A stretch of DNA of 63,519 bases from Psammoneis japonica (lineage: Eukaryota). The stretch spans positions 310,001 through 373,519 of the forward strand of contig QPGO01000079.1 in assembly GCA_008632985.1 (NCBI GenBank), read 5' to 3'. The position numbers and the translations under genes are program-made. Positions within the stretch are counted from its first letter, which is position 1, and every line of letters starts with the position of its first letter. The notes under the pieces are model-generated. The model did not search any database. It was not told the DNA's origin and saw only the letters and a list, made by a program, of their open reading frames with translations. Positions 1 through 63,519 of this stretch are shown here, one piece after another.

Positions 1-237
1 TGTAATTTGTTCTCCGTTTACTGGTTCTCCTTCGTTCAACAGCTTTTCTTTCGTCTTGCGCTTTCCCCTCTTTAAAACGAATCGCTCCGTCCGACTGCCG
101 TACCCACTTCTTCTTGTGCATAAAGGCTTGCGAAGCTTCAGGATTGATATTCTAGACGGAGGTATGAGACTGTACACATCAGACACACATAGCAAACAGA
201 AGAGCATCACGCAAGTCCCGCATCGCATCATTCTCAT
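1..237 (-). CDS. 5' part of a gene running off the window; N-terminus resembles a signal peptide plus basic transit-like peptide
   Basis: Hand translation from ATG at 237 is open to position 1: MRMMRCGTCVMLFCLLCVSDVYSLIPPSRISILKLRKPLCTRRSGYGSRTERFVLKRGKRKTKEKLLNEGEPVNGEQIT. Hydrophobic stretch followed by an S/R/K-rich segment. Product unknown. Confidence 0.45.
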   Translation of the reverse strand, partial: MRMMRCGTCVMLFCLLCVSDVYSLIPPSRISILKLRKPLCTRRSGYGSRTERFVLKRGKRKTKEKLLNEGEPVNGEQIT

Positions 238-809
238 GGTGTTGGAGAAAGAAATCAGCGCGACCAGAATCAACTTTTGTAGAAGCAATCGAACAATGCC
301 GCCCTCTCCGAAACAGCTTGTACCAGCGAGCGTCCTTGTCTAGTTGAACTAACTGCTGCTATTTAGGGCTAGACTAACGTTCAAAGCTTTCGGGTGTCGG
401 CGCCAATACTTGTCTTTTCTCTTCTCGCTTCTCGACTTGAACATTGAACAAGGCAAACTCCAAACCAAAACTGCATCCGATGCTGACAGCGCACACGCAC
501 AATGTGTCACCGTATGGTTCATACGTAGGTTCTACATACGTTGCAACTCACGAGAGCGGCAGATAGATGATTATTCCGCTCCAGCCACCCGCGCGCAAAC
601 GACAGTCCTTCCGTCATACGAAACGTCCGGGTTTGCAGGTTCGAGGTCGCCGACGATTTCACGCAACCGCACGGTGCTTATTTCGGCGACATAGTAGCGT
701 AGAAATATTAACGTTGTACCACAGATATAAATGTATGAATAATATATTTCACTGCTGCAGGCCAACGCAAAAAACAAATTTTTCCACACTTTCACCGCGA
801 CAAAACAAA

Positions 810-3800
810 ATGGTGAGTGCCGCTGCTGTTGACGATGTCGTTTGTCGAAAGTAATGTGTTCAACGCCGATGTTTTGGCGTAGTATTGCTCTTATATGACA
901 TTACTAACATTGCGTGCCAAAACATCGCCATCATATTATACAGGAGACGGGAAATAACAACTCTACTTTGGCTGTCGCAGCAGCTCCGACGGCAGCCGCC
1001 AACAATGGCCTGGAAGCCCTCAAAAGGGATATTAGCACCCGTCTTCGAGTGTTTGTCACTCATGTCCAAGACCCCAATCGACATACAACATTTCAGCCGG
1101 GAAAGAAGTGGTTCCTTGTCTCAAGTGGTAAAAACGCTCGAAAGGAGCACCCTGACGCCGTTCACATTCTTGATCAAATCGGCGTCGCGGAAGACGATAT
1201 GTTACTGGCATATAAGACGAAATGGATGAATCACCTTTTCTTCCCCTTCTCTGAGTTAGAAACAAGGCCCATTGGAAAATGGTTCTTCGTCACCGTGAAG
1301 ATGAGCCACGAGGACTCCGGGTATGGCGACACCAGCACCGCCCCCCACTATCATGACTTCAGCGCTAGCGATCCTACCAATCCAGTCAAGGTCTTCTGTA
1401 CAGTAGTATCCAAAACAAAGGATGAGAGAGCAGTTAGCCGCCTCCTTAGAGATGTAAATAATGCATCTAGCATTACTTCTTGGAGACTTGAGACAAAAAT
1501 TGGAAAAAAGACACCCCAAGACCCAGCTGGTGCATCAACCTCACCGTCTCCCCAACAAGACGCAGCAGATGCTTCTACTGCTATGGCAAGGAGCGACACG
1601 GCACCATCATCATCTGCGATTGGCGAAATGAAGAAGATGCCTTTAGCGGCACAAGCTGCAGTAGACTCGTCTAATGACACTACTAGAAGCAACAGTACGC
1701 AATCTCTAGACAGTTTGTTAGAGTATGCTAAAGGTTTGCGAACGACGGAACTTGACTCGTCAGATCTGCAAAAAGTCAAGTACATTGCACACGAATTAGT
1801 GACTATCCTTCGTGGCCCAGATTTAAGTAATGTCGTCAAACTGAATGGCCAAGTTGGTCAGGGGTCCGATTGGATGCGAATCAAGGCTTCCAGAGGTGGC
1901 ACGAGCAGTCGGACAAAGCAGAGGGACGTTGTGTCAACGGCTAGTGCAGTATCCAAAACACTTTCTCATGCGGACAATAGCACAAAGAATGAGATAATGA
2001 AAACAGCATTTGCTAAGCAGGATGGAACGGTTTACAAATACAATCGTTTTCACCGCAAAGTACAAATATTGGGTGAGGAGGAAACACTGAAATTGCAGCA
2101 GGTCGGTGGGATGTCGGATAGAAAAATGGCGGGGTTCAGTCGAATGCTTTCTCAACTATTAGGAGTGGTCTTCTATGATCGTAAAAACACTCTGTCAAGG
2201 ATGACAGAAGGGATGATTCCCGACTTTACTGTTGACAAGGTGAAGATTATGGTAAAAGGACAAGAGGTAATGCGTCAACGGTGTATAGTCGACCGTGTAA
2301 GCGATGTTGTGTGTGATCGTGTGGCTACTCTATACGATTCAAAGTTGCTTCAACCTTCATCTACAATATCTCTGCTTGATGATACGACTATAATCATTCG
2401 ATTCGGTGGGGACAAGGGGGGCAAATTTATGCAGTTCAAGTTCGGCGCTACGGTTGTAAATGGTATTGACCCCAACAGCGCCGATTCTTTTGATGTTTGC
2501 GCTACCCTAGATGCCCCGGACACCTACTACAATCTCAAGAAGGGTATATTCGATGACATCAAGGATGAGATGGATTTCTATTTCGATGCAACACGCAAAG
2601 CACCTCCGAAAATGGCTTTGTATGTATTCGAGGAGAGGGTCATTGGCACAGTCGTCTACAGTGGAGAAAGCTCGGCTTTTGAGCATATAGAAGAAATACA
2701 ATGCCCAATGGATATGCACCAATCCTCCAAAGGGGTACACTCGGTTGGTCCATTCTCTTTTGGAAAGTCGTCACAAGCATTGATGCTCCAAGACGGTGAC
2801 TTTACTTGGGGCGTTCAGTTTCTTGACACGGGAAAGGACGAGAGGAATGTCATGAGATTCAAACAATCTGTACCCAAACTGCAACTCAATGGCATGAGCG
2901 TGTTGCAATATGACTTACAATGTGTTCTTGGCGGTGATATAGACTTCATTAACATCGTGTTGGGTCTTCAAGGATGCTCGGCAACGTACCCTTGCTACTT
3001 GTGCGAGACACTCTTAGAGACTTTGAAAAAAAGAGAAAAGGACATGAAGTGTGGAGAGGCCCGCACGCATGAGCGATTTCAGCAACAGCTGAAGGCAGTA
3101 AAAGCAATGCACACGATCACCAAACAAAAGCAAGCCGCGAAAGAGAATGGCTCCGTCATTAACGAGCCACTCATTCCCGCCGACTTTAGCCGCGTTCTTC
3201 TTGCTCCGCTTCACATTATTCTGGGCATAACAAAAAAGTTGTGGGACAAGTTAGTTTTTCAAATTCAAAAGGTTGACCATGGGAGCGACAGCCAGTACCG
3301 GGACCTCATGGATGTTCGGGACTGTATCAGCGTGTTCATCGACTACAACAAGGCTGAACAACATGCTGAGGAGGAAGAAATCAAGCACGCCGAAGAGATT
3401 CGTAAGGGAGCGTGGGAAAAACTGTGTGAGGCACGGCAGAGAGGCGATTGGAGCAATGATGAGGAGAAAATTCTTCGTCAAGCACATACCAATGCATGCA
3501 AGCTAGTGAAGGACGCAAAAGAAGTTCGCAACGGGCGAGACAAAAGAGTAATACCATCACTGGAGAAATTGCTAAAGGACTTAAATGACTACCTAAGCAA
3601 GAAAAGGGGTCGGTACGAGCAAGTGTTAGAGGAGCTGTTGGACGAGCCACCGATTAAGGCAAAGCACAACCCGTTCTATGGAGGGTCCTTCAACGGAAAC
3701 GACTGTTTTCGACTAATGGAAAACCACTCACTTGTTTTCAAACGTCTGAGGGCAGCAGCAGGTGACCAATCACAACAGATTACAGAGATAGCAAACCAAA

Positions 3801-4462
3801 CTGAACAAGTCTGGAGCGCCTTCGCTGATATAATCCCTTCCTTTCGCTCGACTCGGGTGCTATCGCCGCAAGAGAGAGCATCGCTCCTGGAAGACATTGA
3901 CACCTTTTGGAACGAATACATTGACAACACGGTTGGATCCATCACCATGAAGATTCATTTTCTTATACTTCATACAGAAGAAGTGCTCTCCAAGTATGGG
4001 ACAATTGGATTGCTTGCCGAAGACGGCATGGAATCAATACACGCGGTCGTAAACTCCTTGTCTCGTAACCTCGCCGCACTTCCCGCATCGCGCCGAGCTA
4101 GCCACATCATGAAGAGTCTTGGGGCTCGAAAGAGAAGAGCTGTTTCGATTGCTGGTGAGTCACATGACAAGCCAAAAAAGAAAAAACGCACAGTTCAGGG
4201 TCGTGGCAAGAGCACAAAAGAGCTTACCAGCGGTATGCAACCAACGGCGGTTGATGCAGCAGCATCTCAAGCAATTCAGACGTTCGTCGCGGCACAAGGT
4301 GAATCTGAAGAAGAGGGTCCAATGTTCCCTCCCAATTATGAGCTTGTCGAGTGTGAAAAGTGTCGCGATGGCGGGGGCGTAGATGTTTTAATACCTGACG
4401 TGTTGATGCCGCTGCATGATTTGTTGCATCATGTCGCCACGAGTGCAAAGCTCGAGAAGTAA
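810..4462 (+). CDS. RAG1/Transib-like DDE transposase, ~1173 aa; exon 1 = ATG 810-812, intron 813-943, exon 2 944-4462
   Basis: Motifs in RAG1-core order: RFGGDKGG (Asp1, codon 2411), GGDIDFINIVLGLQGCSATYPCYLCE (Asp2 at 2936 plus CxxC; cf. RAG1 [25 protein letters not shown]), APLHIILG (cf. DALHCDIG), FNGNDC (cf. MNGNFA), ITMKIHFLILHTEEVLSKYGTIGLLAEDGMES (HxxxxH and Glu at 4031; cf. [32 protein letters not shown]). Intron has GTGAGT donor, TACTAAC branch point (902-908) and an in-frame CAG acceptor. Confidence 0.85.
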
Positions 4463-4482
4463 AACAGTGATGTGTTTCCCGC

Positions 4483-4524
4483 GCATTTTTTAGAGGTTAT
4501 GGGCATTTTTTAGAGGTTATGGGC
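4483..4524. repeat. Two tandem copies of a 20-bp subterminal unit GCATTTTTTAGAGGTTATGG
   Basis: Exact repeat at 4483-4502 and 4503-4522, just inside the right inverted repeat. Confidence 0.9.
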
Positions 4525-5117
4525 TTGAATCATACTGTGTCGCTTCGCGCATAGAAAAAAAGCATCGTGACCGGAGGTTGGTACAGTAGCCTAGTCTTAG
4601 CTTTAGCTTTTATGTACTTCTACTTCAACAGCATCTCTGGAGATAGGGCTAGGTAGCACGCAACAAATTGATAACGCCTCGTTATTGTTTGAGACAAGAA
4701 CTCGAGCCTGTCCCAACAGGAGGTCTGGATCGAATCGGAACAACGGTATCATCAACAATCTGCCTGTCCTTTTTCTATCGCTAATTTCAAGTTTCTTATC
4801 TGCCATAGTTTTCTTCCTCTTTTACCAATGAAATAGATTGCTAGGTTAAATCTACTCGTATCTATAGCGAACAGCATCTTTCGACTTCGTCATTCCTTCA
4901 ACTTCATTCTCGTCGTGGTCATCTAGATATTGCCGGCGTGTGCACCGTACTTTGTTCATCCCCCAAATGAGCCAACATGACTCAAGGAGAAGGAGCCAAT
5001 AGGAATAGCAGCGGGAATCTAGTATGATCCCAGCGGTATCTGAGATCTTGAAAAGCGTAGATCCAGCAAACACACAGACAGTGGAACTGCTTTCTTTATT
5101 GCAGAATGTTTAAGCCT

Positions 5118-6104
5118 TCATTTTGACCGTGTTCTTGACAATTTTCTTTTCAATTTCCGCTTCATAATTTGAATATCGTGTCGTCGTTTCCAAAGTTCAT
5201 AGTATCCCATGCCAAACACGAGGCCACCTAAATGTGCACTGTGCGCCACGCCATCTTGAATTCCTGCATACGACCCAAGAATGGAAAAGACAAACGAGAT
5301 CGCCAAGACAATTTTCGCTGGCAATCGAATAGGAATCACTCCCGCCACAAAGCAGAGCTCACTGTCAGGATAGGCCTGCGCAAATATTGAAATGAAGGAA
5401 AGGGTGACTGCAGACAGCCCCATGCAACCTCCTCCCCCACTGCCACTCAGCCACATATATGAAAGGGAACCTGCCAATGCTGATCCCAAAACAAGCGGCC
5501 ATAGTTCCCAACTCTGCCCTGATCCCCAGGGCGAAGCTAGTATTCGTTTCACTTTCGGTCCAAAACTGCAAAAGGCCCAAAGATTCATGAGCAGATGCGA
5601 CAGCGATGCATGAGAAATAGCTGACAAGAACAGAGCAGAGTATCGCTTGTGCTGTATCACATTCATCCGACTGCAAACAAAGTGCTGTTGCAGTAGTTTA
5701 TGAAAATCTTTGACTTGCCACAGACAAAATACAACACAGCAAGCAATCGTTCCGAGCGACAGCATGGGGCTATCGCGGTGCAAACGTGTAAAGTACTTTC
5801 GGAGTACGCCACTGGGCGACGAAGAGCCAGATTTTTTTCTCTGTGTCTTACAACCTCCACTGTCAACAAAAAGCTCATTTTGTGGAGGCGGTGGCGGTTT
5901 TCGTTCGAGATCTCCAAGTGTAAGCGGACGAGCAGGTGCATGTCTGAAATTCTTTTGTTCTTGGTAGTTTGGATTCAGTTCATACGGTGAGTTTGAACCA
6001 CCACGAAGTTCTAGTCCTACGAAAGTTTTCCTTATTGAAGGGCCGGCATTTGAGCGCCATAGCGGCGTCAACGACAGAACGATCACAAGTCGACACTTCA
6101 CCAT
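5118..6104 (-). CDS. Rhomboid-family intramembrane serine protease with signal peptide
   Basis: HASLSHLLMNLW (HxxxN), GLSA (GxS nucleophile) and AHSAHLGG (catalytic His) motifs; several TM segments. Likely start is MVKCRLVIVLSL (ATG 6104), not the ORF-track start at 6266. Confidence 0.85.
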   Translation of the reverse strand: MVKCRLVIVLSLTPLWRSNAGPSIRKTFVGLELRGGSNSPYELNPNYQEQKNFRHAPARPLTLGDLERKPPPPPQNELFVDSGGCKTQRKKSGSSSPSGVLRKYFTRLHRDSPMLSLGTIACCVVFCLWQVKDFHKLLQQHFVCSRMNVIQHKRYSALFLSAISHASLSHLLMNLWAFCSFGPKVKRILASPWGSGQSWELWPLVLGSALAGSLSYMWLSGSGGGGCMGLSAVTLSFISIFAQAYPDSELCFVAGVIPIRLPAKIVLAISFVFSILGSYAGIQDGVAHSAHLGGLVFGMGYYELWKRRHDIQIMKRKLKRKLSRTRSK

Positions 6105-6306
6105 GGCCGGGTTGATTGAACGTTGTCGCGTCTCGGTTCTCGGTCTCGCGAAAATTTCGAAATGGGAATCGGATCGCAACGGATGGAAGGACAGAGAGAA
6201 CGGTTGAAGGCCAGGTTGGCCATTGCGCGACATCGGCGCGCGAACACATTTCTTCAGACCGCACACTCATCACCGCCGCACTTTCTGATCGCTCCCACCG
6301 TTCACC

Positions 6307-6951
6307 ATGGCGTCTTCCGGCAGCAAGGACTCACCCGCCAAGACAACAACCCTGGAGGTATCGCCTCTCGCTTATGTTTCCATGTTGCTGCATGCTGCGC
6401 AGTTTAGTACATGCCCAGTCCACGGAATATTGTTGGGATCGGCGGTGGATGCGGTCACCAAAGCAACACGTGCTGTTGCGGTGTGTCACGAATCTCCAAC
6501 CAAACCCTTGATTGATACGGCTCTTTCACTTGTTCAGGCGTCTTTGGAAGAGAAGGAATCTATTGTAGGATGGTATACAGCTCCAGAAAGGTTGCAAGAT
6601 GAACGGCCGGGGCCGGCTGCCCTGAAAATTGCCGCAGGGTTAGACAAGACCCTGGATTCAGAGCCAGTGTTGGTTGTACTGCAAAACAAAGAGATCTCAA
6701 AAGTCCTCAAGGACGGTTCAACATCCGGTGCATTGAAAGCTTTTGGAAAAGATTTTGGTCAGCAATGGTTAGAGCCACTTTCGAATGTGTCGATTGCAAA
6801 AGAATCGTCTGCGGCAGAGGCAGCAAAGGAGGCATACAGCGACGAGGAAATTTCAGTGACAGATTTGACGAAGCACTTTGAATCGCCAGAGTCGGATTCA
6901 GAGTGGCCTTTTAGTATTGCCATTGCCAAGTGTGTAGAAAAGCACTGCTAA
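6307..6951 (+). CDS. EMC8: ER membrane protein complex subunit 8/9 (UPF0172, MPN-like)
   Basis: N-terminal AYVSMLLHAAQFSTCPVHGILLG matches the EMC8/9 pattern (AY.K..LH..KYP...V.GLL.G); later IVGWY motif; 214 aa; head-to-head with the rhomboid gene. Confidence 0.8.
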   Translation: MASSGSKDSPAKTTTLEVSPLAYVSMLLHAAQFSTCPVHGILLGSAVDAVTKATRAVAVCHESPTKPLIDTALSLVQASLEEKESIVGWYTAPERLQDERPGPAALKIAAGLDKTLDSEPVLVVLQNKEISKVLKDGSTSGALKAFGKDFGQQWLEPLSNVSIAKESSAAEAAKEAYSDEEISVTDLTKHFESPESDSEWPFSIAIAKCVEKHC

Positions 6952-7062
6952 ATGATCATAAATTCTCTCTGCATTTGAAGAAAAAAAGTTCAATATGGAT
7001 TGAACACGAGCTTATATAAACAGTCCACAGCACCGTCTCAGGTGTACTGTATAGAATATTAC

Positions 7063-9706
7063 TTATGCAAGTTCATGGTCGTCGAGTCTATCATCGAAGG
7101 GATCAGATTCACGAGAAGGCTGTCGAGTGACTGGTGCTGACGAAGCTCTAGCTGGTTCCGGAGTAGCGGACGGATACATTCGATCAGCGTCCGTGCTTGA
7201 TGGTCCCGAATATTGACGATCCATTTCCGATTTCGGAGGGAATCCTGGTTGTTGTCGCCAAGGGGTCGTGGGACGGCCGTTCATGCTGCTGGTGGTGGTG
7301 CTACTGTTGCCTTCTAACTGGACCACCTTACACATGACCGCCACATCTTGCACGACAATTTCCTCTGTTCGAACACGCGCCATAGCGAGGTCCACGGATT
7401 TTGTCGATTTGAATCGAACCAAACCTAGCAAGGAGAGGCGCCACAGTATAACGGTAAGGACACACGCAGAGATAAGAACGAGAACAGCAAAAAGGAAACA
7501 ATATAATTCTAAGCATACGTACCAAAGCCACGATTGTTTGCAGACACGGCCGCGTCGTCAATTTCGCCAAATTCTTCAAAGGCCTCAATGACGTTCTCGC
7601 GTCTCACGGTTTTCCGCATTCCCGTCACCATGATAGTGTCTTTCGGAAATTCCTCTGCTAGCTCCAGTCCTAATATAGCCGCGCATTCATGAATAGCTCG
7701 TGAGGCGTGCTCGGGTCCAATGACTCCGTGTCGGACACTCGCCACCATTTTATTCAGCGTTTCTTGCATAAACATTTGTCTTGTAGAGCCAAGCAAGAAG
7801 AGGGTGAGAATAAGAATACACACGTGACAAAAGTTAAAGCAGTATTATTTTCAATGACTCACTTTTCATCCAACGTTGCACCCTCCATTCGTTTCAGCCA
7901 ACCCGTCACTTCCCAGAGCGCGCTTGCTTCAATTTCCATACTATCACCCGATCCTCCCCATAGCAGTTCTTTAGGATTGGGAGAATCGTCATCATCCATC
8001 AAGGCCTTGGTGAGCGCTTGACTCATCATTCCATCAAAGTTGTTCAAGTTTCCCTCCACTTTGGTCCGCATCTTTTCCAAATTCTTATCCTTGTATTCGT
8101 CGAATTCATCCGCCAAATGGTGCGTGCCATCGGCTTCGTCACCGGATTCGCCACCATTGTATTCTCCAACTGAAAGAAGCGATGGTTGAGACAGCAACGA
8201 ATCCGTTGGTGAAATCATTCCACCCAAACCAGAATCATACGGCGTGGCATACGAATCATTCCGGTCCTTGTCATTCATGGCAAAGGCAGCTCCAGCCGCT
8301 CCCGCCCCCGCAGCTGCTGCAACTCCTGCCGCAACAGCCGCATCTTTATCGGATCGATTCGAAATCATAATGGTGTTTTGACCCACCGTACCACCCACAC
8401 TCTCGTGTGCTGCCGGTGCTTCCGACGTGCTACCGTTCCCAAACCGCTGCGATGCCCCGCCGCCGGCTCGAGATTCCTCTTTCTTTCGCCATTGTCTCTT
8501 TTTCCAATAGAAAAACGAACCAACCAAAATCAACCCACCCAAGACAGCCACAACAACGGCAATGATCGTAGCGGTCATTCCCGACGAATCCGAATCGGGA
8601 GAAGCCGAAGGAACAAAGGTTGGTTCACGCGAGGGTGCGCCAGAGGGTGCCCACGTCGGAATGCCGGTCGGATAATTGGTGGGACTGACCGATGGCGTTC
8701 TGGATGGAGCAATCGAGGGAGGAAAACTCGGCGCTGCGGATGGAGAAAAGCTTGGAGGAGCTGAAGCCTCCACAATGACAGATTCAGCCCGAAAGGATTC
8801 AGTTATAGACGTCAAGCCTGCCTCGTTGAGCCGATCTGTAAATTCATCCAAATCACCATTGACTTCATCACGATACTCTCTGGGTAAGCCCGTTACATTG
8901 CTGTGCAATGATTTGTACTCTACAGTGTACTCCACCTCCAAAACTCGTTCCTGTAGGCCCCGCAGATATTGAAAGACACTCTGAACCGATTCAGTCCAGG
9001 TCGAATCTCTTAGCCGCCTCCTCAATTCAACCACGGCGGAATTCAACACAACCGAAGTGGTATTGATTCGATCCTCAGTTGTGATATCTTCCGTATAACC
9101 CACCACCACGCTTTCAAACATTTCTTGTTCCGTATCATTCAGAGGCTGTGTCTCGTCCATTTGAAATCTCTGTTTAAATTTTCCTCTGGATAACTGCAGA
9201 GACTCAAAGGTGGGTTCCACCGAGGGCGAATACGAGGGCACTTCGGTTGGAGCCGGAGACACCGTGGGCGAAAGCGTCGGAGCCCACGAGGGTTGGGGTG
9301 ACACTGTCGGAGAAACAGATGGTTTTAGAGAAAGTGTGGGAGACGCAGACGGTCGAAAAGTTATCGTTGGATGATTGGTCGGAGACACGGACGGCAGTTC
9401 TGTAGGATACAGCGTTGGGCTCCAGGACGGGCTTGTCGTAGGAGCCGGAGAGACGGTCGGTGACGCTGTTATAGTTGGTGACATTGTTGGACTTTTAGTT
9501 GGGTCTTTGGTTGGGTTTGGTGTGCCTGTAGGATTAGATGTGATCGTAGGCACGGGTGATGTAGAGGGAGATTCCGTGGGGCTGGGCGATTGAGTGGGGC
9601 TATCGGTGGTGCTGTTGCTTGGTAATGCCGTGGGTTCCTGAGCAAAAACGGTAACGGCCGTCAAAAGACATAATAAAAGCAGCACTGTCATGGGTCGTCT
9701 TGACAT
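7063..9706 (-). CDS. Single-pass membrane protein: signal peptide, P/T/S mucin-like repeats, globular ectodomain, TM, cytoplasmic tail ending in an RRM-like domain; 3 exons
   Basis: Signal-like MSRRPMTVLLLLCLLTAVTVFA; SPT/PS repeats; TM TIIAVVVAVLGGLILVGSFFYW followed by KKR. Introns ~7780-7862 (GTGAGT..AAG) and 7425-7522 (GTACGT..CTAG). Spliced C-terminus has IMVTGM...FEEFGEIDDAAVSANNRGFGLVRF (RNP2/RNP1-like). Start could also be 9907 or 9691. Confidence 0.75.
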
Positions 9707-10349
9707 CAAACAAACCGGTGCTCTTGACGACCGCAAGTTTTGTTTCTTTCTTGACCGTTGGTTCGAAATGCGATTATTCACCAACATAATATTCTCTGGA
9801 AGCGCGTCGTCACCATGGGCGTTACAGAAATGCGAGGCGTCACTGCAAAATTTTGATGTTGCATTGCTATCGTCATATCGCCATATCGAGTCGTTCATGT
9901 TCCCCAAAATGTGGTCACGTCAACGCACACGACCTAAGATGAGATATATGAATGAGCAATGAGTCGTAAGAAAAGTTGGTTTGCGGTGCCCAGCGGCGGC
10001 GCTTGTCAAATCGCGGTCATGCCCGGGCTCTGCACCGAAAAACTAACTGGCATAGCTCTGCGCGCAGGAGCCGTTTGCGCGAATGTTCCCTGTACATCTT
10101 ACGGAATCTATGTACGAGAAATTTATCCAATCAATGTATCACGATATGAAGCTTTCTCTATTCTACCACAGTCAACTTTTACCGTTCATTAATCGTGGGG
10201 GCTATAACAGATGACCATTTAGTGATTCCTAGAAATTCATTAATGAAGGTAATCATAAAAATGAGTATTGAGTTTAGAGATTGTCAAACAACGATTTGGA
10301 GTGTTTGAAATTTTTCTCTATGTCTATACATAAAAAAAATATATATCAA

Positions 10350-12200
10350 ATATCCTTTCAAGGCACTGCAACCCAAAGCAATCAGCGTGTTGTCCCAAGC
10401 ACTTGTCAGATGATCTTCTCCTGCCTGACAGGTGATGCTGCCGTAGCTAGCTAGTGGCACAACTGCCGGCACAGTGGTGTGGTGCCACTGTAAGATGTTG
10501 AAGAAATGACAACTGCACTGGCAAGTCTGCCAGCAGCTCCAGCACTGATCACCCTTTGGAGGGGCCTTTCTTTGCTCCTGCTGTGCCCACCACTTGTCAG
10601 ACAAGAAGAAAGCTGGCAAGCTGAGGTGCACAGGCACACGCAACATGGCATGCAACAACAAGAAGTGAAGCCAGTTCATGAGTGCCACTGGCTGGTGGGT
10701 TGTGCTGGCCCACCACAGGGTTTGGCCAAGAAGCCAAAAAGGGGTTGTTTGGCCCCTTGAGACGTGTGCATTTCTCCCCGCCCATGACCAACGCCACCTC
10801 TCTGTCTGCTCTTAGAAAGAAGTTGCAAAAAGAAACATCTCAATCACCTTGGGAAGTTGCAATGCCAGATCCTGTCTCTCCAGTGCAAAGTTGAGCAGGG
10901 TGAGCAGTTTTCTTCACAGCAAAAGCAATGGAAATCATCTGTTGACACTTGAATCATCTCCAACCTTCTCCTCTTTGGCTCTCTCTTTCACCACAAACAC
11001 ACCACATCTCATCATTGTGGCAGGGTGCACATGATGGCAAGATTGGCTGGAGTGACAACAGTGACAAAGCCACTTTGATGGAGTGAGTCAGTTCTTGTTG
11101 TGAGGTGTTTGAATTGAAGAGCTGTTTTGGCGTGTGCTTGGTGTGACTCTGCAAGTGGTGTCATCTTCTGTGGGCTGCTGGTTTTGTCTTTCCATTGTTC
11201 TTGAGTGCAGGCAACACTGTCCTCTCTGAACATCTCTCCACAGAGCTGTGCAGTGTGTGCCCAAGCTGACCTTGTGAAATGCACCACACAAACCAAGCAA
11301 AATTTTCCATTCCCAGCAGCATGAGTGTCAAGTGCCATTGTTTGCACCACATGGCCAGCCCAATGTCATTTGTCCAGACTCAGTGTGTTGTCACTTTCTC
11401 TGGAGTCAATGGCAGATGTCCCTTGCCACTGTGTCCACATGTTGTGCTGTGGTCAACCCAAGCTTGCAACGTCACTGCCCAGGTGCAACTCTGAAGCAGC
11501 TCTCTCCTCCAATGCCATTCTGTCAAAAAGTTGCTGATCCATCAGCAGCAGGTGTTGCAGCTCTGTTGCAAACTCACAGTTGCCAATGACAGTGCTGTTG
11601 TTGTGTTTGCTCAATCTGATCAAAGAAAAGCCTGGTGTGAACCTCATTCTTTACATTGAAGTGCTCACATCAGGAGGGGAAGCATCAATCCAATCTTTGC
11701 AAAGCAATCACTTCCTCGCAAATCATGGGGCCCCACACTCTCTTCCTCAAGAAATCATTCAGCCATCTTGACATCAGTTTTGGTCCTTGACACTGGCAGA
11801 TGTTTGCTTGGCAAGGTGCAAAGAGGGCCAATGCCATTCACTGTGACTCAGTTGTTTGGACTCAGCTCCTCCCACTGCAAAAACAGAGTGTGCCACCAGA
11901 GACCCACAACCATCTCTTCAGAGGGATTTTTTTCAGAGAGAATCTGTCTCTTTCATCTCAACCAATGGAGCTGTCTCCTCAACAGACCTTTCAATTTGCC
12001 CTGACATGCATCCTGGTGTGTGGACTCTGGCTGAACTCTTTGGTGTGTAACACATTGTTTGTGGACTCTCAGAACTCTTGGGGCAGACCTCCAATCATCT
12101 TGGAGCATTGCAAATTGGCCTTCTTTGATCCCAATGATGGGATGCACTGTCTGAAAACAGGTCTTTCATCACTTGATGGGACTTCCCGACTGAAAGATGC
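10350..12200. other. TpG/CpA-rich hypermutated block 1
   Basis: Near absence of TpA and strong CpG loss; ORFs rich in C/H/Q and almost free of Tyr. Boundaries approximate. Confidence 0.85.
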
Positions 12201-12375
12201 AAGACTGTTATGCAAGAAGACCACCGAGATCATGACTGCCCCCGAATTGACTCGTGCCATTATTGTCCGTGACCCAGAAGAACGATTTTTATTAGCCCAT
12301 CTGGACAAGGGCTTCAACGAGGGGTTCCTGAAAAAAGAAGTCTATTACAGATGGCACACTTACGATCACTCGTAA
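12070..12375 (+). pseudogene. Relic of a carbohydrate sulfotransferase-like gene
   Basis: WGRPPIILEHCKLAFF and EIMTAPELTRAIIVRDPEERFLLAHLDKG resemble the PIV.E.YKL.FF and FVRDP.ERFLSA(Y/F)LDK (3'-PAPS-binding) segments of this family; the intervening 5'-PAPS segment is missing. Confidence 0.6.
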
Positions 12376-12441
12376 AAGTTGAGACTTCTGTGTGTCAAAA
12401 ATGCCGACTCTACGTTTACCAGTCAAATTATGATTATTATG

Positions 12442-14142
12442 TCATGACGAGTCTGGAGGCATGGTTTTGAAATTGAGAAGTTCTGTCTCCATCGCCGTGA
12501 CACTTCTCGGTATTGAGCTCTGTGAACCTTCTTTGGATTCTTTTCGTACAAGCGTTGACCTTGGCCGTACAAGATCAAAGGAAGCGTTGGGACTCGCTTC
12601 CGACGATCCAATATTGCCACCCATTGACAAGTCCGGTTTTGGATGTTGCCGCATTCGACCGTCGCGACCCCAAATGTCTTGTGATCTGCCAAACTCGGCA
12701 AAGGTTGCATTCTCTACGGTACCTCGTCGAGCATTGTCACTTGCGTGTGGTCGACCAAAGGATTTGATGGATTGAATCTTGGCTCCCGGTTGGACTCGAG
12801 CCTTTTTTCCCGCAGGCAAGTTGGTGCTGTCCTTTTTTGGAACTTCCCACGCGTGATTCCACGTGACGGATCGGTGTTTGCGTGCCCCTGATATGGGATT
12901 CACGTCACCGCCGGAAGGCGCGGAGTGTGATTTGTTTTGAAGCACTTCATTGAGTCGAAGCGCCGACGATCGTGCTTTTCGTAAACCGGCATCTTCGTTT
13001 GGAGTAGTGGATAGATTGGCTGACAATTTCAAGACACTGGAAAATTTTGACAAGGGTGGTGGTGGCGCTTCTGCTTCCTTCAGTGTCGTGTCTTCCGTTT
13101 CAGTGTCGTTGTCCTCTTTTGCTGCTTGTGGCGTTGTCGAGTGTTCAACCAACTGAACGGCAAGCATGCGAGCTTCCTTTACCAGAGAGTCCAACAATGG
13201 GTCAGTATTCAGTCGAACGTCCACTTTTGTAAGGCCAAATGATTTTGATTTACTGCCACCGTTTCTAACGAGGTTACCTGTCGAAATAGTACGAGGTCGC
13301 GGAGTTGACATAAGGATATTAACGTACAGTTTGCCCAACATATAGCCAAGAAACATGCAATACACACCTGAAATTGTTCCGGCAGCCCCAAAAGTGACAG
13401 TTTCATCGATGCGATCCTTCAATGACACACGTATTACCGCTTCAAACAAGAGTGGCAGCACAACATTATACTCTGTCGGTTCTAACCGAGCACTGTTTGG
13501 TAAGGGAAGCGTCGAAAAGGACGTTGACACTCCCTTGATTTCAAATCTGAGAGAAAGCATATTGAGGACCTGGGATCGGACCGTCTTGTTCCCAGTCGAC
13601 AAGGAACGTTTTAGCAAAAGCACGGTCCATTCTTTTGTCCTTGAATCTAGTAGCGATTTCAATGCGTCACTAATGTTTTGTGCAATGGTACCCGGTGCGT
13701 TGACGAGAGTTGTCCGAGTCCAAGAAACGGGTTTTGCGAGATTTTTGGCTGCAGACTTCTGCTCTATTGATATGGATCCCTGCGGTAAGACCGACGCTTG
13801 CATTGGAGGTATGGGCGGTTCGTCAGGAGCTTGTTGTTTGCTGCCTGTTTCGCCCAAGCGAGGGAGAGGATCGCTGTTGCCGCTGCCGTTGTCGGCTGCG
13901 CCAGCGTTGATGTCGAGGGACGGTATGGTACATAAAACATCGTCATCACTTGTGGCAGTCAAAGATATACTCTGAGCAAACTCTTCTGCTGTAGCTTGTT
14001 GTCTGCTTTTCCCCGCAGTAGCAACACCAAGATCCGCGCCTAGCAACGACGCAAACTGGTCAACCACTGATTCCTGAAGAGCGGCGTCGCTGTCCCCAAA
14101 TTTTTGCTTCCCAACTGAAATTTCCCCAGATTTCATCTTCAT
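12442..14142 (-). CDS. Hypothetical protein (~536 aa after splicing)
   Basis: Long ORF of normal composition with a probable in-frame 90-nt intron 13278-13367 (CAG|GTGTGT...TCGACAG|G). No recognised domain. Confidence 0.7.
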   Translation of the reverse strand: MKMKSGEISVGKQKFGDSDAALQESVVDQFASLLGADLGVATAGKSRQQATAEEFAQSISLTATSDDDVLCTIPSLDINAGAADNGSGNSDPLPRLGETGSKQQAPDEPPIPPMQASVLPQGSISIEQKSAAKNLAKPVSWTRTTLVNAPGTIAQNISDALKSLLDSRTKEWTVLLLKRSLSTGNKTVRSQVLNMLSLRFEIKGVSTSFSTLPLPNSARLEPTEYNVVLPLLFEAVIRVSLKDRIDETVTFGAAGTISGVYCMFLGYMLGKLYVNILMSTPRPRTISTGNLVRNGGSKSKSFGLTKVDVRLNTDPLLDSLVKEARMLAVQLVEHSTTPQAAKEDNDTETEDTTLKEAEAPPPPLSKFSSVLKLSANLSTTPNEDAGLRKARSSALRLNEVLQNKSHSAPSGGDVNPISGARKHRSVTWNHAWEVPKKDSTNLPAGKKARVQPGAKIQSIKSFGRPHASDNARRGTVENATFAEFGRSQDIWGRDGRMRQHPKPDLSMGGNIGSSEASPNASFDLVRPRSTLVRKESKEGSQSSIPRSVTAMETELLNFKTMPPDSS

Positions 14143-14399
14143 GCGGTTCTAAAACATAAAAGAAGACTCCTCTTTGCTCAATTGGCAGCAGTGACGATGC
14201 CTGAGCATGAACTGCGAATCTACTCTGAACTCAACTGCGCACCAACCCCGGGAGAAGCGAAGTCCATGCCGTCTTGTGCAGTCTTGTGTGCTTCATTTTT
14301 TCGTCCAGCCGGTGTCGCGTGTCCGTCCGGCGCTGCTGCTCAATAAATGTGTGACCGTGCGCTACGTCAGTCTTGCGTCAATTCATCCCGCCCACTAAT

Positions 14400-16541
14400 G
14401 CGATGCATGAAGCACACGCCAACGCGTTGTTGGCCCCATTTGGTCGTGCGAAATTCCATCCCGACTGTCGACGATGCACACGCATGGCAATTCTTAGCTA
14501 TCCATGCAAAGGACAAGGACAACAGCGCTGGGGCAAAGCTGCAGTGGCCCTTGGCCACGTCCAAAGTGCTTGCTCGTTTTTGTTCTTTCTCCGGCTGGAG
14601 CAAGGTTGCAAATCCTTGCCTCTTGACATCGTGGCAACCACGCGGGGCAATGCCTCTCCCTGCTTGGGATGTCTGGGGGGGGGGGGGGGCAAAGAGGGCT
14701 GAGACACTGTTTTTGTGATGCCCCTGGTCAGAGCCACTCTCTTTTTGGGCTCTGGGCAGAGTGGCTGAACTCTGATGCAGCACACGCCCATCAATTTTTC
14801 TGTGCCAAGCACCAAGGAGGAGGCAGCTGCAGAAAGAAGAGTGTTCTGGCACCCAACAAAAAAAAGGCACTCTCATTGGAGGCTGTGTTTTGCAAAGCCT
14901 GCTTTGTTGCTCAGTTTGTTGAGACATTGTGTTGACAAAGTCTGTTGTGTTTTTGCTGCCAACCACTGGAAGCAGAGTGTTGATTGGTGCCATCAACAGC
15001 TAGACCAACATGTCAAACAATCAGCACCCAGCAGCTTGTGAACAAGGTTGGTTGCCTGCACATCTGCACAAGTGCAAGTTGCTCTGACAACAAGCAGGGG
15101 CTTGCTTTGGCTTTGTGCTTGATGCCCACATGCCAGAAAAGATCTCATCAGAGTGCTGTGGGTGTTTGAACATTCAGAGCTCATGAGACAGAGCTGGTGC
15201 TTGAGAAAAGTCCAACAGAAACTGCCTCATCAATGGGGCTGTTGTGGCTTGAAGCAGCGGGCATGCCCAAAGCTTGCAATTTTTTGTGTGAATGAGCATG
15301 ACATTCCTCACTCTCCTTGCTTTGATTCCTGAAGGGCAAAGTGGGAGAACAGCTGCAGCTGCAATTTGGAGAGTTGCTTCTCACTCCAAGCTGCCCACCC
15401 AGCTGCTTTGAGAATTGGGTGCTTTTTGTGCTGGCCAGCCCACTCTCATCAAAAGAGTGCATTGCAGTGTTCCTTAGAACTGGACCAAATGCTGTCTTGT
15501 TTTGTGTCAAGGCAGCACAAAATGCACAAGAAAAATCTGCATTTGGTTTTTGCATTTAAACCCAAAGTCAATGTGGAAAGACCATCTTTGCCTCAGGCTT
15601 TCCCCATCTTCTGCACAGCAGTGCACCTGCATGCAGGAACTTTGACAAAAGAGCATCAAGTCAATTGAGCACATTTTTTTGCAAGTGACACTCAGCTTTG
15701 GTCAGAAAGCTGAGCAAGATCTTGCAATGCACAGCATGCTGCTGGCCATCAGCAAGGGAAGTTGGTGACATTGTCTCATGGGGTGCCCAAAGCAGCAGCA
15801 CAACTCCTTTTCTCATTGTTCATGGTCCACAAGGAGGCCAATCAACGCTGACATCTGTCTGGAACAACAGAGAGAATCTTGAGAGCAGCAGTCTTGTCAG
15901 TGCTTGACCCTGGCACCAACCTTGCATCACATTGTCGCAGCCACAAAAAGACTCTTCAACACAGCTGCAAGGTGACAGACTGCACGCACAGAGGGCAAAT
16001 GCTGGAAAGCATCCCCACCAATGCAGAGAGACAATTTTGAAGGGCAAAAGGGAAGCAAAAAGAGGCATCATGGCTCCAGTTGTCCTCTCTGCAAAAAACT
16101 TGTGTGTTGCACAAAAAGTTGCTCTGACCAAGCAGCAGTGCACCATTGTCAAAATGCCAAAACAACAATGTTGCACCTGCATCTTGACACAACTCCAGAG
16201 AGAACCAGAAATTGCCTGCACAACCACAGCAGAAAAATGGCTCCACCAGAGAACTGCTGCTGGAGCCAAGAGAGGAGATGTGTTGCAACAGTTTGTTCAC
16301 TGCAGCAGAGGGCTGATCAACACAAGCCATGTCATCAGACATGCCCATGCTGATGTTGTCTTCAAAAGGAGCAAGCAAAGGGAAAACAGCTGAAGAAACC
16401 TCTGACATGATGCCATTGAGTTGAGACACAAGAGAAGACATCTTTTCATTGTTGGGATCTTCGCATCATTGTCAGAACAGGAAGAACCACATTTCTCTTA
16501 GCCAAAGAGTCGCCGGACATTTTTTTCCAAACTGTTGTTGC

Positions 16542-16572
<31 letters not shown>

Positions 16573-19500
16573 GCTTCTTTCTTCATTAGCAACATGAGTG
16601 TTGCCTCCTTCTTTGTCAACAACATGCAACCCAGATGCAACACAACTCCGCTCAATGTGCCTTGCAAGAAGGATGTGAGGACAAGAAGAGCAAATGACTC
16701 TGCACCACTGGCAGCAATGCATTGTCAGGAAAGGAGAATGGGAGAAGCACAACAGTTGTCAGCAAAGTGAATGATGAACAGAACAGTGACATCATTGTCA
16801 ATTTTAGGGTGACAAACATGCTTCTGGCATGCAGGGGTGATGCGTTGGTTGCATGGAGTCGTGGCCAATGGAAGTCATGCAACAAGAAAAGATTGAACCA
16901 CAAAATGGTGTCCTGTCTGGCAACGTAAATCAAGTTGCAAAGTGAAAGTGAGGCTGCAAAATGGCTGTGTCTTGAGATGTTTTTTGACGACTGCAAAACA
17001 GTTGATGTCTCTTCTGAAGTTGAAGAGATCATGGTGCACAAACCACAAATGCAAGCAAACACAAAAACTCAGTTTCTCCCAAAACAAGAGTTTTCTGCAA
17101 ACAAAAACAAGAATGGCTTGAAACATTTGGGGTGCCAGGAACAAAAGTTTTGGCAGATTCCAAAAGTTTNNNNNNNNNNNNNNNNNNNNNNNNNNNNNNN
17201 NNNNNNNNNNNNNNNNNNNNNNNNNNNNNNNNNNNNNNNNNNNNNNNNNNNNNNNNNNNNNNNNNNNNNNNNNNNNNNNNNNNNNNNNNNNNNNNNNNNN
17301 NNNNNNNNNNNNNNNNNNNNNNNNNNNNNNNNNNNNNNNNNNNNNNNNNNNNNNNNNNNNNNNNNNNNNNNNNNNNNNNNNNNNNNNNNNNNNNNNAAAT
17401 GTTTGGTTGCTGCAAAGCACTGAGGCAGTGTTGGCTGCTCAAGTTGAGGTGTGTGCAAAGCATGAAATGGCCATTGCACTCCAAAAAATGAGGGTTTGGG
17501 TCCATGTGTGCTTTTGATGGACTGACCACCACTTGTTGTGTGTGGATTTCACAGAGCTGGCTCACAGAACTGCTGATGGCTGCCATGCCAACATCATTTT
17601 GTGGAGCTGCCATGTGCAGCCTGTTGTGAAGCACAAAAACACAAGCCAGTTCTTGAGTTGATGGATGGCTGCATTGTGGCACAAGTTGCAAAGTCAGAAT
17701 GACCCAGCAGATGAAGAATGAGGTGATGGTGGTGGGAGCTCCAAACAACAAATGGCCTCCAAACCTCAGCTGCTGGCACATGGAATTGGTTGGATCTTCC
17801 AATCAAAAAGGGGAGTTTTCCAGCCAAGAGCAGCAGATGGAGCACATGTCATTTGTGTCGTGTGTGTGCATCAAGCACAGCTCACACATTGAATGCAGAG
17901 TGGCGCCTCAGGGGCTGCCTTTTTGTCATCTCAAGTCACATCACATGTCTTTGACTGGCAACCATCCGATGTGACAATTTTTGAATTTTCTCAAACAAAG
18001 CAAAGCAAAGCCTGCTCTTCACTCATCTCATGCATGTCCTGGAGTCATCCTTGAAAATGTGGATAAAAGGGGGAAATGGCTTGCTTCCAGCTTGTTCCCT
18101 TGGAGCTGTGAGATGGTGCAGTGCTCTGCGGTCAATGCACCAAGATCCATCTCTTCATCACAGCGCCAGTTGTTCTCCACAATCAAGCCACAGATCTTTC
18201 ACCACCCACAACAGACTTGAAGGACAGGAGCTGTCTTTGCCAACAACAGAAAATGAGCCACCAGCAGGGACAAAAGGCCAAGAGGGGGCAAAGAAATGGA
18301 GAGACAGGCTCTTTTGGAAGATGTGCAGCAGCTCTCACACTTGGGCTCACTCTTCAGGTGTGCATCAGTCTCACTGGATTTGGCACCTTTGGTGGCCATT
18401 GTTGTGACACACTTGCAGCATTGTTGCTTGATGTGCAACAATGAGCAAGTGGCACTCAGCCGTGAAACAAAGACCAGTTCACAAAAAGTGGCAAAGGTCA
18501 CATTTTTCTGTAAATTCATTTTTGCATTGCCACAACACCACACTCTCCCATGCTGTCATTCATTGCAACACACAAGGAAGGCAATCTGTTTGATGTGCAA
18601 GGCCGACCCCCATCTGAGCCATCTTTTTGGCCACTCCAGTTGGAAACACCTCAGATGTTTGGAAGAACTGAGTTGCTTCTGAAGCATGCCAAGTGGTGCT
18701 GCTCACATTGAGCAGCATGAGCCTGACTCAACAGCAACAGAGCTGCAAGATTGTTCAGGCTGACACTGCCTCCAGTCTTCATCCCTGAGTTGAGGCATGC
18801 ACCAGTGCAGCAGAGCACACAATGAAATGGGCTGCAGTGTGGTGTGCAAGATGTGCAAGTGTGCTTGCATCCCACAGCGGGCACTTTCACAAAGTGGCCA
18901 TCCCTTGCAGCCAGTGCCAAGTCAAACCCAAGCAGCAGCAAGTGATGGCACTCAAAGCAAAAAACAGAGTGCCCACCACAAGCACTGTGACAATGAAGTC
19001 AAGCAAGCACTCCAACCATGACAATGCAACCAACACAAGAATTTTGCAGATTTGAAAGCTGCCCAGAGGAGCAAAAAACTTCATCTTTCAGGCAGGCATG
19101 GCCTTGCTCCTTTGTCATGAGTTTTCACCTCCCCAGTGCCCCTTGTGGTGGCCCCTTTCACAGTGCTGCAGAGCTGTCAGTTGCTCATCATGTCCATGTT
19201 CACCTGGCCAGTGGACATGCCAAGCCAGCTGGTGACATTTGTGGAAGATGGTCAAATTGAATCTCATCTCCTGACCTTCTGCTGCAGCTGCACACTGTGG
19301 AAGCTGCCGATTGCAACTTCTTTGGATGTCAAATCATGGCCATTGTGTTCCAATCATCACCATTCCTGCCATGGTGCTGAGCAACATCCACCTGGGTGCA
19401 ATTGTTGGTCTTGCAACTTTCAGCCACTGCATGGCAAGCAAAAGTGCAGAAGATGGTGGTTCTGACCGCATGCATTGATGGCAAATGCATGCCAAGCCAT

Positions 19501-19600
19501 GGCAACTTCCCAAAATTTGACTGGCAGGACAGGCGTTGCTGCATTTTGAATGAAGACAAACGCATTTGGTGCATGGAAGACTTGTGAATTCTGCAATGAT
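14400..19600. other. Hypermutated block 2 (unidentified relics; assembly gap 17170-17396)
   Basis: TpA nearly absent apart from YTAR, CpG rare. No confident protein family recognised. Confidence 0.85.
16533..16573. repeat. (TTG/CAA)n microsatellite
   Basis: About 13 units with one interruption. Confidence 0.9.
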
Positions 19601-19621
19601 TGCTGAGAAACTCAAAGTATT

Positions 19622-20188
19622 TTGTCAGAGTGGGTTTCAGAAGTCGCCGATTCGCGTGTTGGTGCCAGTGGGATAGCATCTGCAGAATCCGAAATGCAAG
19701 TTGGAGATTCTTCTGCAGCATCCACTGTAAGAGAGGTCAACATTGCATGGGATGTGTCCAAACGAGCTGTTGTGTGGCAAGGCTTGAGCAGTCCTCATCA
19801 AGTCGAATTCGCCAGGTTGTTCGATACACAATACCTGATGCCGAGCAGAGAATCCCCCACGAAAAACGATCATGGTGCCTTTTCTAACAAAGCCACTGCG
19901 CTGAGGCCATTAACGGCACCAGCCTTTCTCTCGAGTGTCCCCAGTGGCGGATGTACGTCCTTTCCCAAGCTGGCAACCAAGATTCAGCCTCGGGAAGGCG
20001 GCGCCATCGTGTGGTCCTATAAGCTACCAGATGGAAGTGCTGGTCCTGATATGATGCATGCCGGAGAACCTCCAGGCAAGGAGGGGATCAAAAAGTACGC
20101 CCTGAATGTCTGGATCATGCGAGAAGGCGAGGGTGGGAACTTTGTATCAGTTTGGAAAGCCGGAGATACAAAGAAGCAAGAGCTTTGA
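19622..20188 (+). pseudogene. Prolyl 4-hydroxylase-like 2OG-Fe(II) oxygenase; 3' part intact, 5' part degraded
   Basis: GGCTSFPKL...IQPREGGAIVW...MMHAGEPP...KKYALNVWI matches the P4H C-terminal half (distal His, 2OG-binding Lys). The HxD motif is not evident (DHGAF) and the upstream sequence merges into block 2. Confidence 0.6.
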
Positions 20189-20197
20189 CGTGAATCG

Positions 20198-20998
20198 CTA
20201 AGTACTATTATCGTTTCTGTGCGAAGTCCTTTGGTGCCCCATAGTTGTATTCGGCGAGACATCGTGCACATTCCTTTCCATCCGGAACGCATAAAACTTG
20301 ACAAGCACACTGCAATCGTCGAAAATGTGCTTGATCTTATCTAAGGGCCGTCCGTTCACGTGTGTAGCCCGCCAAAATGGAATACATGGATGGCTGGTGG
20401 CAACACAGTGGAAGCCTGATGAATTTGCGATCTCTTTTACATTCCAATAGACAAATTGGTAATCCTCATCGTTCAAAGTACTCTTCAAGCCCAAGACAAC
20501 CTGCCCGGTGTTTAGATCAAACGAGTCCCAGTGTTTGACAGCCTCGAAGAAGTTCACAATCAAGCATTTTCGCTCGTCGACACTACCATTTGAGGTAGGA
20601 AATGGATAGCAAAATATCACGCGATCGAATCTTGCTTCCGCACCACACGCATTCTTGGCAGTAGTATTCAAGTCGGTAGCATCCACACCGTAATATTGCT
20701 CTACTCGGCTACTCTGTTTCATGCATTTGATGTTCTCCACAACCATGGAGTTATGAGGATGATAGGTTGCAATCAGTTCCTTTTCATTTTGCTGCAAGAC
20801 AGACGTCACAAAGCACCCCGTTGACGGCATTCGATCTATAGAACCCATCAAGGAGGCGGTAAACGAAAAGTCACCGTCTCCAACTACAAATGCGCGTCTT
20901 CCGTACAAGAATTGGCGAAAAAAGGCATCTTTGTGGGATGTGTCCAGTTCTTTTTCTCGACGGTACCAGGGATAGAACGCACTCGCGTTTCGGAACAC
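20198..20998 (-). CDS. DUF2431 / Bmt5-like putative SAM-dependent methyltransferase; 5' end unresolved
   Basis: VVGDGDFSFTASL, GVDATDL and FDRVIFCYPF motifs. The ORF opens at GTG with an in-frame TGA six codons upstream and no ATG before the first motif, so there is either an unseen exon or 5' damage. Confidence 0.65.
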   Translation of the reverse strand: MFRNASAFYPWYRREKELDTSHKDAFFRQFLYGRRAFVVGDGDFSFTASLMGSIDRMPSTGCFVTSVLQQNEKELIATYHPHNSMVVENIKCMKQSSRVEQYYGVDATDLNTTAKNACGAEARFDRVIFCYPFPTSNGSVDERKCLIVNFFEAVKHWDSFDLNTGQVVLGLKSTLNDEDYQFVYWNVKEIANSSGFHCVATSHPCIPFWRATHVNGRPLDKIKHIFDDCSVLVKFYAFRMERNVHDVSPNTTMGHQRTSHRNDNST

Positions 20999-21299
20999 GC
21001 TTTTGGAATTCAGTCATGCATGCCTGAGCCTGCACATGGTTGGTCCGTGCCTTCTTTGTCACGGAATCTTTCTCGTTGCATTGATGCTTTCGTTTGGTCA
21101 TGGTGTTTACTTCTGTGTTATTCGACGTAATTCGAGTGTTGTTGCTGAGAGAACTGTGGTTAAAAACTAAGCACATCTCTTTTTGTGACAGCATGGTAAT
21201 ACCGGTAGTCTGTTCTCAGTCGTACGTCACGAACACGAAAAGGAAAAGGAAACCACGACTGCGGATGCGCGCGAGCTTCGAGCTTTGCAACATCATCCG

Positions 21300-22670
21300 A
21301 CCGCTGCCGCCACACTGTCAACAGAGCAGCGAAGCTTGATCTGACACCAATGGCAATGGCTCACTTCTTGGACCATTGTGCTGTTCTTTTTCATCCAAGG
21401 GATAACTCAGAACTTGTCCTGGACCAGCTTGCATTTTCAAAGAAATTTTGGAGGCATGTGCCAGTGTCAAAGCTTTGGCAAATCCTCCTGCCAAGAGCCA
21501 GGGTTGCTGCGCCAGCCACCGACACATCAGCCATTGTTCTGTTTCTTTCCTCCCTGAATGACATCACCATTTCTGGTGAGAAGCACTGGTTGGTCACTGG
21601 TGCCAGTTTCTGGGGCATCTGCAACTCTTGCAGCACATCTCTTCACTGTGCTTCTTGGCATGAAAGAGAGCTCCTCCTGGGGCACGGCCTCAGCTCCAGG
21701 TGGGACCTTGCACTGCTGCACTGTGACATCAGAGTTGTTTGGTCATGTGCCATCATTCACAATTTTTTATGCCCCCTGTTTTGTGAAACCAAAGGCTTTT
21801 CATTTTGCCCAACTGCACGAGGGCAACTCTTTGACATCTGAAGAAGACACCTGGAGGCAACAAACTGGAAATGTTGTGCTTCAAGTGTGGATGAGTTTGT
21901 GCATTCACAAAATTGCCTTCTTTTCTGTTGGCAGTCATTCACATTTGAGTTGCTGAGCAACTTTGCTGCAGAGCTCAAATGTGCAGGATTCTGTGGGCCC
22001 AGTGTCACATGCAGCACCCCTGCCCAGGGCTGGAATGCATGGGCTTTCTCCTTTTTGCACCAGTGCTGAGGAAGCTTCCCAAGACATGATGCTTCTTTGT
22101 CAACTGGCAGTCAGAAGCCCCTCTGGCATGAAAAAAGGCACAAATGTGGCCAAGCAAGTGGAAGAACTTGGAGAAGAAGGCTGGCATTTTGGCTTTGGAG
22201 CATCGTGCACACAAAAAGTGAGGTTGCTGCATGGCAGCAACAAGCACTTCTCATGCACTGGGCAGCAACATGTTGTTTGTCTTGTTCAACATCCAAACAA
22301 ATGACCCAGTTTGTGGCAAAATTGCCTGCCCCACACAACACCACAGACACACTCAAGAGTCACTTTGCATGATGAAGAGCCGTTTTGAAAGAGTTGTTGC
22401 TGAGTGGACAGCCCAGCAACTGCACTGAAAAATGATGCAAAATGTCACCAAAGTGATCTAGAAACAATGTGAGTGCAGCAAGACATGCAGCACATGACAA
22501 AAAATGTCAATGTCACAGTCCAGTGGTGAAGGCCCAATCCAGAGCTGGAGTGTGCCAGCACAACTCTGCAGACATTGGAGAGAGGCATTGTGAAAAATGT
22601 GGCAAAAGTTGTTGAATTGACGGCCCAATGATTGTGCTGCAAAATGGCACCAAAGTCATGCAGAAATGTG

Positions 22671-22703
<33 letters not shown>

Positions 22704-23550
22704 AATGCACAACATGACATGACAACAAACTGCCAAAATGTTGCAGTTGTTCACATCAGCTTTAGGCCCCACCTGGAGCTGGACCATGTTGACAAAAAAG
22801 CTGTGACCATTCAAAAAGCCAACTGTCATCCTGGTGCTGAAATGACTTTTTGTTGTCCCACCATTGATGGAGGTCTTGAAGCACTGGCCAGTGAGCCACA
22901 GAACAGAGCCCACAGAAAGCCTTGTTGGTTGGAGAACAAAGAGTGCAAAAGCAGAAGTGGAGTGTTGGCCAAAGAACAAGCAAAATGAAAACTCTGGCAC
23001 CATTGTTGCAAAAGTGACAATCTCAAAGAGAGGCAGGGGGGGCCTGTCAAAAGTTTGATGAGATGATTGTCAGAGCAGAAGGTGCACACTGGTGGGGGTG
23101 ACAGGGTCAAAGCAGAGGATGTGGGCGCAGTGGGGCCAGAGGAGGGGTTTGTGTCAGGGCTGGGGCTGGGGGGGTGCTCAACCACAACTGTGGTTGGCAA
23201 CACAACAACAAGCAAAACAAAGCTGCTGAAGCTCTTCTGACACAAGAGCCTTGAAAGCAGCTGCCAGACCACTGACACCACAACAAAGCTCCTTTTCAAC
23301 TGTTGACTTGCAGCTGTGGACTGCTTCTTCCTCCTTGACCACATGCTGAACAGAGTGCTTTGATCAATTCTGTGGAACAAATGGCTTGTTGAGTCCCATC
23401 CACAGCAAGCCAACAATGTGACGTGCAGAAGTCCAAGTTGCAACAGAAGCCACAGCCGATTCTTGCTCCAAACACATTGTTCCCAAGTCAACGCGCTTGC
23501 CCATTTTCCCTCAAGCGGCCATCTGTGAGTTGTGAAATAAAAAATGTGCA
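21300..23550. other. Hypermutated block 3
   Basis: Same dinucleotide signature as blocks 1-2. Confidence 0.85.
22673..22702. repeat. (TG)15 microsatellite
   Basis: Directly visible. Confidence 0.95.
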
Positions 23551-23654
23551 TAAATCAGTTAAAAACTAAAATGTGTTGTTGTTAATAAACCTTATGGGTT
23601 GTCTATCAATACAACTCTTGTTTTTCAGCACAACAGCCATTTACACACATTCTA

Positions 23655-24737
23655 CTATTCACCCATCATTTTGGCACTCTCCCCAAACAAGAGGGTATCC
23701 GCCATGAGGGGCATACCAATCATGAGTTTGACGGAATACACGACGGCAATGACGAGTGCAATGGCGGTCCAAAGCACCACATTAAAGTACTGGATTTGAA
23801 ACATGGTCTTGTAGGGCGTGACCCATTCACCGGCATCATTGTAATAGCCGTATCCATAATAACCATTCTGGTTGTTGTTGTTATTATTTTGGTTGCCATT
23901 ATTGTCCTCGCCTTCACCCTCTTCTTCTTGACCTTCTTCTTGATTGTTTTCCTCTTCTCCTTGTTGTTGTTCGTCTGTAGAGGTGCAATAGCGAAACGGC
24001 ATGTTGAGCAAACTATACACATCCAGTCATACCTCATACCGCACACAAACAATTTTCTTTTTTATATACATACCTTCCAAACGACGACGCGTCGACGTCG
24101 TTGACAATTGACGACGACGAGCCGCACCCTCTTCTTCCTCCACCACAAGATGAAGGACAATGGTCGTGTCGGCCTCCTCGGCTTGTTGGGCCAGAGACTC
24201 CAGGAGAGCCGCCACGGCCGAATTGGCAGCTTGTGCCGTGTCGTGATGATGGACCTTGCATTCGACCGCGTGCAATCCCGAAGAAGCACGAACTTGATGG
24301 AGCGTCGATGCATTCACTTCGTTAATGTTGGCAATACCCGATTCCTTCATAAGAGTCGGAGCCGTAGCACCGTCCACGTGAAAATGTCCAACCACGCCAT
24401 TGCTACCCTCTTGTTCGACAAGACTGCTCACCACAGGCATTTCCGCCAAATCGACACCACTTCCGTGCAAGCCTACAATCAAACCACTTGATGCCTTGTG
24501 GAATAAATCCGGAACCACCGTCATGCCGGCATGTTGACGACGACGGGACGACGAATGGCTGTGCAAGGCATTCCAAAAGGACGATACACCTCGAACCGAC
24601 GTTTTGCTTTTTTGCGAAGACGTGCGACGTACCACACCGCCCTTACCAAATTCCAAGACCGCCACCGTTGTAGTGGCTTCAACAGCAGCGGCCGCAAGCA
24701 GCAAACAACCAAGAGTCGTCTTGAACAACATCATCAT
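23655..24737 (-). CDS. ATP6AP2 / renin-receptor-like V-ATPase accessory protein; intron 23975-24073
   Basis: Signal peptide MMMLFKTTLGCLLLAAAAVEA. C-terminal YFNVVLWTAIALVIAVVYSVKLMIGMPLMADTLLF resembles the ATP6AP2 TM/tail (FNMVLW...MDPGYDSIIY). The GTATGT..CTACAG intron joins the two ORFs in frame. Confidence 0.65.
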
Positions 24738-25149
24738 GGTACAACAACAGAGAATGCCAACGTTCTTGCTGTGTCGCAACGCAGAAACAACTTGCGGCAT
24801 TGAAAGCGAACGCCAATGTTCAATAAAAACCATAGTAACAGTATGGCCGTTATTTCGTTAGGGGGTTGAGCGATGGTACGAATTCTACAGTTCAGTACGG
24901 CACAGGAAACTTTTCTACCGTTAATTGGTGTTCGGTGAAAAAGAGAAATATAAATATAATATACATATATAAGATTCTTTGAAATGTTTGGAACGATGTT
25001 GCGCGTAACGGTCGACGGCAGGACCGTTCCGGCTGCGCCACATAACACACACAAAGTCCAGACATCACATCATGCACACCGTGCCGTACAACATTACAAA
25101 ACGCAACGCAACACAAGGAGCAACAAGAACGCACGAGCGAGGAGTCGCC

Positions 25150-26600
25150 GATTCCCTTGAGCGAGTGCACGATCTCTCTGCTCTCTCCACTCTACAGCCA
25201 CTGTGTCATCATCTTGCAGTGCGGCATGCCCCCGCTTTGTGCAACGGGCCAAGGTGAGAACCTCTGGGTGGGACTCTGCAACAAAAATCTTTTGCCCTGG
25301 TGTGCAGAGTCATTTTGCAGTGCGCGCAGAGCTGTGTGGGGCGAGCGACAAGACTCTGCTCCGCAAAGAAGACAGGCACTGCAAGCACCAGCCAATGATG
25401 GGCAATGCCCAGTGTGGCCACACTTGTGGTGGGACAGTTTGATCTGTGCTGCTGTGCAGCGACATTGCTGGTGATGCGCGGCTTTCTCTGCAACAGTGAC
25501 GTCAGAGGGGGGTGCCCCTCAACACAGCCATTTGTTCTCTCTTTGGTGCTGGGTTGGCAAAACACACTGTTGAGTGCTCCAGCTTGCAGCACAACAACAA
25601 AATGTGGAGCACCAGGGAACCATCTTGGGGGGGGGGGGGTCAAATTGCAGCTTGTGTGGAGATCATCACATCTCACTCCTGCATGCCACCAGGCTGTGCA
25701 CACTGGCAGGCCAAGGTGAGAAAACAACCTGGGCAGGGGGGTTCTGCCAAACTGTGTGTCCAGGTGGTGCTGCACTGCAGTGTGCAACCCCACTCACCCA
25801 GTTCCATGGCATTGATGTTGCCTGGCCATGGCAGCTGCACATTGATTTTGAGCATTGCTGGGCAGTTGCCCAGCGTGCATGTCAAGAGTGTGGGTGGTGC
25901 GCGGGCAGGTCCAGAACACAAACACCATGGCGTGCTTGGCTGCTGGGCAACACAGTCATTGCATGGCATCACCACATGGCGCAGTGGAGCCATGGGAAGC
26001 TTTGCTGATGGCAGGGTGCATGGCCACCAGGTGATGCTGGAAGTGGCCATTCATTGGAGCCAGCTGGCAACAGCCAAACTTGATTGACAAGAAGCTGTGC
26101 AGCAGATGGAGCAGATGCCAAGTTCACCTCTCATGTGCTGCAATTGCACTGCACCACACCAAGGTGCACTGCACCAACTGTTTGCTGTTGTCATGCACAA
26201 GAACCTCTGCTCTGTGCAACATGCTGGGGTGGGAGAAAACATGGCAGTTGCGCTGCTTTTTCTCACTGTCAAGGAAGTGTGATGGGCCTCTCTTTGTGAT
26301 GGGACCTGACACATGCTGCATCATTGGTGAGTGGTGTTTGCACAATCCACAGCACAACTGTGCAATTGCAGCCAGCTGGAAGACAGACTGATGCACAGCA
26401 CATGCACCCAAAAAGCTGCTCCAGCTGCGGCCACTGTCGCAGCTGGAGGCTGTGCTGGAGAGCCACAGAGCAAGGCAGACTCTTTCACTGACACACAAAA
26501 CTGGGCAAGTTTGCTCCCTCATCCTTGGCAGGAGCAGACTGGTTTGGCTGTGTGACTGCTTTTGTCTTGAACAGAGCTGCAGCAATTCCATTCACTGTAC
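25150..26600. other. Hypermutated block 4
   Basis: Same signature; lies between the ATP6AP2-like promoter and the AMT 3' end. Confidence 0.8.
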
Positions 26601-26964
26601 AAAGTAGAATTGCCTCCACCATGCGTGGTGCGCTGACGCCAGAGAAGCAATTGCTGTTTGAACGCCATTCCTCAAATGAAACTCCGGCAGAACCATAGAA
26701 CTAAATTGCAAAGAATCGCGTGTGAATGCATGTTGCATGGCACCAATGGAAGCAATGGACTACACTGCTTGTGACGGGTGGAGTTTAGAAAGACATGGAC
26801 TAATAGGACACACCAATGCAATGCTGCTCCTATTAGCTAGACTGCTGGAGCACCACAGAGTAAGACATGCTCTTTCGAACAATGACAACGTAAAACTCGG
26901 CGCTCGCTCCTTAAACCTTACAGCACGCTCGGGGCTAGCAGAACATCCATACAATTGACATGCA

Positions 26965-28850
26965 TTAAACCTGACCGGGCTGAAGCTCCGCCCACGACTT
27001 TCTCCTGAGCCGAATGCTTGTCTTTTCTTCCCTTGCTTGATTCGAGACAGGAACATCTTCAACATTGTTAACCTCAAACTCTTCGGACTTTTCAGCCTTG
27101 GCAGCATTCTCGTTCTGAAGAGATTCCTCAGGGGCATCACCATTTCCTCCAGTTTCCTCATCTTCCTCGGTCTTATACATCACTTTGGCGGCACTCTGTC
27201 GAACACTCTGTCGAGGATACGACTCGGTTCCGTGTTCACCGATATCAATGCCCATGAGCTCCATTTCTTTTGAAATGCGGAACCATCCAAGCCGGTTGAG
27301 CGTCCAAAACATCATGCTAGAAACACCAAATGCCCACGCAAAGTACACCACCAAGCCGTAAAACTGGTAGCCGAGCTGTTTCCCATTACCACCATAAAAC
27401 ACTCCCGCCAGGTCCTCGTCGTTGCCTACATAACGCGAGTTGGCAAAAAAGCCAACGGAAATCAATCCAACAATGCCGGATCCCATGTGAAGGGCGGACG
27501 CACCGACCGGGTCGTCGATGCGAAGGACGTTTTCAAAGAGCCAATCCTGCACATAAAAGCCAGCGGCACCGAGAATGCCAATAACGACAGCGATTCCCGT
27601 GTCGTATACATTCACACCACTGCACGTTGCGACCATGCCACCGAGAAGGCCATTCATGGCAAAGGCGAGGTTCCAGTGCTTAAATTTCCATATTCCAAAG
27701 AGGAGAAGCGTGACGGCACCAGAGGCTCCGGCAAGCACCGTGACCACCACGGCCCTTCCCGTATTGATGAGACCCTCTTCTCCGGCAATGGCATAGCCGG
27801 CTCCGGCATTGAAGGGGAGGAATCCAAACCACAAAATCAACGTGCCAAGTGCCGCAAGTACAGCATTGTGTCCCGGGATATCCACAGCCACGATCTTGCC
27901 AGTCTCTTCGTCCTTGACGAATTTGCCAATGCGAGGCCCGAGAAAGTAGGACGCCGACATTGCGGCAGCGCCTCCCACCAAGTGAACGGCTCCGCTGCCC
28001 GAAAAGTCGGCAACCTTACCATACAAAAAGCCGTCCGGGTCCCAGATCCTGAGAGTATGACAAGAAAGGAATGGAAGTGTGTGAGGAAACAGCAGACGAA
28101 TCGTGCATATCGCAGCCACAAGGACAGCATCTCAACCAACTTCTTCTGAACTCACCAGTGACAAACAACGGGATAAATGAAACCGGAAAGAACAATGCTG
28201 TAAATGAGATAGGCTCTGTTATGTACCGGTAGAAATAGGCAACAGCAACACCGTGAGTGGTCAAGTCGTTTGAATGATATTGCAACACTACCTGGCTTAT
28301 GAATGCACGCACCGAATGCGGCAGCGCTCGGCAACGGCACCGCTCACAATCGTTGCCGTGGTACCCGAAAAGACCATTTGAAAGAAGAAGTTGATGTAAT
28401 CTTCGTTGTTAATGAGGAAAAAGAAAGAGCTGCCAATAAACGGATTGTTCCCCTCTCCGTAGGCAAAGGCAAATCCTACACACAAACAAGCAGGTGTCAA
28501 GTGTAAGTCTAGCGATAGCGTTTCTGTTAGAAAAGACTGTTGTACACTAAACAAATCAACGCACCAAACGCCCAATACGCCAGGGCAGCCACCGCCATGT
28601 CCATCAAGTTCTTAAACATTATGTTTGTAGCATTCTTTTTTAAGATGAAGTAAAGAAAGATGGGTGAGTCTTCCTTGTTCTAGTTTCCCCTGGTAAATGT
28701 ACATCGATCATACTATGCATATCGTACCTTGGCTCGAACCGAGCCAACTTCGAGCAAGCCGAATCCGGCTTGCAACAAAAAACACATGAATCCACATAGA
28801 AGGACAAACGAAAAGTCGATGGACGCAGCGACTTCGGCATCGAGACCCAT
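26965..28850 (-). CDS. AMT: Ammonium transporter (Amt/Mep/Rh family), 5 exons
   Basis: Spliced motifs QAGFGLLEVGSVRAK|NATNIMFKN, FFFQMVFSGTTATIVSGAVAER, FIYPVVCHW|IW, DFSGSGAVHLVGG, LGPRIGKF, ILWFGFLPFNAG, IDDPVGASALH; both pore His residues present. First intron 28635-28727; three more GT-AG introns between ~28050 and 28565. Confidence 0.93.
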
Positions 28851-29149
28851 GATGATTGGATAGTGGTCAACACCACGAGAGGTTGATAGGGGAAGGGGAC
28901 AAAAGAAAAATACTTGTGCAATTCGCGACAAGAATGGTGCAATGTCGAACCATGATTTGTTTCCCAACGGTTTTAGATGGCAGATTTTTTGCCGAGGTGA
29001 ACATCTTGGTGAACGTCAAGGTCGAAAACGAAAACACCGCACAGAGCAGTGACACACGGGGCAATATTATGTGACCCGATTTCAGTCGTGATGGCGGAAC
29101 AGATCGCCAACTTAAACCTTCGACGCGCGGGGAGTTGTGTTTTGTGTGG

Positions 29150-30150
29150 GCAAGATGAAGTTGCCTTTGAACCTCTTGTCTTGTCTTTCGACTTGTCAGC
29201 ACAGTCCATCAGCAATCGCACTGGCACTGTGCCAGCAGATGGCAGGGCACAACTCAAGAAAGCAAGCCGTTGAAAAGCGGGTGATGTTCTTCTTCTCTCT
29301 CCTCGGCCTGTGGTTTCTCTCTCTTGGCTTTTGCCCGGCTGGGTGGAGGCAGCACATTGCAGTGCTTCCAATGTTCTTTCTTTTCCATCATGCTTGGGGA
29401 CTGAGGAGATGGGGTGGGGTTGAGTCTTTGGCAAACCAACCTGCTGCTCTTCTGGATGCAGTCGACGGGAGTGTGAGAACCTCGGTGCTGTGCTCAAAGT
29501 CAAAGTGCCGCAGCTCTTTCCCAGGCTTCAAAGCCGCTGTCGGCTGTCAGCCCGCAGCTCTCGCGTGGTTTGTGGGACATCTTTCTCACAAACCCAGCTC
29601 CCCTCTTGAGCAAAGAAACCAAACCTTTTGGGGCTGCTCCAACACTTGAAAATGGAGAGCAACTTGTGCAAATTTCCAGGGAGTTTGCACGGCAACTTCG
29701 CTCCAGGACGCCGTTTGTTGCTGCGGCATTGCCGCTCGCCCCAGTGGCGCAATCTGCCAGAAAACAAAAAGCTCTTTTTTGGCTGTGGATTGCACTGTCT
29801 CTCTTGGAATGGCTCTCTCTTGGGTTGGTGCTGCTCCACTGCAGATCCTGACATGTTCAAGAATCACAGTGGCAGCCATCTTGGTGGATCGATTGCAGCC
29901 ACGCTGATGTCGGCAACCATGGCCAGGGGATCTTTGTGCTTGCTGGCCAAGGGTGGTGCATTGCACAAGGTGGATTGCAGCAGTTGCTGTCTTGTTGCCA
30001 CTTCCCCCAAACGGAAGTCACATCCTAGAGTGCAGAAAGCTGCAGCATCAATGCAAAGAACAGAACATGCACGCTGCTGTGGTGGCGTCAAAGGCAACAT
30101 TAGACTGCTTCTGAAAAGAGCCTTGATCCGAATGCCGTGGTGCCGTTCAA
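29150..30150. other. Hypermutated block 5 (TpA-depleted, CpG partly retained)
   Basis: Few TpA outside YTAR; many CpG remain. Confidence 0.7.
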
Positions 30151-31611
30151 AAACAGTTGGCATTTGGGGCATTTTCCGACCACGCCGTGCTCGTTGCTTT
30201 TTCGAAATTTTAGAGCATCTACGGCAGGTTGTAGAAACACATGAGGCCTCAGGTCGTAAAGCAAGGATTTGCGCAGATTAACTCAAAATGGTTTCTTAGA
30301 TCTTAAAAAGATTCAGTAAGAACATTTCATCAGGGAGGCTTCATCATCAGCAATGAAATATCCAATCCGCAATGCCAACACATGAAAGCCGCATAAACCA
30401 TTCCACCCCCTCACTCAATGCAATCATTCCTCACTCTAGCCTAGTTCCGCTCTGTTTTCGTCAATTCCCCATCTAGTCCCTAATTTATGATCATGTCCCT
30501 TACAATGCAAACGGCTTCGGCATTTGAATAGATTTTAAGCCTTCACGAGAAACGGGTACCACCGCGGGGCTCGATGGCACGGACCCTTCGCTTTCGGATT
30601 GCTCGGTCTTCTGTGGGCGTCTTGGCTACAAAAAGAAAGAATAGACCAAAGAGTGAGGAAACAAGCTCGGCTACAACGGAATGACGTTCAAGAGGATCAT
30701 CTCCATAAACACAGCGAAAATAAAGATGGCTCGTCCTTCCATGCAAGAACCGCGGTCGTGGCTCATTCAGCATGACACCTCCGAATCTCCAGTCGCTCGC
30801 ACGTTACAAACCACGTAGAAAAACACGTACGCAAACACGACCGAAAAAGAAAAAAGCGACCACTGCCACGTATGTCCATCGTCAACGAACATCGCTTACC
30901 GCTTTCGCGGGAGACCCATGTGGGCTCTCGAGCATTTTATCTTCTTGTGCGGACCAACGTCCTTGTATGTCGTGCTGATATTCCGGTGTCGTCATAGTGA
31001 AGAAGCGAGATTCACAAAGTGTTGAACACAAAGGATTTTTGTTCTTTTTTTGTGCGACGAGACAACAGCATTACAGTAGAATGCGATGCATGTGCAAGAG
31101 GTGCGACAGCTCATTTATCTAATATTCAAAGATTTAGATCGTAATTTGAAATATATATTTAAAGAATTAATTATATATTTCAGCAAGATTTTTAACGAAA
31201 TCGTGACAACAAACGGTCTAAAGTTCGCGTGCATAATGTTGGTGTTCGCTGAAATTTGTTTTCCCGCAAAAATTAGTCACGCGGGACTCACGTTGGCGGG
31301 CTTCCTTTTGCATGCCTTTTGCGCCTCGCTCGCTCGTCGCCTCACTCGGGCCCTCTGCGCAAAAAATCAAAAACTCCATTCTGTAGTAGCTTGGCCCTCT
31401 AGAACTTCTTGATTTCAACTTACCCTGGTAGACTAATTTGCACAATGATGGAATTGCGGCCTCCTTTGCCCACTCTACGGTATCTTTGCCTCACGAAAAG
31501 GATTCAATTGTTGTAGATAATCAACAGCAACCGCAATACATAGTTCCCGTGTATTATGGTAGCTATTATCAAAGACTAGCATCCCGAGCGATATGCAACA
31601 GAAAAAAATCA

Positions 31612-32659
31612 TTAAGCAATGCCTGCCAGTAAGACATATGCCGCGATTACGAGGCTGAAGTAGCAAAGGATATTCACTCCCACCACAAACACTTTGAAAG
31701 CCAGCATATTCCCCCGCCCAATACCTGTCCCGGTCCACGGACACAAATGGTCATAGTCTTGAATCAAAACCTTGACAAGATAATAAGTGAGATGATAAAT
31801 TAGTACATAATACAACAAGCGAAACGACATTGGCTTTTAAAAAAATCCATAAGGATCAATGATTTATTGGAACATACCTGACATTCCCGACAATATAGAG
31901 CTCCAGGAGGTCTATAGCTTCCTACTTGTTCATTCCAGAACCAGCCCCCTTCTCCCGCCTCTGGATCTGTTACTCGTTCCATCAACCCCGGATCTCGACA
32001 ACTGACAAAGAAAAGAGCGATGAGAACCGCTGCAAGGATGGGACCGTAAATGTACACCACCCAAGTTGGCTACAATTAAACCGAAAAAAGTCCATGTCAG
32101 CCTTTTCAAAAGAAGGATAATCCCACCTTCAAAGATGCATGTAATCAACCGACTTACAAGTTTGGGACTCCGGATAATGACAAACACGATGACAACCGCG
32201 GAAATGCCCGCGATCAAGGGCAACGTCACAAACGTGCAAAACGGCCAGCAGGGTCCCGCAATAACAATGGGCGTTCCGTCCTCTTTTTCCATTAGAATAA
32301 ACATGTTTCCGATTCGTCGTGCACAGCAACAAAAGTACTTGTGAAAATCGTCTGGTGGGCCGCCTCGGTCCGCAACTTCTCGTTCCCATCGTGTTGAAAC
32401 AGCAAACCTGAGAAAAAAGTTGAAAGCAAGTCAAATAAGCAGCCCGATGATAAGAGCCCATAAACAATCGGCGGCAATCACAATTTACTCACTGCTTCTT
32501 TGAACGGTGTCTCATGGCGTCAGGGCCGTCGCTGGACTCGTCGTCGTCGTCGTCTTCGTAGCCTTCAACCTCTAATGTCTGCTGCTCAGGAGGAGCGGAT
32601 TCATCGTCGTCAAACGAAGTCTTTCGACTCCCATTTGAGATGCTTTTCCTTTGACTCAT
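31612..32659 (-). CDS. DHHC-family S-acyltransferase-like protein with DHLC motif, 4 exons
   Basis: Spliced sequence contains AGPCWPF, SCRDPG, SYRPPGALYCRECQ|VLIQDYDHLCPWTGTGIGRGNMLAFKVF. Introns 32408-32492, 32070-32157 and 31771-31877 all have GT..AG and keep frame. Confidence 0.85.
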
Positions 32660-32990
32660 ATCTACGTTATAATTAGGCAATTGGACAAGCAACACCAACA
32701 GCGAAAATGATGACAGCGTGGGAAGTTGACAGTCAATGGCGTTGTGGTCTTGAGTCTCTTTTTTTACTGGCTAGCTAATAGAGAGGGTAGTGAGGGTGAG
32801 GGTGATGAGTGTAAAGCAAGGAGCGGCAGGCACATACCAAAAGCACAACTTGAGCACGAGCATTCATTTCGCAAGTGCATGAAAGAGCTCGTATCGTACA
32901 TGCATGAAAAAAAACGTGCCGTCTGTCATGGTCCGCATCCCGGAAGCATGTGGGATTTGAATTTTGGAACATTGCGATTGTTGTGAGCGA

Positions 32991-35900
32991 TGTCACGAAT
33001 TTTTTACTCTCCAAAACCTCAAAACCACCATGACGACCAAAGAAAGCAGCCATGACAATCTGTGGCTCACCCAGATCAAGCAAGGCATCCACAACAAGGT
33101 CGGAAGAGACAGCGTGCGGGGCGAAGACATCTGGGGGGGAACTTGCAGAGGGAGTGCAGTGCGCACCATTGCGTGGGATGAAATGCTTGTGTTCACAATC
33201 ACACATTGCTGCATGTGCAAATCAGGTCACAGTTGTGGATGTGTGCAAAAGGACAGATCAACCAGCACACAGATTTGGTTGGATGTCTCGAAAACTGCAA
33301 ATGCGATCGACCGACGATGTCGACACATGAGGTGTCAGCGCTGATCACATCCGGACAATCTGCTGTCACAATCAGATGCTCCAAATGACCTTTGCTTTGC
33401 AAACATGGTGCAAATGCTTTGGACCATTGAGAGCTCCTTCAGAGAAACTCCAAATGGCAGAACAAAGTCCAATCTCGCAATTTTTGTTTTTCGTGAGATT
33501 CGCTCTGCTTTTGCCTGCACTTGTTCTTTGAGCACAGTGCATTGTGCACACACACCACAGAAAGCAAAGAGACAAAAGTGAAGCTTTTGTCTCATGCAAC
33601 CAATGGCAAGTCTTCTGTCAAGCAGGAGACAATCACACCTGCACCGCTGGAGCCGATCTCCGAGCCAAATGTGCTCAAACCAAGCCAGCAGCACCTCAAG
33701 ATGGTGCAGTGTTTTCACCCTGGAGACAAGAAGAGCCACACCCACACAATCAATGTTGAGCACTGCAACAAGCAGGGAGTTCCCATGTGCATCAAATTCC
33801 TCAACAGTCAGACAGAGTGTCCAACAGGAGCAGGCTGATGAGTTTCTTGCAGCATGATGCTTGCGTTGTTGCGTGGAGATGCTCTCCAAGTTTTTGAGAA
33901 TGAGGTGGCAAATGTTGGCTCCAAACAGGACAAAGGAGCCTTCAGAAAATGTGAGCATCACCTCGCCAATCATGCATTCCCAAAGAATGCACTCCAAAAT
34001 CAGAGGCAGTGTCTGCAACGTGAAGCCAGACTCTGTGAAGATTCGAGAAATCACTGTGTGGACCCAGCAAGTGAACAAAGACTTCAAGTGCCACCCTCTC
34101 TTTGAGACAAACCAGAATCTGGATGACAATGAGCTCAAAGACAGCATTTGCAACCTTGCGCCTTGCTGCCAGCACAGCCAGTCCACTCTTCAAGGTTTCA
34201 ATGTTCTCAACCACACTTTTGATGAGTTGGCGGAGCTTTTGGAGCATCTGGAGGTCACAGAGGGCACATTTGACCAGATCCATGTCAAGGGTGACACTGA
34301 CAAAGCCAACAATTGATGAAACCATTGTAAAAGCACTGTCCATGATTCATCAAAAGACTGGCAAAGGAATGCAGCAAGACTGGCAACATTCAAATGGCGC
34401 ACAGTTGCACAGGGTCTTGTTGCAACACAAACAATGCCTCTAAAAAAGAAGAGTTGAACACCATGGTTGCTCAAGCAACTCACAAAACCCTCAATGCAAG
34501 TTCCCTGACAAAAGACAAGAGAAATGCAAAGCCAAAGATTCAGGCTCTTGACACCCTCAGTCAGGGCAGAAACTGTCAATTTGAAATGATGACTCACAGT
34601 GATTCTGAGGAATGGCTGGCACCCATCAAGGAATCATGTGCATCGCTGGCTGGAAAAGGCTGGAGTGATTCATGCTGGTGCAGCAGTCATTGCTCACATG
34701 AACACTTCCTTGGGGAAAGAGAAAAATGAGCCTCTGCAAGTTGTTCTTTGCAGCGAAACATTGTCAAGCACAATTTTGCACAAATTCACATGGAAATTGA
34801 GAACCACAGAGAATGTGCCACCAAAACTCATAAAAGCAAGGGAGGGTTTTTTACAATTGACAGCAAATGCAAAATGCAGCTCTCATTGCCTGAATTTGAC
34901 AAGCACAAGCTGATCAAGAAAGATGGCATGCATGGAGAGCACCCCTTCTTTTTCTTGTGGATGAGACATGATCATGGGGCATGACTTCCTGAGCAGTCTT
35001 TGAATTGTGCTCAACTTTGCAAATGAGGAAATTAAATGGGAAGATGCAACTGCACCAACAAAAAATGTTGATGCATTTTTTGATGCCGAGGTCCTCAGGC
35101 TGGCTGACTGCCAATCACATTGAGGAATCTTGCGCCACAAATGGTCTCAATGACAGGGTCAACAGCATCCTTGATGCTGACTGTCATGCTGCTGAACTGC
35201 CTCCTGATGAGATTTGAAAACATTTTCAATGGCAACCCAGGTGTGTGGACAGCGAAGCCAATCAATCTTGCGTTGAAGTTGGGTGCAGAGTCCTGCACCA
35301 GAAACCAATTCCTGTTCCACAGGCCTTGAAGGCAACTGCTTGAAAGGAAGCTAGAAGACTCTGCAAGACAGAAGTCTTGAGAAGAACAAATCACTCTGAA
35401 TGTGCAGCTCCAACCTTTGTCCAAATTGGAAACTGGCGCATGCTCTGCCCAACATTCAAGACATGCTTCAGAAGCCCAAGGGCTTCATGCATGCAACGTC
35501 ACTTGATTTGAACATGGGACATTGTTGCATTGAGTGGACATCATGTGCACATTGTGTGTGTTGCATGATTGTGATGCTGCGGGGCAAGTGTGAGTGCTGC
35601 AGACATCCAGTGGGAATCGGCGGAGCTCCAGATGTTTTCCAAGAGCACACAGGCAAATGCATGTTGACAACATGCCATGCCTGACAAAAGGTGACTTCAA
35701 AGATCACCTCCATCAGCTCAAAACAGCACTCACATGGCTCAAACAAGCCAGTTTAAAGGTCAATGCCAAACAGCCCTTTTTTGCAAAGTCTGAAGTGGGC
35801 TCTCTGGGATTCCACATTTTAAAGGTGCTCAACCAACTCTCAAGAAAGTGGAGGCAATTAAATTGACCACAGCTCCTGGGACTCATGAGGGGAATTGCAG

Positions 35901-36230
35901 TGTTTCATTGGTGTGGTTGACTGCTGTCAAGACATGTGGCCTCCATGGTCTCACTTGCTTGCTCCTTTGGCCAAACTTTCCTCATGTGAGGTCAAGTGGC
36001 AATGGGTGAGCACGGAACAAAAAGCCTTCCAAAATGCAAAGCAAGCAATGTTGACAGATGTGTTGTTGTCACACCCGAATTTCAACGAACCCTTTGAGAT
36101 GTGTGCAGATGCAAGCAGTTCTCAATTGGGTGTGGTTGTCTCACAGCACAACTGACCTGTTGCCTTCTGCAGAGCCGAGAGCCAAATGAAGCACAGATGC
36201 CACATGGCAAGCCGTGTGCAGAAACCCTTG
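32991..36230 (+). mobile_element. Degenerate Ty3/Gypsy LTR retrotransposon (gag, protease, RT, RNase H; integrase not seen)
   Basis: Relic motifs FPKNALQNQRQCL (gag), DMIMGHDFL (protease), LPNIQDMLQKPKGFMHATSLDLNMGHCCI, GKCECCRHPVGIGGAPDVFQ, FIGVVDCCQDMWPPWSHLLAPL, LLSHPNFNEPFEMCADASSSQLG. Possible 5' LTR TG..CA at 32991-33405 followed by TGG (PBS-like), less certain. Confidence 0.85.
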
Positions 36231-36689
36231 ACCACAGGCAGACTCAGCACTTTTAAAAATTGGCTCACTTTTTTGCAGTCTGTGACATTGGCATGATGTG
36301 GCAAAACATTCACCACTGCAACAAAAAAACAGAAGGCATTTGCAGCTTCTGCGATGATGTTCAGAGTCGATTGGAGTGGGTTGGTGTGGTGCTTTTGCTG
36401 CTGCCAATGGTTCACAACCATGCTGTCAGTTGGCAAGTGCAAAACCTTCTTGTTTCACCTTCTCCTCTTTTTTGACACGTGTGTTTTTTTCTGCCTTTTG
36501 TGTTTGATCAGTGGGCAAGAATCACCAACAGCAAACAAATTGACAGTGTGGGAAGTTGACTGTCAATCCACAATGGCATTGTGGCCTTGAGTCTCTCAGT
36601 GAGGGTGTGCCAAACATCTTCCACCAAAAAGTGGAAACACATGCACATGCAGACAAATGCAAAAAAAAGAACTTCATTGCAACACTCAA

Positions 36690-39100
36690 CACCTCCAAAT
36701 TAAATTCAATTCAATCTTAAATTTTACACAGCCCTTGCCAACTGCTGCCCATGCTGAGCTTTTGACAATGCCTGACATGCCATTCAATCCACAACTGTGG
36801 ACAGGGTCAGAGCGTGTGTGCAACGCAAAACAAGTGCAACAATTCTGCATTTGCAGTTGCAGGTGGAAACACTGCACAGCCGACAGTCCCCAAGAATTCT
36901 CCATCGGTCTAGCGAACCATCTTGCTGCATGGTGGTTGGAAGTGGGATGGCTGCAATGTTGCCCGAACTCTTCTTCGATGCAACCATCCAAGATGCCATG
37001 AGTTTGCAGTGAGTTCTCCACCAAATTGTTGACACACATGCGGTGTCTCCACATGTCCCATGCTGCATTCCACAGCTGGGCTGTCAAGCCGGAGACCCAT
37101 CGCAGTCCAGTGTTGCGGCAGTCCAAATGCTTGCAGTGTTGCTTTGGGCATGCACCCACTCAATCACCAGGATTCCTTGAGCAAATGAACTTTCTCCCAC
37201 TGTCTGTTGTGCAGTGAAGGCTGCTGCCACGTGGCTGCATTCTGTCCTGGGTGGCACCTGGGGAGCATTGTCATGCCATGATGTCAACATGCTTGCGATT
37301 CCCACTTTTGTGTGAGGATGAGCAAATTGCTTGGTGAGCCATTCTTTGACACTGTCAAGTTTTTTGGTTTGCAACTCCTGGGCCCCAAAGGATCTGCATC
37401 TCAGTGCATGATCTGTGCCCATCTCAGGTTCTTGGCATCGTGGACACACCTGGCCCTCAATTTGCCCCAGCGGTGCAGATTTTTTAGATGGAACAAAGCC
37501 GGTGGACCACTTGGATTGCCACAAGCGGCGGAAGGCAGGGCATTGTTGCGCGGCCTTGCCCAGTGCAGTCCAGTTGATTTCTGCATGTGTGGGCTCAGAC
37601 TGCAGTTTCTTGGCCCAATGTTTGGCAGCTGGTGGTCCGCACATGTGGTGAAGTGGTGTTGATTTGTCCCACTGTGTCATGGGCTTGCCTGACAAAGTGA
37701 TGCACCACATCTCACATGCCACGTCAAAGTGAGCAAAGGATGGCAAACCAGTTTATGCTTCCCAGTGCACTTTTGCCAGGAGATCCATTTCAACACTAAA
37801 AACTTCCAGGTGACTCAGCTGACTGAGGTCCACTTCGTGGTCTTGTTGACCCTCTTTGTGCCTGAACGATGACAATTGGAGTGTCCTGGATCATCCTTCT
37901 GATGGGGTGCATCAGGTCACAATTGGTCTGAGTTGGGTTGTTGCAGTTGTTGTAAAAACAGGTGCAAAGCACGAGATCACAATCACACCTGAGAATTGTT
38001 TGTCCACAAGTGACACTGTGTTTCAGGCACAGTTGGGAGAGTTTTCAGAGCACTCCGCACATTCCTTCCAACTCTCCTCTGCAAGCACTCTGATTGCTCT
38101 CTCTTCCCCGAGTGTGGCTCACTCCAGGGCATTGGTGTGAGTCGCCTTCTGATGGCACCAGAGTGTCATTGCTGCTGTTGCAGTTGTTCCTTTGAACGAT
38201 CCGTTGGTGATGCTCATGGTCGTTCCTGACAAGATTCCTGCGACCAACAGTGCATCCTCAAGTTGTCATTTGTGTGGCAGAGGTGGGGCCATTCAGCTGG
38301 AGGGTTCCTTGTCTCAATGTCAACTGGGGCGCATCCTGCGGTGGCAATTTTTGGTCCATGTTGCATCACCTTGGTTGGCATGGAATCTGGGCGACAGTTG
38401 CTTTCATGACCATTGAAATGACAGAGTTGTGAGCAGACCTCTGTCTGCTCTTTTGTCTTCCTGTGGATCCTTTCATCCTCCTTTGAGCAACACCATGGTG
38501 ATGGTGGGTGCTGCTGCCACACGCCCAGCTTCCTTCGCAGCAGCAAGTGTTGGTTCCGGCCGGGTGACAGACAGCACATGGTTGGTGCCTCTTGTCAAAG
38601 CCTTCAGCATGAGGCAGAGGGGCATCCTGCGTCTGGCCACTCAAAGTCCGTGCCGCATGGCTGTTCCCCATTCCAATGTTGTGGCAATGTGCTTGTTCTG
38701 TCGCCACTTGAGATGTTGGAGACAAGTGCTGTGTTGAGCCACATCCTGCACAGATTGATCTTGCGCAATCTTTTGCCTTTGCATCTAAAGTCGACAAACA
38801 TGTTCATCAAGAAAGTGTCGCTCATTCTGTTTTGTTGCGGAGTGAGGTGGGCAATTGCAAATCAACATTGCATCCCCAGCAAAAACTCCACAGGGACTTA
38901 ATCCATGTTTTTGTCACCAGGATGCCAAATTTGTTGCAGTCAACCATGAAGAGCTGTTTCTGTGAGCCGGCCTCCAAAGTTGTCATCTCTCAAACAAGAA
39001 GCATTTCCTTCTCTGTCATGGAGGTGGAGTCAATCTGTTGAAGGAAGGTTTCCAATTTCAAGATGCCTTGCAAGACATGTGGCTTGGTGATGCCTGGCAG
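36690..39100 (-). mobile_element. Degenerate non-LTR retrotransposon (LINE, Ambal-like) 3' portion
   Basis: Relic motifs FGILVTKTWIKSLWSF, KINLCRMWLNTALVSNISSGD, FRHKEGQQD...MDLLAKVHW (RNase H-like), INWTALGKA...WQSKWSTGF, CPRCQEPEMGTDHALRC (CCHC), LWNAAWDMWRHR. Confidence 0.75.
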
Positions 39101-42100
39101 TGTTCTCCGTGAAATTGATGATGCCTTTGCAACTTTGGAAATTCACTCCTTTTCACACATGAACAAACAAAGACACTCTCAATTCCTCTGCGTTTGACCA
39201 CATGCAAGGCATTTGTGGTGTGCAGCCCCCAGGCATGCAAAAAAAGGAACTGAAAGGGGCTCCAAGAAAGCTCACCAACTTGCCAGGCCCCCGGGCATGC
39301 AAAAAAAGAAACTGAAAGGGGCTTCAAGAAAGCTTGCCAACTTGCCAGGGGCTGAGGCAGCCAACCTGACAGGAGCCTCTGAAAAATTCATTGTTGGCAA
39401 GTCTTGTCCTGGCAAAAGGTGGCACAGCTGGAAGAGAAGCTGGAAAAGACACAACGATGCCATTCTGGCATGTCTGCTGGTGCTGTGGCACCCAATGTGA
39501 AGTCTCTGTTTGGTGCTGCCATCCTGTCCTTTGTGCGCCAATTGCAGAATCACAAAGATGAATCCAAGAAATGCATTGAGGCAGTGTTGGAGAAACTGCC
39601 ATCTGCCACAACACCAATTCTCTGGTGTCTTGCACAAACTGAGTGGTTTTTTGTTGTTGTTTTGTCAACCAGCAAGAGAGCTTGCGCATGTGCTTTGCAA
39701 GAAATTGCACGCAGCAGTGTGGACAGTCTTGATGTGCATTTGGGCAGTCTCAAAAGGGGTTTGTGTGATGTTCTGGAAGAGATTGAGAAAATTGCTGGCA
39801 GGGGGAGTTTGCACAAAATTCTGGAACAGACCAAGAAAATTGCAGGAAAAGAAAGCACAGAAAGTGCGGAGGAGGGGGGCATTGAAGAAGAACACAAACA
39901 CCAAGCATGGCAAATGACCCTGCTGCTGCCTTGGTTGGTTGATCCACAGGCTCAAATTCAAGAAAGGGTCACCTGGGGTTTGATTTGCATCGCACCTTTG
40001 TTTGTGCGTGTGTTCACCAGAAGAGCTGCTGCATGTGGTGATCTTGCACTGTTGCTCTGTGTGAAACTCAACAACCATTGGAAGAATGGCTTTGAGAGGT
40101 TGACATTTGGTTTGTCATTTTCATGTGTTGATTTTGTCTGGCTGCACGAATTTTTTGTCTGGACAAACTGGAGCTGTGTTTCGAGATCCAAGTTGACTGG
40201 GTCACCATGCCATTCACAGGTTTGTGCACACAACAACTTCAAGGTTGTAAATCCCTGCCAAAGTGACACCACAGTCATCAAAAGTGCAGCTGCAATGTTG
40301 ATTCAGTGGCAAGTTTGTGTTCAAAATTTTTTTCACAAAAGCTCGCATCGCACCCCCACTTTGTGCATGCGGTGTGGGGCTGGTGAAAATCCCTAGAAAA
40401 AAAAAGAGTGTGATTGATGCATGCTCTGGTGCACACCATGAGACTCCTCACTGCAACCTGCATCTGCTGCAGAGATTAAAAATTGAGGCGTGCAAATGTG
40501 GCATTGTCTGCCTTGATCCATCTCCCAACAATGGACAGATGGGGAGCAAACCTTGTCACGTCATGTTCTGGTGCACCCGACAAAAGAGGGGCTGAAGGCA
40601 GATTGGCATTGGCTCCACTTCATTCTCCCAACCTGACCCTCTTGGGTGACAACCATGACAAATGCACAACAGCAACACAATGAATGACAAAAAATGAGCA
40701 CAATGAAAAATGTGCACAATTCATTGGCAAATGAGGCTTTTTTTGTTGTTGCAATCATTGCACACAAACTTTTGTGCATGATCACAAAACTGAGTTCCCA
40801 ATGATTTGAAAGTTTCACCTTCTTTGACACCAAGATGTTTGAAAACACACCACCTGTTTTTAAAAAACAATTTTTGTTTCATGAGCTGGCTGCAAAAGAT
40901 GGTTGTGTGACATTGACAGTGTTGGGCTCAATCTTGAGCTCTCCAGCTTGCATTCTGGAGTCTGCCCTTTGGCTTCCTGCACACTCAGATTTGCAAAGTG
41001 CTTGCTCCTCAGCACTGCTGTTGCAGGAGAGGATTTCAGCGGGGGTGCAGAGGGAGCCATTGGCGCGTGCGCAACAGGATGTTGATGGGACAAGGTCACA
41101 CCATGACATGCCAAGCCAGACAAGGATGCTGCACAAAGCCTCAAATGTGGCCATGGTGCACTCTCACAACTGGCTGACAGTCAACTCAATCATTCCTTTT
41201 CTTTTGCCAGCAAAGGGGGGAAGAGTGAGAGCTGGGGAGAGGGCAGTGTGGCTGTTGGCTGTGCACAAAGAGTGCTCTGTGATGAGTGGCACATTTTTTT
41301 GCACTTGGAGTGGCTCTTCAATGAGGGTGGTCTCTGTGAAAAGAGACTGAGTTTTGTTGGTTGGTTTGTGCCAATCTGGGTTTTGCAGATGCATGCCAAA
41401 AAAAGCTGGTTGTTGCTCCCTTGAAGTTGGAGCAGCAAGAGCTGACCTCCAGCTGGGCACAAATGTGTGCAGATGAGGAGAGCTTGGTTTCTGGTGCCAC
41501 CAGGGCTGACGTTTGTGGCAGATGGGTCCATGGCAGGCAGACAGATGTCAGTGTCAAGCATGTTGTTGCATGAGTGCAGCTTTGTCAAAGAAGCTGCTGC
41601 TGGTGCATCATGCATGTGCCTGCTGCCATGCTCCTGGCCAGTGCAGCATTGTTTGTGCCCTTGCTGTTTTGGCCAACATGCACAACAAGAGTGGTGCAAT
41701 GCTGGGGGCAAGCCAGCAGCAACAAGTCAAGTGCAGCAATTTTCTGAGTTTTGCTTGTGCCATGATGGCTGGTGTGGGTCCATGCATTGGTTGCCAACAA
41801 GCTGTGATGCTTGGCTTGCAAGGTGCTTGTGCTGTCATCATGAGCGGCACAAAATGGGCAGCTCATCAAGGTGCTTTTGACCTTTGGGAGTCTTTTGGCC
41901 TGCTGTTGGCATTGGAGGCAATGTGGCAAGCCTTCCAGCTGCCCCCTGTTTCTTGTTGCAGGGTTGTTGAAGCTGGGGCATGCGTTGACCACACTGGCCT
42001 TTGCTTGTCTTTTTGTGTGTGCTCTCAGGCTGGCCAACATGTGGCGAGTGGTGCCCTCTCTGTCCATGACAACCAAGTTGAGTGGGAGGGCTCCACTTTG

Positions 42101-42455
42101 AGTGAAACAGAGAGAGCAAGCAGTGTCAGCTGTCATCACAAGAGAGGCCATGGAGAGCTTTGATCTTGGCAAGATGTGCCTTGGGCACATGCTGAGAAAT
42201 GAGAGCAGGTGTTGTCCAGGCAGTGTGGGCAGCAGACAAGACCCAAGCTGTTGAGAACACAGCCTGCACACACCATTGGCTCATGTGTGCAGCCAGCATT
42301 TGCAGCACCAATGAGCACCGTCTTGTTGCAGCAAGCTCTCTTCCTCAGCACAAACAAAAACATGCAAGTGTGTCTCTTTGTGGCACACAGGTGCACAGAA
42401 ACAACAACAACAACACCAACACCAACATCAGCACATTGGCAAGAAATCATAAAAA

Positions 42456-44890
42456 AGATGTGCTCTCTCTGTGTGTGGTGGCAGCTGCTGCATGCCTTGC
42501 CAAGAGCCCTGCATGGTTGGCCTGCTTCCTCTGTGTGTGAAGACAGAGTGGCAAAATGTGCTCTTGGGTCCCCAATTGAGGGGGGTCATTTGCTGCTTTT
42601 TCAGCTCAAATTTGACCAAACAGCTTGTGACTTGCATGACTTTTCCTGAGTTTCACTGCGCTTTGCTGTGGTGCAAAACATCAAGCCACATTCTGTGTTG
42701 GAGGTGGCTGTTCACCAACTCTCCATTGCTTTGTGCTTGTTCTTGTGCATGTCAAAGGTTGAAAAACACCAAATGTTTGTGGCGCCATGGGCCACCACTG
42801 CATTGATGATTGCTGTCATTTTGTCGTGCTTCGATCATGGTGCATGATGCCCTCATTTTAGTGCATGGCCTAAAATTCCTTCCAAGATGATGATGTTGTG
42901 AGCTTGAGCTGATGAAACCCCCTTCCCTTTGATGCACCCCTCCTCAGTTTGCACCTGATGTTTCCCTTTTTGTGCTTGTAGCTTGTGACGAACACTGTTG
43001 GCTTTAAAAGAGAGTGACAAAACTTTGGAGTCTTTGAATTTTGTTGAACATTCAGGGATGTTTGAGACAAAGATCCAGGCATCACATTGCACTGTTGTTC
43101 TTTGCTGGCTTGCACTGAAATGCCCAGACATCCACACAATCTGGCAAGGGTCATGTGCAGCATGCCTCGCCACTGGACAACACGGTGAGACCGTGCACAA
43201 GCCTCTTGTGCGTGGCAACGCAGCATTGTCAAACACGCACCTGGGAAGCACGACCACAGGAGGGCATGGCTCTGGGTCTTGGGCAATTCCAGAAGGATGC
43301 TAAGAGAGCATCCGTGTGAAGCACACCAGCCCATCGTCTGGCCCACGATGGCAGCGTGATTCCACACGATGACATCACTCGTGCATGGCGCGTGATGGCT
43401 TGATTCGCACGATCCACAATGTGAATGCACGATCGATTTGATGCAATCCAAATGCGAACGAATGGGGATTTGGCAAGATTCCCCATTCGCACGATCCCAC
43501 TTTCTCCACTCTAAACTAGCTCACAATTTTCACAACAACAAAGTCACAACACATCTTCACTTCACACACAAACATCACGGCAACGACGCTGCGACATCGG
43601 CAATGGACGCACACAACAACAGCAGCAGACTGGGAGGTTGTGATGCACCAAGACAACAACTGATGTGACAAGAAATGAGATGACAATGATCGAGTTGTTT
43701 TGGGAGCTGGTTGAGCCATTGGTGACGAAGGGTTTTTGGCACGTACAACTTGGTGCTGAAATCACGCAGAGGTTTTGGCCGCAGTGGGACTGTTGTTTTT
43801 CACTTTTTTTGGGGTGCATTTTGTGTTTTCTCGGTCGATCGCATTGATGAAGCACTGAAGTGAGCACGCGACAACAGATTTTGATGAAAAGTTGGATTTT
43901 CATTCATTGTGGAGGATCAGCACGGGGTTTTTAACACGGTGAAGCACGGGGGGACGATTTTTTCACCAGATTTGCAAGATCCTGCATCCCATCCAATTCG
44001 CACGCGCAATGTCAGTGGATTGATGTATTTTTTGTACGCAAGAAGCACAATGACGTCGACACACCCGACATGATGGACTTCCCGTGCTGTTGTCGTAATG
44101 AAGTGAAATCTTGTTGTGTTCGGTGCGTGGAGTCTAGCACCATTTGTCTGCATGTGGACGAGCACTGCGCACCGCAATTTTGGAAAGTGCGCCACTCCAC
44201 AGGGATTTGGCAAGATTCCCTGTTCGCATGATCCCACTTTCTCTGCTCTGAACTAGCTCATAATTTTCACAACAACAAAGTCGTAACACATCTTCTTTTC
44301 AGTGCCTAGCACATGCATGGGGCACATGCTTCCCATCTTCAACTTGCACTTTTGACTCTTTTTTGATCAAAAATCAACACAAAAAACCAAAACAATTCAT
44401 CACTGGCATGAGACAATGAAGTTTTGCAAGAACCTCCAGCGGGTGGTTGGTGCATCAGATCCAGAATGGGTGCTGCATTGGACCAACTGCAAGATGCTCA
44501 AGGCAAGTGGATTGATTGTCAAATCAACATGAAACAACGATGCTTTCAACTTGGCTGCAACTTCACATCATTCTCTTCATCCGCGCTCCCACACCAAGAC
44601 TTGTTTTGATTTTCACTCCAGAGTTTTCTGGATTCCCTTTCATTGTTTAAAGTTGTGATGCATTTGTTTCCATTGACATTGAGCGACGTCATTGTCCTGT
44701 TCAAGATCTTGATTTTGATTGGCTCAAAGATGTTTTTGAATGAAACGATGTGTGAATCTTGCGTCATTGTGTCCAAATGAGCTGGAGTTCAGAATCTTTG
44801 TTTTTGTCAATTTGTTTTGCTTCCCCAAAAAATGACGTGTGCGCATCTTGAACTTGCTCAATGACACCCTCTGGTGCCTTCAGATTTGTG
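42456..44890 (+). pseudogene. Hypermutated duplicate of the SPX gene upstream region, exon 1 and intron 1, interrupted by an insertion
   Basis: Colinear with 57885-59345. Exon 1 copy 44416-44502 reads MKFCKNLQRVVGASDPEWVLHWTNCKMLK with the donor changed to GCAAGT. Confidence 0.9.
43156..44324. mobile_element. 1169-bp non-coding insertion with TG...CA ends and an apparent 4-bp target-site duplication
   Basis: Absent from the parental copy (GGTCATACTTCC at ~58721). Flanked by CATG at 43152-43155 and 44325-44328. Ends TGCAGCATGC / TGCCCCATGC (inverted, 8/10). Internal ~95-bp direct repeat at ~43466-43558 and ~44203-44295. Confidence 0.65.
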
Positions 44891-45970
44891 ACAAACAATG
44901 CCGACTTTGTTGAGTGGAGAGTCAAAAAGCCCAATGAGCAAGCAAAGGAGAGGCAGCGGGAGGAGGCACAGAAAGAGCTGCAGGGGCAGGAGCAAAGAAA
45001 GGGCGTGCAAGCAAGAAAGTGCACAGGGCATTTTAGAGAAGGGACAGGAGATGCATCAGTGCAAAGTTTGGAAAGAAAGTGGAGAGCATGGGCAGAAAGA
45101 TGATGAACAACATTGCAGCCGAGAGCTTGGGTGGCCCATTGAGAAAGAGCAGACTGGCACAAGAGGAGCAAGAATGGTCAGCACTGATTTGATGCCAGCC
45201 AGAAGTGAGCAGAGGATGAGAGCATGGATGGCAAAGTGAGAGTGCAAGAGAAGGCAATGCAAAAAGGATCAGAGCCTTGGAAAGCACAGGAGTTGGAGCA
45301 ACCAGGGGGAGACAGAAGGGCAGACAGAGCAGTTCGCACATCTGAAGGAGCACCAGCAAGAGTGGGGTCAATCACGATGCGCTGCTGACACAAGCATGAC
45401 AGAGCCGATGTGCCAACCCAGGGAGCACGGTGGACTTGACAAGAGCAGGCAAAGAAAGCACAGCAGAGTCAGAGAAAGCCAGAGAGTCAGAGATGAGGAC
45501 AGAAGCATGGCAGCAGGATGCAACAAATGAAGCAGTGCGCGCACCAGTTGAAAGTGGGGAACAATGACCTGTGATTCACGCAGCTTTTTCGCCTCTCTGG
45601 TGCTCCTTGAGCCATTGAATGGCCTCAAATGCTCTCACCCAAGAATGCCGGATGATCACAAAGCAAGTCAATTGAAGTGGGAAAGCATCCTTTTCCCCTT
45701 TGCATGGTTGGTTGCAGCTTGAAAAAATGCAACATCGCTGTTGTCGACCCAACAATCACGACCCCGGGGTGAAAGCAACAAAAGTCATAATAACATGCTG
45801 TGAATTGCCGGCACTGCAGCACCGGGCAAGCTTTTTTCACACTCTATTACAGCACACCAAGAGCACCGGTGTACATTCATTTAAAAAAAAAAAATCCATG
45901 AAAGAAGACCGTTAGTTAGACTAGTCTGATGAGTCGTCTTCGTCCGACGATTCTTCACACCGGCACCTTG

Positions 45971-48900
45971 TCATGGCTGCTGCGCGCGCTGAAAACTAAT
46001 GAAAACGTTGTTCTGTTTGCCTCTGCCTCCTCTTCTTTTAATTTGGATCGCATCCTCGCCGACGACCGGATCGCCATTCCGCAAATAGGCTCGGACAATC
46101 ATCTTGAAAACACTTTTGTGTTCTACCTCGCTCAAAATTGTCATCACATCTTCCATACGAAGCTTGAAAGTGAGATCATCTATCCCATCACGACCGAGCT
46201 GGTTGCGTGCAAAGGTAGCCACCAAGGGGTTGCCGGATCGAGGATCGGATGGAGCTCCAACATCTCGGATTCTAAATCGTCGGGGAATAATGCATGTCTC
46301 GTCTTGCCCATCTTTGCATACCCGAATGGTACTCGTGTCAATGTCAGAGACGTCAAGATCACTGCTTCCGAGGATCACTGCTAGTAAACAACCACGTGCC
46401 TTCAGAATCACTTTGTTGCAGCGCCAGCGGCGCCGATTGCGCCAACAAGTGAACGCACGGCAGGATTTGATGTCAAAGGCAACGACACGTGGCTGCAGTG
46501 GTGCGCTGCTCGGTGAAGCACTCGGTTGGCTGCTCGCGCTTGGTGCAATGCTCGGCGGAGCACTCGGTTGGCTGCTAACAGAGGGGGTGTTACTGGACTG
46601 TTCTGATGGTTCAGATGAAAGGGAAGTCATTAGACTAGGACCTATGGACGGTTTGGAGCTCATGCTTGGCTCAGTAGACGGAGCAGACGAGGGCTGGAAG
46701 CTGATACTCGGTGAGATCGAAGGAGAAGATGAAGGTTTGGAGCTCACGCTTGGTTCCTCCGATGGTACCAACGACGGCTCCCAGCTCATACTTGGCAATG
46801 AGCTCGGACTGGTGGATGGCCACTTGGTAGAAGCCACCGTTGGTCCTGACGGTTCAATACAGACGTTTCGACTATCATTCGGACATGGATCAAAATCCTC
46901 GGCTTTCATTAGACCAGTCTCGAAAGCGCTCCCAGGGATAACAACTGAATAGAAACCACCGCCGTCAAGGATGAGCCCCGCCACAGAAAAAGGTCCGTCA
47001 AGTCCATTTTCTGCAATCAGAGTCCCATTGAATTCGAACGTTATTGGATTAGTGCCGCTCTTGAGGCTAGTAAGGTCAGAAATATAGTTGTCGATTTCTG
47101 TTCCATTGGTGTCCTGCAGCGTCGCAGACCAATGATACTCGCCCTCTTGTTCGATATAAATACTCATCTCCACGCGGAGATCGTTGTACAAATCATCATC
47201 ATCGGTATCGATGCCATACGTTTCTACCATGGACGTCCAAAGATGAATAGGTTTGTGCTGGAAGTCACGAAAAGAATACGCGGCCGTCTTATAGGTCTCG
47301 CTCATTTCTGCGAGTATAGCAATGGAAAGGTCGCGCTCTTCAGCAAGGCGAAGAGCGGTAAGGTAGTATGGCCCGTCTACTTGGTTCTGGAAGATGGATC
47401 TTCCGTCAAAGGCGACGTCCACGCTGTTGATACCGCTCTGTAGTTCGGCATCAAACCCGGTAGTTTGCTTGTTGCCGCGGAATCCGTCAACTCACCGAAG
47501 ATTCGGTGAACGCCGGCAGCGGTTGCATCTACGCTCACCTTGACTACCAGTCGATCGTAATAACCATCTGAGTTATCATCGGCTCCCTCATCAGAGAAGT
47601 TGTCGTCGAGGATCAAACTGCCTGCGGTGACGATGCCAAGGACGTACTTGCTACGAGAAAATGATACTGGAACTTCGCCGTCTGCTCTAATACTTGTACG
47701 GTAGTTTCCTGGCACGTTGGTGTCGAAGAATTGGCCGGTGTAAATGCCGTCATCCGCAACTTCATCTGGGGAAACTCCATCATCTCGCAAGGAGATTACT
47801 TCCAGTTCTTCTTCAGGTGTCGCTACAACAGCAGAAACATTTGCACCTGTAAGTGGCGTCTCGCCATCTTGAGTCAAAGTCCCAAAGTATGTCAAGGGAG
47901 TGCCGACTGCAACAGAAGCTTTGTCCAAAGACACTTCAAGGGTGATAGAGGAGCCACTCAAGAGCACCATAACAACATATTCTACACTGGCCTGATCAAC
48001 GACATCGCCACTGACCGAAGCAACCAAGCTCTCATTTTTGACATCAAAAAGCCTGTAGATTACCGTTTTGTTCCCTTCATACTTAAATTGTTCAAAGGCT
48101 ATGTTGGGCACCTGAGAATGTGTAAGGTTGAAGCTAATCTGGCCTGATGTGTAGGTGAACAGTACATGCGCGTCAGACGCTGTATCCAATGTGAGGGGAA
48201 ATTTGAAGACTTCGCCCTGTGCAACTACACCTGCAACGGTGAAGCACTCAACATTGTTAGACGCTGCTATCAGCTGACGGTTTGGAGGGTCTGCTCTGAG
48301 CAAACGACGAGACAGAGGCTTGTGCTCATATCTGGTATCTTCTATATACCCGATAAGCTTGTTCAAGACATATCCTGATTGAGGCAGTCCATCTGGTCCT
48401 CCATGCGCTGCATCAGCGGTCGCCCCGGAGTAGAGAATTTCATCACTGGTATAATCCAATGCAAAGGCAGACGTGACAGGAACAACTCCGTCACCAGCAC
48501 CAATCAATAGGTTCAAAATGAAGTTCAATGGGAATTCGAAAAAATCAGCGATGACACTGCCAGCGAGGACAGTGTACCTACGCCAGGAATCAAAAGTGAG
48601 GAGAGAACGCCATGAGAGCTGGCTTTTATTCCGCCGAAGGTCAAAGATACTGGCCGCACAAACAGACAATTTATGTCCTTACCTGACGTTTGGATTGTAT
48701 CCATGCAGTAGATTGTACACTTTCATGTGCGTCGTGGATAGCTAATAAAATGCTGGTCCCGTACCCCCCAACACTAATTCTTGAAAAAATCCCAAAATTA
48801 AAACAGTAGCGAGTGCTACGTCAAAAAGATTTACATCTTCTTCTGGTTTTAGCACTTTTTCCAAAATGAGTCCCAATTCCAGAGATGATCCAATGGCCAA

Positions 48901-50583
48901 CTCAACAAGGGTAGTTCCTTCGTTGGGTGTGGCAATCTGAATCAGCTGAGCTATATCATCATGATTCTCAACGTAGTGCCGGGAATCAAGACCCCCTTTG
49001 CTGTGTGCAACAATGTTGAGTTTGTCCACACCCCAGCGTCTCTTTGCGTCAGCGATTGCTAATTTAAGGTCATGAGCATTGTTTGCAATAGAATCATAAC
49101 CTCCCAGGGAGATATGTCCGTCAAAGGGAATGCCGAGACTGGTCAAATGATTCGCCCATGTGCGCCCGATCCACATACTTGCACCTGCTCTATATCCGTG
49201 AACCAGCAGGACGGGACGAGGTGCCTCATCAATTGTTAGTTCAACCTTGTCTACTTGGATGCACTGGACCAGCCCAGCACCGGTGACTTCGATACGAACT
49301 CTGTTCATTTCTGGCTCCAGGGTTCCATCTTTTCCTGGGTCATCTGGAAAGTTGACTACCTCGAGTGGAATACTGAATCTGTTCATTTTCCATTTCCCAG
49401 GGTCGCCGGTGAGAACGCCAACTTCATCATCATTGAAGTAGACATGAAAGCGCATTCCATTTGATGGATATGGCCTGGTCGGATTGTACTCGATGTCGTA
49501 GGCCGCGATACGTAGGACTGCCACCTCAGGAATGAGACCATTTTCCAACAGTTTTGTAATATCTCCATAGTAAGGGACTACTGAGTCAATTTCCAATGGG
49601 ATGTTTGGACCATATGCACAGTTGTCCTCGAGCCTGGCTCCTGAGTACTGATCAAAGGCCAGCGCATCGATTCTAGGAATTCTGGTACTAATGAACCAAG
49701 GAAGAACGGTCTTTTCCATATCCACAATCTGAATCATGTTCTGGAATCCGCCGTATCCCCCTGGGGCATACATTAGCTGACTACGAGGCCGAAGGTCACC
49801 ACTCCCTGTTAAGAAATGTGGAGGCCTATACTCGTTTCCTTGAGACTGCTGCGGAATGAGAACACCGTTGACCGTGTCGACTATATGGTGGTCAAAAAAT
49901 GAATATGAAACACCCTTTAAGCTGTATTGATGCAACACATCATTTTCATCAAAGCCGAGGCTAAGGCCAGCCCAGACACGTGGACAGCAAATTGGAGGTC
50001 GGTAACGATCTCCAATTATCGAGGTCACTCCGTTTGTGGTATCAACATTTAAGATATACCACACCCCTCCTATGTCGGTCTTCACAATGTAGATTCTACC
50101 GGACTTATCGATTGCCAGTGTTCCGCTGTAGTCTGATGATCTCTGGTACGTCTTGAAGACTCGACCGGTTCTGTCATCAATGAAGACCAATTCCGAAATA
50201 CCAAAAGTACAAGAAATTCTGCCACAGTATGGATGGCTGACCAGTCCAACTAAATGGCCACGGTAGCTGTCGTAGGCTAGGGAATGGAAACGCCTGCGAC
50301 CACTGTATTATGTGGTCCCATCGTTGGTAATCTCGTGGATGTAGCTCACAATATTGCTTTCTCCGGTTACCTCATCCACCTTGTAGAGTGTGGCTCGGGA
50401 CGTGTCGTCTGTTCCCACAACGTACAGAGTACTGGCCGCTTCGCCGACCAACAGAGCCAACAGAGCGAGGACCTTTCCAATTGCTGATCAGACAAGAAGC
50501 AAGAAAGCGGTGAGCAGGATGGGAGGGGTTAAAAGAAACAAGTTTGCTCTCTGTGGTTCACCCTTACCTCCAGAAAACTTCAT
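45971..50583 (-). pseudogene. Large secreted multidomain alpha/beta-hydrolase (lipase/PGAP1-like) gene with two in-frame stops and one frameshift
   Basis: Spliced leader MKFSG|AIGKVLALLALLVGEAAS; VLLVHGY, AHSKGG elbow, GDGVVP, AAHGG; LRDDGVSPDEVADDGIYTG; two D..DG(Y/L)YD.L...F(D/N)G..I..N..DGP(Y/F) repeats; PS-rich stalk; C-terminal DIK...AVILGSSDLDVSDIDTSTI domain. Stops TAA 50308-50310 and TAG 48742-48744, frameshift near 47478, introns ~50484-50567 and ~48578-48681. Confidence 0.75.
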
Positions 50584-50850
50584 CTTCTATCCGATAAAGA
50601 TGGCAGGTATGATAATGTAACGATGATGTATTGAAAAAGGTATCATTGCTTGAATTGTGGGATGAGTTCGCATCAAAGATACGAGTTCGCATTGAGACAA
50701 CGAACTGTGGCTACAGTACAGTAGGGCCCTACCGGTACGTACCGTATTGCCGAGTTAGGATCCACGAGATAGAGTGGATGGGTGCGCCCGCCCCTCCGAA
50801 GCTAAGAGTGGGGTGCGCCATCCAAGGCTGTCCAAGGTGCGAGCAAATCG

Positions 50851-53800
50851 TGGCATGTGTCCGGTCACGTAGGTAGCTCCGAGTTTATGAAAAAAGAAGG
50901 GGCAAAGGAGGAGGAGGAGGAGGAGCGAGAGAGGGAGAGATGCATTCACAGTGTTCAGTGTGTGCAATGCGTTCAACGTGCGTGCACGACGCACAGACGA
51001 CCAGCGCTTCCGACACAGTCGCAGCTCCCCACTTTAGAGAGCAAACACTCTAAAGAACAGCAACGTGCCATGATCTGTCTGAGTCATTGCTCACGGAAAA
51101 TTTGCACGCCCACTGATGACGCCACCATTGAGATGCAACCGCACACCAAGCCAAAACTCCATCACTTTTTGCAGCCGGCTCCACCCCATTTTGTCCATTT
51201 CCTCTCCAGACCCGACTGCATGCGGAAAGTTCCAGTGTCCAATTTCCCACATCAACAAAGAACATCAAAAGACTCAAGTCATTGAGAGCATTGGCATGGA
51301 AAGGCAGCTGCAAGCCCTTGCAGTCAAAAACATCTGTGCTGAAAAATGGCGGGCAAAATGAAAATGTGAGTGGAACCACGCACACAACAACAACCCACTG
51401 AGGCCACATGTCACAGCGCACTCACTGTGTCAGCTTCCAGAGGTGGCACTGAGATGCCCCACCCAGTTTTAAGGCCCCAAGTGCTGCCAGTGGTTCGTGG
51501 CATCCGAGCATCCAAGAGGAGGTGAGGAGGCCGTCTGGGCAAGCCTTCGCCTCTCCATTTTGTCCGGCACAAAGCCTGGACTCGTTGGCTCACTGCCAAG
51601 ATCTCCCTGCATGATGTGGACAAAATTGTGTCTTGGACAATGAAGATTTGATTGCAGAGCCAGAAGAAAGGCTCGTCACAGACCAGACACCTGCACACAT
51701 GAACGAGACACACAAAAAAGGCTCGTGAGGTGCGCGGCTTTCGTCAAAACGACTCTAAAACTCAATCAATCACAATGGACTCACAGGATTGTCTTTTTTG
51801 GAGCATGTGAAATCTGTCTGACAAACGTCATTGTTGCAAGTGTCTCCGAGGCTCCATCATGTTGTTTTGTTTCCACGGCATGCATTTTTGAGAAGTTGAC
51901 ATTCTAAAAAATGACGTGCCATTGTTGTGCACTGACCAAGCCCCCAAGAAGGACATCAAGCAAGTCACAAATCCACCCCAATGTAAATGACAGGTGCGCC
52001 AAAGGATGCAGAGTGGGGTGCAGCACAAGGCTTCCAAATGGATGCACTGTGGTGGTGCAAATGCCGTGAAAAAGTTGCCAACTTTGCCAGAGCTTTTGGT
52101 CAACCATGCGAGACAATCAATCGACCTTGCAAGCTGTGACAAAATGCAAAACAACAATCTTCAGCAAGCATTCAAATGGCATAAAATGAGAAAACATGGA
52201 AAGAACTCATCACGGCAATGTTGTCGACCACTCAGATGTTGCCCGCACCGTGCCTCATTTGAGTTGCGAGTCAAGGCACGCAACCGTTTGCAGCATGTGC
52301 AGCAACCAAAGCACCCCAGGAGACCAAACCAATGCATCAACCTCTTTGTGACAATGACAGAAAGAGATCACCCATGAAAAATGCTTCTGAACCCACGATG
52401 TTTGCCATGCTGAGATGCATCAAAGTGCAGTGTGCATGGCCGTTTCTTGTGGCGCGGCATGCCAAATCGGGAGCATTTGAGTGGAATGAAGAAAATGAAG
52501 AGGATTCCCTCTTTTGTGTCATTGCACAACTTGTGCCAGATTGGACTGTTCATTTCTGCTTGTCATCACAGAAATGGAATTTTGTCATTTGTGGGATTCT
52601 GCACAAGTTCCAGCACATTTCCCACACAGTTTGTGAAGAGCCACACCTGCACAGCTGGATGATTGCCTGTTCTGGCACATGTCTGGTCATGCAGGTGGCT
52701 CCAAGTTTGTGGAAAAAAGAAGAGGCAAATGAGGAGGAGGAGCCAGAGAGGGAGAGATGCATTTGCAGTGTTCAGTGTGTGCACAATGCGTTCAATGTGC
52801 AATGTGCATGCACGATGCACAGACAGCCAGGGCTTCTGATGCAGTCGCAGCTCTCTGCTCTAGAGAGCAAACACTCCAAAGAACAGCAACATGCCATGAT
52901 CCATCCAAATGCATTGTCTGCTGCTTCATTGCTCACGAAAAATTTACATGCCCACTGATGACACCACCGCTGAGATGCAACCACACGTCAAGCCAAAACT
53001 CCATCACTTTTTGCAGAGCCGGCTCTACCTCATTTCATCCATTTTGTCTCTAGACCCAACTGGATGCAGAAAGTTCCAGCATCTAATTTCCCACATCAAC
53101 AAAGAACATCAAAAGACTCAAGTCATGGAGAGCATTGGTGTGGAAAGGCAACTGTGAGCCCTTGCAGTCAAAAACATCCATGCTGAAAAATGACAGGCAA
53201 AATGAAAATGTGAGTGGAACCACACACACACAACAAACCATCCACTGAGGCCATGTGTCACAGTGTGCTTCCTGCGACAGCTTCCAGAGGCAGCTCTGAG
53301 ACGCCCCACCCAGTTTTAAGGCCCCAAGTGCCGCCAGCAGTTTGTGGCATCAGAGCATCCAAGAGGAGGCAAGGAGGCTGTCAGGGCAAGCCTCCACCTC
53401 TCCATTTTATCCGGTGCAAAGCCTGGACTTGTGGGCACACTGCCAAGATCTCCCCATGTAACGTGGATAAAATTCTGTCTCAGACAATGAAGCAAATCGA
53501 TTGCAGAGCCAGAAGAAAGGCTTGTCACAGACCAGACACCTGCATGCATGAACGAGACACACAAAAAATGGCTTGTGAGGCACACGACTTTCGTCAAAAC
53601 GACTCTAAAACTCAGTCAATCACAGTGCACTCAAAAGATTGTCTTCTTTGGAGCATGTGAAGTCTGTCTGACAAATGCCACTGTTGCAAGCATCTCCAAG
53701 GCTCCATCACATCATTTTGTTTCCATGGCGTGCACTTTTGAGAAATTGACATTCCAAAAAATGACATGCCATCGTTGTGCGCTGACCAAGCCCCCAAGAA

Positions 53801-54489
53801 GGACATCAAGCAAGTCACAAATCCACAATGTAGATGACAGGTGCACCAAGGGATGCAGAGTGGGGTGAAGCACAAGGCTTCCAAATGGATGCACTGTGGT
53901 GGTGCAAATGCCGTGACAAAGTTGCCAATGTTGCTGAAGCTGCAATCGACCGTACAAGATGATCAATCAACCTTGCAAGCTGTGACAAAATGCAACAACA
54001 ATCTTTGGCAATTGTTCAAATGGCACAAAACAAGAAAATGTAGAAAGAACTTGCCACGGCAAGTTGTCAACCATTCAGATGTCACCCGCATGGCACCGCA
54101 TTTGAGTTGTGAGTCAAGGCACGCAACCGTTTGCAGCATGTGCAGCAACCAAAGCACCCCAGGAGACCAAAACCCATGCATCAACCTCTTTGTGACAATG
54201 ACAGAAAGAGATCACCCATGAAAAATGCACCTGCCCCACGATGTTTGCCATGCCCAGATGCATCAAAGTGCAATGTGCATGGCCGTTTCTCATGGCGCAG
54301 CATGCCAAATCGGGAGCATTTGAGTGGAATGAAGGAAATGAAGAGGATTCCCACTTGTGCCAGATTGGACAGCTCATTTCTGCTTGTCATTGCAGAAATG
54401 GAATTGTGCTGTCACAGGATTCTACACAAGTTCCAGTGCATTTGCTGCGCAGTTTGTGAAAAGCCACCTGTGCAGCTGGACGATTGCCC
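50851..54489. repeat. Tandem duplication, two diverged copies of a ~1.82 kb unit
   Basis: 50861-50889 aligns with 52683-52711 (offset 1822); colinearity continues to CAGCTGGAYGATTGCC at ~52667 and ~54488. Confidence 0.9.
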
Positions 54490-54599
54490 AAATTGTTGTG
54501 GACAAAGTTCTGTGGGCCGCACGTTGCATTGCAGTCACCGATGACCAGAGACTGCACAAACTGAATGATGGAAATGTCCAGCAATGTTGGCGTGACCAG

Positions 54600-56600
54600 A
54601 GGGTTGATCATTGTTGACAAATCATTTGCTTGCGCGCACTCAGAGGCACAGTTTGACAACAAAGTTTGAAGCCATTCACCACGTCATTTTGTTGTGGGGG
54701 AAAGAGTGGTTGTGGGTGAGTCAACCACAACAGTTGCATCATTGTTTGTGTCTTTGCTCTAAGTTTTTTGCCATGAGCAGTGTGAAGAGGTCCAGCTGAA
54801 ACTGGTGAGCAGCTGACAAAAAGTTGACAACCACAGTTGCTGGTGCAGCAGCACCTCCTTGCAAAATGCAGTGCCGGAGCAGGATGTCGTCAGATTTCAG
54901 CACCTTTTTGCAACATGGACTGGGGTTTTTTCCCTGTGTGTTGCAACCTCAAGTGCTGGTCGACTTCTTGGTGGCAGGTTTGGCCACGCTGTTGCTGACA
55001 AGAGCACTGCATCTCAGCTGGCACCTGTTGTCATGCTGCACTGTGCTTCTGTGCATGCTCCAATTTTGCAGCTGTGTGGGTGCCAGATCTGCTGTCAGTT
55101 TCCACTCAAACATTGAAAAGCTGTGAAACCAGAAACAGCACAAAGAGAAGCTGCAAAAGGGGGGGTGGCAGCACAAAGCTGTTTTCAAGGAGAGCAGGAA
55201 GCAGAGTAAATCAAAGAAACTGAAGCCAGCAAAAATGGAGAGGTCAAGAGCATTGGCTCAGATTTGAAGGCTTGAAAAGTCACTGGGTTCTACAATGAGT
55301 GTGTCTGTTGAAGTCTTTCTTGGTTGAGAGCTGTTTTTGGTCTCAGAGGTCATGAGAAAATGACTGCAACTGCACTGTGCTCCATTTCTGACAGATGCAC
55401 ATGATGTTTCAGATTTCATTCAACAGGTCATCTGAGGTGAACAAGCATGCATTGCAGACACATGCACCAGTGGAGAGACTGGTGTGATTTTAAAGTGACT
55501 CTTCTTTGCAAAGGGAGCAAGCACCACAACATTCCCTCAATTTTGGGTGTGGAATTGGAGGGAGGCAAAGGAGTCATCTTGGGTGAGAACAGCAATTGTT
55601 TGAAAAGGTGGAGCTGCGCGCATCTCCGGCAACATTGGCGCAGCACTTTGTGTCCTCAACACTGACAGCCAGAAGCGGTGGATTGGTCAACCAAGGTGCC
55701 ACTTTAGCTGGGCAATCACACATGATGGTGTCCCATTCGTGGAATTGTGCAGGACCAGCATTTGGAAAACATCCCTGCCAAGCAGAAGCTCATGGCATGC
55801 TGTGTTGATTTTTGTTTCGCGTGTCATTTGTGGAATTTTGCAGGGTCAAATCAACAAACAGAGTTGACAAAGCTTTGGTGTTTTGCTTGGATTGCTTGAC
55901 CCTCACACCCCCCACCCCAACTCTTGCAGAAGATTCCAACAATGACTGAGATTTCCACTTGCAACATCACAGCGCCAACACTCTTGCTTCCGACTGGGGG
56001 GGCGCAGTTGACAAAATTCTCCACATTCACATCACCCCCATCCAGTCTCACAATTCAATGGGTGAAAGGCCGCCAAGAAAGACATGCTTCTGTCCACACT
56101 CTTCCCTTTCAGGCTTGAGTGAAAATCTGGGTGGATGAGTCAGCCGGTGCTTGCCAACGTCATTGTCCAGGGGATGCTGTGCAAGTGATGCCATTTCCCA
56201 ATTGCCGCACACATTTGTCAGTGGTGCAAGAAGGCACAGTGACTTTGACTTGCAATGCGGTGCTTGTCAAATGGCACTCCAAGCAACATGTCAAAGCAGC
56301 CAAGCTTGTTCACAATCTTCTCCCAGCAAACAAGATCCCTCATCACTCAGCATGATCTGGTCCAACCACATCATTGTTTGACCTGCAAACACCCAATGAA
56401 AGACAGAGATCATGCACTGAGGTGCCCAGACAACAAAGAATGGCAAAAAAAGTTTTTGCAAGGTGGCACAAAAGCCACATGTTGTGGGGTTACAAAAAAA
56501 TGTTCAAATGCAAATTTGAACACATCCAATGACAAACTCACATGGAGCGCATGTCTGAACAAAAATGTCTTTTGGAGTCGCCACTTTCCAACATTCTAAA
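54600..56600 (+). mobile_element. Second degenerate LINE (Ambal-like) 3' portion
   Basis: CAGPAFGKHPCQAEAHGMLC (RNase H-like GP..G...YRAE.YGML), KLVHNLLPANK, CLTCKHPMKDRDHALRCP...WQKKFL (CCHC). Confidence 0.6.
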
Positions 56601-57861
56601 CATGCCATGACTCGTGATTCTCCACATGATGATTTCTCCCAAAAACCATCACCATTTCACATCATCCCCATCCAGTCTCACAATTCTTTTCCCTTGCAGG
56701 CTTGAGTGAATGTCTGAGCAGATGAGTCAGTTGGTGCTTGCCAAGGTCATTGTCCAAGGCATGCTGTGCAAGTGATGCCATTTCCCAATTGCCGCACACA
56801 CTTGTCAATGGAAGAAGGCACAGTGACTTTGAGTTGCAAGAAACAGATCTGGCATGCAGCTGCTGCTCTCCAGCTGCTGGAGTGCCAGTCAGTGGTGCCC
56901 TGATGTTGCAGAGCTGATGGACTGAAAAGCTCATGCAGTGCTTGTCAAACAGCACTCCAAGCAACATGTCAATTGCAGTCAAGCTTGTTCACAATCTTCT
57001 CCCTGCAAACAAGATCACTCATTGGCGTGATTTGGTCCAACCACATCCTCATTGTTTGCCCTGAAAATGCCCAATGGAAGACAGAGATCACACACTGAGG
57101 TGCCGGGACAACGAAGCATGGCAAAGAAAGTTTTTGCAAGGTGGCACAAAAGCCGCGAGTTGCAGGGTTACAAAAATGTTCAAATGCCAATTTGAGCACA
57201 TCCAATGACAAATTCACATGGAATGCATGTCTGAACAAAAATGTCTTTTGGAGTCACCACCATCCAACCTTCCAAACATGCCACAACTCATGATTCTTCA
57301 CATGATGATTTCTCCCAAAAACCATCACCATTTCACATCGTCCCCATCCAGTCTCACAATTCTTTTCCCTTGCAGGCTTGAGTGAATGTCTGGGCATGAG
57401 TCAGTCAGTGCTTGCCAAGGTCATTGTCCAAGGCATGCTGTGCAAGTGATGCACCGTTTCCCAATTGCCGCACACATTTGTCAGCGGAACAAGGCACAGT
57501 GACTTTGAGTTGCAAGAGAAACAGATCTGGCATGCAGCTGCCATTCTCCAGCTGCTGGAGTGCATTGTTGAGCGCTGTCAGTGGTGCCCCAATGTTGCAG
57601 AACTGATTGACTGAAAAGCTCATGCAGTGCTTGTCAAACAGCACTCCAAGCAACCTGTCAATTGCGGTCAAGCTTGTTCACAAGCTTTTCCCCCTGCAAA
57701 CAAGATCACTCATCGGCATGATTTGGTCCAACCACATCCTCATTGCTTGCCCTGAAAATGCCCAATGGAAGACAGAGATCACACACTGAGGTGCCCGGAC
57801 AATGAAGCATGGCAAAGAAAGTTTTTGCAAGGTGGCACAAAAGCCACGAGTTGTGGGGTTG
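56026..57861 (+). repeat. Three tandem copies (third partial) of a ~630-680 bp LINE-derived unit
   Basis: TTCACATC..CCCCATCCAGTCTCACAATTC recurs at ~56026, ~56656 and ~57332, each followed by colinear sequence. Confidence 0.88.
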
Positions 57862-58814
57862 CATTGGTGAGAAGGAATGAAATTGATGTGCTTTGTGTGT
57901 GAGTGGTGGCTGCTGTGTGCCTTGCCAAGAGCCCTGCATGGTTGACCTGCTTCCTCCATGTGAGTGCAGAGCGGCAAAATGTGCTCTTGGGTCTTCTGGG
58001 AAAAGCCTCAGTTGGGGGGTCATTTGCTGCTTTTTCAGCTTGAATTTGGCCAAACAGCTTGTGACTTGCACAATTTTTCCACTTCTCCATGGTGAAAGGC
58101 ATCAGGCCACAGTCTGTGTTGGAGGTGGCCTGTCCACCCACTGTCCTTTGTTTTGTGCTCGTTCTTGTTGTGTGCGTCAAGCCCAAATGTCACACACGCA
58201 CAAACACACACACACATGCCACCAAATGTTTGTGTGGACCATGGGCGCTCCTGCTGCATTTTAGAGAAACATTTGTGATTGCCAGCATTGTCATGGTGCC
58301 TCGGTCATGGCATCATCAGGCCCAGGTGTGAGCATTTTTTGCACTAAAAAACAAACACCACAGACAACCTCGTTAGGGTGCAGAGGCGCAGCTCCAGGAC
58401 AAGCTCGGACTCGGGGTCCCCAGAAAAAAAAATCATTCCAAGATGATGATGTTGTGAGTTTGAGCTGATGGAACCATTCCCTTTGATGCCGTTCCTCCTC
58501 AGTTTGTGCCGAAAATGTTTTACTTCTCGCGCTTGTGACTTGTGACAAACTACGGTGCACAACATGATGGGTCGACTTTGAAAGAGAATCATGAATCTTT
58601 GGAATCTTTGAATTTTATCGAATATTCAGGAATATTCGACAAAGATTCAGGGCACGCGTCACTTTTTTGTTCTTTGCTCGTTCGTACTGAAACGTGTAGA
58701 AATCCACGTAATCTGGCGCGGGTCATACTTCCGCTCTTCAACTTGCGCTTTTGACTCGTTTTCGATCGAAAAAATCAACACAAAAACCGAACGATTCATC
58801 ATCGGCATGAGACA

Positions 58815-60369
58815 ATGAAGTTCTGTAAGAACCTCCAGCGGGTGGTCGACATATCAGATCCAGAATGGGCACCGTATTGGACCAACTACAAGATGCTCAA
58901 GGTAAGTGGATCGTTTGTTCAATCTCAACACGAATGAATGATGCTTTCGCACTTGGCTCCGTCGACTTCATGTCATTCTTCATCACGCCCACAAGACTGT
59001 TTCGATTTTCAATCTAAGTTTTCTGGATTCCTTTTGATTATTTAACGTCATGACGTACTTATTTCTGAATATGTTAAGTGATGTCATTGTCGCACTTAAT
59101 ATCTTGATTTTGATTGGCTCAAAGATGTTTTTGAATGAAAGTTTGGATGAATCTTGCGTCATTTGACGTTAAATAAATTGGAATCTAGAATCTTTGTTTT
59201 GTAAATTTGTTTTCCTTCCACGAAAAATGACGTGTACGCATCTTGATCTTACTCAATGACACCCTCTTCCGTCGTTGTTTTTTTTGCCATTGCAACAGAA
59301 ATTAATCAAAGAATTACCATCGCTGGTGCCTTCCGATGATGGGACAAAGGCACAGAGAGCACGTGCTGCGTCGATGGAAGGAACTCGGGCCGCCTCACCG
59401 TCCTTGTCGGTGGATTCGGCGTTGTCTGCTGGGCGTCAACAACAACAACACGGCGACAAAACTACAGAGACTGCGGTGGTTGTAAATCCTGAAGGAGGAG
59501 AATCAAATGAAGCAGATGGAGTTGCTAGGCTAGAAACAAATGAGAACGCGGCTAGTTATATTGGAAAGAGCCCGGGGGAAGTTGCGTTTTTCAAATTATT
59601 GCATACCGAATTCAACAAGGCAACGCACTTTTTCGCACGAGCAGAGCAGGAATTTGTTATTCGAGAAGAGCGAGTCCGAGAGGGTATGAGGATTATGAAG
59701 CAACCGAATTCAATCATGGTTAGCGAAAAGTGGTCGCTCCTGGCGAAGAGTCTGTATCGATTGTATAAGGATTTGTTGTTGCTCGAGACCTTTGCCATTA
59801 TGACTTATTGCTCTTTTTCAAAAATTCTGAAGAAACACGACAAGGTTACTGGTTATAATACCCGTGCCAAATTCATGGCAAATGTGGTGAGCAAGGCGAA
59901 CTTTACAAATTATCCTTTGGTTCTGGAAATGATTAGTAGGTGCGAGCAGCTATACGAGGAGGTTTCAGCAAAGTTGATTCAAGAAGGAAAGCAGGGGCTT
60001 TTTGACGACGAAAGGCTTTTCATCAACATGATCCACAGACTCAATGAGCAGTGCATGGATACCGCCGATGGAGAGGGTGCGGAACGCAAGGAAGTAAAGA
60101 GGTCAATCGGGAATGACGTCGCGTCGCTACCGGGAAATAGGCGTGAAAGCGAAGCAACGTCCTCTTTACGATCTCTGGTGGAGGAAAACGACAAAAAGAA
60201 TATGCTAGCGCAAGTATCCGAAGGCGCAACAGGAGTTGACTACGATGATTGCTGTGATGACTGCTCAACCTCGGTTGCTGAGGGTAGTCAGAAAAGACCA
60301 GCATCAGACATGAGTTATTATGAGACCGGGGAGAAAGAACAAAAGAGACCCAGATCACAGGAGTCGTGA
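58815..60369 (+). CDS. SPX: Stand-alone SPX-domain protein (phosphate / inositol-polyphosphate sensor); intron 58902-59298
   Basis: Exon 1 MKFCKNLQRVVDISDPEWAPYWTNYKMLK|KLIKEL is the SPX N-terminal signature; FFKLLHTEFNKATHFF and YCSFSKILKKHDK (lysine cluster) follow; GTAAGT donor and CAACAG acceptor are in frame. Confidence 0.92.
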
Positions 60370-60930
60370 AAGCAAAGTAAGCAGAGAGCTCTTCGAGGAA
60401 AATTTTTCGTTAAGACTTAAATATTTATAGCTATGATTATGAGGAACTTGCGGGTAGTTCTGATTTTGACGATATTCAGCATCAAAGCACAGGCTCGACG
60501 AAAACATGCTTCGAGAAACTATCGTTGTGGCTTGACTAAAAATGATGATTCGTTGGCAAATAATAAGCCCACCGCGCGCACTGCGATTTAGAGAAGTGCT
60601 GACCCCACCAATAATCACCGTAAAACAATAGCTTTTAGGGCCCTAAGTCACAGCATATGGCCCTATGATAGACAAGGCGTACGCTACCCGTTGCGGGTAG
60701 CTCTCTCAAGGAAGAATTCACATGTTTCCACAGTCTATGACCTCTACTACTACTAGCTAGCTCATCCCTAGCTCTAGCTCGAGAGTATCCGTGCTTTGTA
60801 CGTAACGTACGTTTACATTGAGACTTGACCCTGCAAACTGCAAACTTAGTTTGAGCTACGAGCTATAGAAAAACTGTGATTACCGGTGTCAAAAAAAAAT
60901 GACAGAACCGCTTCAGCAACAGAGAGCGCA

Positions 60931-62012
60931 ATGACAGAGCAGAACAACAGCCCTGTTGATGCCGAGAAGGGCCGACCGACAATCTCTAGGCTCGGCCCGC
61001 CACCATCAAAGCTAAACGCATTCATAATCAACACAACCGGTGCTCTCGAAAACTGTGATGTGGAGGATGCCGTCTCGAAGCGTGACAAGGGCTCTTATTG
61101 GATTGACGCATCCGTTTACAGTGGTCGCGATGCTTTAGAGCTACAAAACCTTCTCGACGATTTGAATTTGTCGCCGTTTTTGCGGCAACACCTTGCTCAA
61201 CCAAAACAGCTTCAGACGAGTCAAGTGTTGACTCTGAGCTCTGCAGCGCTAATTGTGTTGCGAGTCTTGTCGTTGGAGGACGATTCAAAAGAAATACAAT
61301 ATGTTGTTGCCTTGTGTCGAGAGATTTATTGCTCACCATAACCGTGTGTCAAGAATGTGCCGAGATGGTTGCTGCCGGAAAGATCATGTCGCAGAGAGCT
61401 CTCAAATACATGCAAGCCATGGAACTCCCTCAGCCTTCGACGTCTGGAGCATTAGCCACGTGGATGATGTTTCATCTAGAAAGAGTGTCTCGCGCTCTGG
61501 GTAAGCTAAGAAGTCATATTTTCGATCTGGATGAAATGCAGGAGAAAACTGTCAAGTCCGTCAGTCTTGCGGATATCTCAGGTGTTAAGGACGAGCTCTT
61601 GCGATTGACGGCTGTGGCAGAAGAACAATCTGAATGTGTTCAGTCGGTGGCCGAGAGAGAATCCATTACGTCCTCAATTGATTTCTCGCAACTACGTGGT
61701 ACCCTTGGATTTATACGCCACACGGCTGAATACGCGGAACGCATGGCTATTCGCCTAGAGAAGCGAGTTTCCCATCTCCGAGAAGCTTACGACGCACATC
61801 AGCAGGAGAAGATGAACCGTCGCCTATCGGTTCTGACTATATTTTCTGCTATCTTTTTACCAATCTCTCTCATGGCGGGTATTTGGGGAATGAATTTTGC
61901 AAACATGCCGGGATTGGATGCCGAGAATGGGTACTACTTTGCTCTCGGATCGATGCTGTTGGTTGCAGTTGTTATGATCTTGTCCTTTTACTATTTTGGA
62001 TGGTTCAGCTAA
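60931..62012 (+). CDS. CorA/ZntB-family divalent cation transporter, split by a 1-nt frameshift near 61318
   Basis: MNRRLSVLTIFSAIFLPISLMAGIWGMNF (GMN motif, TM1) and GYYFALGSM (TM2); YWID in the N-terminal part. The two ORFs join as YVVALCR/RDLLLTITV if one base is added. Confidence 0.8.
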
Positions 62013-62454
62013 AGATGGGTTACCTATAAATCTTAATATAACAATTTCATATTTCGCATGTACTTAAGACCGAATTGTCCCACCTTCCCCGTCGTTCAGG
62101 CATCGATTCGGCGAAGAATGCCATCTCCGCCATTGCATCTCTTGCATCGCACATGAGGGAGTTTTTGACACACGCAAAGGTGTCTGCAGAACCAGGGTGC
62201 GCAACCAGCGCCAAAAACACGCATCTTGCGTTTCTGCTGTCGACGCCTTCGCCTCAACTCTTACTGTTCCTTTTCTCTCTAGCNNNNNNNNNNNNNNNNN
62301 NNNNNNNNNNNNNNNNNNNNNNNNNNNNNNNNNNNNNNNNNNNNNNNNNNNNNNNNNNNNNNNNNNNNNNNNNNNNNNNNNNNNNNNNNNNNNNNNNNNN
62401 NNNNNNNNNNNNNNNNNNNNNNNNNNNNNNNNNNNNNNNNNNNNNNNNNNNNNN

Positions 62455-63310
62455 ATTGAAGGTTTTCTCGCAACAAGCAAAATATGTGTTGACGTCTCTG
62501 TTTCGGTTGTTTGCGGCGTCTGTTTTGTACCAGAATGGCACCAGCAGCATAAACGGATACAGCTTTGTGCAGCAGTCTTGCATGCAGAGCGCCTGGGGCT
62601 CTGCATCCAACAAGAGCTTGACACCTTCTTCCCACCTTTTGCCGGATTCAACCGCAAGGTGCAATGGCATCCTCCCTCGCCATCGCGAATGCCGGCGGAT
62701 TGCGGATACCTCTGAGCAGCTCCTCCAACTTGTCTCTGGCACTGATGCCATTGGTCAACTCGGATAGGCGACAAGGTGCAAAGGCAGGTTGCCAAACTCA
62801 TCGTACTTCACTACATCTTGGGCGCAAACATTCAACACGAAATTCAAAACGGGTAGGTTGCACGGACATGCTGCAATCGTGGAGAGGCAGAACTTGGCGT
62901 TCTTCGGGGCAGACACATGAGATCAAAGTAAAAAGATCGAATGAAGAGCATCATTTGTTTCCATGGGAAAGTGGACATGACTTTCTTGGAACCACCACTA
63001 CGAAAAGCCTCATTCAGGGACGTTTCGTTGCGATTACAAAAGAGCCAACGGCGTTTTGTCTTTGCTGTCAACTAAAAAGGGCTCTTGGATTGGCGTCCAT
63101 CATGAGATTTAATACTTCTTTGGATGCCGGTATCGAACGCCAGTGAAGCGCAAGCTCATTATCGTCGTTCTTTGGTTCCCGAGTCGGGGGAGGCGTACAA
63201 GATGGCTTTCAATTACGGTTGCGGGAGCGCGAAACAACAGCAGTAATGAAGCGCCGTTTGACCATGTGTATCTACAAATTGGGACACTTCCTCAGGTTGA
63301 ATTGATCCAA
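62455..63310 (-). pseudogene. Ankyrin-repeat-like gene with multiple frameshifts (pseudogene or unpolished assembly beside gap 62284-62454)
   Basis: Fragments in alternating frames: DTHGQTALHYCC, NELALHW, DEFGNLPLHLVA, GRMPLHLAVESGKRWEEGVKLLLDAEPQAL...TKLYPF. Confidence 0.6.
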
Positions 63311-63519
63311 ACAGCACTGACTTCCACTCCGTAGGAAAATGCGATTCAAGTGTTCCTGTTTCAAGCGCACCGCGAATCAACTCGGGGTGATTTGTTTGAG
63401 AATCTTTGTAATGTCTCCTGTGATGTTGTCACTTGTTGCTGTAGCTCCTTTTCGCTCCAGTCCACAAGGATGGGCTTGAGAACAAAGCAGAAAGAGATAT
63501 GGACTCGTCCTCTGAAGCT

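Follow-up and report, generated by a model that had tools for sequence, protein, structure and literature searches.

The sequence analyzed here, which we refer to as the window, is a 63,519 bp stretch of the pennate diatom Psammoneis japonica (GCA_008632985.1, contig QPGO01000079.1, positions 310,001-373,519 of the forward strand). It is ordinary nuclear DNA, with some N gaps, in which normal genes lie between blocks that have lost nearly all of their TpA and most of their CpG. A scan of dinucleotides in sliding 1-kb windows and a two-state HMM of TA density, run over all 63,519 bp, delimit exactly seven such blocks, which together make up 32,272 bp (o/e, observed/expected):

10492-12208, no strand: block 1, 3 TA (o/e 0.027), 8 CG (o/e 0.079), TG/CA o/e 1.8
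14500-19617, no strand: block 2, 10 TA (o/e 0.030), 32 CG (o/e 0.114), with an assembly gap at 17170-17396 inside it
21224-23537, no strand: block 3, 4 TA (o/e 0.027), 26 CG (o/e 0.187)
25096-26597, no strand: block 4, 1 TA (o/e 0.013), 29 CG (o/e 0.255), GC 0.55
29114-30210, no strand: block 5, 2 TA (o/e 0.033), 41 CG (o/e 0.535)
32898-45787, no strand: block 6, the largest, 45 TA (o/e 0.052), 223 CG (o/e 0.298)
50887-58520, no strand: block 7, 32 TA (o/e 0.063), 145 CG (o/e 0.328)

The initial annotation of this DNA had described seven sharply bounded blocks spanning 10350-58540 and covering about half of the window, with almost no TpA, few CpG, an excess of TG and CA, and normal genes between them; the scan and the HMM agree, and place the outer limits at 10492 and 58520. 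TpA o/e is 0.013-0.063 per block, whereas the eight segments between and beside the blocks have 0.47-0.67; CpG o/e is 0.079-0.535 compared with 0.88-1.15, and TG and CA o/e in the blocks are 1.45-2.04. With expected counts scaled from the flanks, the blocks hold 96 TA where 1,299 are expected (1,203 missing, or 92.6% gone) and 504 CG where 1,803 are expected, and the combined deficit of 2,502 is matched by a TG plus CA surplus of 2,537. Loss of TA affects all contexts, is confined to the domains and reaches 99% in places. The two products are strand-symmetric (3,574 TG and 3,647 CA). GC content is 0.48-0.55 per block and 0.45-0.49 outside, with overall values of 0.487 for blocks and 0.476 for flanks, that is, no change. 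AA (2,790 seen, 2,723 expected) and TT (2,448 seen, 2,382 expected) are not depleted. The borders are sharp to about 100-300 bp and lie a few hundred bp from adjacent ORFs. Among 80 unrelated metagenome loci (~0.93 Mb) there was no 1-kb window with TpA o/e under 0.20, and such blocks were not found in the roughly 7 of these loci that are diatom-like.

The blocks contain intergenic stretches, repeats, a gene fragment and a pseudogene, and they hold 161 ORFs of at least 90 aa. A Pfam scan of 122 of these gave no match at the cut-off, and thus no reverse transcriptase, integrase, transposase or viral domain. The initial annotation had seen the blocks as covering transposable element relics and duplications; the repeats and duplications are there, and the relics found no backing among the 122 scanned ORFs. 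Two ORFs it had placed at 33335-34186 and 39404-40396 and called free of tyrosine do have 0 Tyr by our count (33338-34189, minus strand, 284 aa; 39383-40393, plus strand, 337 aa). In first-order Markov simulations of the blocks, ORFs of at least 337 aa arose in 10/100 and of at least 284 aa in 38/100, so their length is a chance outcome of the loss of TAA and TAG.

The following features in and beside blocks 6 and 7 allow the direction of change to be determined or the copies of a repeat to be compared. Block 6 holds the pseudogene, the altered copy of the 5' region of an SPX gene and the multi-copy element, and block 7 holds the tandem duplications:

38982-39970, plus strand: pseudogene of an uncharacterised protein family (tblastn; two frames, one stop)
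42434-43154, plus strand: upstream part of the SPX segmental duplication, with its partner at 57862-58726, mostly within block 7
43156-44324, no strand: core of a multi-copy element that sits as an insertion in the duplicated segment (word depth and repeats)
44325-44872, plus strand: hypermutated copy of the SPX promoter-proximal region and first exon, 80% identical to 58724-59267
50851-52667 and 52673-54488, plus strand: two tandem copies of a 1.8-kb repeat, whose left edge coincides with the block edge
56099-57863, plus strand: tandem array of ~680-bp units inside block 7, 89% identity
58521-59267, plus strand: SPX promoter, first exon and intron, the unmutated partner (ATG at 58815, donor at ~58902)

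The SPX duplication provides the clearest view, with one copy in a block and one outside. The intact gene is expressed and its first exon is spliced (a contig from run X2 joins 58899 to 59297). Block 7 ends ~295 bp upstream of its start codon, and one block border falls within a segmental duplication. The 548-bp half at 58724-59267 is untouched by mutation. In the block copy, where the pseudo-exon begins at 44416, the 21 TA of the intact copy have become 8 TG and 9 CA with 1 kept, which means that 17 of the 20 changed sites went to TG or CA, and the 25 CG have become 8 TG and 6 CA (14/25) with 4 kept. These changes include Tyr>His, Tyr>Cys and a splice donor altered from GTAAGT to GCAAGT. In the upstream part of the duplication (42434-43154 against 57862-58726), identity is 73-76%, rising to 86.5% in purine/pyrimidine space, and transitions make up 33/50 and 44/62 of the differences.

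The multi-copy element carries 100-bp direct repeats (43465-43564 and 44202-44301, 89% identical), and summed word depth over 42669-44669 is 4,362-20,272, compared with 58-68 on the flanks. Comparison of 43767-44520 with read contigs lists 14 differences, and in 10 of them a TA of the reads is CA or TG in the window. The element still has a CpG o/e of 0.57-0.74 despite its TA loss. Measured by word depth, most of the family, or a large part of it, retains TA; the expectation that TpA would be lower in the block than in intact copies of the same family is thus borne out, since the other copies keep TA where the window copy has TG or CA.

The third comparison is with the protein relatives of the pseudogene, of which there are 12 with E<=0.001 (best 1.1e-22, 53% identity). 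Three arginine positions are invariant among the 11 aligned relatives, and at these the pseudogene has TGT (Cys), TGG (Trp) and CAA (Gln); the four tyrosines of the displayed relatives are CAC (His), TGT and TGT (Cys), and TTC (Phe). Based on these three independent polarisations, from the SPX exon copy, the multi-copy element and the pseudogene, the block pattern is mutational and arose in place, and reflects neither foreign origin nor selection.

The tandem repeats are consistent with this. The 1.8-kb copies, over which summed word depth is 217-851, have 230 differences, 195 of them transitions; transitions occur at a rate of 17.9% within YpR steps and 4.8% elsewhere. Among aligned dinucleotides the most frequent difference is CA opposite TG (43 sites), with orientation 21:22, and the 43 sites form 22 runs where 22.5 are expected, so there are no strand-coordinated tracts. 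In the ~680-bp array 56 of 72 differences are transitions, led by CA/CG (12) and CA/TG (10). As the tandem copies differ mainly by CA and TG at the same site, each copy was mutated separately after duplication.

The same data bear on whether the pattern could have come from sequencing, base calling at modified bases, polishing or assembly, which we regard as extremely improbable. There are N gaps in the assembly and small indel differences between window and read contigs (8 gaps in 2.76 kb), and the comparison reads are runs that all derive from a single sample in a single study, which may be the assembly's own, so their support is not independent. The block sequence, whose absence from independent raw reads the initial annotation had named as a refutation, is recovered in contigs built from reads: a 4,694-bp contig (word depth 64) reproduces 40001-42760 except for 2 letters. 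A systematic miscall would also leave both tandem copies with one and the same letter, yet 43 sites here read CA in one and TG in the other, and the changes are consistent with the coding logic of three unrelated genes or families.

The sequence differences resolve into two transition processes that have come close to completion in place, TpA>TpG/CpA (A:T>G:C) and CpG>TpG/CpA (G:C>A:T), both of which hit both strands, with each site struck independently. Applied to the flanks, the two fitted processes reproduce how the 12 other dinucleotides shift (r 0.83) and leave GC constant. A second, TpA-specific A:T>G:C process acting in the same domains as CpG decay had been proposed from composition, and the polarised comparisons agree with it. 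A and T bases inside TA were changed by transition in 17/41 cases and elsewhere in 22/286, and with GC constant, this contrast also disposes of context-free GC-biased conversion, which the initial annotation had named, together with CpG decay, as grounds for refutation. Loss of TpA outpaces loss of CpG and extends wider at the edges. In block 5 the TpA is gone and the CpG just half gone, the CG-based HMM does not call it CG-poor, and at several block edges the TA-poor segments overshoot the CG-poor ones by 100-860 bp.

The TpA process follows a context rule. The 96 residual TA comprise 57 YTAR, 35 mixed and 4 RTAY, compared with 230, 635 and 388 in the flanks (chi2 96, p 1e-21). In 5'-TAY the A mutates about 3x faster than it does in 5'-TAR, with the two strands behaving independently, in the order TAT>TAC>TAG>TAA; survival of TA by the base 3' of A is 0.05 for T, 0.16 for C, 0.39 for G and 0.59 for A. 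A model with independent strands fits (chi2 14.7, 16 cells, 4 parameters); its baseline, drawn mostly from coding DNA of the flanks, may not match what the blocks were before mutation. In mixed contexts 9 of 11 polarised outcomes obey the TAY rule. Read from sequence, A>G at TAY and T>C at 5'-RTA leave an identical signature, which does not tell which base is attacked. Context has a modest effect on CG, with per-strand survival of 0.42 for TCG, 0.46 for CCG, 0.52 for ACG and 0.76 for GCG. CpG is therefore lost fastest at TCG and slowest at GCG, and hypermutation at TCG is likewise found in basidiomycetes.

Decay of 5-methylcytosine in methylated transposons of vertebrates and plants shares with the blocks the CpG>TpG/CpA change, on both strands and confined to domains. 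However, it has one arm only and does not remove TpA, while in the blocks 1,203 TA are missing too and TpA loss precedes, and is faster and wider than, CpG loss, so CpG decay is ruled out as the whole signature. Very-short-patch repair, which counters 5mC deamination and is held to deplete CTAG in E. coli, has the side effect of converting a TA-containing word to CA and TG words, as in the blocks, but the E. coli effect is mild, genome-wide and limited to one pentamer, whereas the blocks lose TA in every context, up to 99%, within domains. CpG decay combined with the replication and repair biases of late-replicating, poorly repaired heterochromatin (polymerase errors, Pol eta, mismatch repair, GC-biased conversion) would require no dedicated enzyme. 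The changes did pile up as many independent hits and transitions dominate everywhere, but we consider this very unlikely, given the near-absolute specificity for TA (92.6% gone, with AA, TT and GC content unchanged), a transition rate of merely 4.8% outside YpR steps, and borders that are sharp within 100-300 bp. The Pol eta-type (WA>WG) repair put forward in the initial annotation is a poor fit in particular, as AA and TT, at 2,790 and 2,448 against expectations of 2,723 and 2,382, were not hit.

Both ADAR hyperediting and AID/APOBEC deamination of retroelement cDNA produce clustered transitions in mobile DNA, the blocks are partly repetitive, and many RNA viruses jointly suppress CpG and UpA. 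The blocks could in principle descend from edited RNA (ADAR-like A>I) or from deaminated cDNA that entered by retrotransposition, or be foreign DNA, viral in origin, in which CpG and UpA are avoided. Such editing is strand-biased per copy, occurs before integration and is limited to retroelements, whereas the blocks are symmetric (TG 3,574 and CA 3,647; orientation 21:22), divergence of the copies happened in situ, fragments of host genes including an exon copy were hit, one border lies inside a segmental duplication, and the 122 scanned ORFs have no reverse transcriptase or viral domain. APOBEC, moreover, changes C only, while A:T pairs are changed here as well. We reject an ADAR-type fossil and give this whole group of origins almost no chance.

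Fungal RIP (Neurospora and other ascomycetes; RID/DIM-2) resembles the blocks in its transition-only dinucleotide hypermutation of sharply bounded, repeat-holding stretches whose coding capacity is destroyed. However, RIP converts CpA to TpA and raises TpA and AT content, whereas in the blocks TpA is erased, there is an A:T>G:C arm and GC is unchanged. The published RIP thresholds are at least 0.89 for TpA/ApT and at most 1.03 for the ratio (CpA+TpG)/(ApC+GpT) (PMC7884421). The blocks have 96/1712 = 0.056 and 7221/3676 = 1.96, beyond both thresholds on the wrong side, and they show no AT enrichment (GC 0.487 in blocks and 0.476 in flanks); the signature is, as first described, the inverse of fungal RIP. 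A related process triggered by homology is a different matter, in which duplicates would be recognized, for example before meiosis, and both copies mutated, with DNMT4 supplying a C>T arm and a partner an A>G arm. Some diatoms have RID-related DNMT4 genes, whose function is given as unknown (PMC9998398). The tandem and segmental duplications and multi-copy elements in blocks, the start of block 7 within 36 bp of a repeat-unit edge, and the fact that most hypermutation postdates duplication would all suit it. On the other hand, several observations speak against targeting by homology: the high-depth family keeps its TA in most or a large share of its depth, the 548-bp partner is unmutated, strand-coordinated tracts are lacking (22 runs, 22.5 expected), both RIP indices are inverted, and no further block paralogues were found within the window, even when compared in purine/pyrimidine space. 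We therefore think a RIP-like process unlikely. The initial view that the loss is targeted to repeats may draw on the repeats and duplications in the blocks, but sits less well with the untouched 58724-59267, the family copies with TA, and the baseline word depth over much of the examined block length.

We believe that the pattern is probably best read as a chromatin-domain-targeted A:T>G:C activity at TpA combined with deamination of 5mC. The blocks would be silenced, probably 5mC-methylated chromatin domains, and targeting would be by domain or position, not by sequence homology. Four observations favor domains over homology: the multi-copy family keeps TA in most or a large share of its depth, the 548-bp partner is untouched, the TA-poor segments overshoot the CG-poor ones, and 30211-32897, a 2.7-kb ORF-free stretch between two blocks, is unmutated. 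The CpG arm would be deamination of 5-methylcytosine, and the TpA arm an activity that recognizes the TpA step. The net effect would be an irreversible wrecking of the contents of the domain, in which every Tyr codon disappears along with many Arg codons and the GTA splice donors.

The base attacked could be the T of TpA, through a TET/JBP-type oxidase or another thymine modifier giving a T derivative that pairs with G, so that T>C occurs at 5'-RTA alongside 5mC decay. The signatures are the same, T and 5mC are both 5-methylpyrimidines before a purine, and base J and dinoflagellate 5-hydroxymethyluracil occur preferentially at TpA. However, our literature search found no support for it, and oxidised thymines are mostly excised, with repair giving a mixed spectrum, while here 17 of 20 changed TA became TG or CA. 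We consider attack on thymine improbable.

For the TpA arm of a domain-targeted activity, our leading guess is a CDA-fold (TadA/ADAT2-like) deaminase that would convert adenine to inosine in DNA and be recruited to silent chromatin, and the same enzyme might also drive the CpG arm. The natural tRNA target of TadA and ADAT2 is an A after U (U33-A34, in the anticodon loop), and TadA and early adenine base editors prefer TAC, with C 3' of the target A. The blocks have T before the changed A at the level of signature (17/41 and 22/286), and the TadA-like candidate raised earlier gains some support from the TAY preference but sits less well with TAT ranking above TAC. To our knowledge no ADAT2 or TadA DNA deaminase has a role in shaping a genome. 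Among the genes of the window, none is a deaminase of the expected kind, with the HxE...PCxxC motif, additional to the tRNA enzymes and bearing a part that targets chromatin. Reported precedents are amphioxus ADAT2/3 (BjADAT2/3), which deaminates A as well as C (at TCG) in DNA, and trypanosome ADAT2/3, which acts on C in DNA; the adenine context reported for amphioxus ADAT2 when it works in E. coli is GAA and not TA (PMC10354150). One CDA-fold enzyme acting on both A and C in DNA would parallel the two arms of the blocks, where the order of CG survival fits a TCG preference with a modest effect; those reported activities, however, were demonstrated in vitro or inside E. coli, with single-stranded or hairpin DNA as the substrate.

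A more specific proposal, which we hold as possible but somewhat short of an even chance, is that diatoms, or this lineage, have a chromatin-targeted enzyme that deaminates adenine (or modifies thymine) at TpA in double-stranded genomic DNA as an arm of genome defence; within that reading, a single TadA/ADAT2-like deaminase might also convert (5m)CpG. Our literature search found no description of targeted loss of both TA and CG. If true, silenced DNA would be driven irreversibly to a TG/CA-only state with constant GC, by a natural system of DNA adenine editing that would be the first to shape a eukaryotic genome, with no known counterpart.

The surviving CpGs carry one further feature. In two disjoint subsets of block CpGs, spacing peaks near 180, 350, 550 and 740 bp, and the same analysis of the genes gave no such peaks. 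In other algae, DNMT5 is reported to methylate linkers (PMC9998398). The ~180-bp spacing suggests nucleosome-phased methylation in the blocks.

The seven blocks described here were called with a 1-kb sliding dinucleotide scan and a two-state HMM on TA density, and together they make up 32,272 of the 63,519 bp of the window. The blocks, numbered left to right, and the N runs are as follows:

10492-12208, block 1
14500-19617, block 2
17170-17396, N run of 227 bp inside block 2
21224-23537, block 3
25096-26597, block 4
29114-30210, block 5
32898-45787, block 6
50887-58520, block 7
62284-62454, N run of 171 bp

The observed/expected ratio (o/e) of TpA is 0.013-0.063 in the blocks versus 0.47-0.67 in the intervening segments, and that of CpG is 0.079-0.535 versus 0.88-1.15. 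TG and CA have o/e of 1.45-2.04 in the blocks and are equal between strands (3,574 TG and 3,647 CA), and GC content is alike in the blocks (0.487) and the flanks (0.476). Scaled to the flanks, we found 96 TA where 1,299 were expected and 504 CG where 1,803 were expected, and the combined deficit of 2,502 is close to the TG plus CA surplus of 2,537. These counts confirm the initial annotation, which described sharply bounded blocks over about half of the window, poor in TpA and CpG and rich in TG and CA, with normal genes. Across 80 unrelated metagenome loci (~0.93 Mb), those fetched via the ammonium transporter alignment, the lowest 1-kb TpA o/e was 0.20 and no TpA-poor block of this type was found, which says little about how widespread the blocks are because only about seven of these loci are diatom-like, most of them short.

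The block pattern is the result of mutation that arose in place, and three independent polarisations, against an SPX paralogue, a multi-copy element and a pseudogene, agree on this. All three give TA loss, as expected from the second, A:T>G:C process that had been proposed for these domains of CpG decay.

At 44325-44872, block 6 carries a duplicate of the first SPX exon together with the promoter-proximal region, and the intact counterpart is at 58724-59267. Among the 21 TA of the intact copy, the block copy has TG at 8, CA at 9 and a retained TA at 1, and among its 25 CG, TG at 8, CA at 6 and a retained CG at 4. Transitions at A/T affected 17/41 positions inside TA versus 22/286 elsewhere, and transitions at C/G affected 16/50 inside CG versus 13/153 elsewhere. 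The SPX peptide MKFCKNLQRVVDISDPEWAPYWTNYKMLK reads ...GASDPEWVLHWTNCKMLK in the block copy, and the splice donor GTAAGT has become GCAAGT. Double changes between CA and TG (6/78) are about as frequent as one background transition, which would be expected if a new TA or CG in the domain is soon resolved. A contig from X2, one of the two sequencing runs (X1 and X2) compared with the window, connects 58899 directly to 59297, so the first exon is spliced. This contig defines, within 58771-60000, an intron of ~397 bp behind the first exon (ATG at 58815), and it hints at spliced sequence derived from RNA in X2, though the run is not on record as RNA.

The multi-copy element (~42669-44669) has a summed word depth of 4,362-20,272 versus 58-68 on the flanks, a value that is not a copy number and shows only that read contigs are far more numerous over 42669-44669 and 50673-54674 than over the flanks. 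Direct repeats of 100 bp, spaced 737 bp, lie in the element, which occurs in an X2 contig as well and could be LTR-like or non-autonomous. The element had no Pfam or Rfam match, and since Rfam gave 0 matches over the whole window, it does not correspond to any known RNA gene. Of the 14 listed differences (43767-44520), 10 have CA or TG in the window against TA in the reads, with TA making up between 30 and 97% of the X1 depth at each of them, and the lone X2 contig has TA at all nine of the 10 sites that it covers. Other copies of the family keep TA, the opposite of the equal TpA levels that the initial annotation had named as evidence against its proposal. The window's own copy, although stripped of TA, retains a CpG o/e of 0.57-0.74, and TpA loss thus runs ahead of CpG loss.

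The pseudogene is covered by the first ~140 codons of the ORF at 39383-40393, for which 12 relatives were found (the best with E 1.1e-22 and 53% identity), all from environmental assemblies only, in a family that is absent from Pfam and has the conserved core SLFGAAILSF...TPILWRLAQA...VVLST. By tblastn the family is placed on 38982-39970 (+) in two frames and with a stop. Three Arg common to 11/11 aligned relatives are TGT, TGG and CAA in the pseudogene, and four Tyr of the displayed relatives are CAC, TGT, TGT and TTC. Some 6 kb upstream, at 33036-33176 (+), the N-terminus of one relative is weakly matched, so insertions may have split this gene.

Between the two tandem 1.8-kb copies of block 7 there are 230 differences, 195 of them transitions, and the transition rate is 17.9% at YpR steps and 4.8% elsewhere. 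The top aligned dinucleotide difference is CA versus TG (43 sites), as would result when an ancestral TA or CG resolves independently in each copy. Which copy bears CA is random (21 versus 22, in 22 runs where 22.5 are expected), and there are no strand-coordinated tracts in this comparison. An array of ~680-bp units and the 100-bp direct repeats show the same pattern.

The loss depends on sequence context. Among the 96 surviving TA, 57 are YTAR, 35 mixed and 4 RTAY, compared with 230, 635 and 388 in the flanks, which are mostly coding DNA and served as the context baseline (chi2 96, p 1e-21). The 16 contexts are fitted (chi2 14.7, 4 parameters) by a model in which the strands are hit independently and the base 3' of A determines the rate. 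TA survival by this base is 0.05 for T, 0.16 for C, 0.39 for G and 0.59 for A, giving a hit order of TAT > TAC > TAG > TAA, with TAY hit about three times faster than TAR. This rule predicts that RTAR becomes RCAR and YTAY becomes YTGY, and 9/11 polarised mixed-context events comply (one-sided binomial 0.03), 6/7 from the SPX pair and 3/4 from the element against reads. CpG survives at 0.42 where T precedes its C, 0.46 for C, 0.52 for A and 0.76 for G. When the two fitted processes, and no others, are run on the flanks, the way in which the 12 remaining dinucleotides shift is recovered (r 0.83, with AT down and GC up) and GC content is unaltered.

Assembly or sequencing artefacts were also considered. 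One X1 read contig (4,694 bp, word depth 64) matches 40001-42760 except for 2 letters, so the pattern is present in reads, but these are not the independent raw reads that the initial annotation had asked for, because the two runs are one sample from one study and perhaps the assembly's own. Neither the CA versus TG contrasts of the tandem copies nor the coding logic seen in three unrelated genes depends on sequencing chemistry. Most of the block length has no X2 contig over it, which is not taken as a sign of silence. Within 40001-60000, read contigs and window differ at ~159 places (transitions are 130 of the 150 counted for X1) and there are small indels (8 gaps in 2.76 kb), and therefore the assembly carries another haplotype or small errors.

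These data show two context-specific transition processes that act on both strands through many independent hits and are confined to domains, with TpA lost faster than CpG. The domains would be silent, methylated chromatin. In Phaeodactylum tricornutum, H3K9me2, H3K9me3 and H3K27me3 are each present on ~39-43% of TEs, and TEs with such marks are mostly untranscribed (PMC4504042). The CpG arm (CpG to TpG/CpA) is probably 5mC deamination, and the TpA arm (TpA to TpG/CpA) would need an activity that reads the TpA step. Context-free GC-biased conversion, which the initial annotation had set against its own proposal, is rejected because GC, AA and TT are unchanged in the blocks, and its Pol eta-type candidate (WA>WG) is dropped because AA is spared. 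Our leading guess for the TpA arm is adenine deamination by a TadA/ADAT2-like enzyme. Such enzymes can deaminate both A and C of DNA, C preferably at TCG, but the A context given in PMC10354150 is GAA, which differs from the TpA of the blocks. Attack on the T of TpA, by oxidation and mispairing, would leave the same signature as attack on adenine, and the two cannot be told apart by sequence.

Block borders are sharp to 100-300 bp, at a distance of a few hundred bp from the adjacent ORFs, with the right end of block 7 ~295 bp upstream of the SPX start codon. At several edges, TA-poor segments overreach CG-poor ones by 100-860 bp, and in block 5 TA is lost and CG only half lost. TA and CG are at normal levels in the genes between blocks, so the pattern is not explained by selection acting on a region-wide process. 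Not all non-coding DNA is affected, since 30211-32897 (2.7 kb, between blocks 5 and 6) has normal TpA and CpG with no ORF >166 aa and no Pfam match. It is a multi-exon gene that went unrecognised or else non-coding DNA that is protected.

Homology does not seem to trigger the mutation. The left edge of block 7 is within 36 bp of a repeat edge and duplications lie in the blocks, which agrees with the repeat targeting originally proposed, but the multi-copy family keeps TA in most or a large share of word depth, and the 548-bp partner at 58724-59267 is untouched even though the block 7 border falls inside that segmental duplication. There are no further paralogues of the blocks in the window, where a self-comparison in purine/pyrimidine space gave the same 8 pairs as blastn. 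The spacing of surviving CpGs in the blocks (10492-58520) has peaks at ~180, 350, 550 and 740 bp, with a minimum at 260-320 bp. The peaks recur in two disjoint block subsets, at a level that is no more than suggestive (z up to ~4), and are missing from genes. The 96 residual TA are too few to assess periodicity. CpG decay may be phased by nucleosomes, and the peaks would fit nucleosome-phased methylation as reported for DNMT5 in other algae (PMC9998398).

Long ORFs within the blocks were rejected as genes and are a chance by-product of stop-codon loss, except for the pseudogene's ~140 codons. Pfam found nothing above cut-off in 11 long block ORFs, nor in the 122 of 161 block ORFs (≥90 aa) that were scanned, the other 39 being outside the scan, and ORF 33338-34189 had no relative among 1,474 candidates. 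Of the TE relics and duplications first assigned to the blocks, the duplications and repeats are present, but a TE identity is not borne out, with TE domains in 0 of the 122 scanned ORFs.

The process resembles RIP as a targeted, saturating, transition-only wrecking of unwanted DNA. It differs in that the blocks have no AT enrichment and that the two RIP indices point the opposite way (0.056 and 1.96 versus thresholds of ≥0.89 and ≤1.03, as quoted in PMC7884421), consistent with the contrast drawn earlier with fungal RIP, which makes TpA. RID-related DNMT4 enzymes with no known function occur in diatoms, and the sections of PMC9998398 available to us describe no RIP-like process there. In a full-text literature search we found no description of TpA loss or TpA-erasing hypermutation in repeats or heterochromatin of diatoms or other organisms, and PMC7884421 and PMC4504042 have no bearing on TpA loss. 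To our knowledge, detailed accounts of hypermutation targeted at unwanted DNA come from fungi only, and concern C>T only. The process in the blocks is of this known kind, with an A:T>G:C arm at TpA that has no known counterpart, and as far as our searches reach, a saturating, domain-limited process of this type is undescribed in any organism.

Diatom genomes would gain a second, irreversible silencing layer alongside methylation, and orphan RID-like DNMT4 genes or an unknown deaminase might thereby gain a role. DNA adenine deaminase activity has so far come mainly from laboratory evolution of TadA, and the TpA arm may point to a natural enzyme. The blocks also mislead gene finders with long false ORFs, because TAA and TAG are absent, make repeats hard to detect by similarity and distort analyses based on composition. 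Scanning for the signature is easy (TpA o/e <0.1 over 1 kb), so the question is testable in all published diatom genomes.

The ORFs between the blocks have unremarkable domains, namely rhomboid, BMT5-like methyltransferase, ammonium transporter, SPX and CorA. The top named relatives of the ammonium transporter are from pennate diatoms at 54-59% identity (Epithemia and a Bacillariaceae MAG), which bears out a diatom origin of the window. At 908-4462 (+) there is an uninterrupted ORF of 1,184 aa whose sole match is DUF1280 (E 1.3e-10), and its neighbour at 7859-9919 (minus strand, 686 aa) contains PT repeats.

Follow-up and report, generated by a model that had tools for sequence, protein, structure and literature searches.

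In the raphid pennate diatom Psammoneis japonica, about half of a 63,519-nt window (assembly GCA_008632985.1, contig QPGO01000079.1, positions 310,001 to 373,519, forward strand; the whole stretch of DNA that was analysed, with positions counted from its first letter) consists of blocks in which TA and CG steps have been turned into TG/CA by in-place transitions on both strands. We consider it probable that the blocks were rewritten in place by a transition-only, sequence-reading, RIP-like hypermutation of silent repeats in the diatom nucleus. The evidence base is this one 63.5-kb window and one sample.

Loss of TpA steps in ten blocks

Splitting the window by TA density gave ten TA-poor blocks (30,434 bp in total). 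The 33,085 bp outside them, referred to as gene islands, served as the baseline, and the ancestral composition of the blocks was assumed to be island-like. The blocks, none of which carries a strand, are:

10549..12190, TA/CG-purged block 1: 3 TA and 8 CG in 1642 bp; TG+CA observed/expected 1.65-2.07
14497..19725, TA/CG-purged block 2: 12 TA and 37 CG in 5229 bp; includes an N gap at 17170-17396
21301..23460, TA/CG-purged block 3: 4 TA and 13 CG in 2160 bp
25188..26596, TA/CG-purged block 4: 1 TA and 20 CG in 1409 bp
29166..30111, TA-purged, CG-holding block: 2 TA and 29 CG in 946 bp
32993..36625, TA/CG-purged block 6: 11 TA and 49 CG in 3633 bp; holds a retrotransposon relic
36802..43935, TA/CG-purged block 7, the largest: 21 TA and 120 CG in 7134 bp
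44362..45745, TA/CG-purged block 8: 2 TA and 25 CG
50987..52926, TA-purged block 9: 8 TA and 53 CG
53560..58516, TA/CG-purged block 10: 16 TA and 77 CG in 4957 bp

Together the blocks hold 80 TA, compared with 1283 in the islands. This is 0.07 of the island frequency (a 15-fold drop), and the change is from A:T to G:C. Across kilobases of block DNA, TA observed/expected is 0.00-0.11, and the blocks have no ORF signal above that of shuffled sequences. Block boundaries are sharp, within about 50-100 bp. CA/TG is 1.53-fold more frequent in blocks than in islands, with base composition unchanged (G+C of 0.487 in blocks and 0.476 in islands; range 0.48-0.49). Because the number of pyrimidine-purine (YR) steps per purine/pyrimidine flank class is also the same in islands and blocks (127.7/127.4, 116.5/123.7, and 114.2/109.9 per kb), the purge consists of transitions only.

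Both strands were affected. TG and CA are equally abundant in the blocks, and their skew, measured per 500 bp, does not exceed that of islands (sd of z, 1.38 in blocks and 1.31 in islands). Changes on the two strands lie intermingled, with no strand clusters by a runs test (z = 0.14 and 0.40).

Sequence context of the surviving steps

The depletion of TA depends strongly on context, and TA before a pyrimidine is hardest hit, as the original prediction had it: per-strand survival is 0.055 for TAT, 0.139 for TAC, 0.386 for TAG, and 0.557 for TAA. Counts of the 10 strand-symmetric NTAN classes differ between blocks and islands (chi-square = 117.8, 9 df), and a per-strand two-class purine/pyrimidine (RY) model, with a TAY/TAR rate ratio of 3.1, improves on context-uniform depletion (likelihood-ratio chi-square = 82.9). 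The residual TA is mostly YTAR, which accounts for 49 of the 80 sites (61%) in blocks and 240 of 1283 (19%) in islands. With islands trimmed by 150 bp the latter count is 221 of 1210 (odds ratio 7.1, Fisher P = 4.4e−16). The excess is kept in block cores trimmed by 150 bp (40/64), once a high-copy insertion and the repeat copies that occur a second time in the window are set aside (35/53), and within 10800-43010 (29/49), the range of the original prediction. All 14 sites that had been cited as examples are YTAR tetramers: TTAG at 10813, 15475, 16805, and 22763; CTAG at 15001, 22459, 35352, 36910, and 40394; TTAA at 15557, 35754, 36254, and 43005; and CTAA at 38786. The exceptions foreseen, of the type GTAAA, were also borne out, since seven of the eight surviving GTAA are GTAAA. 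Islands have no YTAR excess (observed/expected 0.94-1.02).

We also considered YTAR as new TA arising from the abundant TG/CA. This was rejected, as Y(TG/CA)R makes up only 22.3% of the N(TG/CA)N in blocks (binomial P = 8e−14).

The earlier rule, by which TAY becomes TGY and YTAR is spared, is a first approximation. Its direction (A to G at TAY) stands, but YTAR as a class is not spared, with about 78% lost relative to the island baseline. Survival of YTAR is 0.061 with no TARA half, 0.213 with one, and 0.92 in TYTARA, of which there are 22 hexamers in blocks and 26 in islands, whereas TA other than TYTARA survives at 0.04-0.05. Given that a non-ORF island baseline lowers survival of TYTARA to 0.41, and that of TA followed by RA to 0.68 per strand, "immune" may be too strong a word for TYTARA. 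Among copy pairs there are also six cases of TYTARA opposite TYCARA or TYTGRA. An A at +2 follows 65% of surviving TA, compared with 29% in islands. The main determinant thus sits one base beyond YTAR, and what is protected is the half-site in which R-A follows TA.

Fits to the context classes agree with this half-site. In a three-class fit, stable over three baselines, the per-strand rates are 0.02-0.39 for TA before RA, 1.5-1.6 for TA before R without a following A, and 2.3-2.4 for TA before Y, so that most TAR lag behind TAY by a factor of only about 1.5. Five half-site classes, defined by the two bases after TA, survive at 0.98 (RA), 0.27 (RG), 0.21 (RY), 0.15 (YR), and 0.046 (YY). A per-strand multiplicative model describes the 10 NTAN classes (deviance 4.1, 6 df) and outperforms a uniform one, and the four-base model is better than the two-class RY model (P = 0.005). 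The strict form of the rule, in which A changes to G only in 5'-TAY-3', YTAR is untouched, and exceptions are noise, is therefore distinctly unlikely: it accounts for the large share of YTAR in the residue and for the gain of the RY model over uniform depletion, but not for the spread of YTAR survival by half-site, the A at +2, or the improvement with four bases.

CpG is also purged from the blocks, but more slowly, less selectively, and with another flank rule than TpA. In CG-retained blocks the density of TA is about 11% of that in islands, and the density of CG about 65%. Survival of CG ranges over contexts from 0.15 to 0.59, being lowest in TCGA (0.149) and highest in GCGC (0.589), and all contexts lose CG. 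The per-strand order of 5' bases for CG loss, obtained by arithmetic from the context table, is T > C ~ A > G and reproduces the mixed classes. TYCGRA, with 28 occurrences in islands and 2 in blocks, has no protection. CpG loss thus does not follow the TpA rule, which makes a single enzyme doubtful. Decay of methyl-CpG may be the source of the CG branch; such decay spares non-CpG dinucleotides, whereas here the loss of TA precedes that of CG and is more complete. The block at 29166..30111 is an example of TA lost before CG.

Repeat content and direction of change

The features that bear on the origin of the blocks are:

34965..36290, + strand: Ty3/gypsy-type pol relic (reverse transcriptase, RNase H), frameshifted, found by Pfam and tblastn
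43152..44324, no strand: high-copy element insertion, TA partly purged, CG retained
44325-44872, no strand: mutated copy of 58724-59267, at the start of block 8; 79-80% identical to the unmutated copy
58724..59267, no strand: unmutated copy of 44325-44872, with normal TA and CG density
50851-52667 and 52673-54488, no strand: 1.8-kb tandem duplication, the first copy in block 9 and the end of the second in block 10
56255-57863, no strand: 0.68-kb tandem repeats, in block 10

Block 6 is of transposon origin. Pfam RT_RNaseH_2 matches the ORF at 35889-36152 (E = 2.4e−11), the one match above the curated cut-off among 130 block ORFs, and tblastn with polyproteins P0133, P0157, and P0162 spans 34965-36290 (the domain order of P0133 is RVT_1, RT_RNaseH, Integrase_H2C2, rve). 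None of the 11 tyrosines conserved in homologues is left in the relic; they are now Cys (TGY; 5), His (CAY; 4), Ser (1), and Ile (1), in line with the erasure of Tyr codons that had been predicted. The insertion at 43152..44324 has a summed contig depth of 14,000-20,000, compared with about 60 for single-copy DNA, and one contig joins 43151 directly to 44325. Of the 11 variant places listed for 43767-44062, nine show CA or TG in the window but TA in other copies among the reads; the TA share of depth at these nine is 0.30-0.97 and exceeds half at seven. Counted at 90% likeness or more, the greater part of the block DNA is present once today; repeats and the transposon relic also lie in blocks. 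The best explanation is that the blocks are old repeat DNA, with at least one Ty3/gypsy relic, the others being tandem or dispersed duplicates and the high-copy element.

The 1.8-kb tandem pair shows that the process acted after duplication. Its copies are 84-87% identical and differ by 195 transitions and 35 transversions. At 42 steps TG in one copy faces CA in the other, and transition divergence is 0.170 at step positions vs 0.045 elsewhere (3.8 times), even though TA and CG made up just some 40% of the ancestral steps.

The pair of 44325-44872 and 58724-59267 gives the direction of change. The unmutated copy lies upstream of an SPX-domain ORF (59260-60369). Its 20 aligned TA have become 8 TG, 8 CA, and 3 other in the block copy, with 1 TA kept, and four of five YTAR have changed, against the strict rule. 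The predicted changes CTAC to CTGC, TTAT to TTGT, and GTAA to GCAA all occur in this alignment. Overall, 22 of 30 informative polarised changes fit A to G at TAY. Among the polarised cases YTAY gave TG in 13 and CA in 1, in favour of the strict rule, and RTAR gave CA in 9 and TG in 7. YTAY and RTAR are mirror-image classes, and their unlike behaviour is not predicted by strand symmetry. With RA downstream the polarised changes are three CA and three TG, and with TY upstream five TG and two CA, so the refined R-A rule is weakly supported in copy-to-copy alignments. Counts in blocks relative to islands agree with A to G at TAY: YTGY gains 30.3 and YCAY 10.8 per kb, and there is no TG gain before R-A. 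In the closed class of a YR step followed by RA, TA changes by −8.4, CG by −12.2, CA by +14.7, and TG by only +1.0 per kb; in CG-keeping blocks, TG changes by −0.8 and CA by +11.7 per kb.

Candidate mechanism and its alternatives

We propose that every YR step of the blocks would be driven to TG/CA by transitions only, TpA going to TpG or CpA quickly and almost completely and CpG to the same products more slowly. The TpA branch reads sequence, with the strands acting independently. A to G is fastest when a pyrimidine comes after TA and about 1.5 times slower before a purine without a following A; before R-A its rate is at least four times lower and perhaps zero. TYTARA (TTTAAA, TCTAGA, TTTAGA/TCTAAA) survives because its TA is protected on both strands, and this survival makes the residue look like YTAR. 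A candidate enzyme directed to silent or repeated chromatin would do the rewriting. As the chemistry we would favour an adenine deamination acting on DNA at TpA, in which the A turned into inosine is read as G. The loss of CpG would come from cytosine deamination, with the cytosine methylated or not, and more likely through a second activity than through the same one.

TadA, ADAT2/3, and TadA-derived adenine base editors convert A to inosine beside 5' U/T, and TadA relatives can also deaminate C. The natural TadA site, U-A-C-G, matches the T-A-pyrimidine preference of the blocks, but natural TadA and ADAT act on tRNA loops, not on chromosomal DNA, and the R-A exclusion is not known to have a counterpart. 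Judged from sequence, the block pattern is compatible with DNA adenine deamination by a TadA/ADAT-like enzyme. Tentatively, we suggest that diatoms have a mutator for genome defence, directed to chromatin or repeats and without a counterpart known so far, which changes A:T to G:C at TpA in duplex chromosomal DNA and works beside CpG deamination. It would read about six bp, excluded from TYTARA and fastest at T-A-pyrimidine, and the two activities together would leave silenced DNA free of both self-complementary YR steps. A literature search found no description of such TpA-targeting repeat hypermutation.

The blocks resemble ascomycete RIP (Neurospora; RID, DIM-2) in dense, transition-only mutation of repeat and transposon DNA with sharp limits, on both strands, with a dinucleotide preference and destruction of coding capacity. 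RIP, however, is limited to C:G to T:A transitions, with CpA as the main site, and so creates TpA and lowers G+C, whereas in the blocks TpA is destroyed, A:T to G:C dominates, and G+C stays at its island level. RIP runs between fertilisation and meiosis, depends on RID/DIM-2, is confined to duplicated sequence, and mutates both copies, while here one of two copies (58724-59267) is untouched beside its mutated duplicate, a poor fit to a purely duplication-triggered process. According to the available part of one source, diatoms have DNMT4 enzymes related to fungal RID, of open function (PMC9998398). The RIP-like TpCpG hypermutation of Pucciniomycotina, as far as the accessible portion of its description goes (Horns et al. 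2012, PMC3318451), is a CpG-directed C to T change in repeats with a 5' T preference, like the fastest loss of CG after T here; that portion describes no TpA branch, whereas in the blocks CpG goes more slowly than TpA and with less regard to context.

A to G on one strand and T to C on the other look alike in sequence, and the attacked base is ambiguous. It could be the thymine, with a TET/JBP-type oxygenase or other thymine-modifying enzyme acting at TpA and the modified base mispairing with G; the context rule would then read as T to C blocked after T-Y and favoured after a purine. In dinoflagellates, of the same supergroup as diatoms, a TET/JBP homologue makes 5-hydroxymethyluracil in repeats, silencing transposons, with T in TA and TC preferentially replaced, as outlined in the available part of the source (PMC11572971); the mark described there is DNA-level, repeat-enriched, and epigenetic, whereas the diatom blocks carry a heritable base change. 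In terms of nucleic-acid chemistry, 5-hydroxymethyluracil or its oxidation products may give near-complete T to C. Ranked by 5' flank, T at TpA follows A > G > C > T, more or less the reverse of the ranking of C at CpG, which does not favour one pyrimidine-directed enzyme for both. Attack on thymine is a minor possibility.

A very unlikely reading is that no dedicated mutator acted, and that either selection removed TA and CG as harmful in the blocks, for instance through nuclease or RNA-level avoidance (which would look symmetric because TA and CG are self-complementary), or CpG methylation decay and ordinary neighbour-dependent mutation bias did so over a long time. CpG loss alone would be compatible with methyl-CpG decay, and CG is indeed lost more slowly than TA and partly kept in younger blocks. 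Selection against TA, however, does not predict a product that depends on flanks, with no TG before RA and TG from YTAY. The near absence of TA over kilobases without ORF signal, the sharp boundaries, and the excess of step transitions in the tandem pair also speak against this reading.

Editing of an RNA or cDNA intermediate before integration, by ADAR-like A to I and APOBEC-like C to U changes, would have blocks arrive already mutated. At least one block is a retrotransposon relic, and A to G with C to T on one strand would yield TG from TA and CG. Such editing of retroelements is, however, strand-specific and clustered, whereas TG equals CA here, without excess skew or runs, the tandem copies diverged by step conversions after duplication, and 44325-44872, a copy of a gene-upstream stretch without transposon features, is also purged. 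ADAR prefers a 3' G, against the relative sparing of TAG. We regard this origin as highly improbable. An assembly, base-calling, or data-processing artefact is scarcely credible: although the draft assembly behind the window is scaffolded and has N gaps, and the only runs containing the window are from one sample, maybe the assembly's own source, contigs assembled separately from public run X1 show the blocks with few differing letters at a single-copy depth of about 60, changes in the pol relic are coherent at the codon level, and copies diverged from each other in an evolutionary pattern.

If RIP-like rewriting by a DNA mutator is true, repeat hypermutation as genome defence would not be confined to fungi, this would be the first RIP-like system outside them, and A:T to G:C change at TpA would be a chemistry of no described natural DNA mutator. 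The survivor rule (R-A exclusion, TYTARA spared) could be used to find and assay the enzyme, and a natural DNA adenine or thymine editor would also matter to base-editing technology and to the biology of genome defence. In annotation, the purge conceals transposons from domain searches: a single Pfam match passed the curated cut-off although a block contains 1.3 kb of pol relic. It also takes away codons for Tyr, the stops TAA and TAG, and signals that contain TA, for example TATA-type motifs. Should the half-purged state extend across the genome, it would be a major feature of this diatom's DNA, and one that seems to have gone unreported.

Gene islands, purged blocks and repeats

G+C content is even along the whole 63.5-kb window (about 0.48), and the window is divided between two states, gene islands with ordinary dinucleotides and ten sharply limited blocks. 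The blocks total 30,434 bp and have borders about 50-100 bp wide; within them the observed/expected ratio is 0.00-0.11 for TA and mostly 0.03-0.4 for CG, and TG+CA reaches about twice the expectation. The blocks appear again, at single-copy depth, in separately assembled contigs of one public run, from which the assembly itself may derive. The ORFs of the islands are long, intron-poor and eukaryotic in their domains (rhomboid, BMT5-like methyltransferase, ammonium transporter, SPX and CorA), and for the ammonium transporter the relatives that carry names come from raphid pennate diatoms (Epithemia, a Bacillariaceae species and Seminavis). Three further island ORFs are as follows.

908-4462, plus strand: ORF of 1184 aa, whose sole match is DUF1280 (E = 1.3e-10)
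12442-14148, minus strand: ORF without a Pfam match
47377-48678, minus strand: ORF without a Pfam match

Several repeats lie in or next to the blocks:

43152-44324: high-copy insertion of 1.17 kb
44325-44872 and 58724-59267, also 42434-43154 and 57862-58726: segment ending close upstream of the SPX-domain ORF (59260-60369), with a duplicate about 14 kb away
56255-57863: tandem units of about 0.68 kb, 89-91% identical, within a purged block

The summed contig depth of the high-copy insertion, an element with several hundred copies, rises to about 20,000, compared with about 60. Within it, 43465-43564 and 44202-44301 form a 100-nt direct repeat (89% identical), and no coding domain was found in it. 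One contig links 43151 straight to 44325 and stems either from an unoccupied site or from a paralogue. A 19-base word of the element, used to scan metagenomes, retrieved six loci, which we judge to be chance matches because they have normal composition and no other similarity to the window. Only the distal copy of the SPX-upstream segment is purged of TA and CG; therefore, duplication alone does not trigger the purge. Self-comparison in a purine/pyrimidine alphabet added only a weak match between 45300 and 57780 to the repeats detected by BLAST.

Sequence context of the surviving TA steps

The original prediction held that A changes to G in 5'-TAY-3' and that YTAR is spared. The residual TA of the blocks is indeed biased by context: YTAR accounts for 49 of the 80 surviving steps, compared with 240 of 1283 in the islands (NTAN counts, odds ratio 7.1, P = 4.4e-16, in one window and one sample), and all 14 of the survivors cited as examples are YTAR. 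The uniform depletion that would have spoken against the prediction was not seen, as NTAN loss depends on context (ten strand-symmetric classes, chi-square 117.8, 9 df). The enrichment persists when block edges are trimmed (40 of 64) and when duplicate copies are dropped (35 of 53), and the islands themselves show no YTAR bias. Formation of new TA from the abundant TG and CA was ruled out as the source of YTAR, because it predicts 22% versus the 61% seen (P = 8e-14).

Per-strand survival, which is the frequency in blocks relative to that in islands, falls with the base after TA from 0.557 (TAA) through 0.386 (TAG) and 0.139 (TAC) to 0.055 (TAT). A model in which the strands are independent and this base decides fits the ten classes (deviance 4.1, 6 df). 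YTAR is thus favoured relative to other contexts, yet it is not strictly spared: about 78% of YTAR is nonetheless lost.

A second and stronger signal among the survivors is an A two places after TA (65% versus 29% in the islands), mirrored symmetrically by a T two places ahead of it. The unit is a TARA half-site (TA followed by R-A on one strand), and TYTARA carries it on both strands. The GTAAA exceptions mentioned in the prediction are such half-sites, GTAAA being found in seven of the eight surviving GTAA.

Survival of TA by half-site class (number in blocks; number in islands; survival)
TYTARA: 22; 26; 0.92
YTAR with one TARA half: 21; 107; 0.213
Other YTAR: 6; 107; 0.061
Non-YTAR with one TARA half: 21; 210; 0.109
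All remaining TA: 10; 833; 0.013

A five-class half-site model gives a survival of 0.98 for TARA (profile interval about 0.8-1.2), 0.27 for RG, 0.21 for RY, 0.15 for YR and 0.046 for YY. The values for TYTARA and TARA vary with the choice of baseline (all islands or non-ORF islands), and TYTARA density in the islands is 0.35 per kb inside long ORFs versus 1.77 per kb outside. Against the non-ORF baseline, TYTARA survival is 0.41 versus 0.04 for other TA, and per-strand survival in a three-class fit is 0.68 for TARA, the other two classes being unmoved (0.20-0.22 and 0.093-0.097). A cautious summary is that an R-A after TA lowers the rate at least four- to six-fold and perhaps abolishes it, and that loss at TAY is about 1.5 times faster than at the other TAR. 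The predicted rule therefore holds in part and needs refining to an exclusion of TARA, with TYTARA as the spared context. In six cases, a TYTARA is aligned with TYCARA or TYTGRA in the partner copy; therefore, some surviving TYTARA may be new TA, which may persist because its context is protected.

Direction of change at TA and CG steps

With transitions as the sole type of change, purine/pyrimidine flank classes stay constant, and the summed pyrimidine-purine steps per flank class are equal in islands and blocks. Per kb, the YxxY class loses 18.8 YTAY and 22.6 YCGY and gains 30.3 YTGY and 10.8 YCAY. Among steps that precede R-A, a closed class, the losses are 8.4 TA and 12.2 CG and the gains 14.7 CA and only 1.0 TG. 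This gain of CA and not TG is also present in blocks that retain most of their CG. Hence, the TARA strand is left unconverted and the opposite strand is converted.

Polarised changes, drawn from several sources, mostly agree with this direction. Between the purged copy at 44325-44872 and its intact counterpart at 58724-59267, 20 aligned TA correspond to 8 TG, 8 CA, 1 TA and 3 other steps, and YTAY became YTGY in four of four cases. At 9 of 11 listed variant places in the high-copy element, other read copies have TA where the window has CA or TG; the TA share of depth at these nine places is 0.30-0.97 and exceeds half at seven.

A pol relic in one of the blocks is an independent test of the direction rule. 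Among 130 block ORFs of at least 87 aa scanned against Pfam (44 of 120 aa or more and 86 of 87-118 aa), one reached a curated cut-off (RT_RNaseH_2, 35889-36152, E = 2.4e-11). None of the 44 longer ORFs matched a family, a WHD_ORC2 match in one block ORF (E = 0.0048) fell below the curated cut-off and was discounted, and 66 plus-strand ORF pieces at 32714-38898 yielded no further credible domain. Searching 1.84 billion representative proteins gave 3981 relatives at E of 0.001 or better, and tblastn with the long ones outlined a Ty3/gypsy-type pol with frameshifts spanning 34965-36290. Eleven of its aligned positions have Tyr in half or more of the homologues, and no Tyr is left at any of them: five are Cys (TGY), four His (CAY), one Ser and one Ile. 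All three Tyr codons after a pyrimidine became TGY, and the six after a purine became four CAY and two TGY. Across the 149 consensus positions, no replacement is commoner than Y>C and Y>H. Control residues are retained (His 2/2, Gln 4/4, Trp 3/4), and of eight conserved Arg two are kept as AGR codons, two are TGG and two are CAR.

When the copy pair, the high-copy element, the tandem copies and the relic codons are pooled, 22 of 30 informative changes fit the predicted A>G before a pyrimidine. The mirror classes are unequal (YTAY gave 13 TG and 1 CA, RTAR gave 9 CA and 7 TG), which strand symmetry does not predict; chance, wrong assignment of ancestral states in the copy pairs or a real strand effect could be responsible. 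The refined R-A rule is weakly visible in the copy pairs (8 changes for, 5 against).

Survival of CG ranges from 0.149 in TCGA to 0.589 in GCGC, and a per-strand ranking of the 5' base (T > C ~ A > G) accounts for the mixed classes (our own arithmetic on the survival table). The flanks that protect TA speed the loss of CG (TYCGRA: 28 island sites, 2 block sites), and in CG-poor cores one-sided sites keep 0.03 versus 0.11 for other CG. The loss of TYCGRA rules out one shared flank rule as a full account of both branches. Since the absence of a TG product ahead of R-A is common to the TA and CG branches and the survival rule is not, two activities are favoured.

Compared with dinucleotide shuffles, block ORFs show no excess length, with two exceptions.

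33335-34189, minus strand: ORF of 284 aa without a Pfam match, longer than most shuffles (P about 0.01)
39383-40396, plus strand: ORF of 337 aa without a Pfam match, longer than most shuffles (P about 0.04)

Both may be relics of genes whose frames are still open, perhaps because the purge creates few stop codons.

Nature of the process and its relation to known systems

The two 1.8-kb tandem copies (50851-52667 and 52673-54488) differ by 195 transitions versus 35 transversions, with 42 steps at which one copy has TG and the other CA, and their transition divergence is 0.170 at step positions versus 0.045 elsewhere. The process acts in place. Neither a TG/CA strand skew nor runs of same-strand events were found in the blocks, both strands being hit without bias. 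Editing of a single-stranded intermediate is thereby excluded, as are kataegis-like clusters. TA is lost first: blocks with about 65% of island CG density hold about 11% of TA, and at several block edges TA loss extends further than CG loss. Three stretches (29166-30111, 43001-45000 and 51001-52300) have lost TA and retain half or more of normal CG, and resemble an earlier phase of this process. At window positions 40000-59999, with the high-copy element excluded, 29 single-letter differences from the run contigs are listed, and at 14 of them one sequence has TA or CG and the other TG or CA for a given step; haplotypes or strains may still segregate for the conversion.

These data show a context-dependent, transition-only rewriting of silent repeat DNA at the level of the duplex, and we infer that an enzyme directed to silent-repeat chromatin carries it out. 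For the TA branch, the preferred chemistry would be deamination of adenine at TpA, since it would unite both branches as deaminations beside a 5' T (T-A in one, and T-C-G as the fastest CG context in the other). Modification of the thymine at TpA is a serious rival to adenine deamination, and sequence does not separate the two targets. Selection, editing before integration and artefact each fit the data poorly.

The nearest known counterparts are fungal RIP and the TpCpG form of RIP-like mutation described in Pucciniomycotina (PMC3318451). The hallmarks of RIP (C>T changes only, a CpA target, gain of TpA and loss of G+C) were tested, and the blocks differ from them; the process works like RIP and is not a member of it. 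Diatoms are reported to carry RID-related DNMT4 genes of unknown function (PMC9998398), and dinoflagellates to mark repeats with 5hmU, preferring TA and TC (PMC11572971). A full-text literature search found neither TpA- and CpG-free blocks nor RIP-like mutation in diatoms within the collection searched, beyond which further papers may exist. On the evidence of one window and one sample, with the ancestral composition assumed, the underlying phenomenon is new as a form of repeat hypermutation.

Follow-up and report, generated by a model that had tools for sequence, protein, structure and literature searches.

Context-dependent loss of TpA and CpG in a truncated SPX gene copy, with its intact twin essentially spared, in the diatom Psammoneis japonica

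In the chlorarachniophyte Bigelowiella natans, two viral insertions undergo approximately 1000-fold hypermutation, all of it A:T>G:C at TpA. According to the main text of the preprint, the raised rate is seen in only some lines, the larger of the two insertions is silent and present as a single copy, and ADAT2 is proposed to be involved (Mettrop et al., bioRxiv 10.64898/2026.01.13.699255). This 2026 preprint is the one direct precedent for a programmed A:T>G:C mutator of genomic DNA in the literature searched. Repeat-induced point mutation (RIP) of ascomycete fungi is described as striking either copy of a duplication once this reaches 400 bp and 80% identity (PMC3017866). In Phaeodactylum, DNMT5 is reported to methylate transposon-rich regions marked by H3K9/K27 (Hoguin et al. 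2023, PMC9998398). The TadA-derived editor ABE7.10 is described as favouring the context YAY (PMC10188366). We found no report of a TpA>TpG/CpA signature in diatoms in the literature searched, a coverage that leaves out most subscription papers.

The window, i.e. the whole stretch of DNA analysed here, comprises 63,519 nt of the forward strand of Psammoneis japonica contig QPGO01000079.1 (assembly GCA_008632985.1, positions 310,001-373,519). It consists of normal DNA alternating with sharply bounded converted blocks (112 of 248 sub-windows). Converted DNA is poor in TpA (o/e 0.05) and CpG (0.24) and rich in CpA and TpG (CA/TG 1.82). The GC content is alike in converted and normal DNA (0.486 vs 0.479), and is thus unchanged by conversion, and the frequency of AA/TT is not reduced (1.23 vs 1.15). 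The features referred to below are as follows.

31615..32416, minus strand: conserved upstream neighbour of SPX, with a homologue upstream of SPX in other diatom loci
33100..45650, no strand: converted domain around the left copy, with sharp edges
42434..44872, plus strand: left duplicate unit, with upstream region, 5' UTR, exon 1 and most of the intron (blastn)
43156..44324, no strand: high-copy insert of 1169 bp in the promoter of the left copy, with TG...CA ends and a CATG target duplication
44416..44508, plus strand: converted SPX exon 1 and GC donor of the left, truncated copy, 13 transitions vs 58815-58907
44873..57861, no strand: 13-kb segment between the duplicate units, with an unconverted island at 45.7-51 kb that holds a choice-of-anchor-X domain gene
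51200..58450, no strand: converted domain of tandem repeats abutting the promoter of the intact gene (composition)
57862..58540, plus strand: distal upstream region of the intact gene, with a conversion that probably predates the duplication (TpA o/e 0.09, CpG 0.34)
58541..58814, plus strand: promoter-proximal DNA and 5' UTR of the intact gene, both unconverted (TpA o/e 0.34, CpG 1.72)
58815..58901, plus strand: intact SPX exon 1 of 29 codons, its peptide identical to that of several diatom homologues
58902..59298, plus strand: GT-AG intron of the intact gene, GT being found here in 23 of 23 unspliced outgroup sequences
59299..60369, plus strand: SPX exon 2, completing the 385 aa protein (PF03105)

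The intact SPX gene, a phosphate-sensing gene, encodes a product of 385 aa from two exons separated by a GT-AG intron. It belongs to the SPX family by its match to profile PF03105 (60.3 bits, curated cut-off 27.8), and of its 627 homologues the named ones are from diatoms. Contig 14 of run X2 starts at 58771 and skips the predicted intron exactly, and run X1 contains the intron. It should be noted that we call X2 RNA-like solely from the exact intron skip of this one contig, no listed run being recorded as RNA. None of the X2 contigs listed lies over the exon of the copy, which is no sign that the copy is silent. Upstream of the intact gene, TpA and CpG come back from approximately 58520-58620 onward, and the edge at 58.5 kb lies approximately 250 bp upstream of the 5' end of the spliced contig.

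The left unit, whose working twin is 14 kb away, matches 57862-59267 over 42434-43154 and 44325-44872, with 73-80% identity (blastn). Outside the insert, TpA o/e in these two parts is 0.10 and 0.02. The neighbouring DNA is also converted, with TpA o/e 0.04 and CpG 0.22 in 33001-42433 and TpA o/e 0.06 and CpG 0.32 in 51000-57861.

The gene at 31.6-32.4 kb, presumably a DHHC-type palmitoyltransferase as judged by a motif in its translation, is found upstream of SPX in seven of the 17 diatom loci with at least 1.5 kb of upstream sequence. Three of these seven are colinear and four, near-identical to each other, are inverted. The gene at 62.5-63.3 kb is found downstream of SPX in five other diatom loci. 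We found no homologue of 45700-51000 or of the CorA gene in 80 SPX loci. Since the neighbours are conserved and nothing from 45.7-51 kb matches these loci, the arrangement is that of a duplicate, a 13-kb segment and a second duplicate within the ancestral gene order. Of the two units, the left one lies towards the upstream neighbour, and exon 2 is retained in the right one. Both units are equal in age, and the difference between them is membership of a complete transcription unit. As both copies flank the segment inside the ancestral order, the terms duplicate and parent denote function and not age. The initial annotation had a duplicate targeted while its parent stayed intact; the essential sparing of one twin is borne out, but neither copy is clearly the parent, and the sparing speaks for targeting by place, duplication being at most a putative trigger. 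No terminal repeats, inverted or direct, were found framing the duplicate, and capture by a DNA transposon is therefore unsupported.

Three genes (12442-14148, 24027-24857 and 31615-32416) together with SPX have the same order and strand in another diatom (locus L006, 990-7582). They span approximately 9 kb there and 47 kb here, the extra DNA being largely converted blocks. A CorA-like Mg transporter (61107-62012, plus strand) lies between SPX and the conserved downstream neighbour and is absent from that place in the 80 SPX loci. Three adjacent open frames on the minus strand at 45971-50307, probably one gene, match choice-of-anchor-X (NF041940) and, weakly, alpha/beta hydrolases. This island is unconverted, is located between two converted blocks, is absent from the 80 SPX loci and is possibly of bacterial origin; X2 contigs cover 45965-49171.

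We realigned the 93 bp of exon 1 and donor in the copy (44416-44508) with those of the intact gene (58815-58907), and recovered the pattern described in the initial annotation: 13 differences, all transitions and ungapped, with all five TpA gone (four to CA, one to TG) and two of three CpG gone, both to TG. The chance that 13 random changes strike all five TpA is P = 0.0006 (200,000 permutations). The wider pairwise alignment proposed there extends the exon pattern across 563 columns, retained from 713 where the intact copy is unconverted after columns near gaps or transversion clusters were dropped. The 23 TpA in these columns became TG (9), CA (11) or other (2), with one TA left, i.e. an A:T>G:C change on TpA, on both strands and of the Bigelowiella type, in 20 of 23, and 20 of the 22 TpA changes are transitions. 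The 27 CpG became TG (12), CA (5) or other (6), and four remain. Per site, A>G is found in 19/45 TA, 8/117 AA, 10/73 CA and 4/90 GA, which amounts to 19/45 after T against 22/280 in other contexts (Fisher p = 3e-8). G>A after C (17/53) likewise exceeds that in other G contexts (11/154, p = 2e-5), in line with an excess of CpG>TpG/CpA. The opposite change from intact gene to copy, CA/TG>TA, is seen in just 1 of 75 sites. The background divergence of copy and twin is approximately 6% transitions and 4% transversions. We regard it as practically certain that the context-specific hypermutation of the copy is real.

The loss of TpA in converted DNA depends on context. Relative survival is 0.000 for ATAT, 0.033 for GTAC, 0.20 for CTAG and 0.31 for TTAA, giving the order of loss TAT > TAC >> TAG >= TAA. 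YTAY became TG in eight of nine cases and RTAR became CA in 11 of 15, indicating that the mutated A prefers a 3' pyrimidine.

The targets of conversion include a host-gene fragment and parts that are high-copy repeats. A Pfam scan of 85 open frames, almost all of them located in converted blocks, gave no hit, nor did a further profile search with eight such frames, and a transposon origin of the blocks is thus only putative. No TpA-free window was found among 1087 windows from other diatoms, taken from the 37 of 80 loci with at least 2.5 kb; these are short, gene-rich contigs that neither show nor exclude the process elsewhere. Across the converted blocks of the whole window, survival of GCGC is 0.69, as against 0.14-0.34 in other CpG contexts. 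In 29200-30000, 14400-14600 and 25000-25400, TpA is gone and CpG is partly kept, which fits TpA having been lost first. The 400-bp flanks of the domains have an RTAY:YTAR ratio of 31:40 vs 347:199 in unconverted DNA. Tandem repeats in the converted block are found at 50851-54488 (units of approximately 1.82 kb) and 56099-57863 (approximately 0.68 kb). Many mismatches of the types TG/CA, CG/TG and TA/TG separate the repeats at 50851-54488, whose transversions amount to 1.6%; conversion thus went on after their duplication.

As outgroups we used 80 metagenome SPX loci, 70 of which contain exon 1 (61 unique sequences). The base of the intact gene is found in 61/61 outgroup exons at six sites and in 56/61 at one, and the intact donor in 23/23. 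Eight of the 13 changes, including four of the five at TpA, are thereby derived in the copy. The residues G12, A13, V19, L20, H21 and C25 of the copy occur in 0 of the 19 homologues that carry the exon-1 peptide, among 121 proteins compared. Five third-position changes cannot be polarised; one of these is TGT>TGC, where C is found in 41/61 outgroup sequences. The inference of direction from conserved residues and the donor, made in the initial annotation, hence holds at eight of 13 sites and not at these five. At the conserved positions the TG/CA states are not ancestral, and the copy is the mutated side.

Run X1 has distinct contigs for the two, with a depth of 68.6 over the copy and of 60.4 over the intact gene. 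The copy is not an assembly artefact, both copies being present on separate public contigs, although X1 possibly stems from the very sample that yielded the window, and would then be a second assembly and not an independent sampling. Among the 40 differences listed of 169, only one of the 13 sites, 44450, reverts in X1, indicating that each site is fixed for either TG or CA. Where X1 and the window differ in the copy, four cleanly aligned sites (44450, 44505, 44687 and 44787) show a derived A:T>G:C outside TpA; these are too few to weigh. A TpA/CpA site segregates at 42450, which together with a young insert gives a hint of recent activity.

The exon of the copy has an intact ATG, an open frame and a GC donor. 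GC splice donors can function. Homology of the copy stops approximately 30 bp short of the acceptor, and read-through ends after 38 codons. Neither a tblastn search of the window nor a comparison with all pyrimidine-purine steps collapsed gave an exon-2 remnant of the copy. The copy is dead through truncation, exon 2 being missing, and not through substitutions. The donor change was considered as cause of death and rejected in favour of truncation, since a GC donor can work. The view that mutation killed the SPX copy is thus not upheld: the frame stays open, and the copy breaks off before the acceptor.

The insert in the left promoter is flanked by a 4-bp CATG target duplication, where the intact gene reads CATA. 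Its empty site is present in X1 (joint 43151->44325), and its summed contig depth reaches 27,427, as against approximately 60. The insert is probably a solo LTR, and it is younger than the duplication. It has a TpA o/e of 0.17 and a CpG o/e of 0.84, and an X2 contig of the insert family has TA at nine of the 11 sites listed where the window has TG/CA. This suggests that TpA was lost ahead of CpG, unless the donor element was already converted. A degenerate motif made from the insert gave 0 matches in the metagenome contigs. The insert contains an internal 100-bp direct repeat (43465-43564 vs 44202-44301), and a diverged relative is found at 25 kb (25039-25243 vs 43380-43568).

Because TpA loss is context-dependent, a partial attack should strip RTAY first. 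The intact stretch has an RTAY:YTAR ratio of 10:6, near that of unconverted DNA (347:199, p = 1.0) and unlike that of converted DNA (4:53, p = 9e-6), in agreement with the initial annotation that the twin was spared. The intact intron by itself gives 4:6 (p = 0.18 vs unconverted). TpA o/e is 0.42 in this intron and 0.34 in the intact promoter, as against 0.52-1.23 and 0.49-1.7 in orthologues, in both cases below all 28 rows, some of which are near-duplicates. The intact copy may thus have been slightly eroded.

In the distal upstream region shared by both units, TG/CA discordance is 6/67, equal to the baseline of 6/66. Independent conversion would give 16-24% (p 0.001-0.08 over 12 settings), in a timing test that is modest and assumes ancestral composition. 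Conversion of the region probably predates the duplication, and the edge near 58.5 kb has probably stayed in place from then on. That the distal upstream region of the so-called parent is converted stands (TpA o/e 0.09); as a hit caused by the duplication it probably does not, discordance being only at baseline. The duplication is approximately 1.4 kb long and its largest block today is 548 bp at 80%, within the size and identity range of RIP. The DUF1280 (PF06918) transposase element at 810-4462 (plus strand), located among genes, is unconverted (TpA o/e 0.61, normal CpG), and its long intact frame, with TpA and CpG kept, indicates that not every transposon is converted. In a second pair, converted 26430-26571 has 0 TpA vs 10 in intact 26823-26969; the two lie approximately 390 bp apart at the 3' end of an ammonium transporter gene. 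Since the twin was essentially spared, we favour place over homology, and consider it probable that targeting is by chromatin domain and transcription state and not by pairing of duplicates.

As a whole explanation we lean towards a rearrangement, a left unit placed in a silenced domain, and TpA and CpG transition processes acting there. A rearrangement would have duplicated approximately 1.4 kb of the 5' part of SPX on both sides of the 13-kb segment. The right unit would have kept exon 2 and its transcription, and the left unit, severed from exon 2, would have been absorbed into the neighbouring, putatively silenced domain. Inside such domains two transition processes have gone nearly to completion, as the end state shows: TpA turns into TpG or CpA on both strands, most rapidly at TAT/TAC, and CpG turns into TpG or CpA at a slower pace. 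The CpG part may most simply be deamination of 5-methyl-CpG, by analogy with Phaeodactylum. For the TpA part, DNA adenine could be turned into inosine by an enzyme of the TadA/ADAT2-3 fold recruited to silent chromatin, along the lines suggested for Bigelowiella. The strict 5' T and the preference of ABE7.10 for YAY make deamination by a TadA/ADAT fold a fitting candidate. Adenine deamination is the leading candidate for the chemistry of TpA loss, with a likelihood that we put somewhat short of even. More tentatively, we suggest that some diatoms may possess a natural, chromatin-guided adenine editor that acts on TpA, best at TAT/TAC, across silenced domains, captured host-gene fragments among them, and stops within approximately 250 bp of an active transcription start.

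With the same targeting of silenced domains, the chemistry could instead be biased T:G repair, in which a thymine glycosylase or very-short-patch system, linked to methylated DNA, invariably takes out the T and so causes T>C at RTA. The end state, TpA>CpA/TpG, would be identical, and both the level of A>G after C (10/73, above AA and GA) and the four window-X1 differences outside TpA speak for it. Such repair would, however, need to ignore its commonest substrate, as T:G from CpG deamination was not rescued (17/27 CpG to TG/CA, CpG o/e 0.24). We consider it unlikely.

RIP-like homology sensing would strike both copies, with hit intact alleles purged by selection. The repeat-rich nature of converted DNA and the low TpA o/e of the intact intron and promoter would agree with this, as would an original duplication above the thresholds of 400 bp and 80% described for RIP (PMC3017866). 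Yet the copy lost 22 of 23 TpA, whereas the mostly neutral intron of its twin still has 16 TpA and 17 CpG, and the shared upstream region has no excess of independent hits. The polarity of mutation is moreover opposite to RIP, and the larger Bigelowiella target is, by the main text of that preprint, single-copy. Homology sensing is thus a doubtful explanation with a rather small chance of being right, and we retain targeting by place.

Polymerase eta produces transversions, and its rate at AA is a sizeable fraction of that at TA. Error-prone synthesis of this type, during repair of deaminated 5-methylcytosine, could spread A>G near methylated CpG, and would explain why TpA and CpG are lost together in the same domains, as observed. 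AA>AG is, however, at least ten times rarer than TA>TG, with 0.07 per A vs a minimum of 0.72 at TA (point estimate 1.5). AA/TT is undepleted and 20/22 TpA changes are transitions, and in the young insert TpA loss runs ahead of CpG loss. We regard this route as improbable. Decay as an ordinary pseudogene, GC-biased conversion or an artefact of sequencing or assembly could appeal to the shortness of 93 bp, to the background divergence of approximately 6% transitions and 4% transversions and to X1 possibly being the window's own source sample, but is largely refuted, and hardly credible, given the context effect (p = 3e-8), the unchanged GC content (0.486 vs 0.479) and the separate X1 contigs of similar depth (68.6 vs 60.4).

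With its before/after pair and an outgroup, the locus allows targeting by homology to be told apart from targeting by place. The order of sequence contexts, and the order of events with TpA before CpG, can serve as a test for candidate enzymes. A deaminase, should one be the cause, would amount to a natural editor of adenine in DNA, and if the same enzyme acts in Bigelowiella, an A-to-G genome defence would be common to distant SAR lineages. Converted repeats lose TAA/TAG stops and likeness to their source elements, and would mislead gene and repeat annotation.

ABE7.10 also makes A:T>G:C changes in DNA, and its YAY matches TAT/TAC (PMC10188366), a likeness in context only, the enzyme being engineered. 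It is described as accepting CA too, whereas CA is far less affected than TA here. CpG>TpG/CpA in silenced, transposon-rich domains is what decay following DNMT5-type methylation, as described for Phaeodactylum (PMC9998398), would give. Loss of TpA is not predicted by such decay, yet is the stronger and earlier change here. As in RIP, context-specific transitions are densely packed on both strands, in repeat-rich DNA and in a duplicated gene piece. RIP is premeiotic and depends on a methyltransferase of the RID type. RIP is, however, described as C:G>T:A, mostly CpA>TpA, and as mutating both copies (PMC3017866), whereas here TpA is destroyed (TpA o/e 0.05, CA/TG 1.82) and one copy is spared.

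The likeness to Bigelowiella, as presented in its main text, comprises TpA>TpG/CpA on both strands, bounded regions, a TpA-poor and TG/CA-rich scar, and no need for duplication. Erasure is near complete here, with o/e 0.05 vs 0.45 for the NCLDV region of Bigelowiella. The diatom domains lose CpG as well, and the words CpG and diatom occur 0 times in the Bigelowiella main text. The 3' preference for TAT/TAC is seen here, and the figures or supplements of the Bigelowiella preprint may show 3' context. The rate in Bigelowiella comes from mutation-accumulation lines, whereas the diatom locus presents an end state only, and its targets, unlike those of Bigelowiella, include a host-gene fragment with an intact twin. 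The process in the diatom works like that of Bigelowiella, with CpG decay in addition, and is not RIP.
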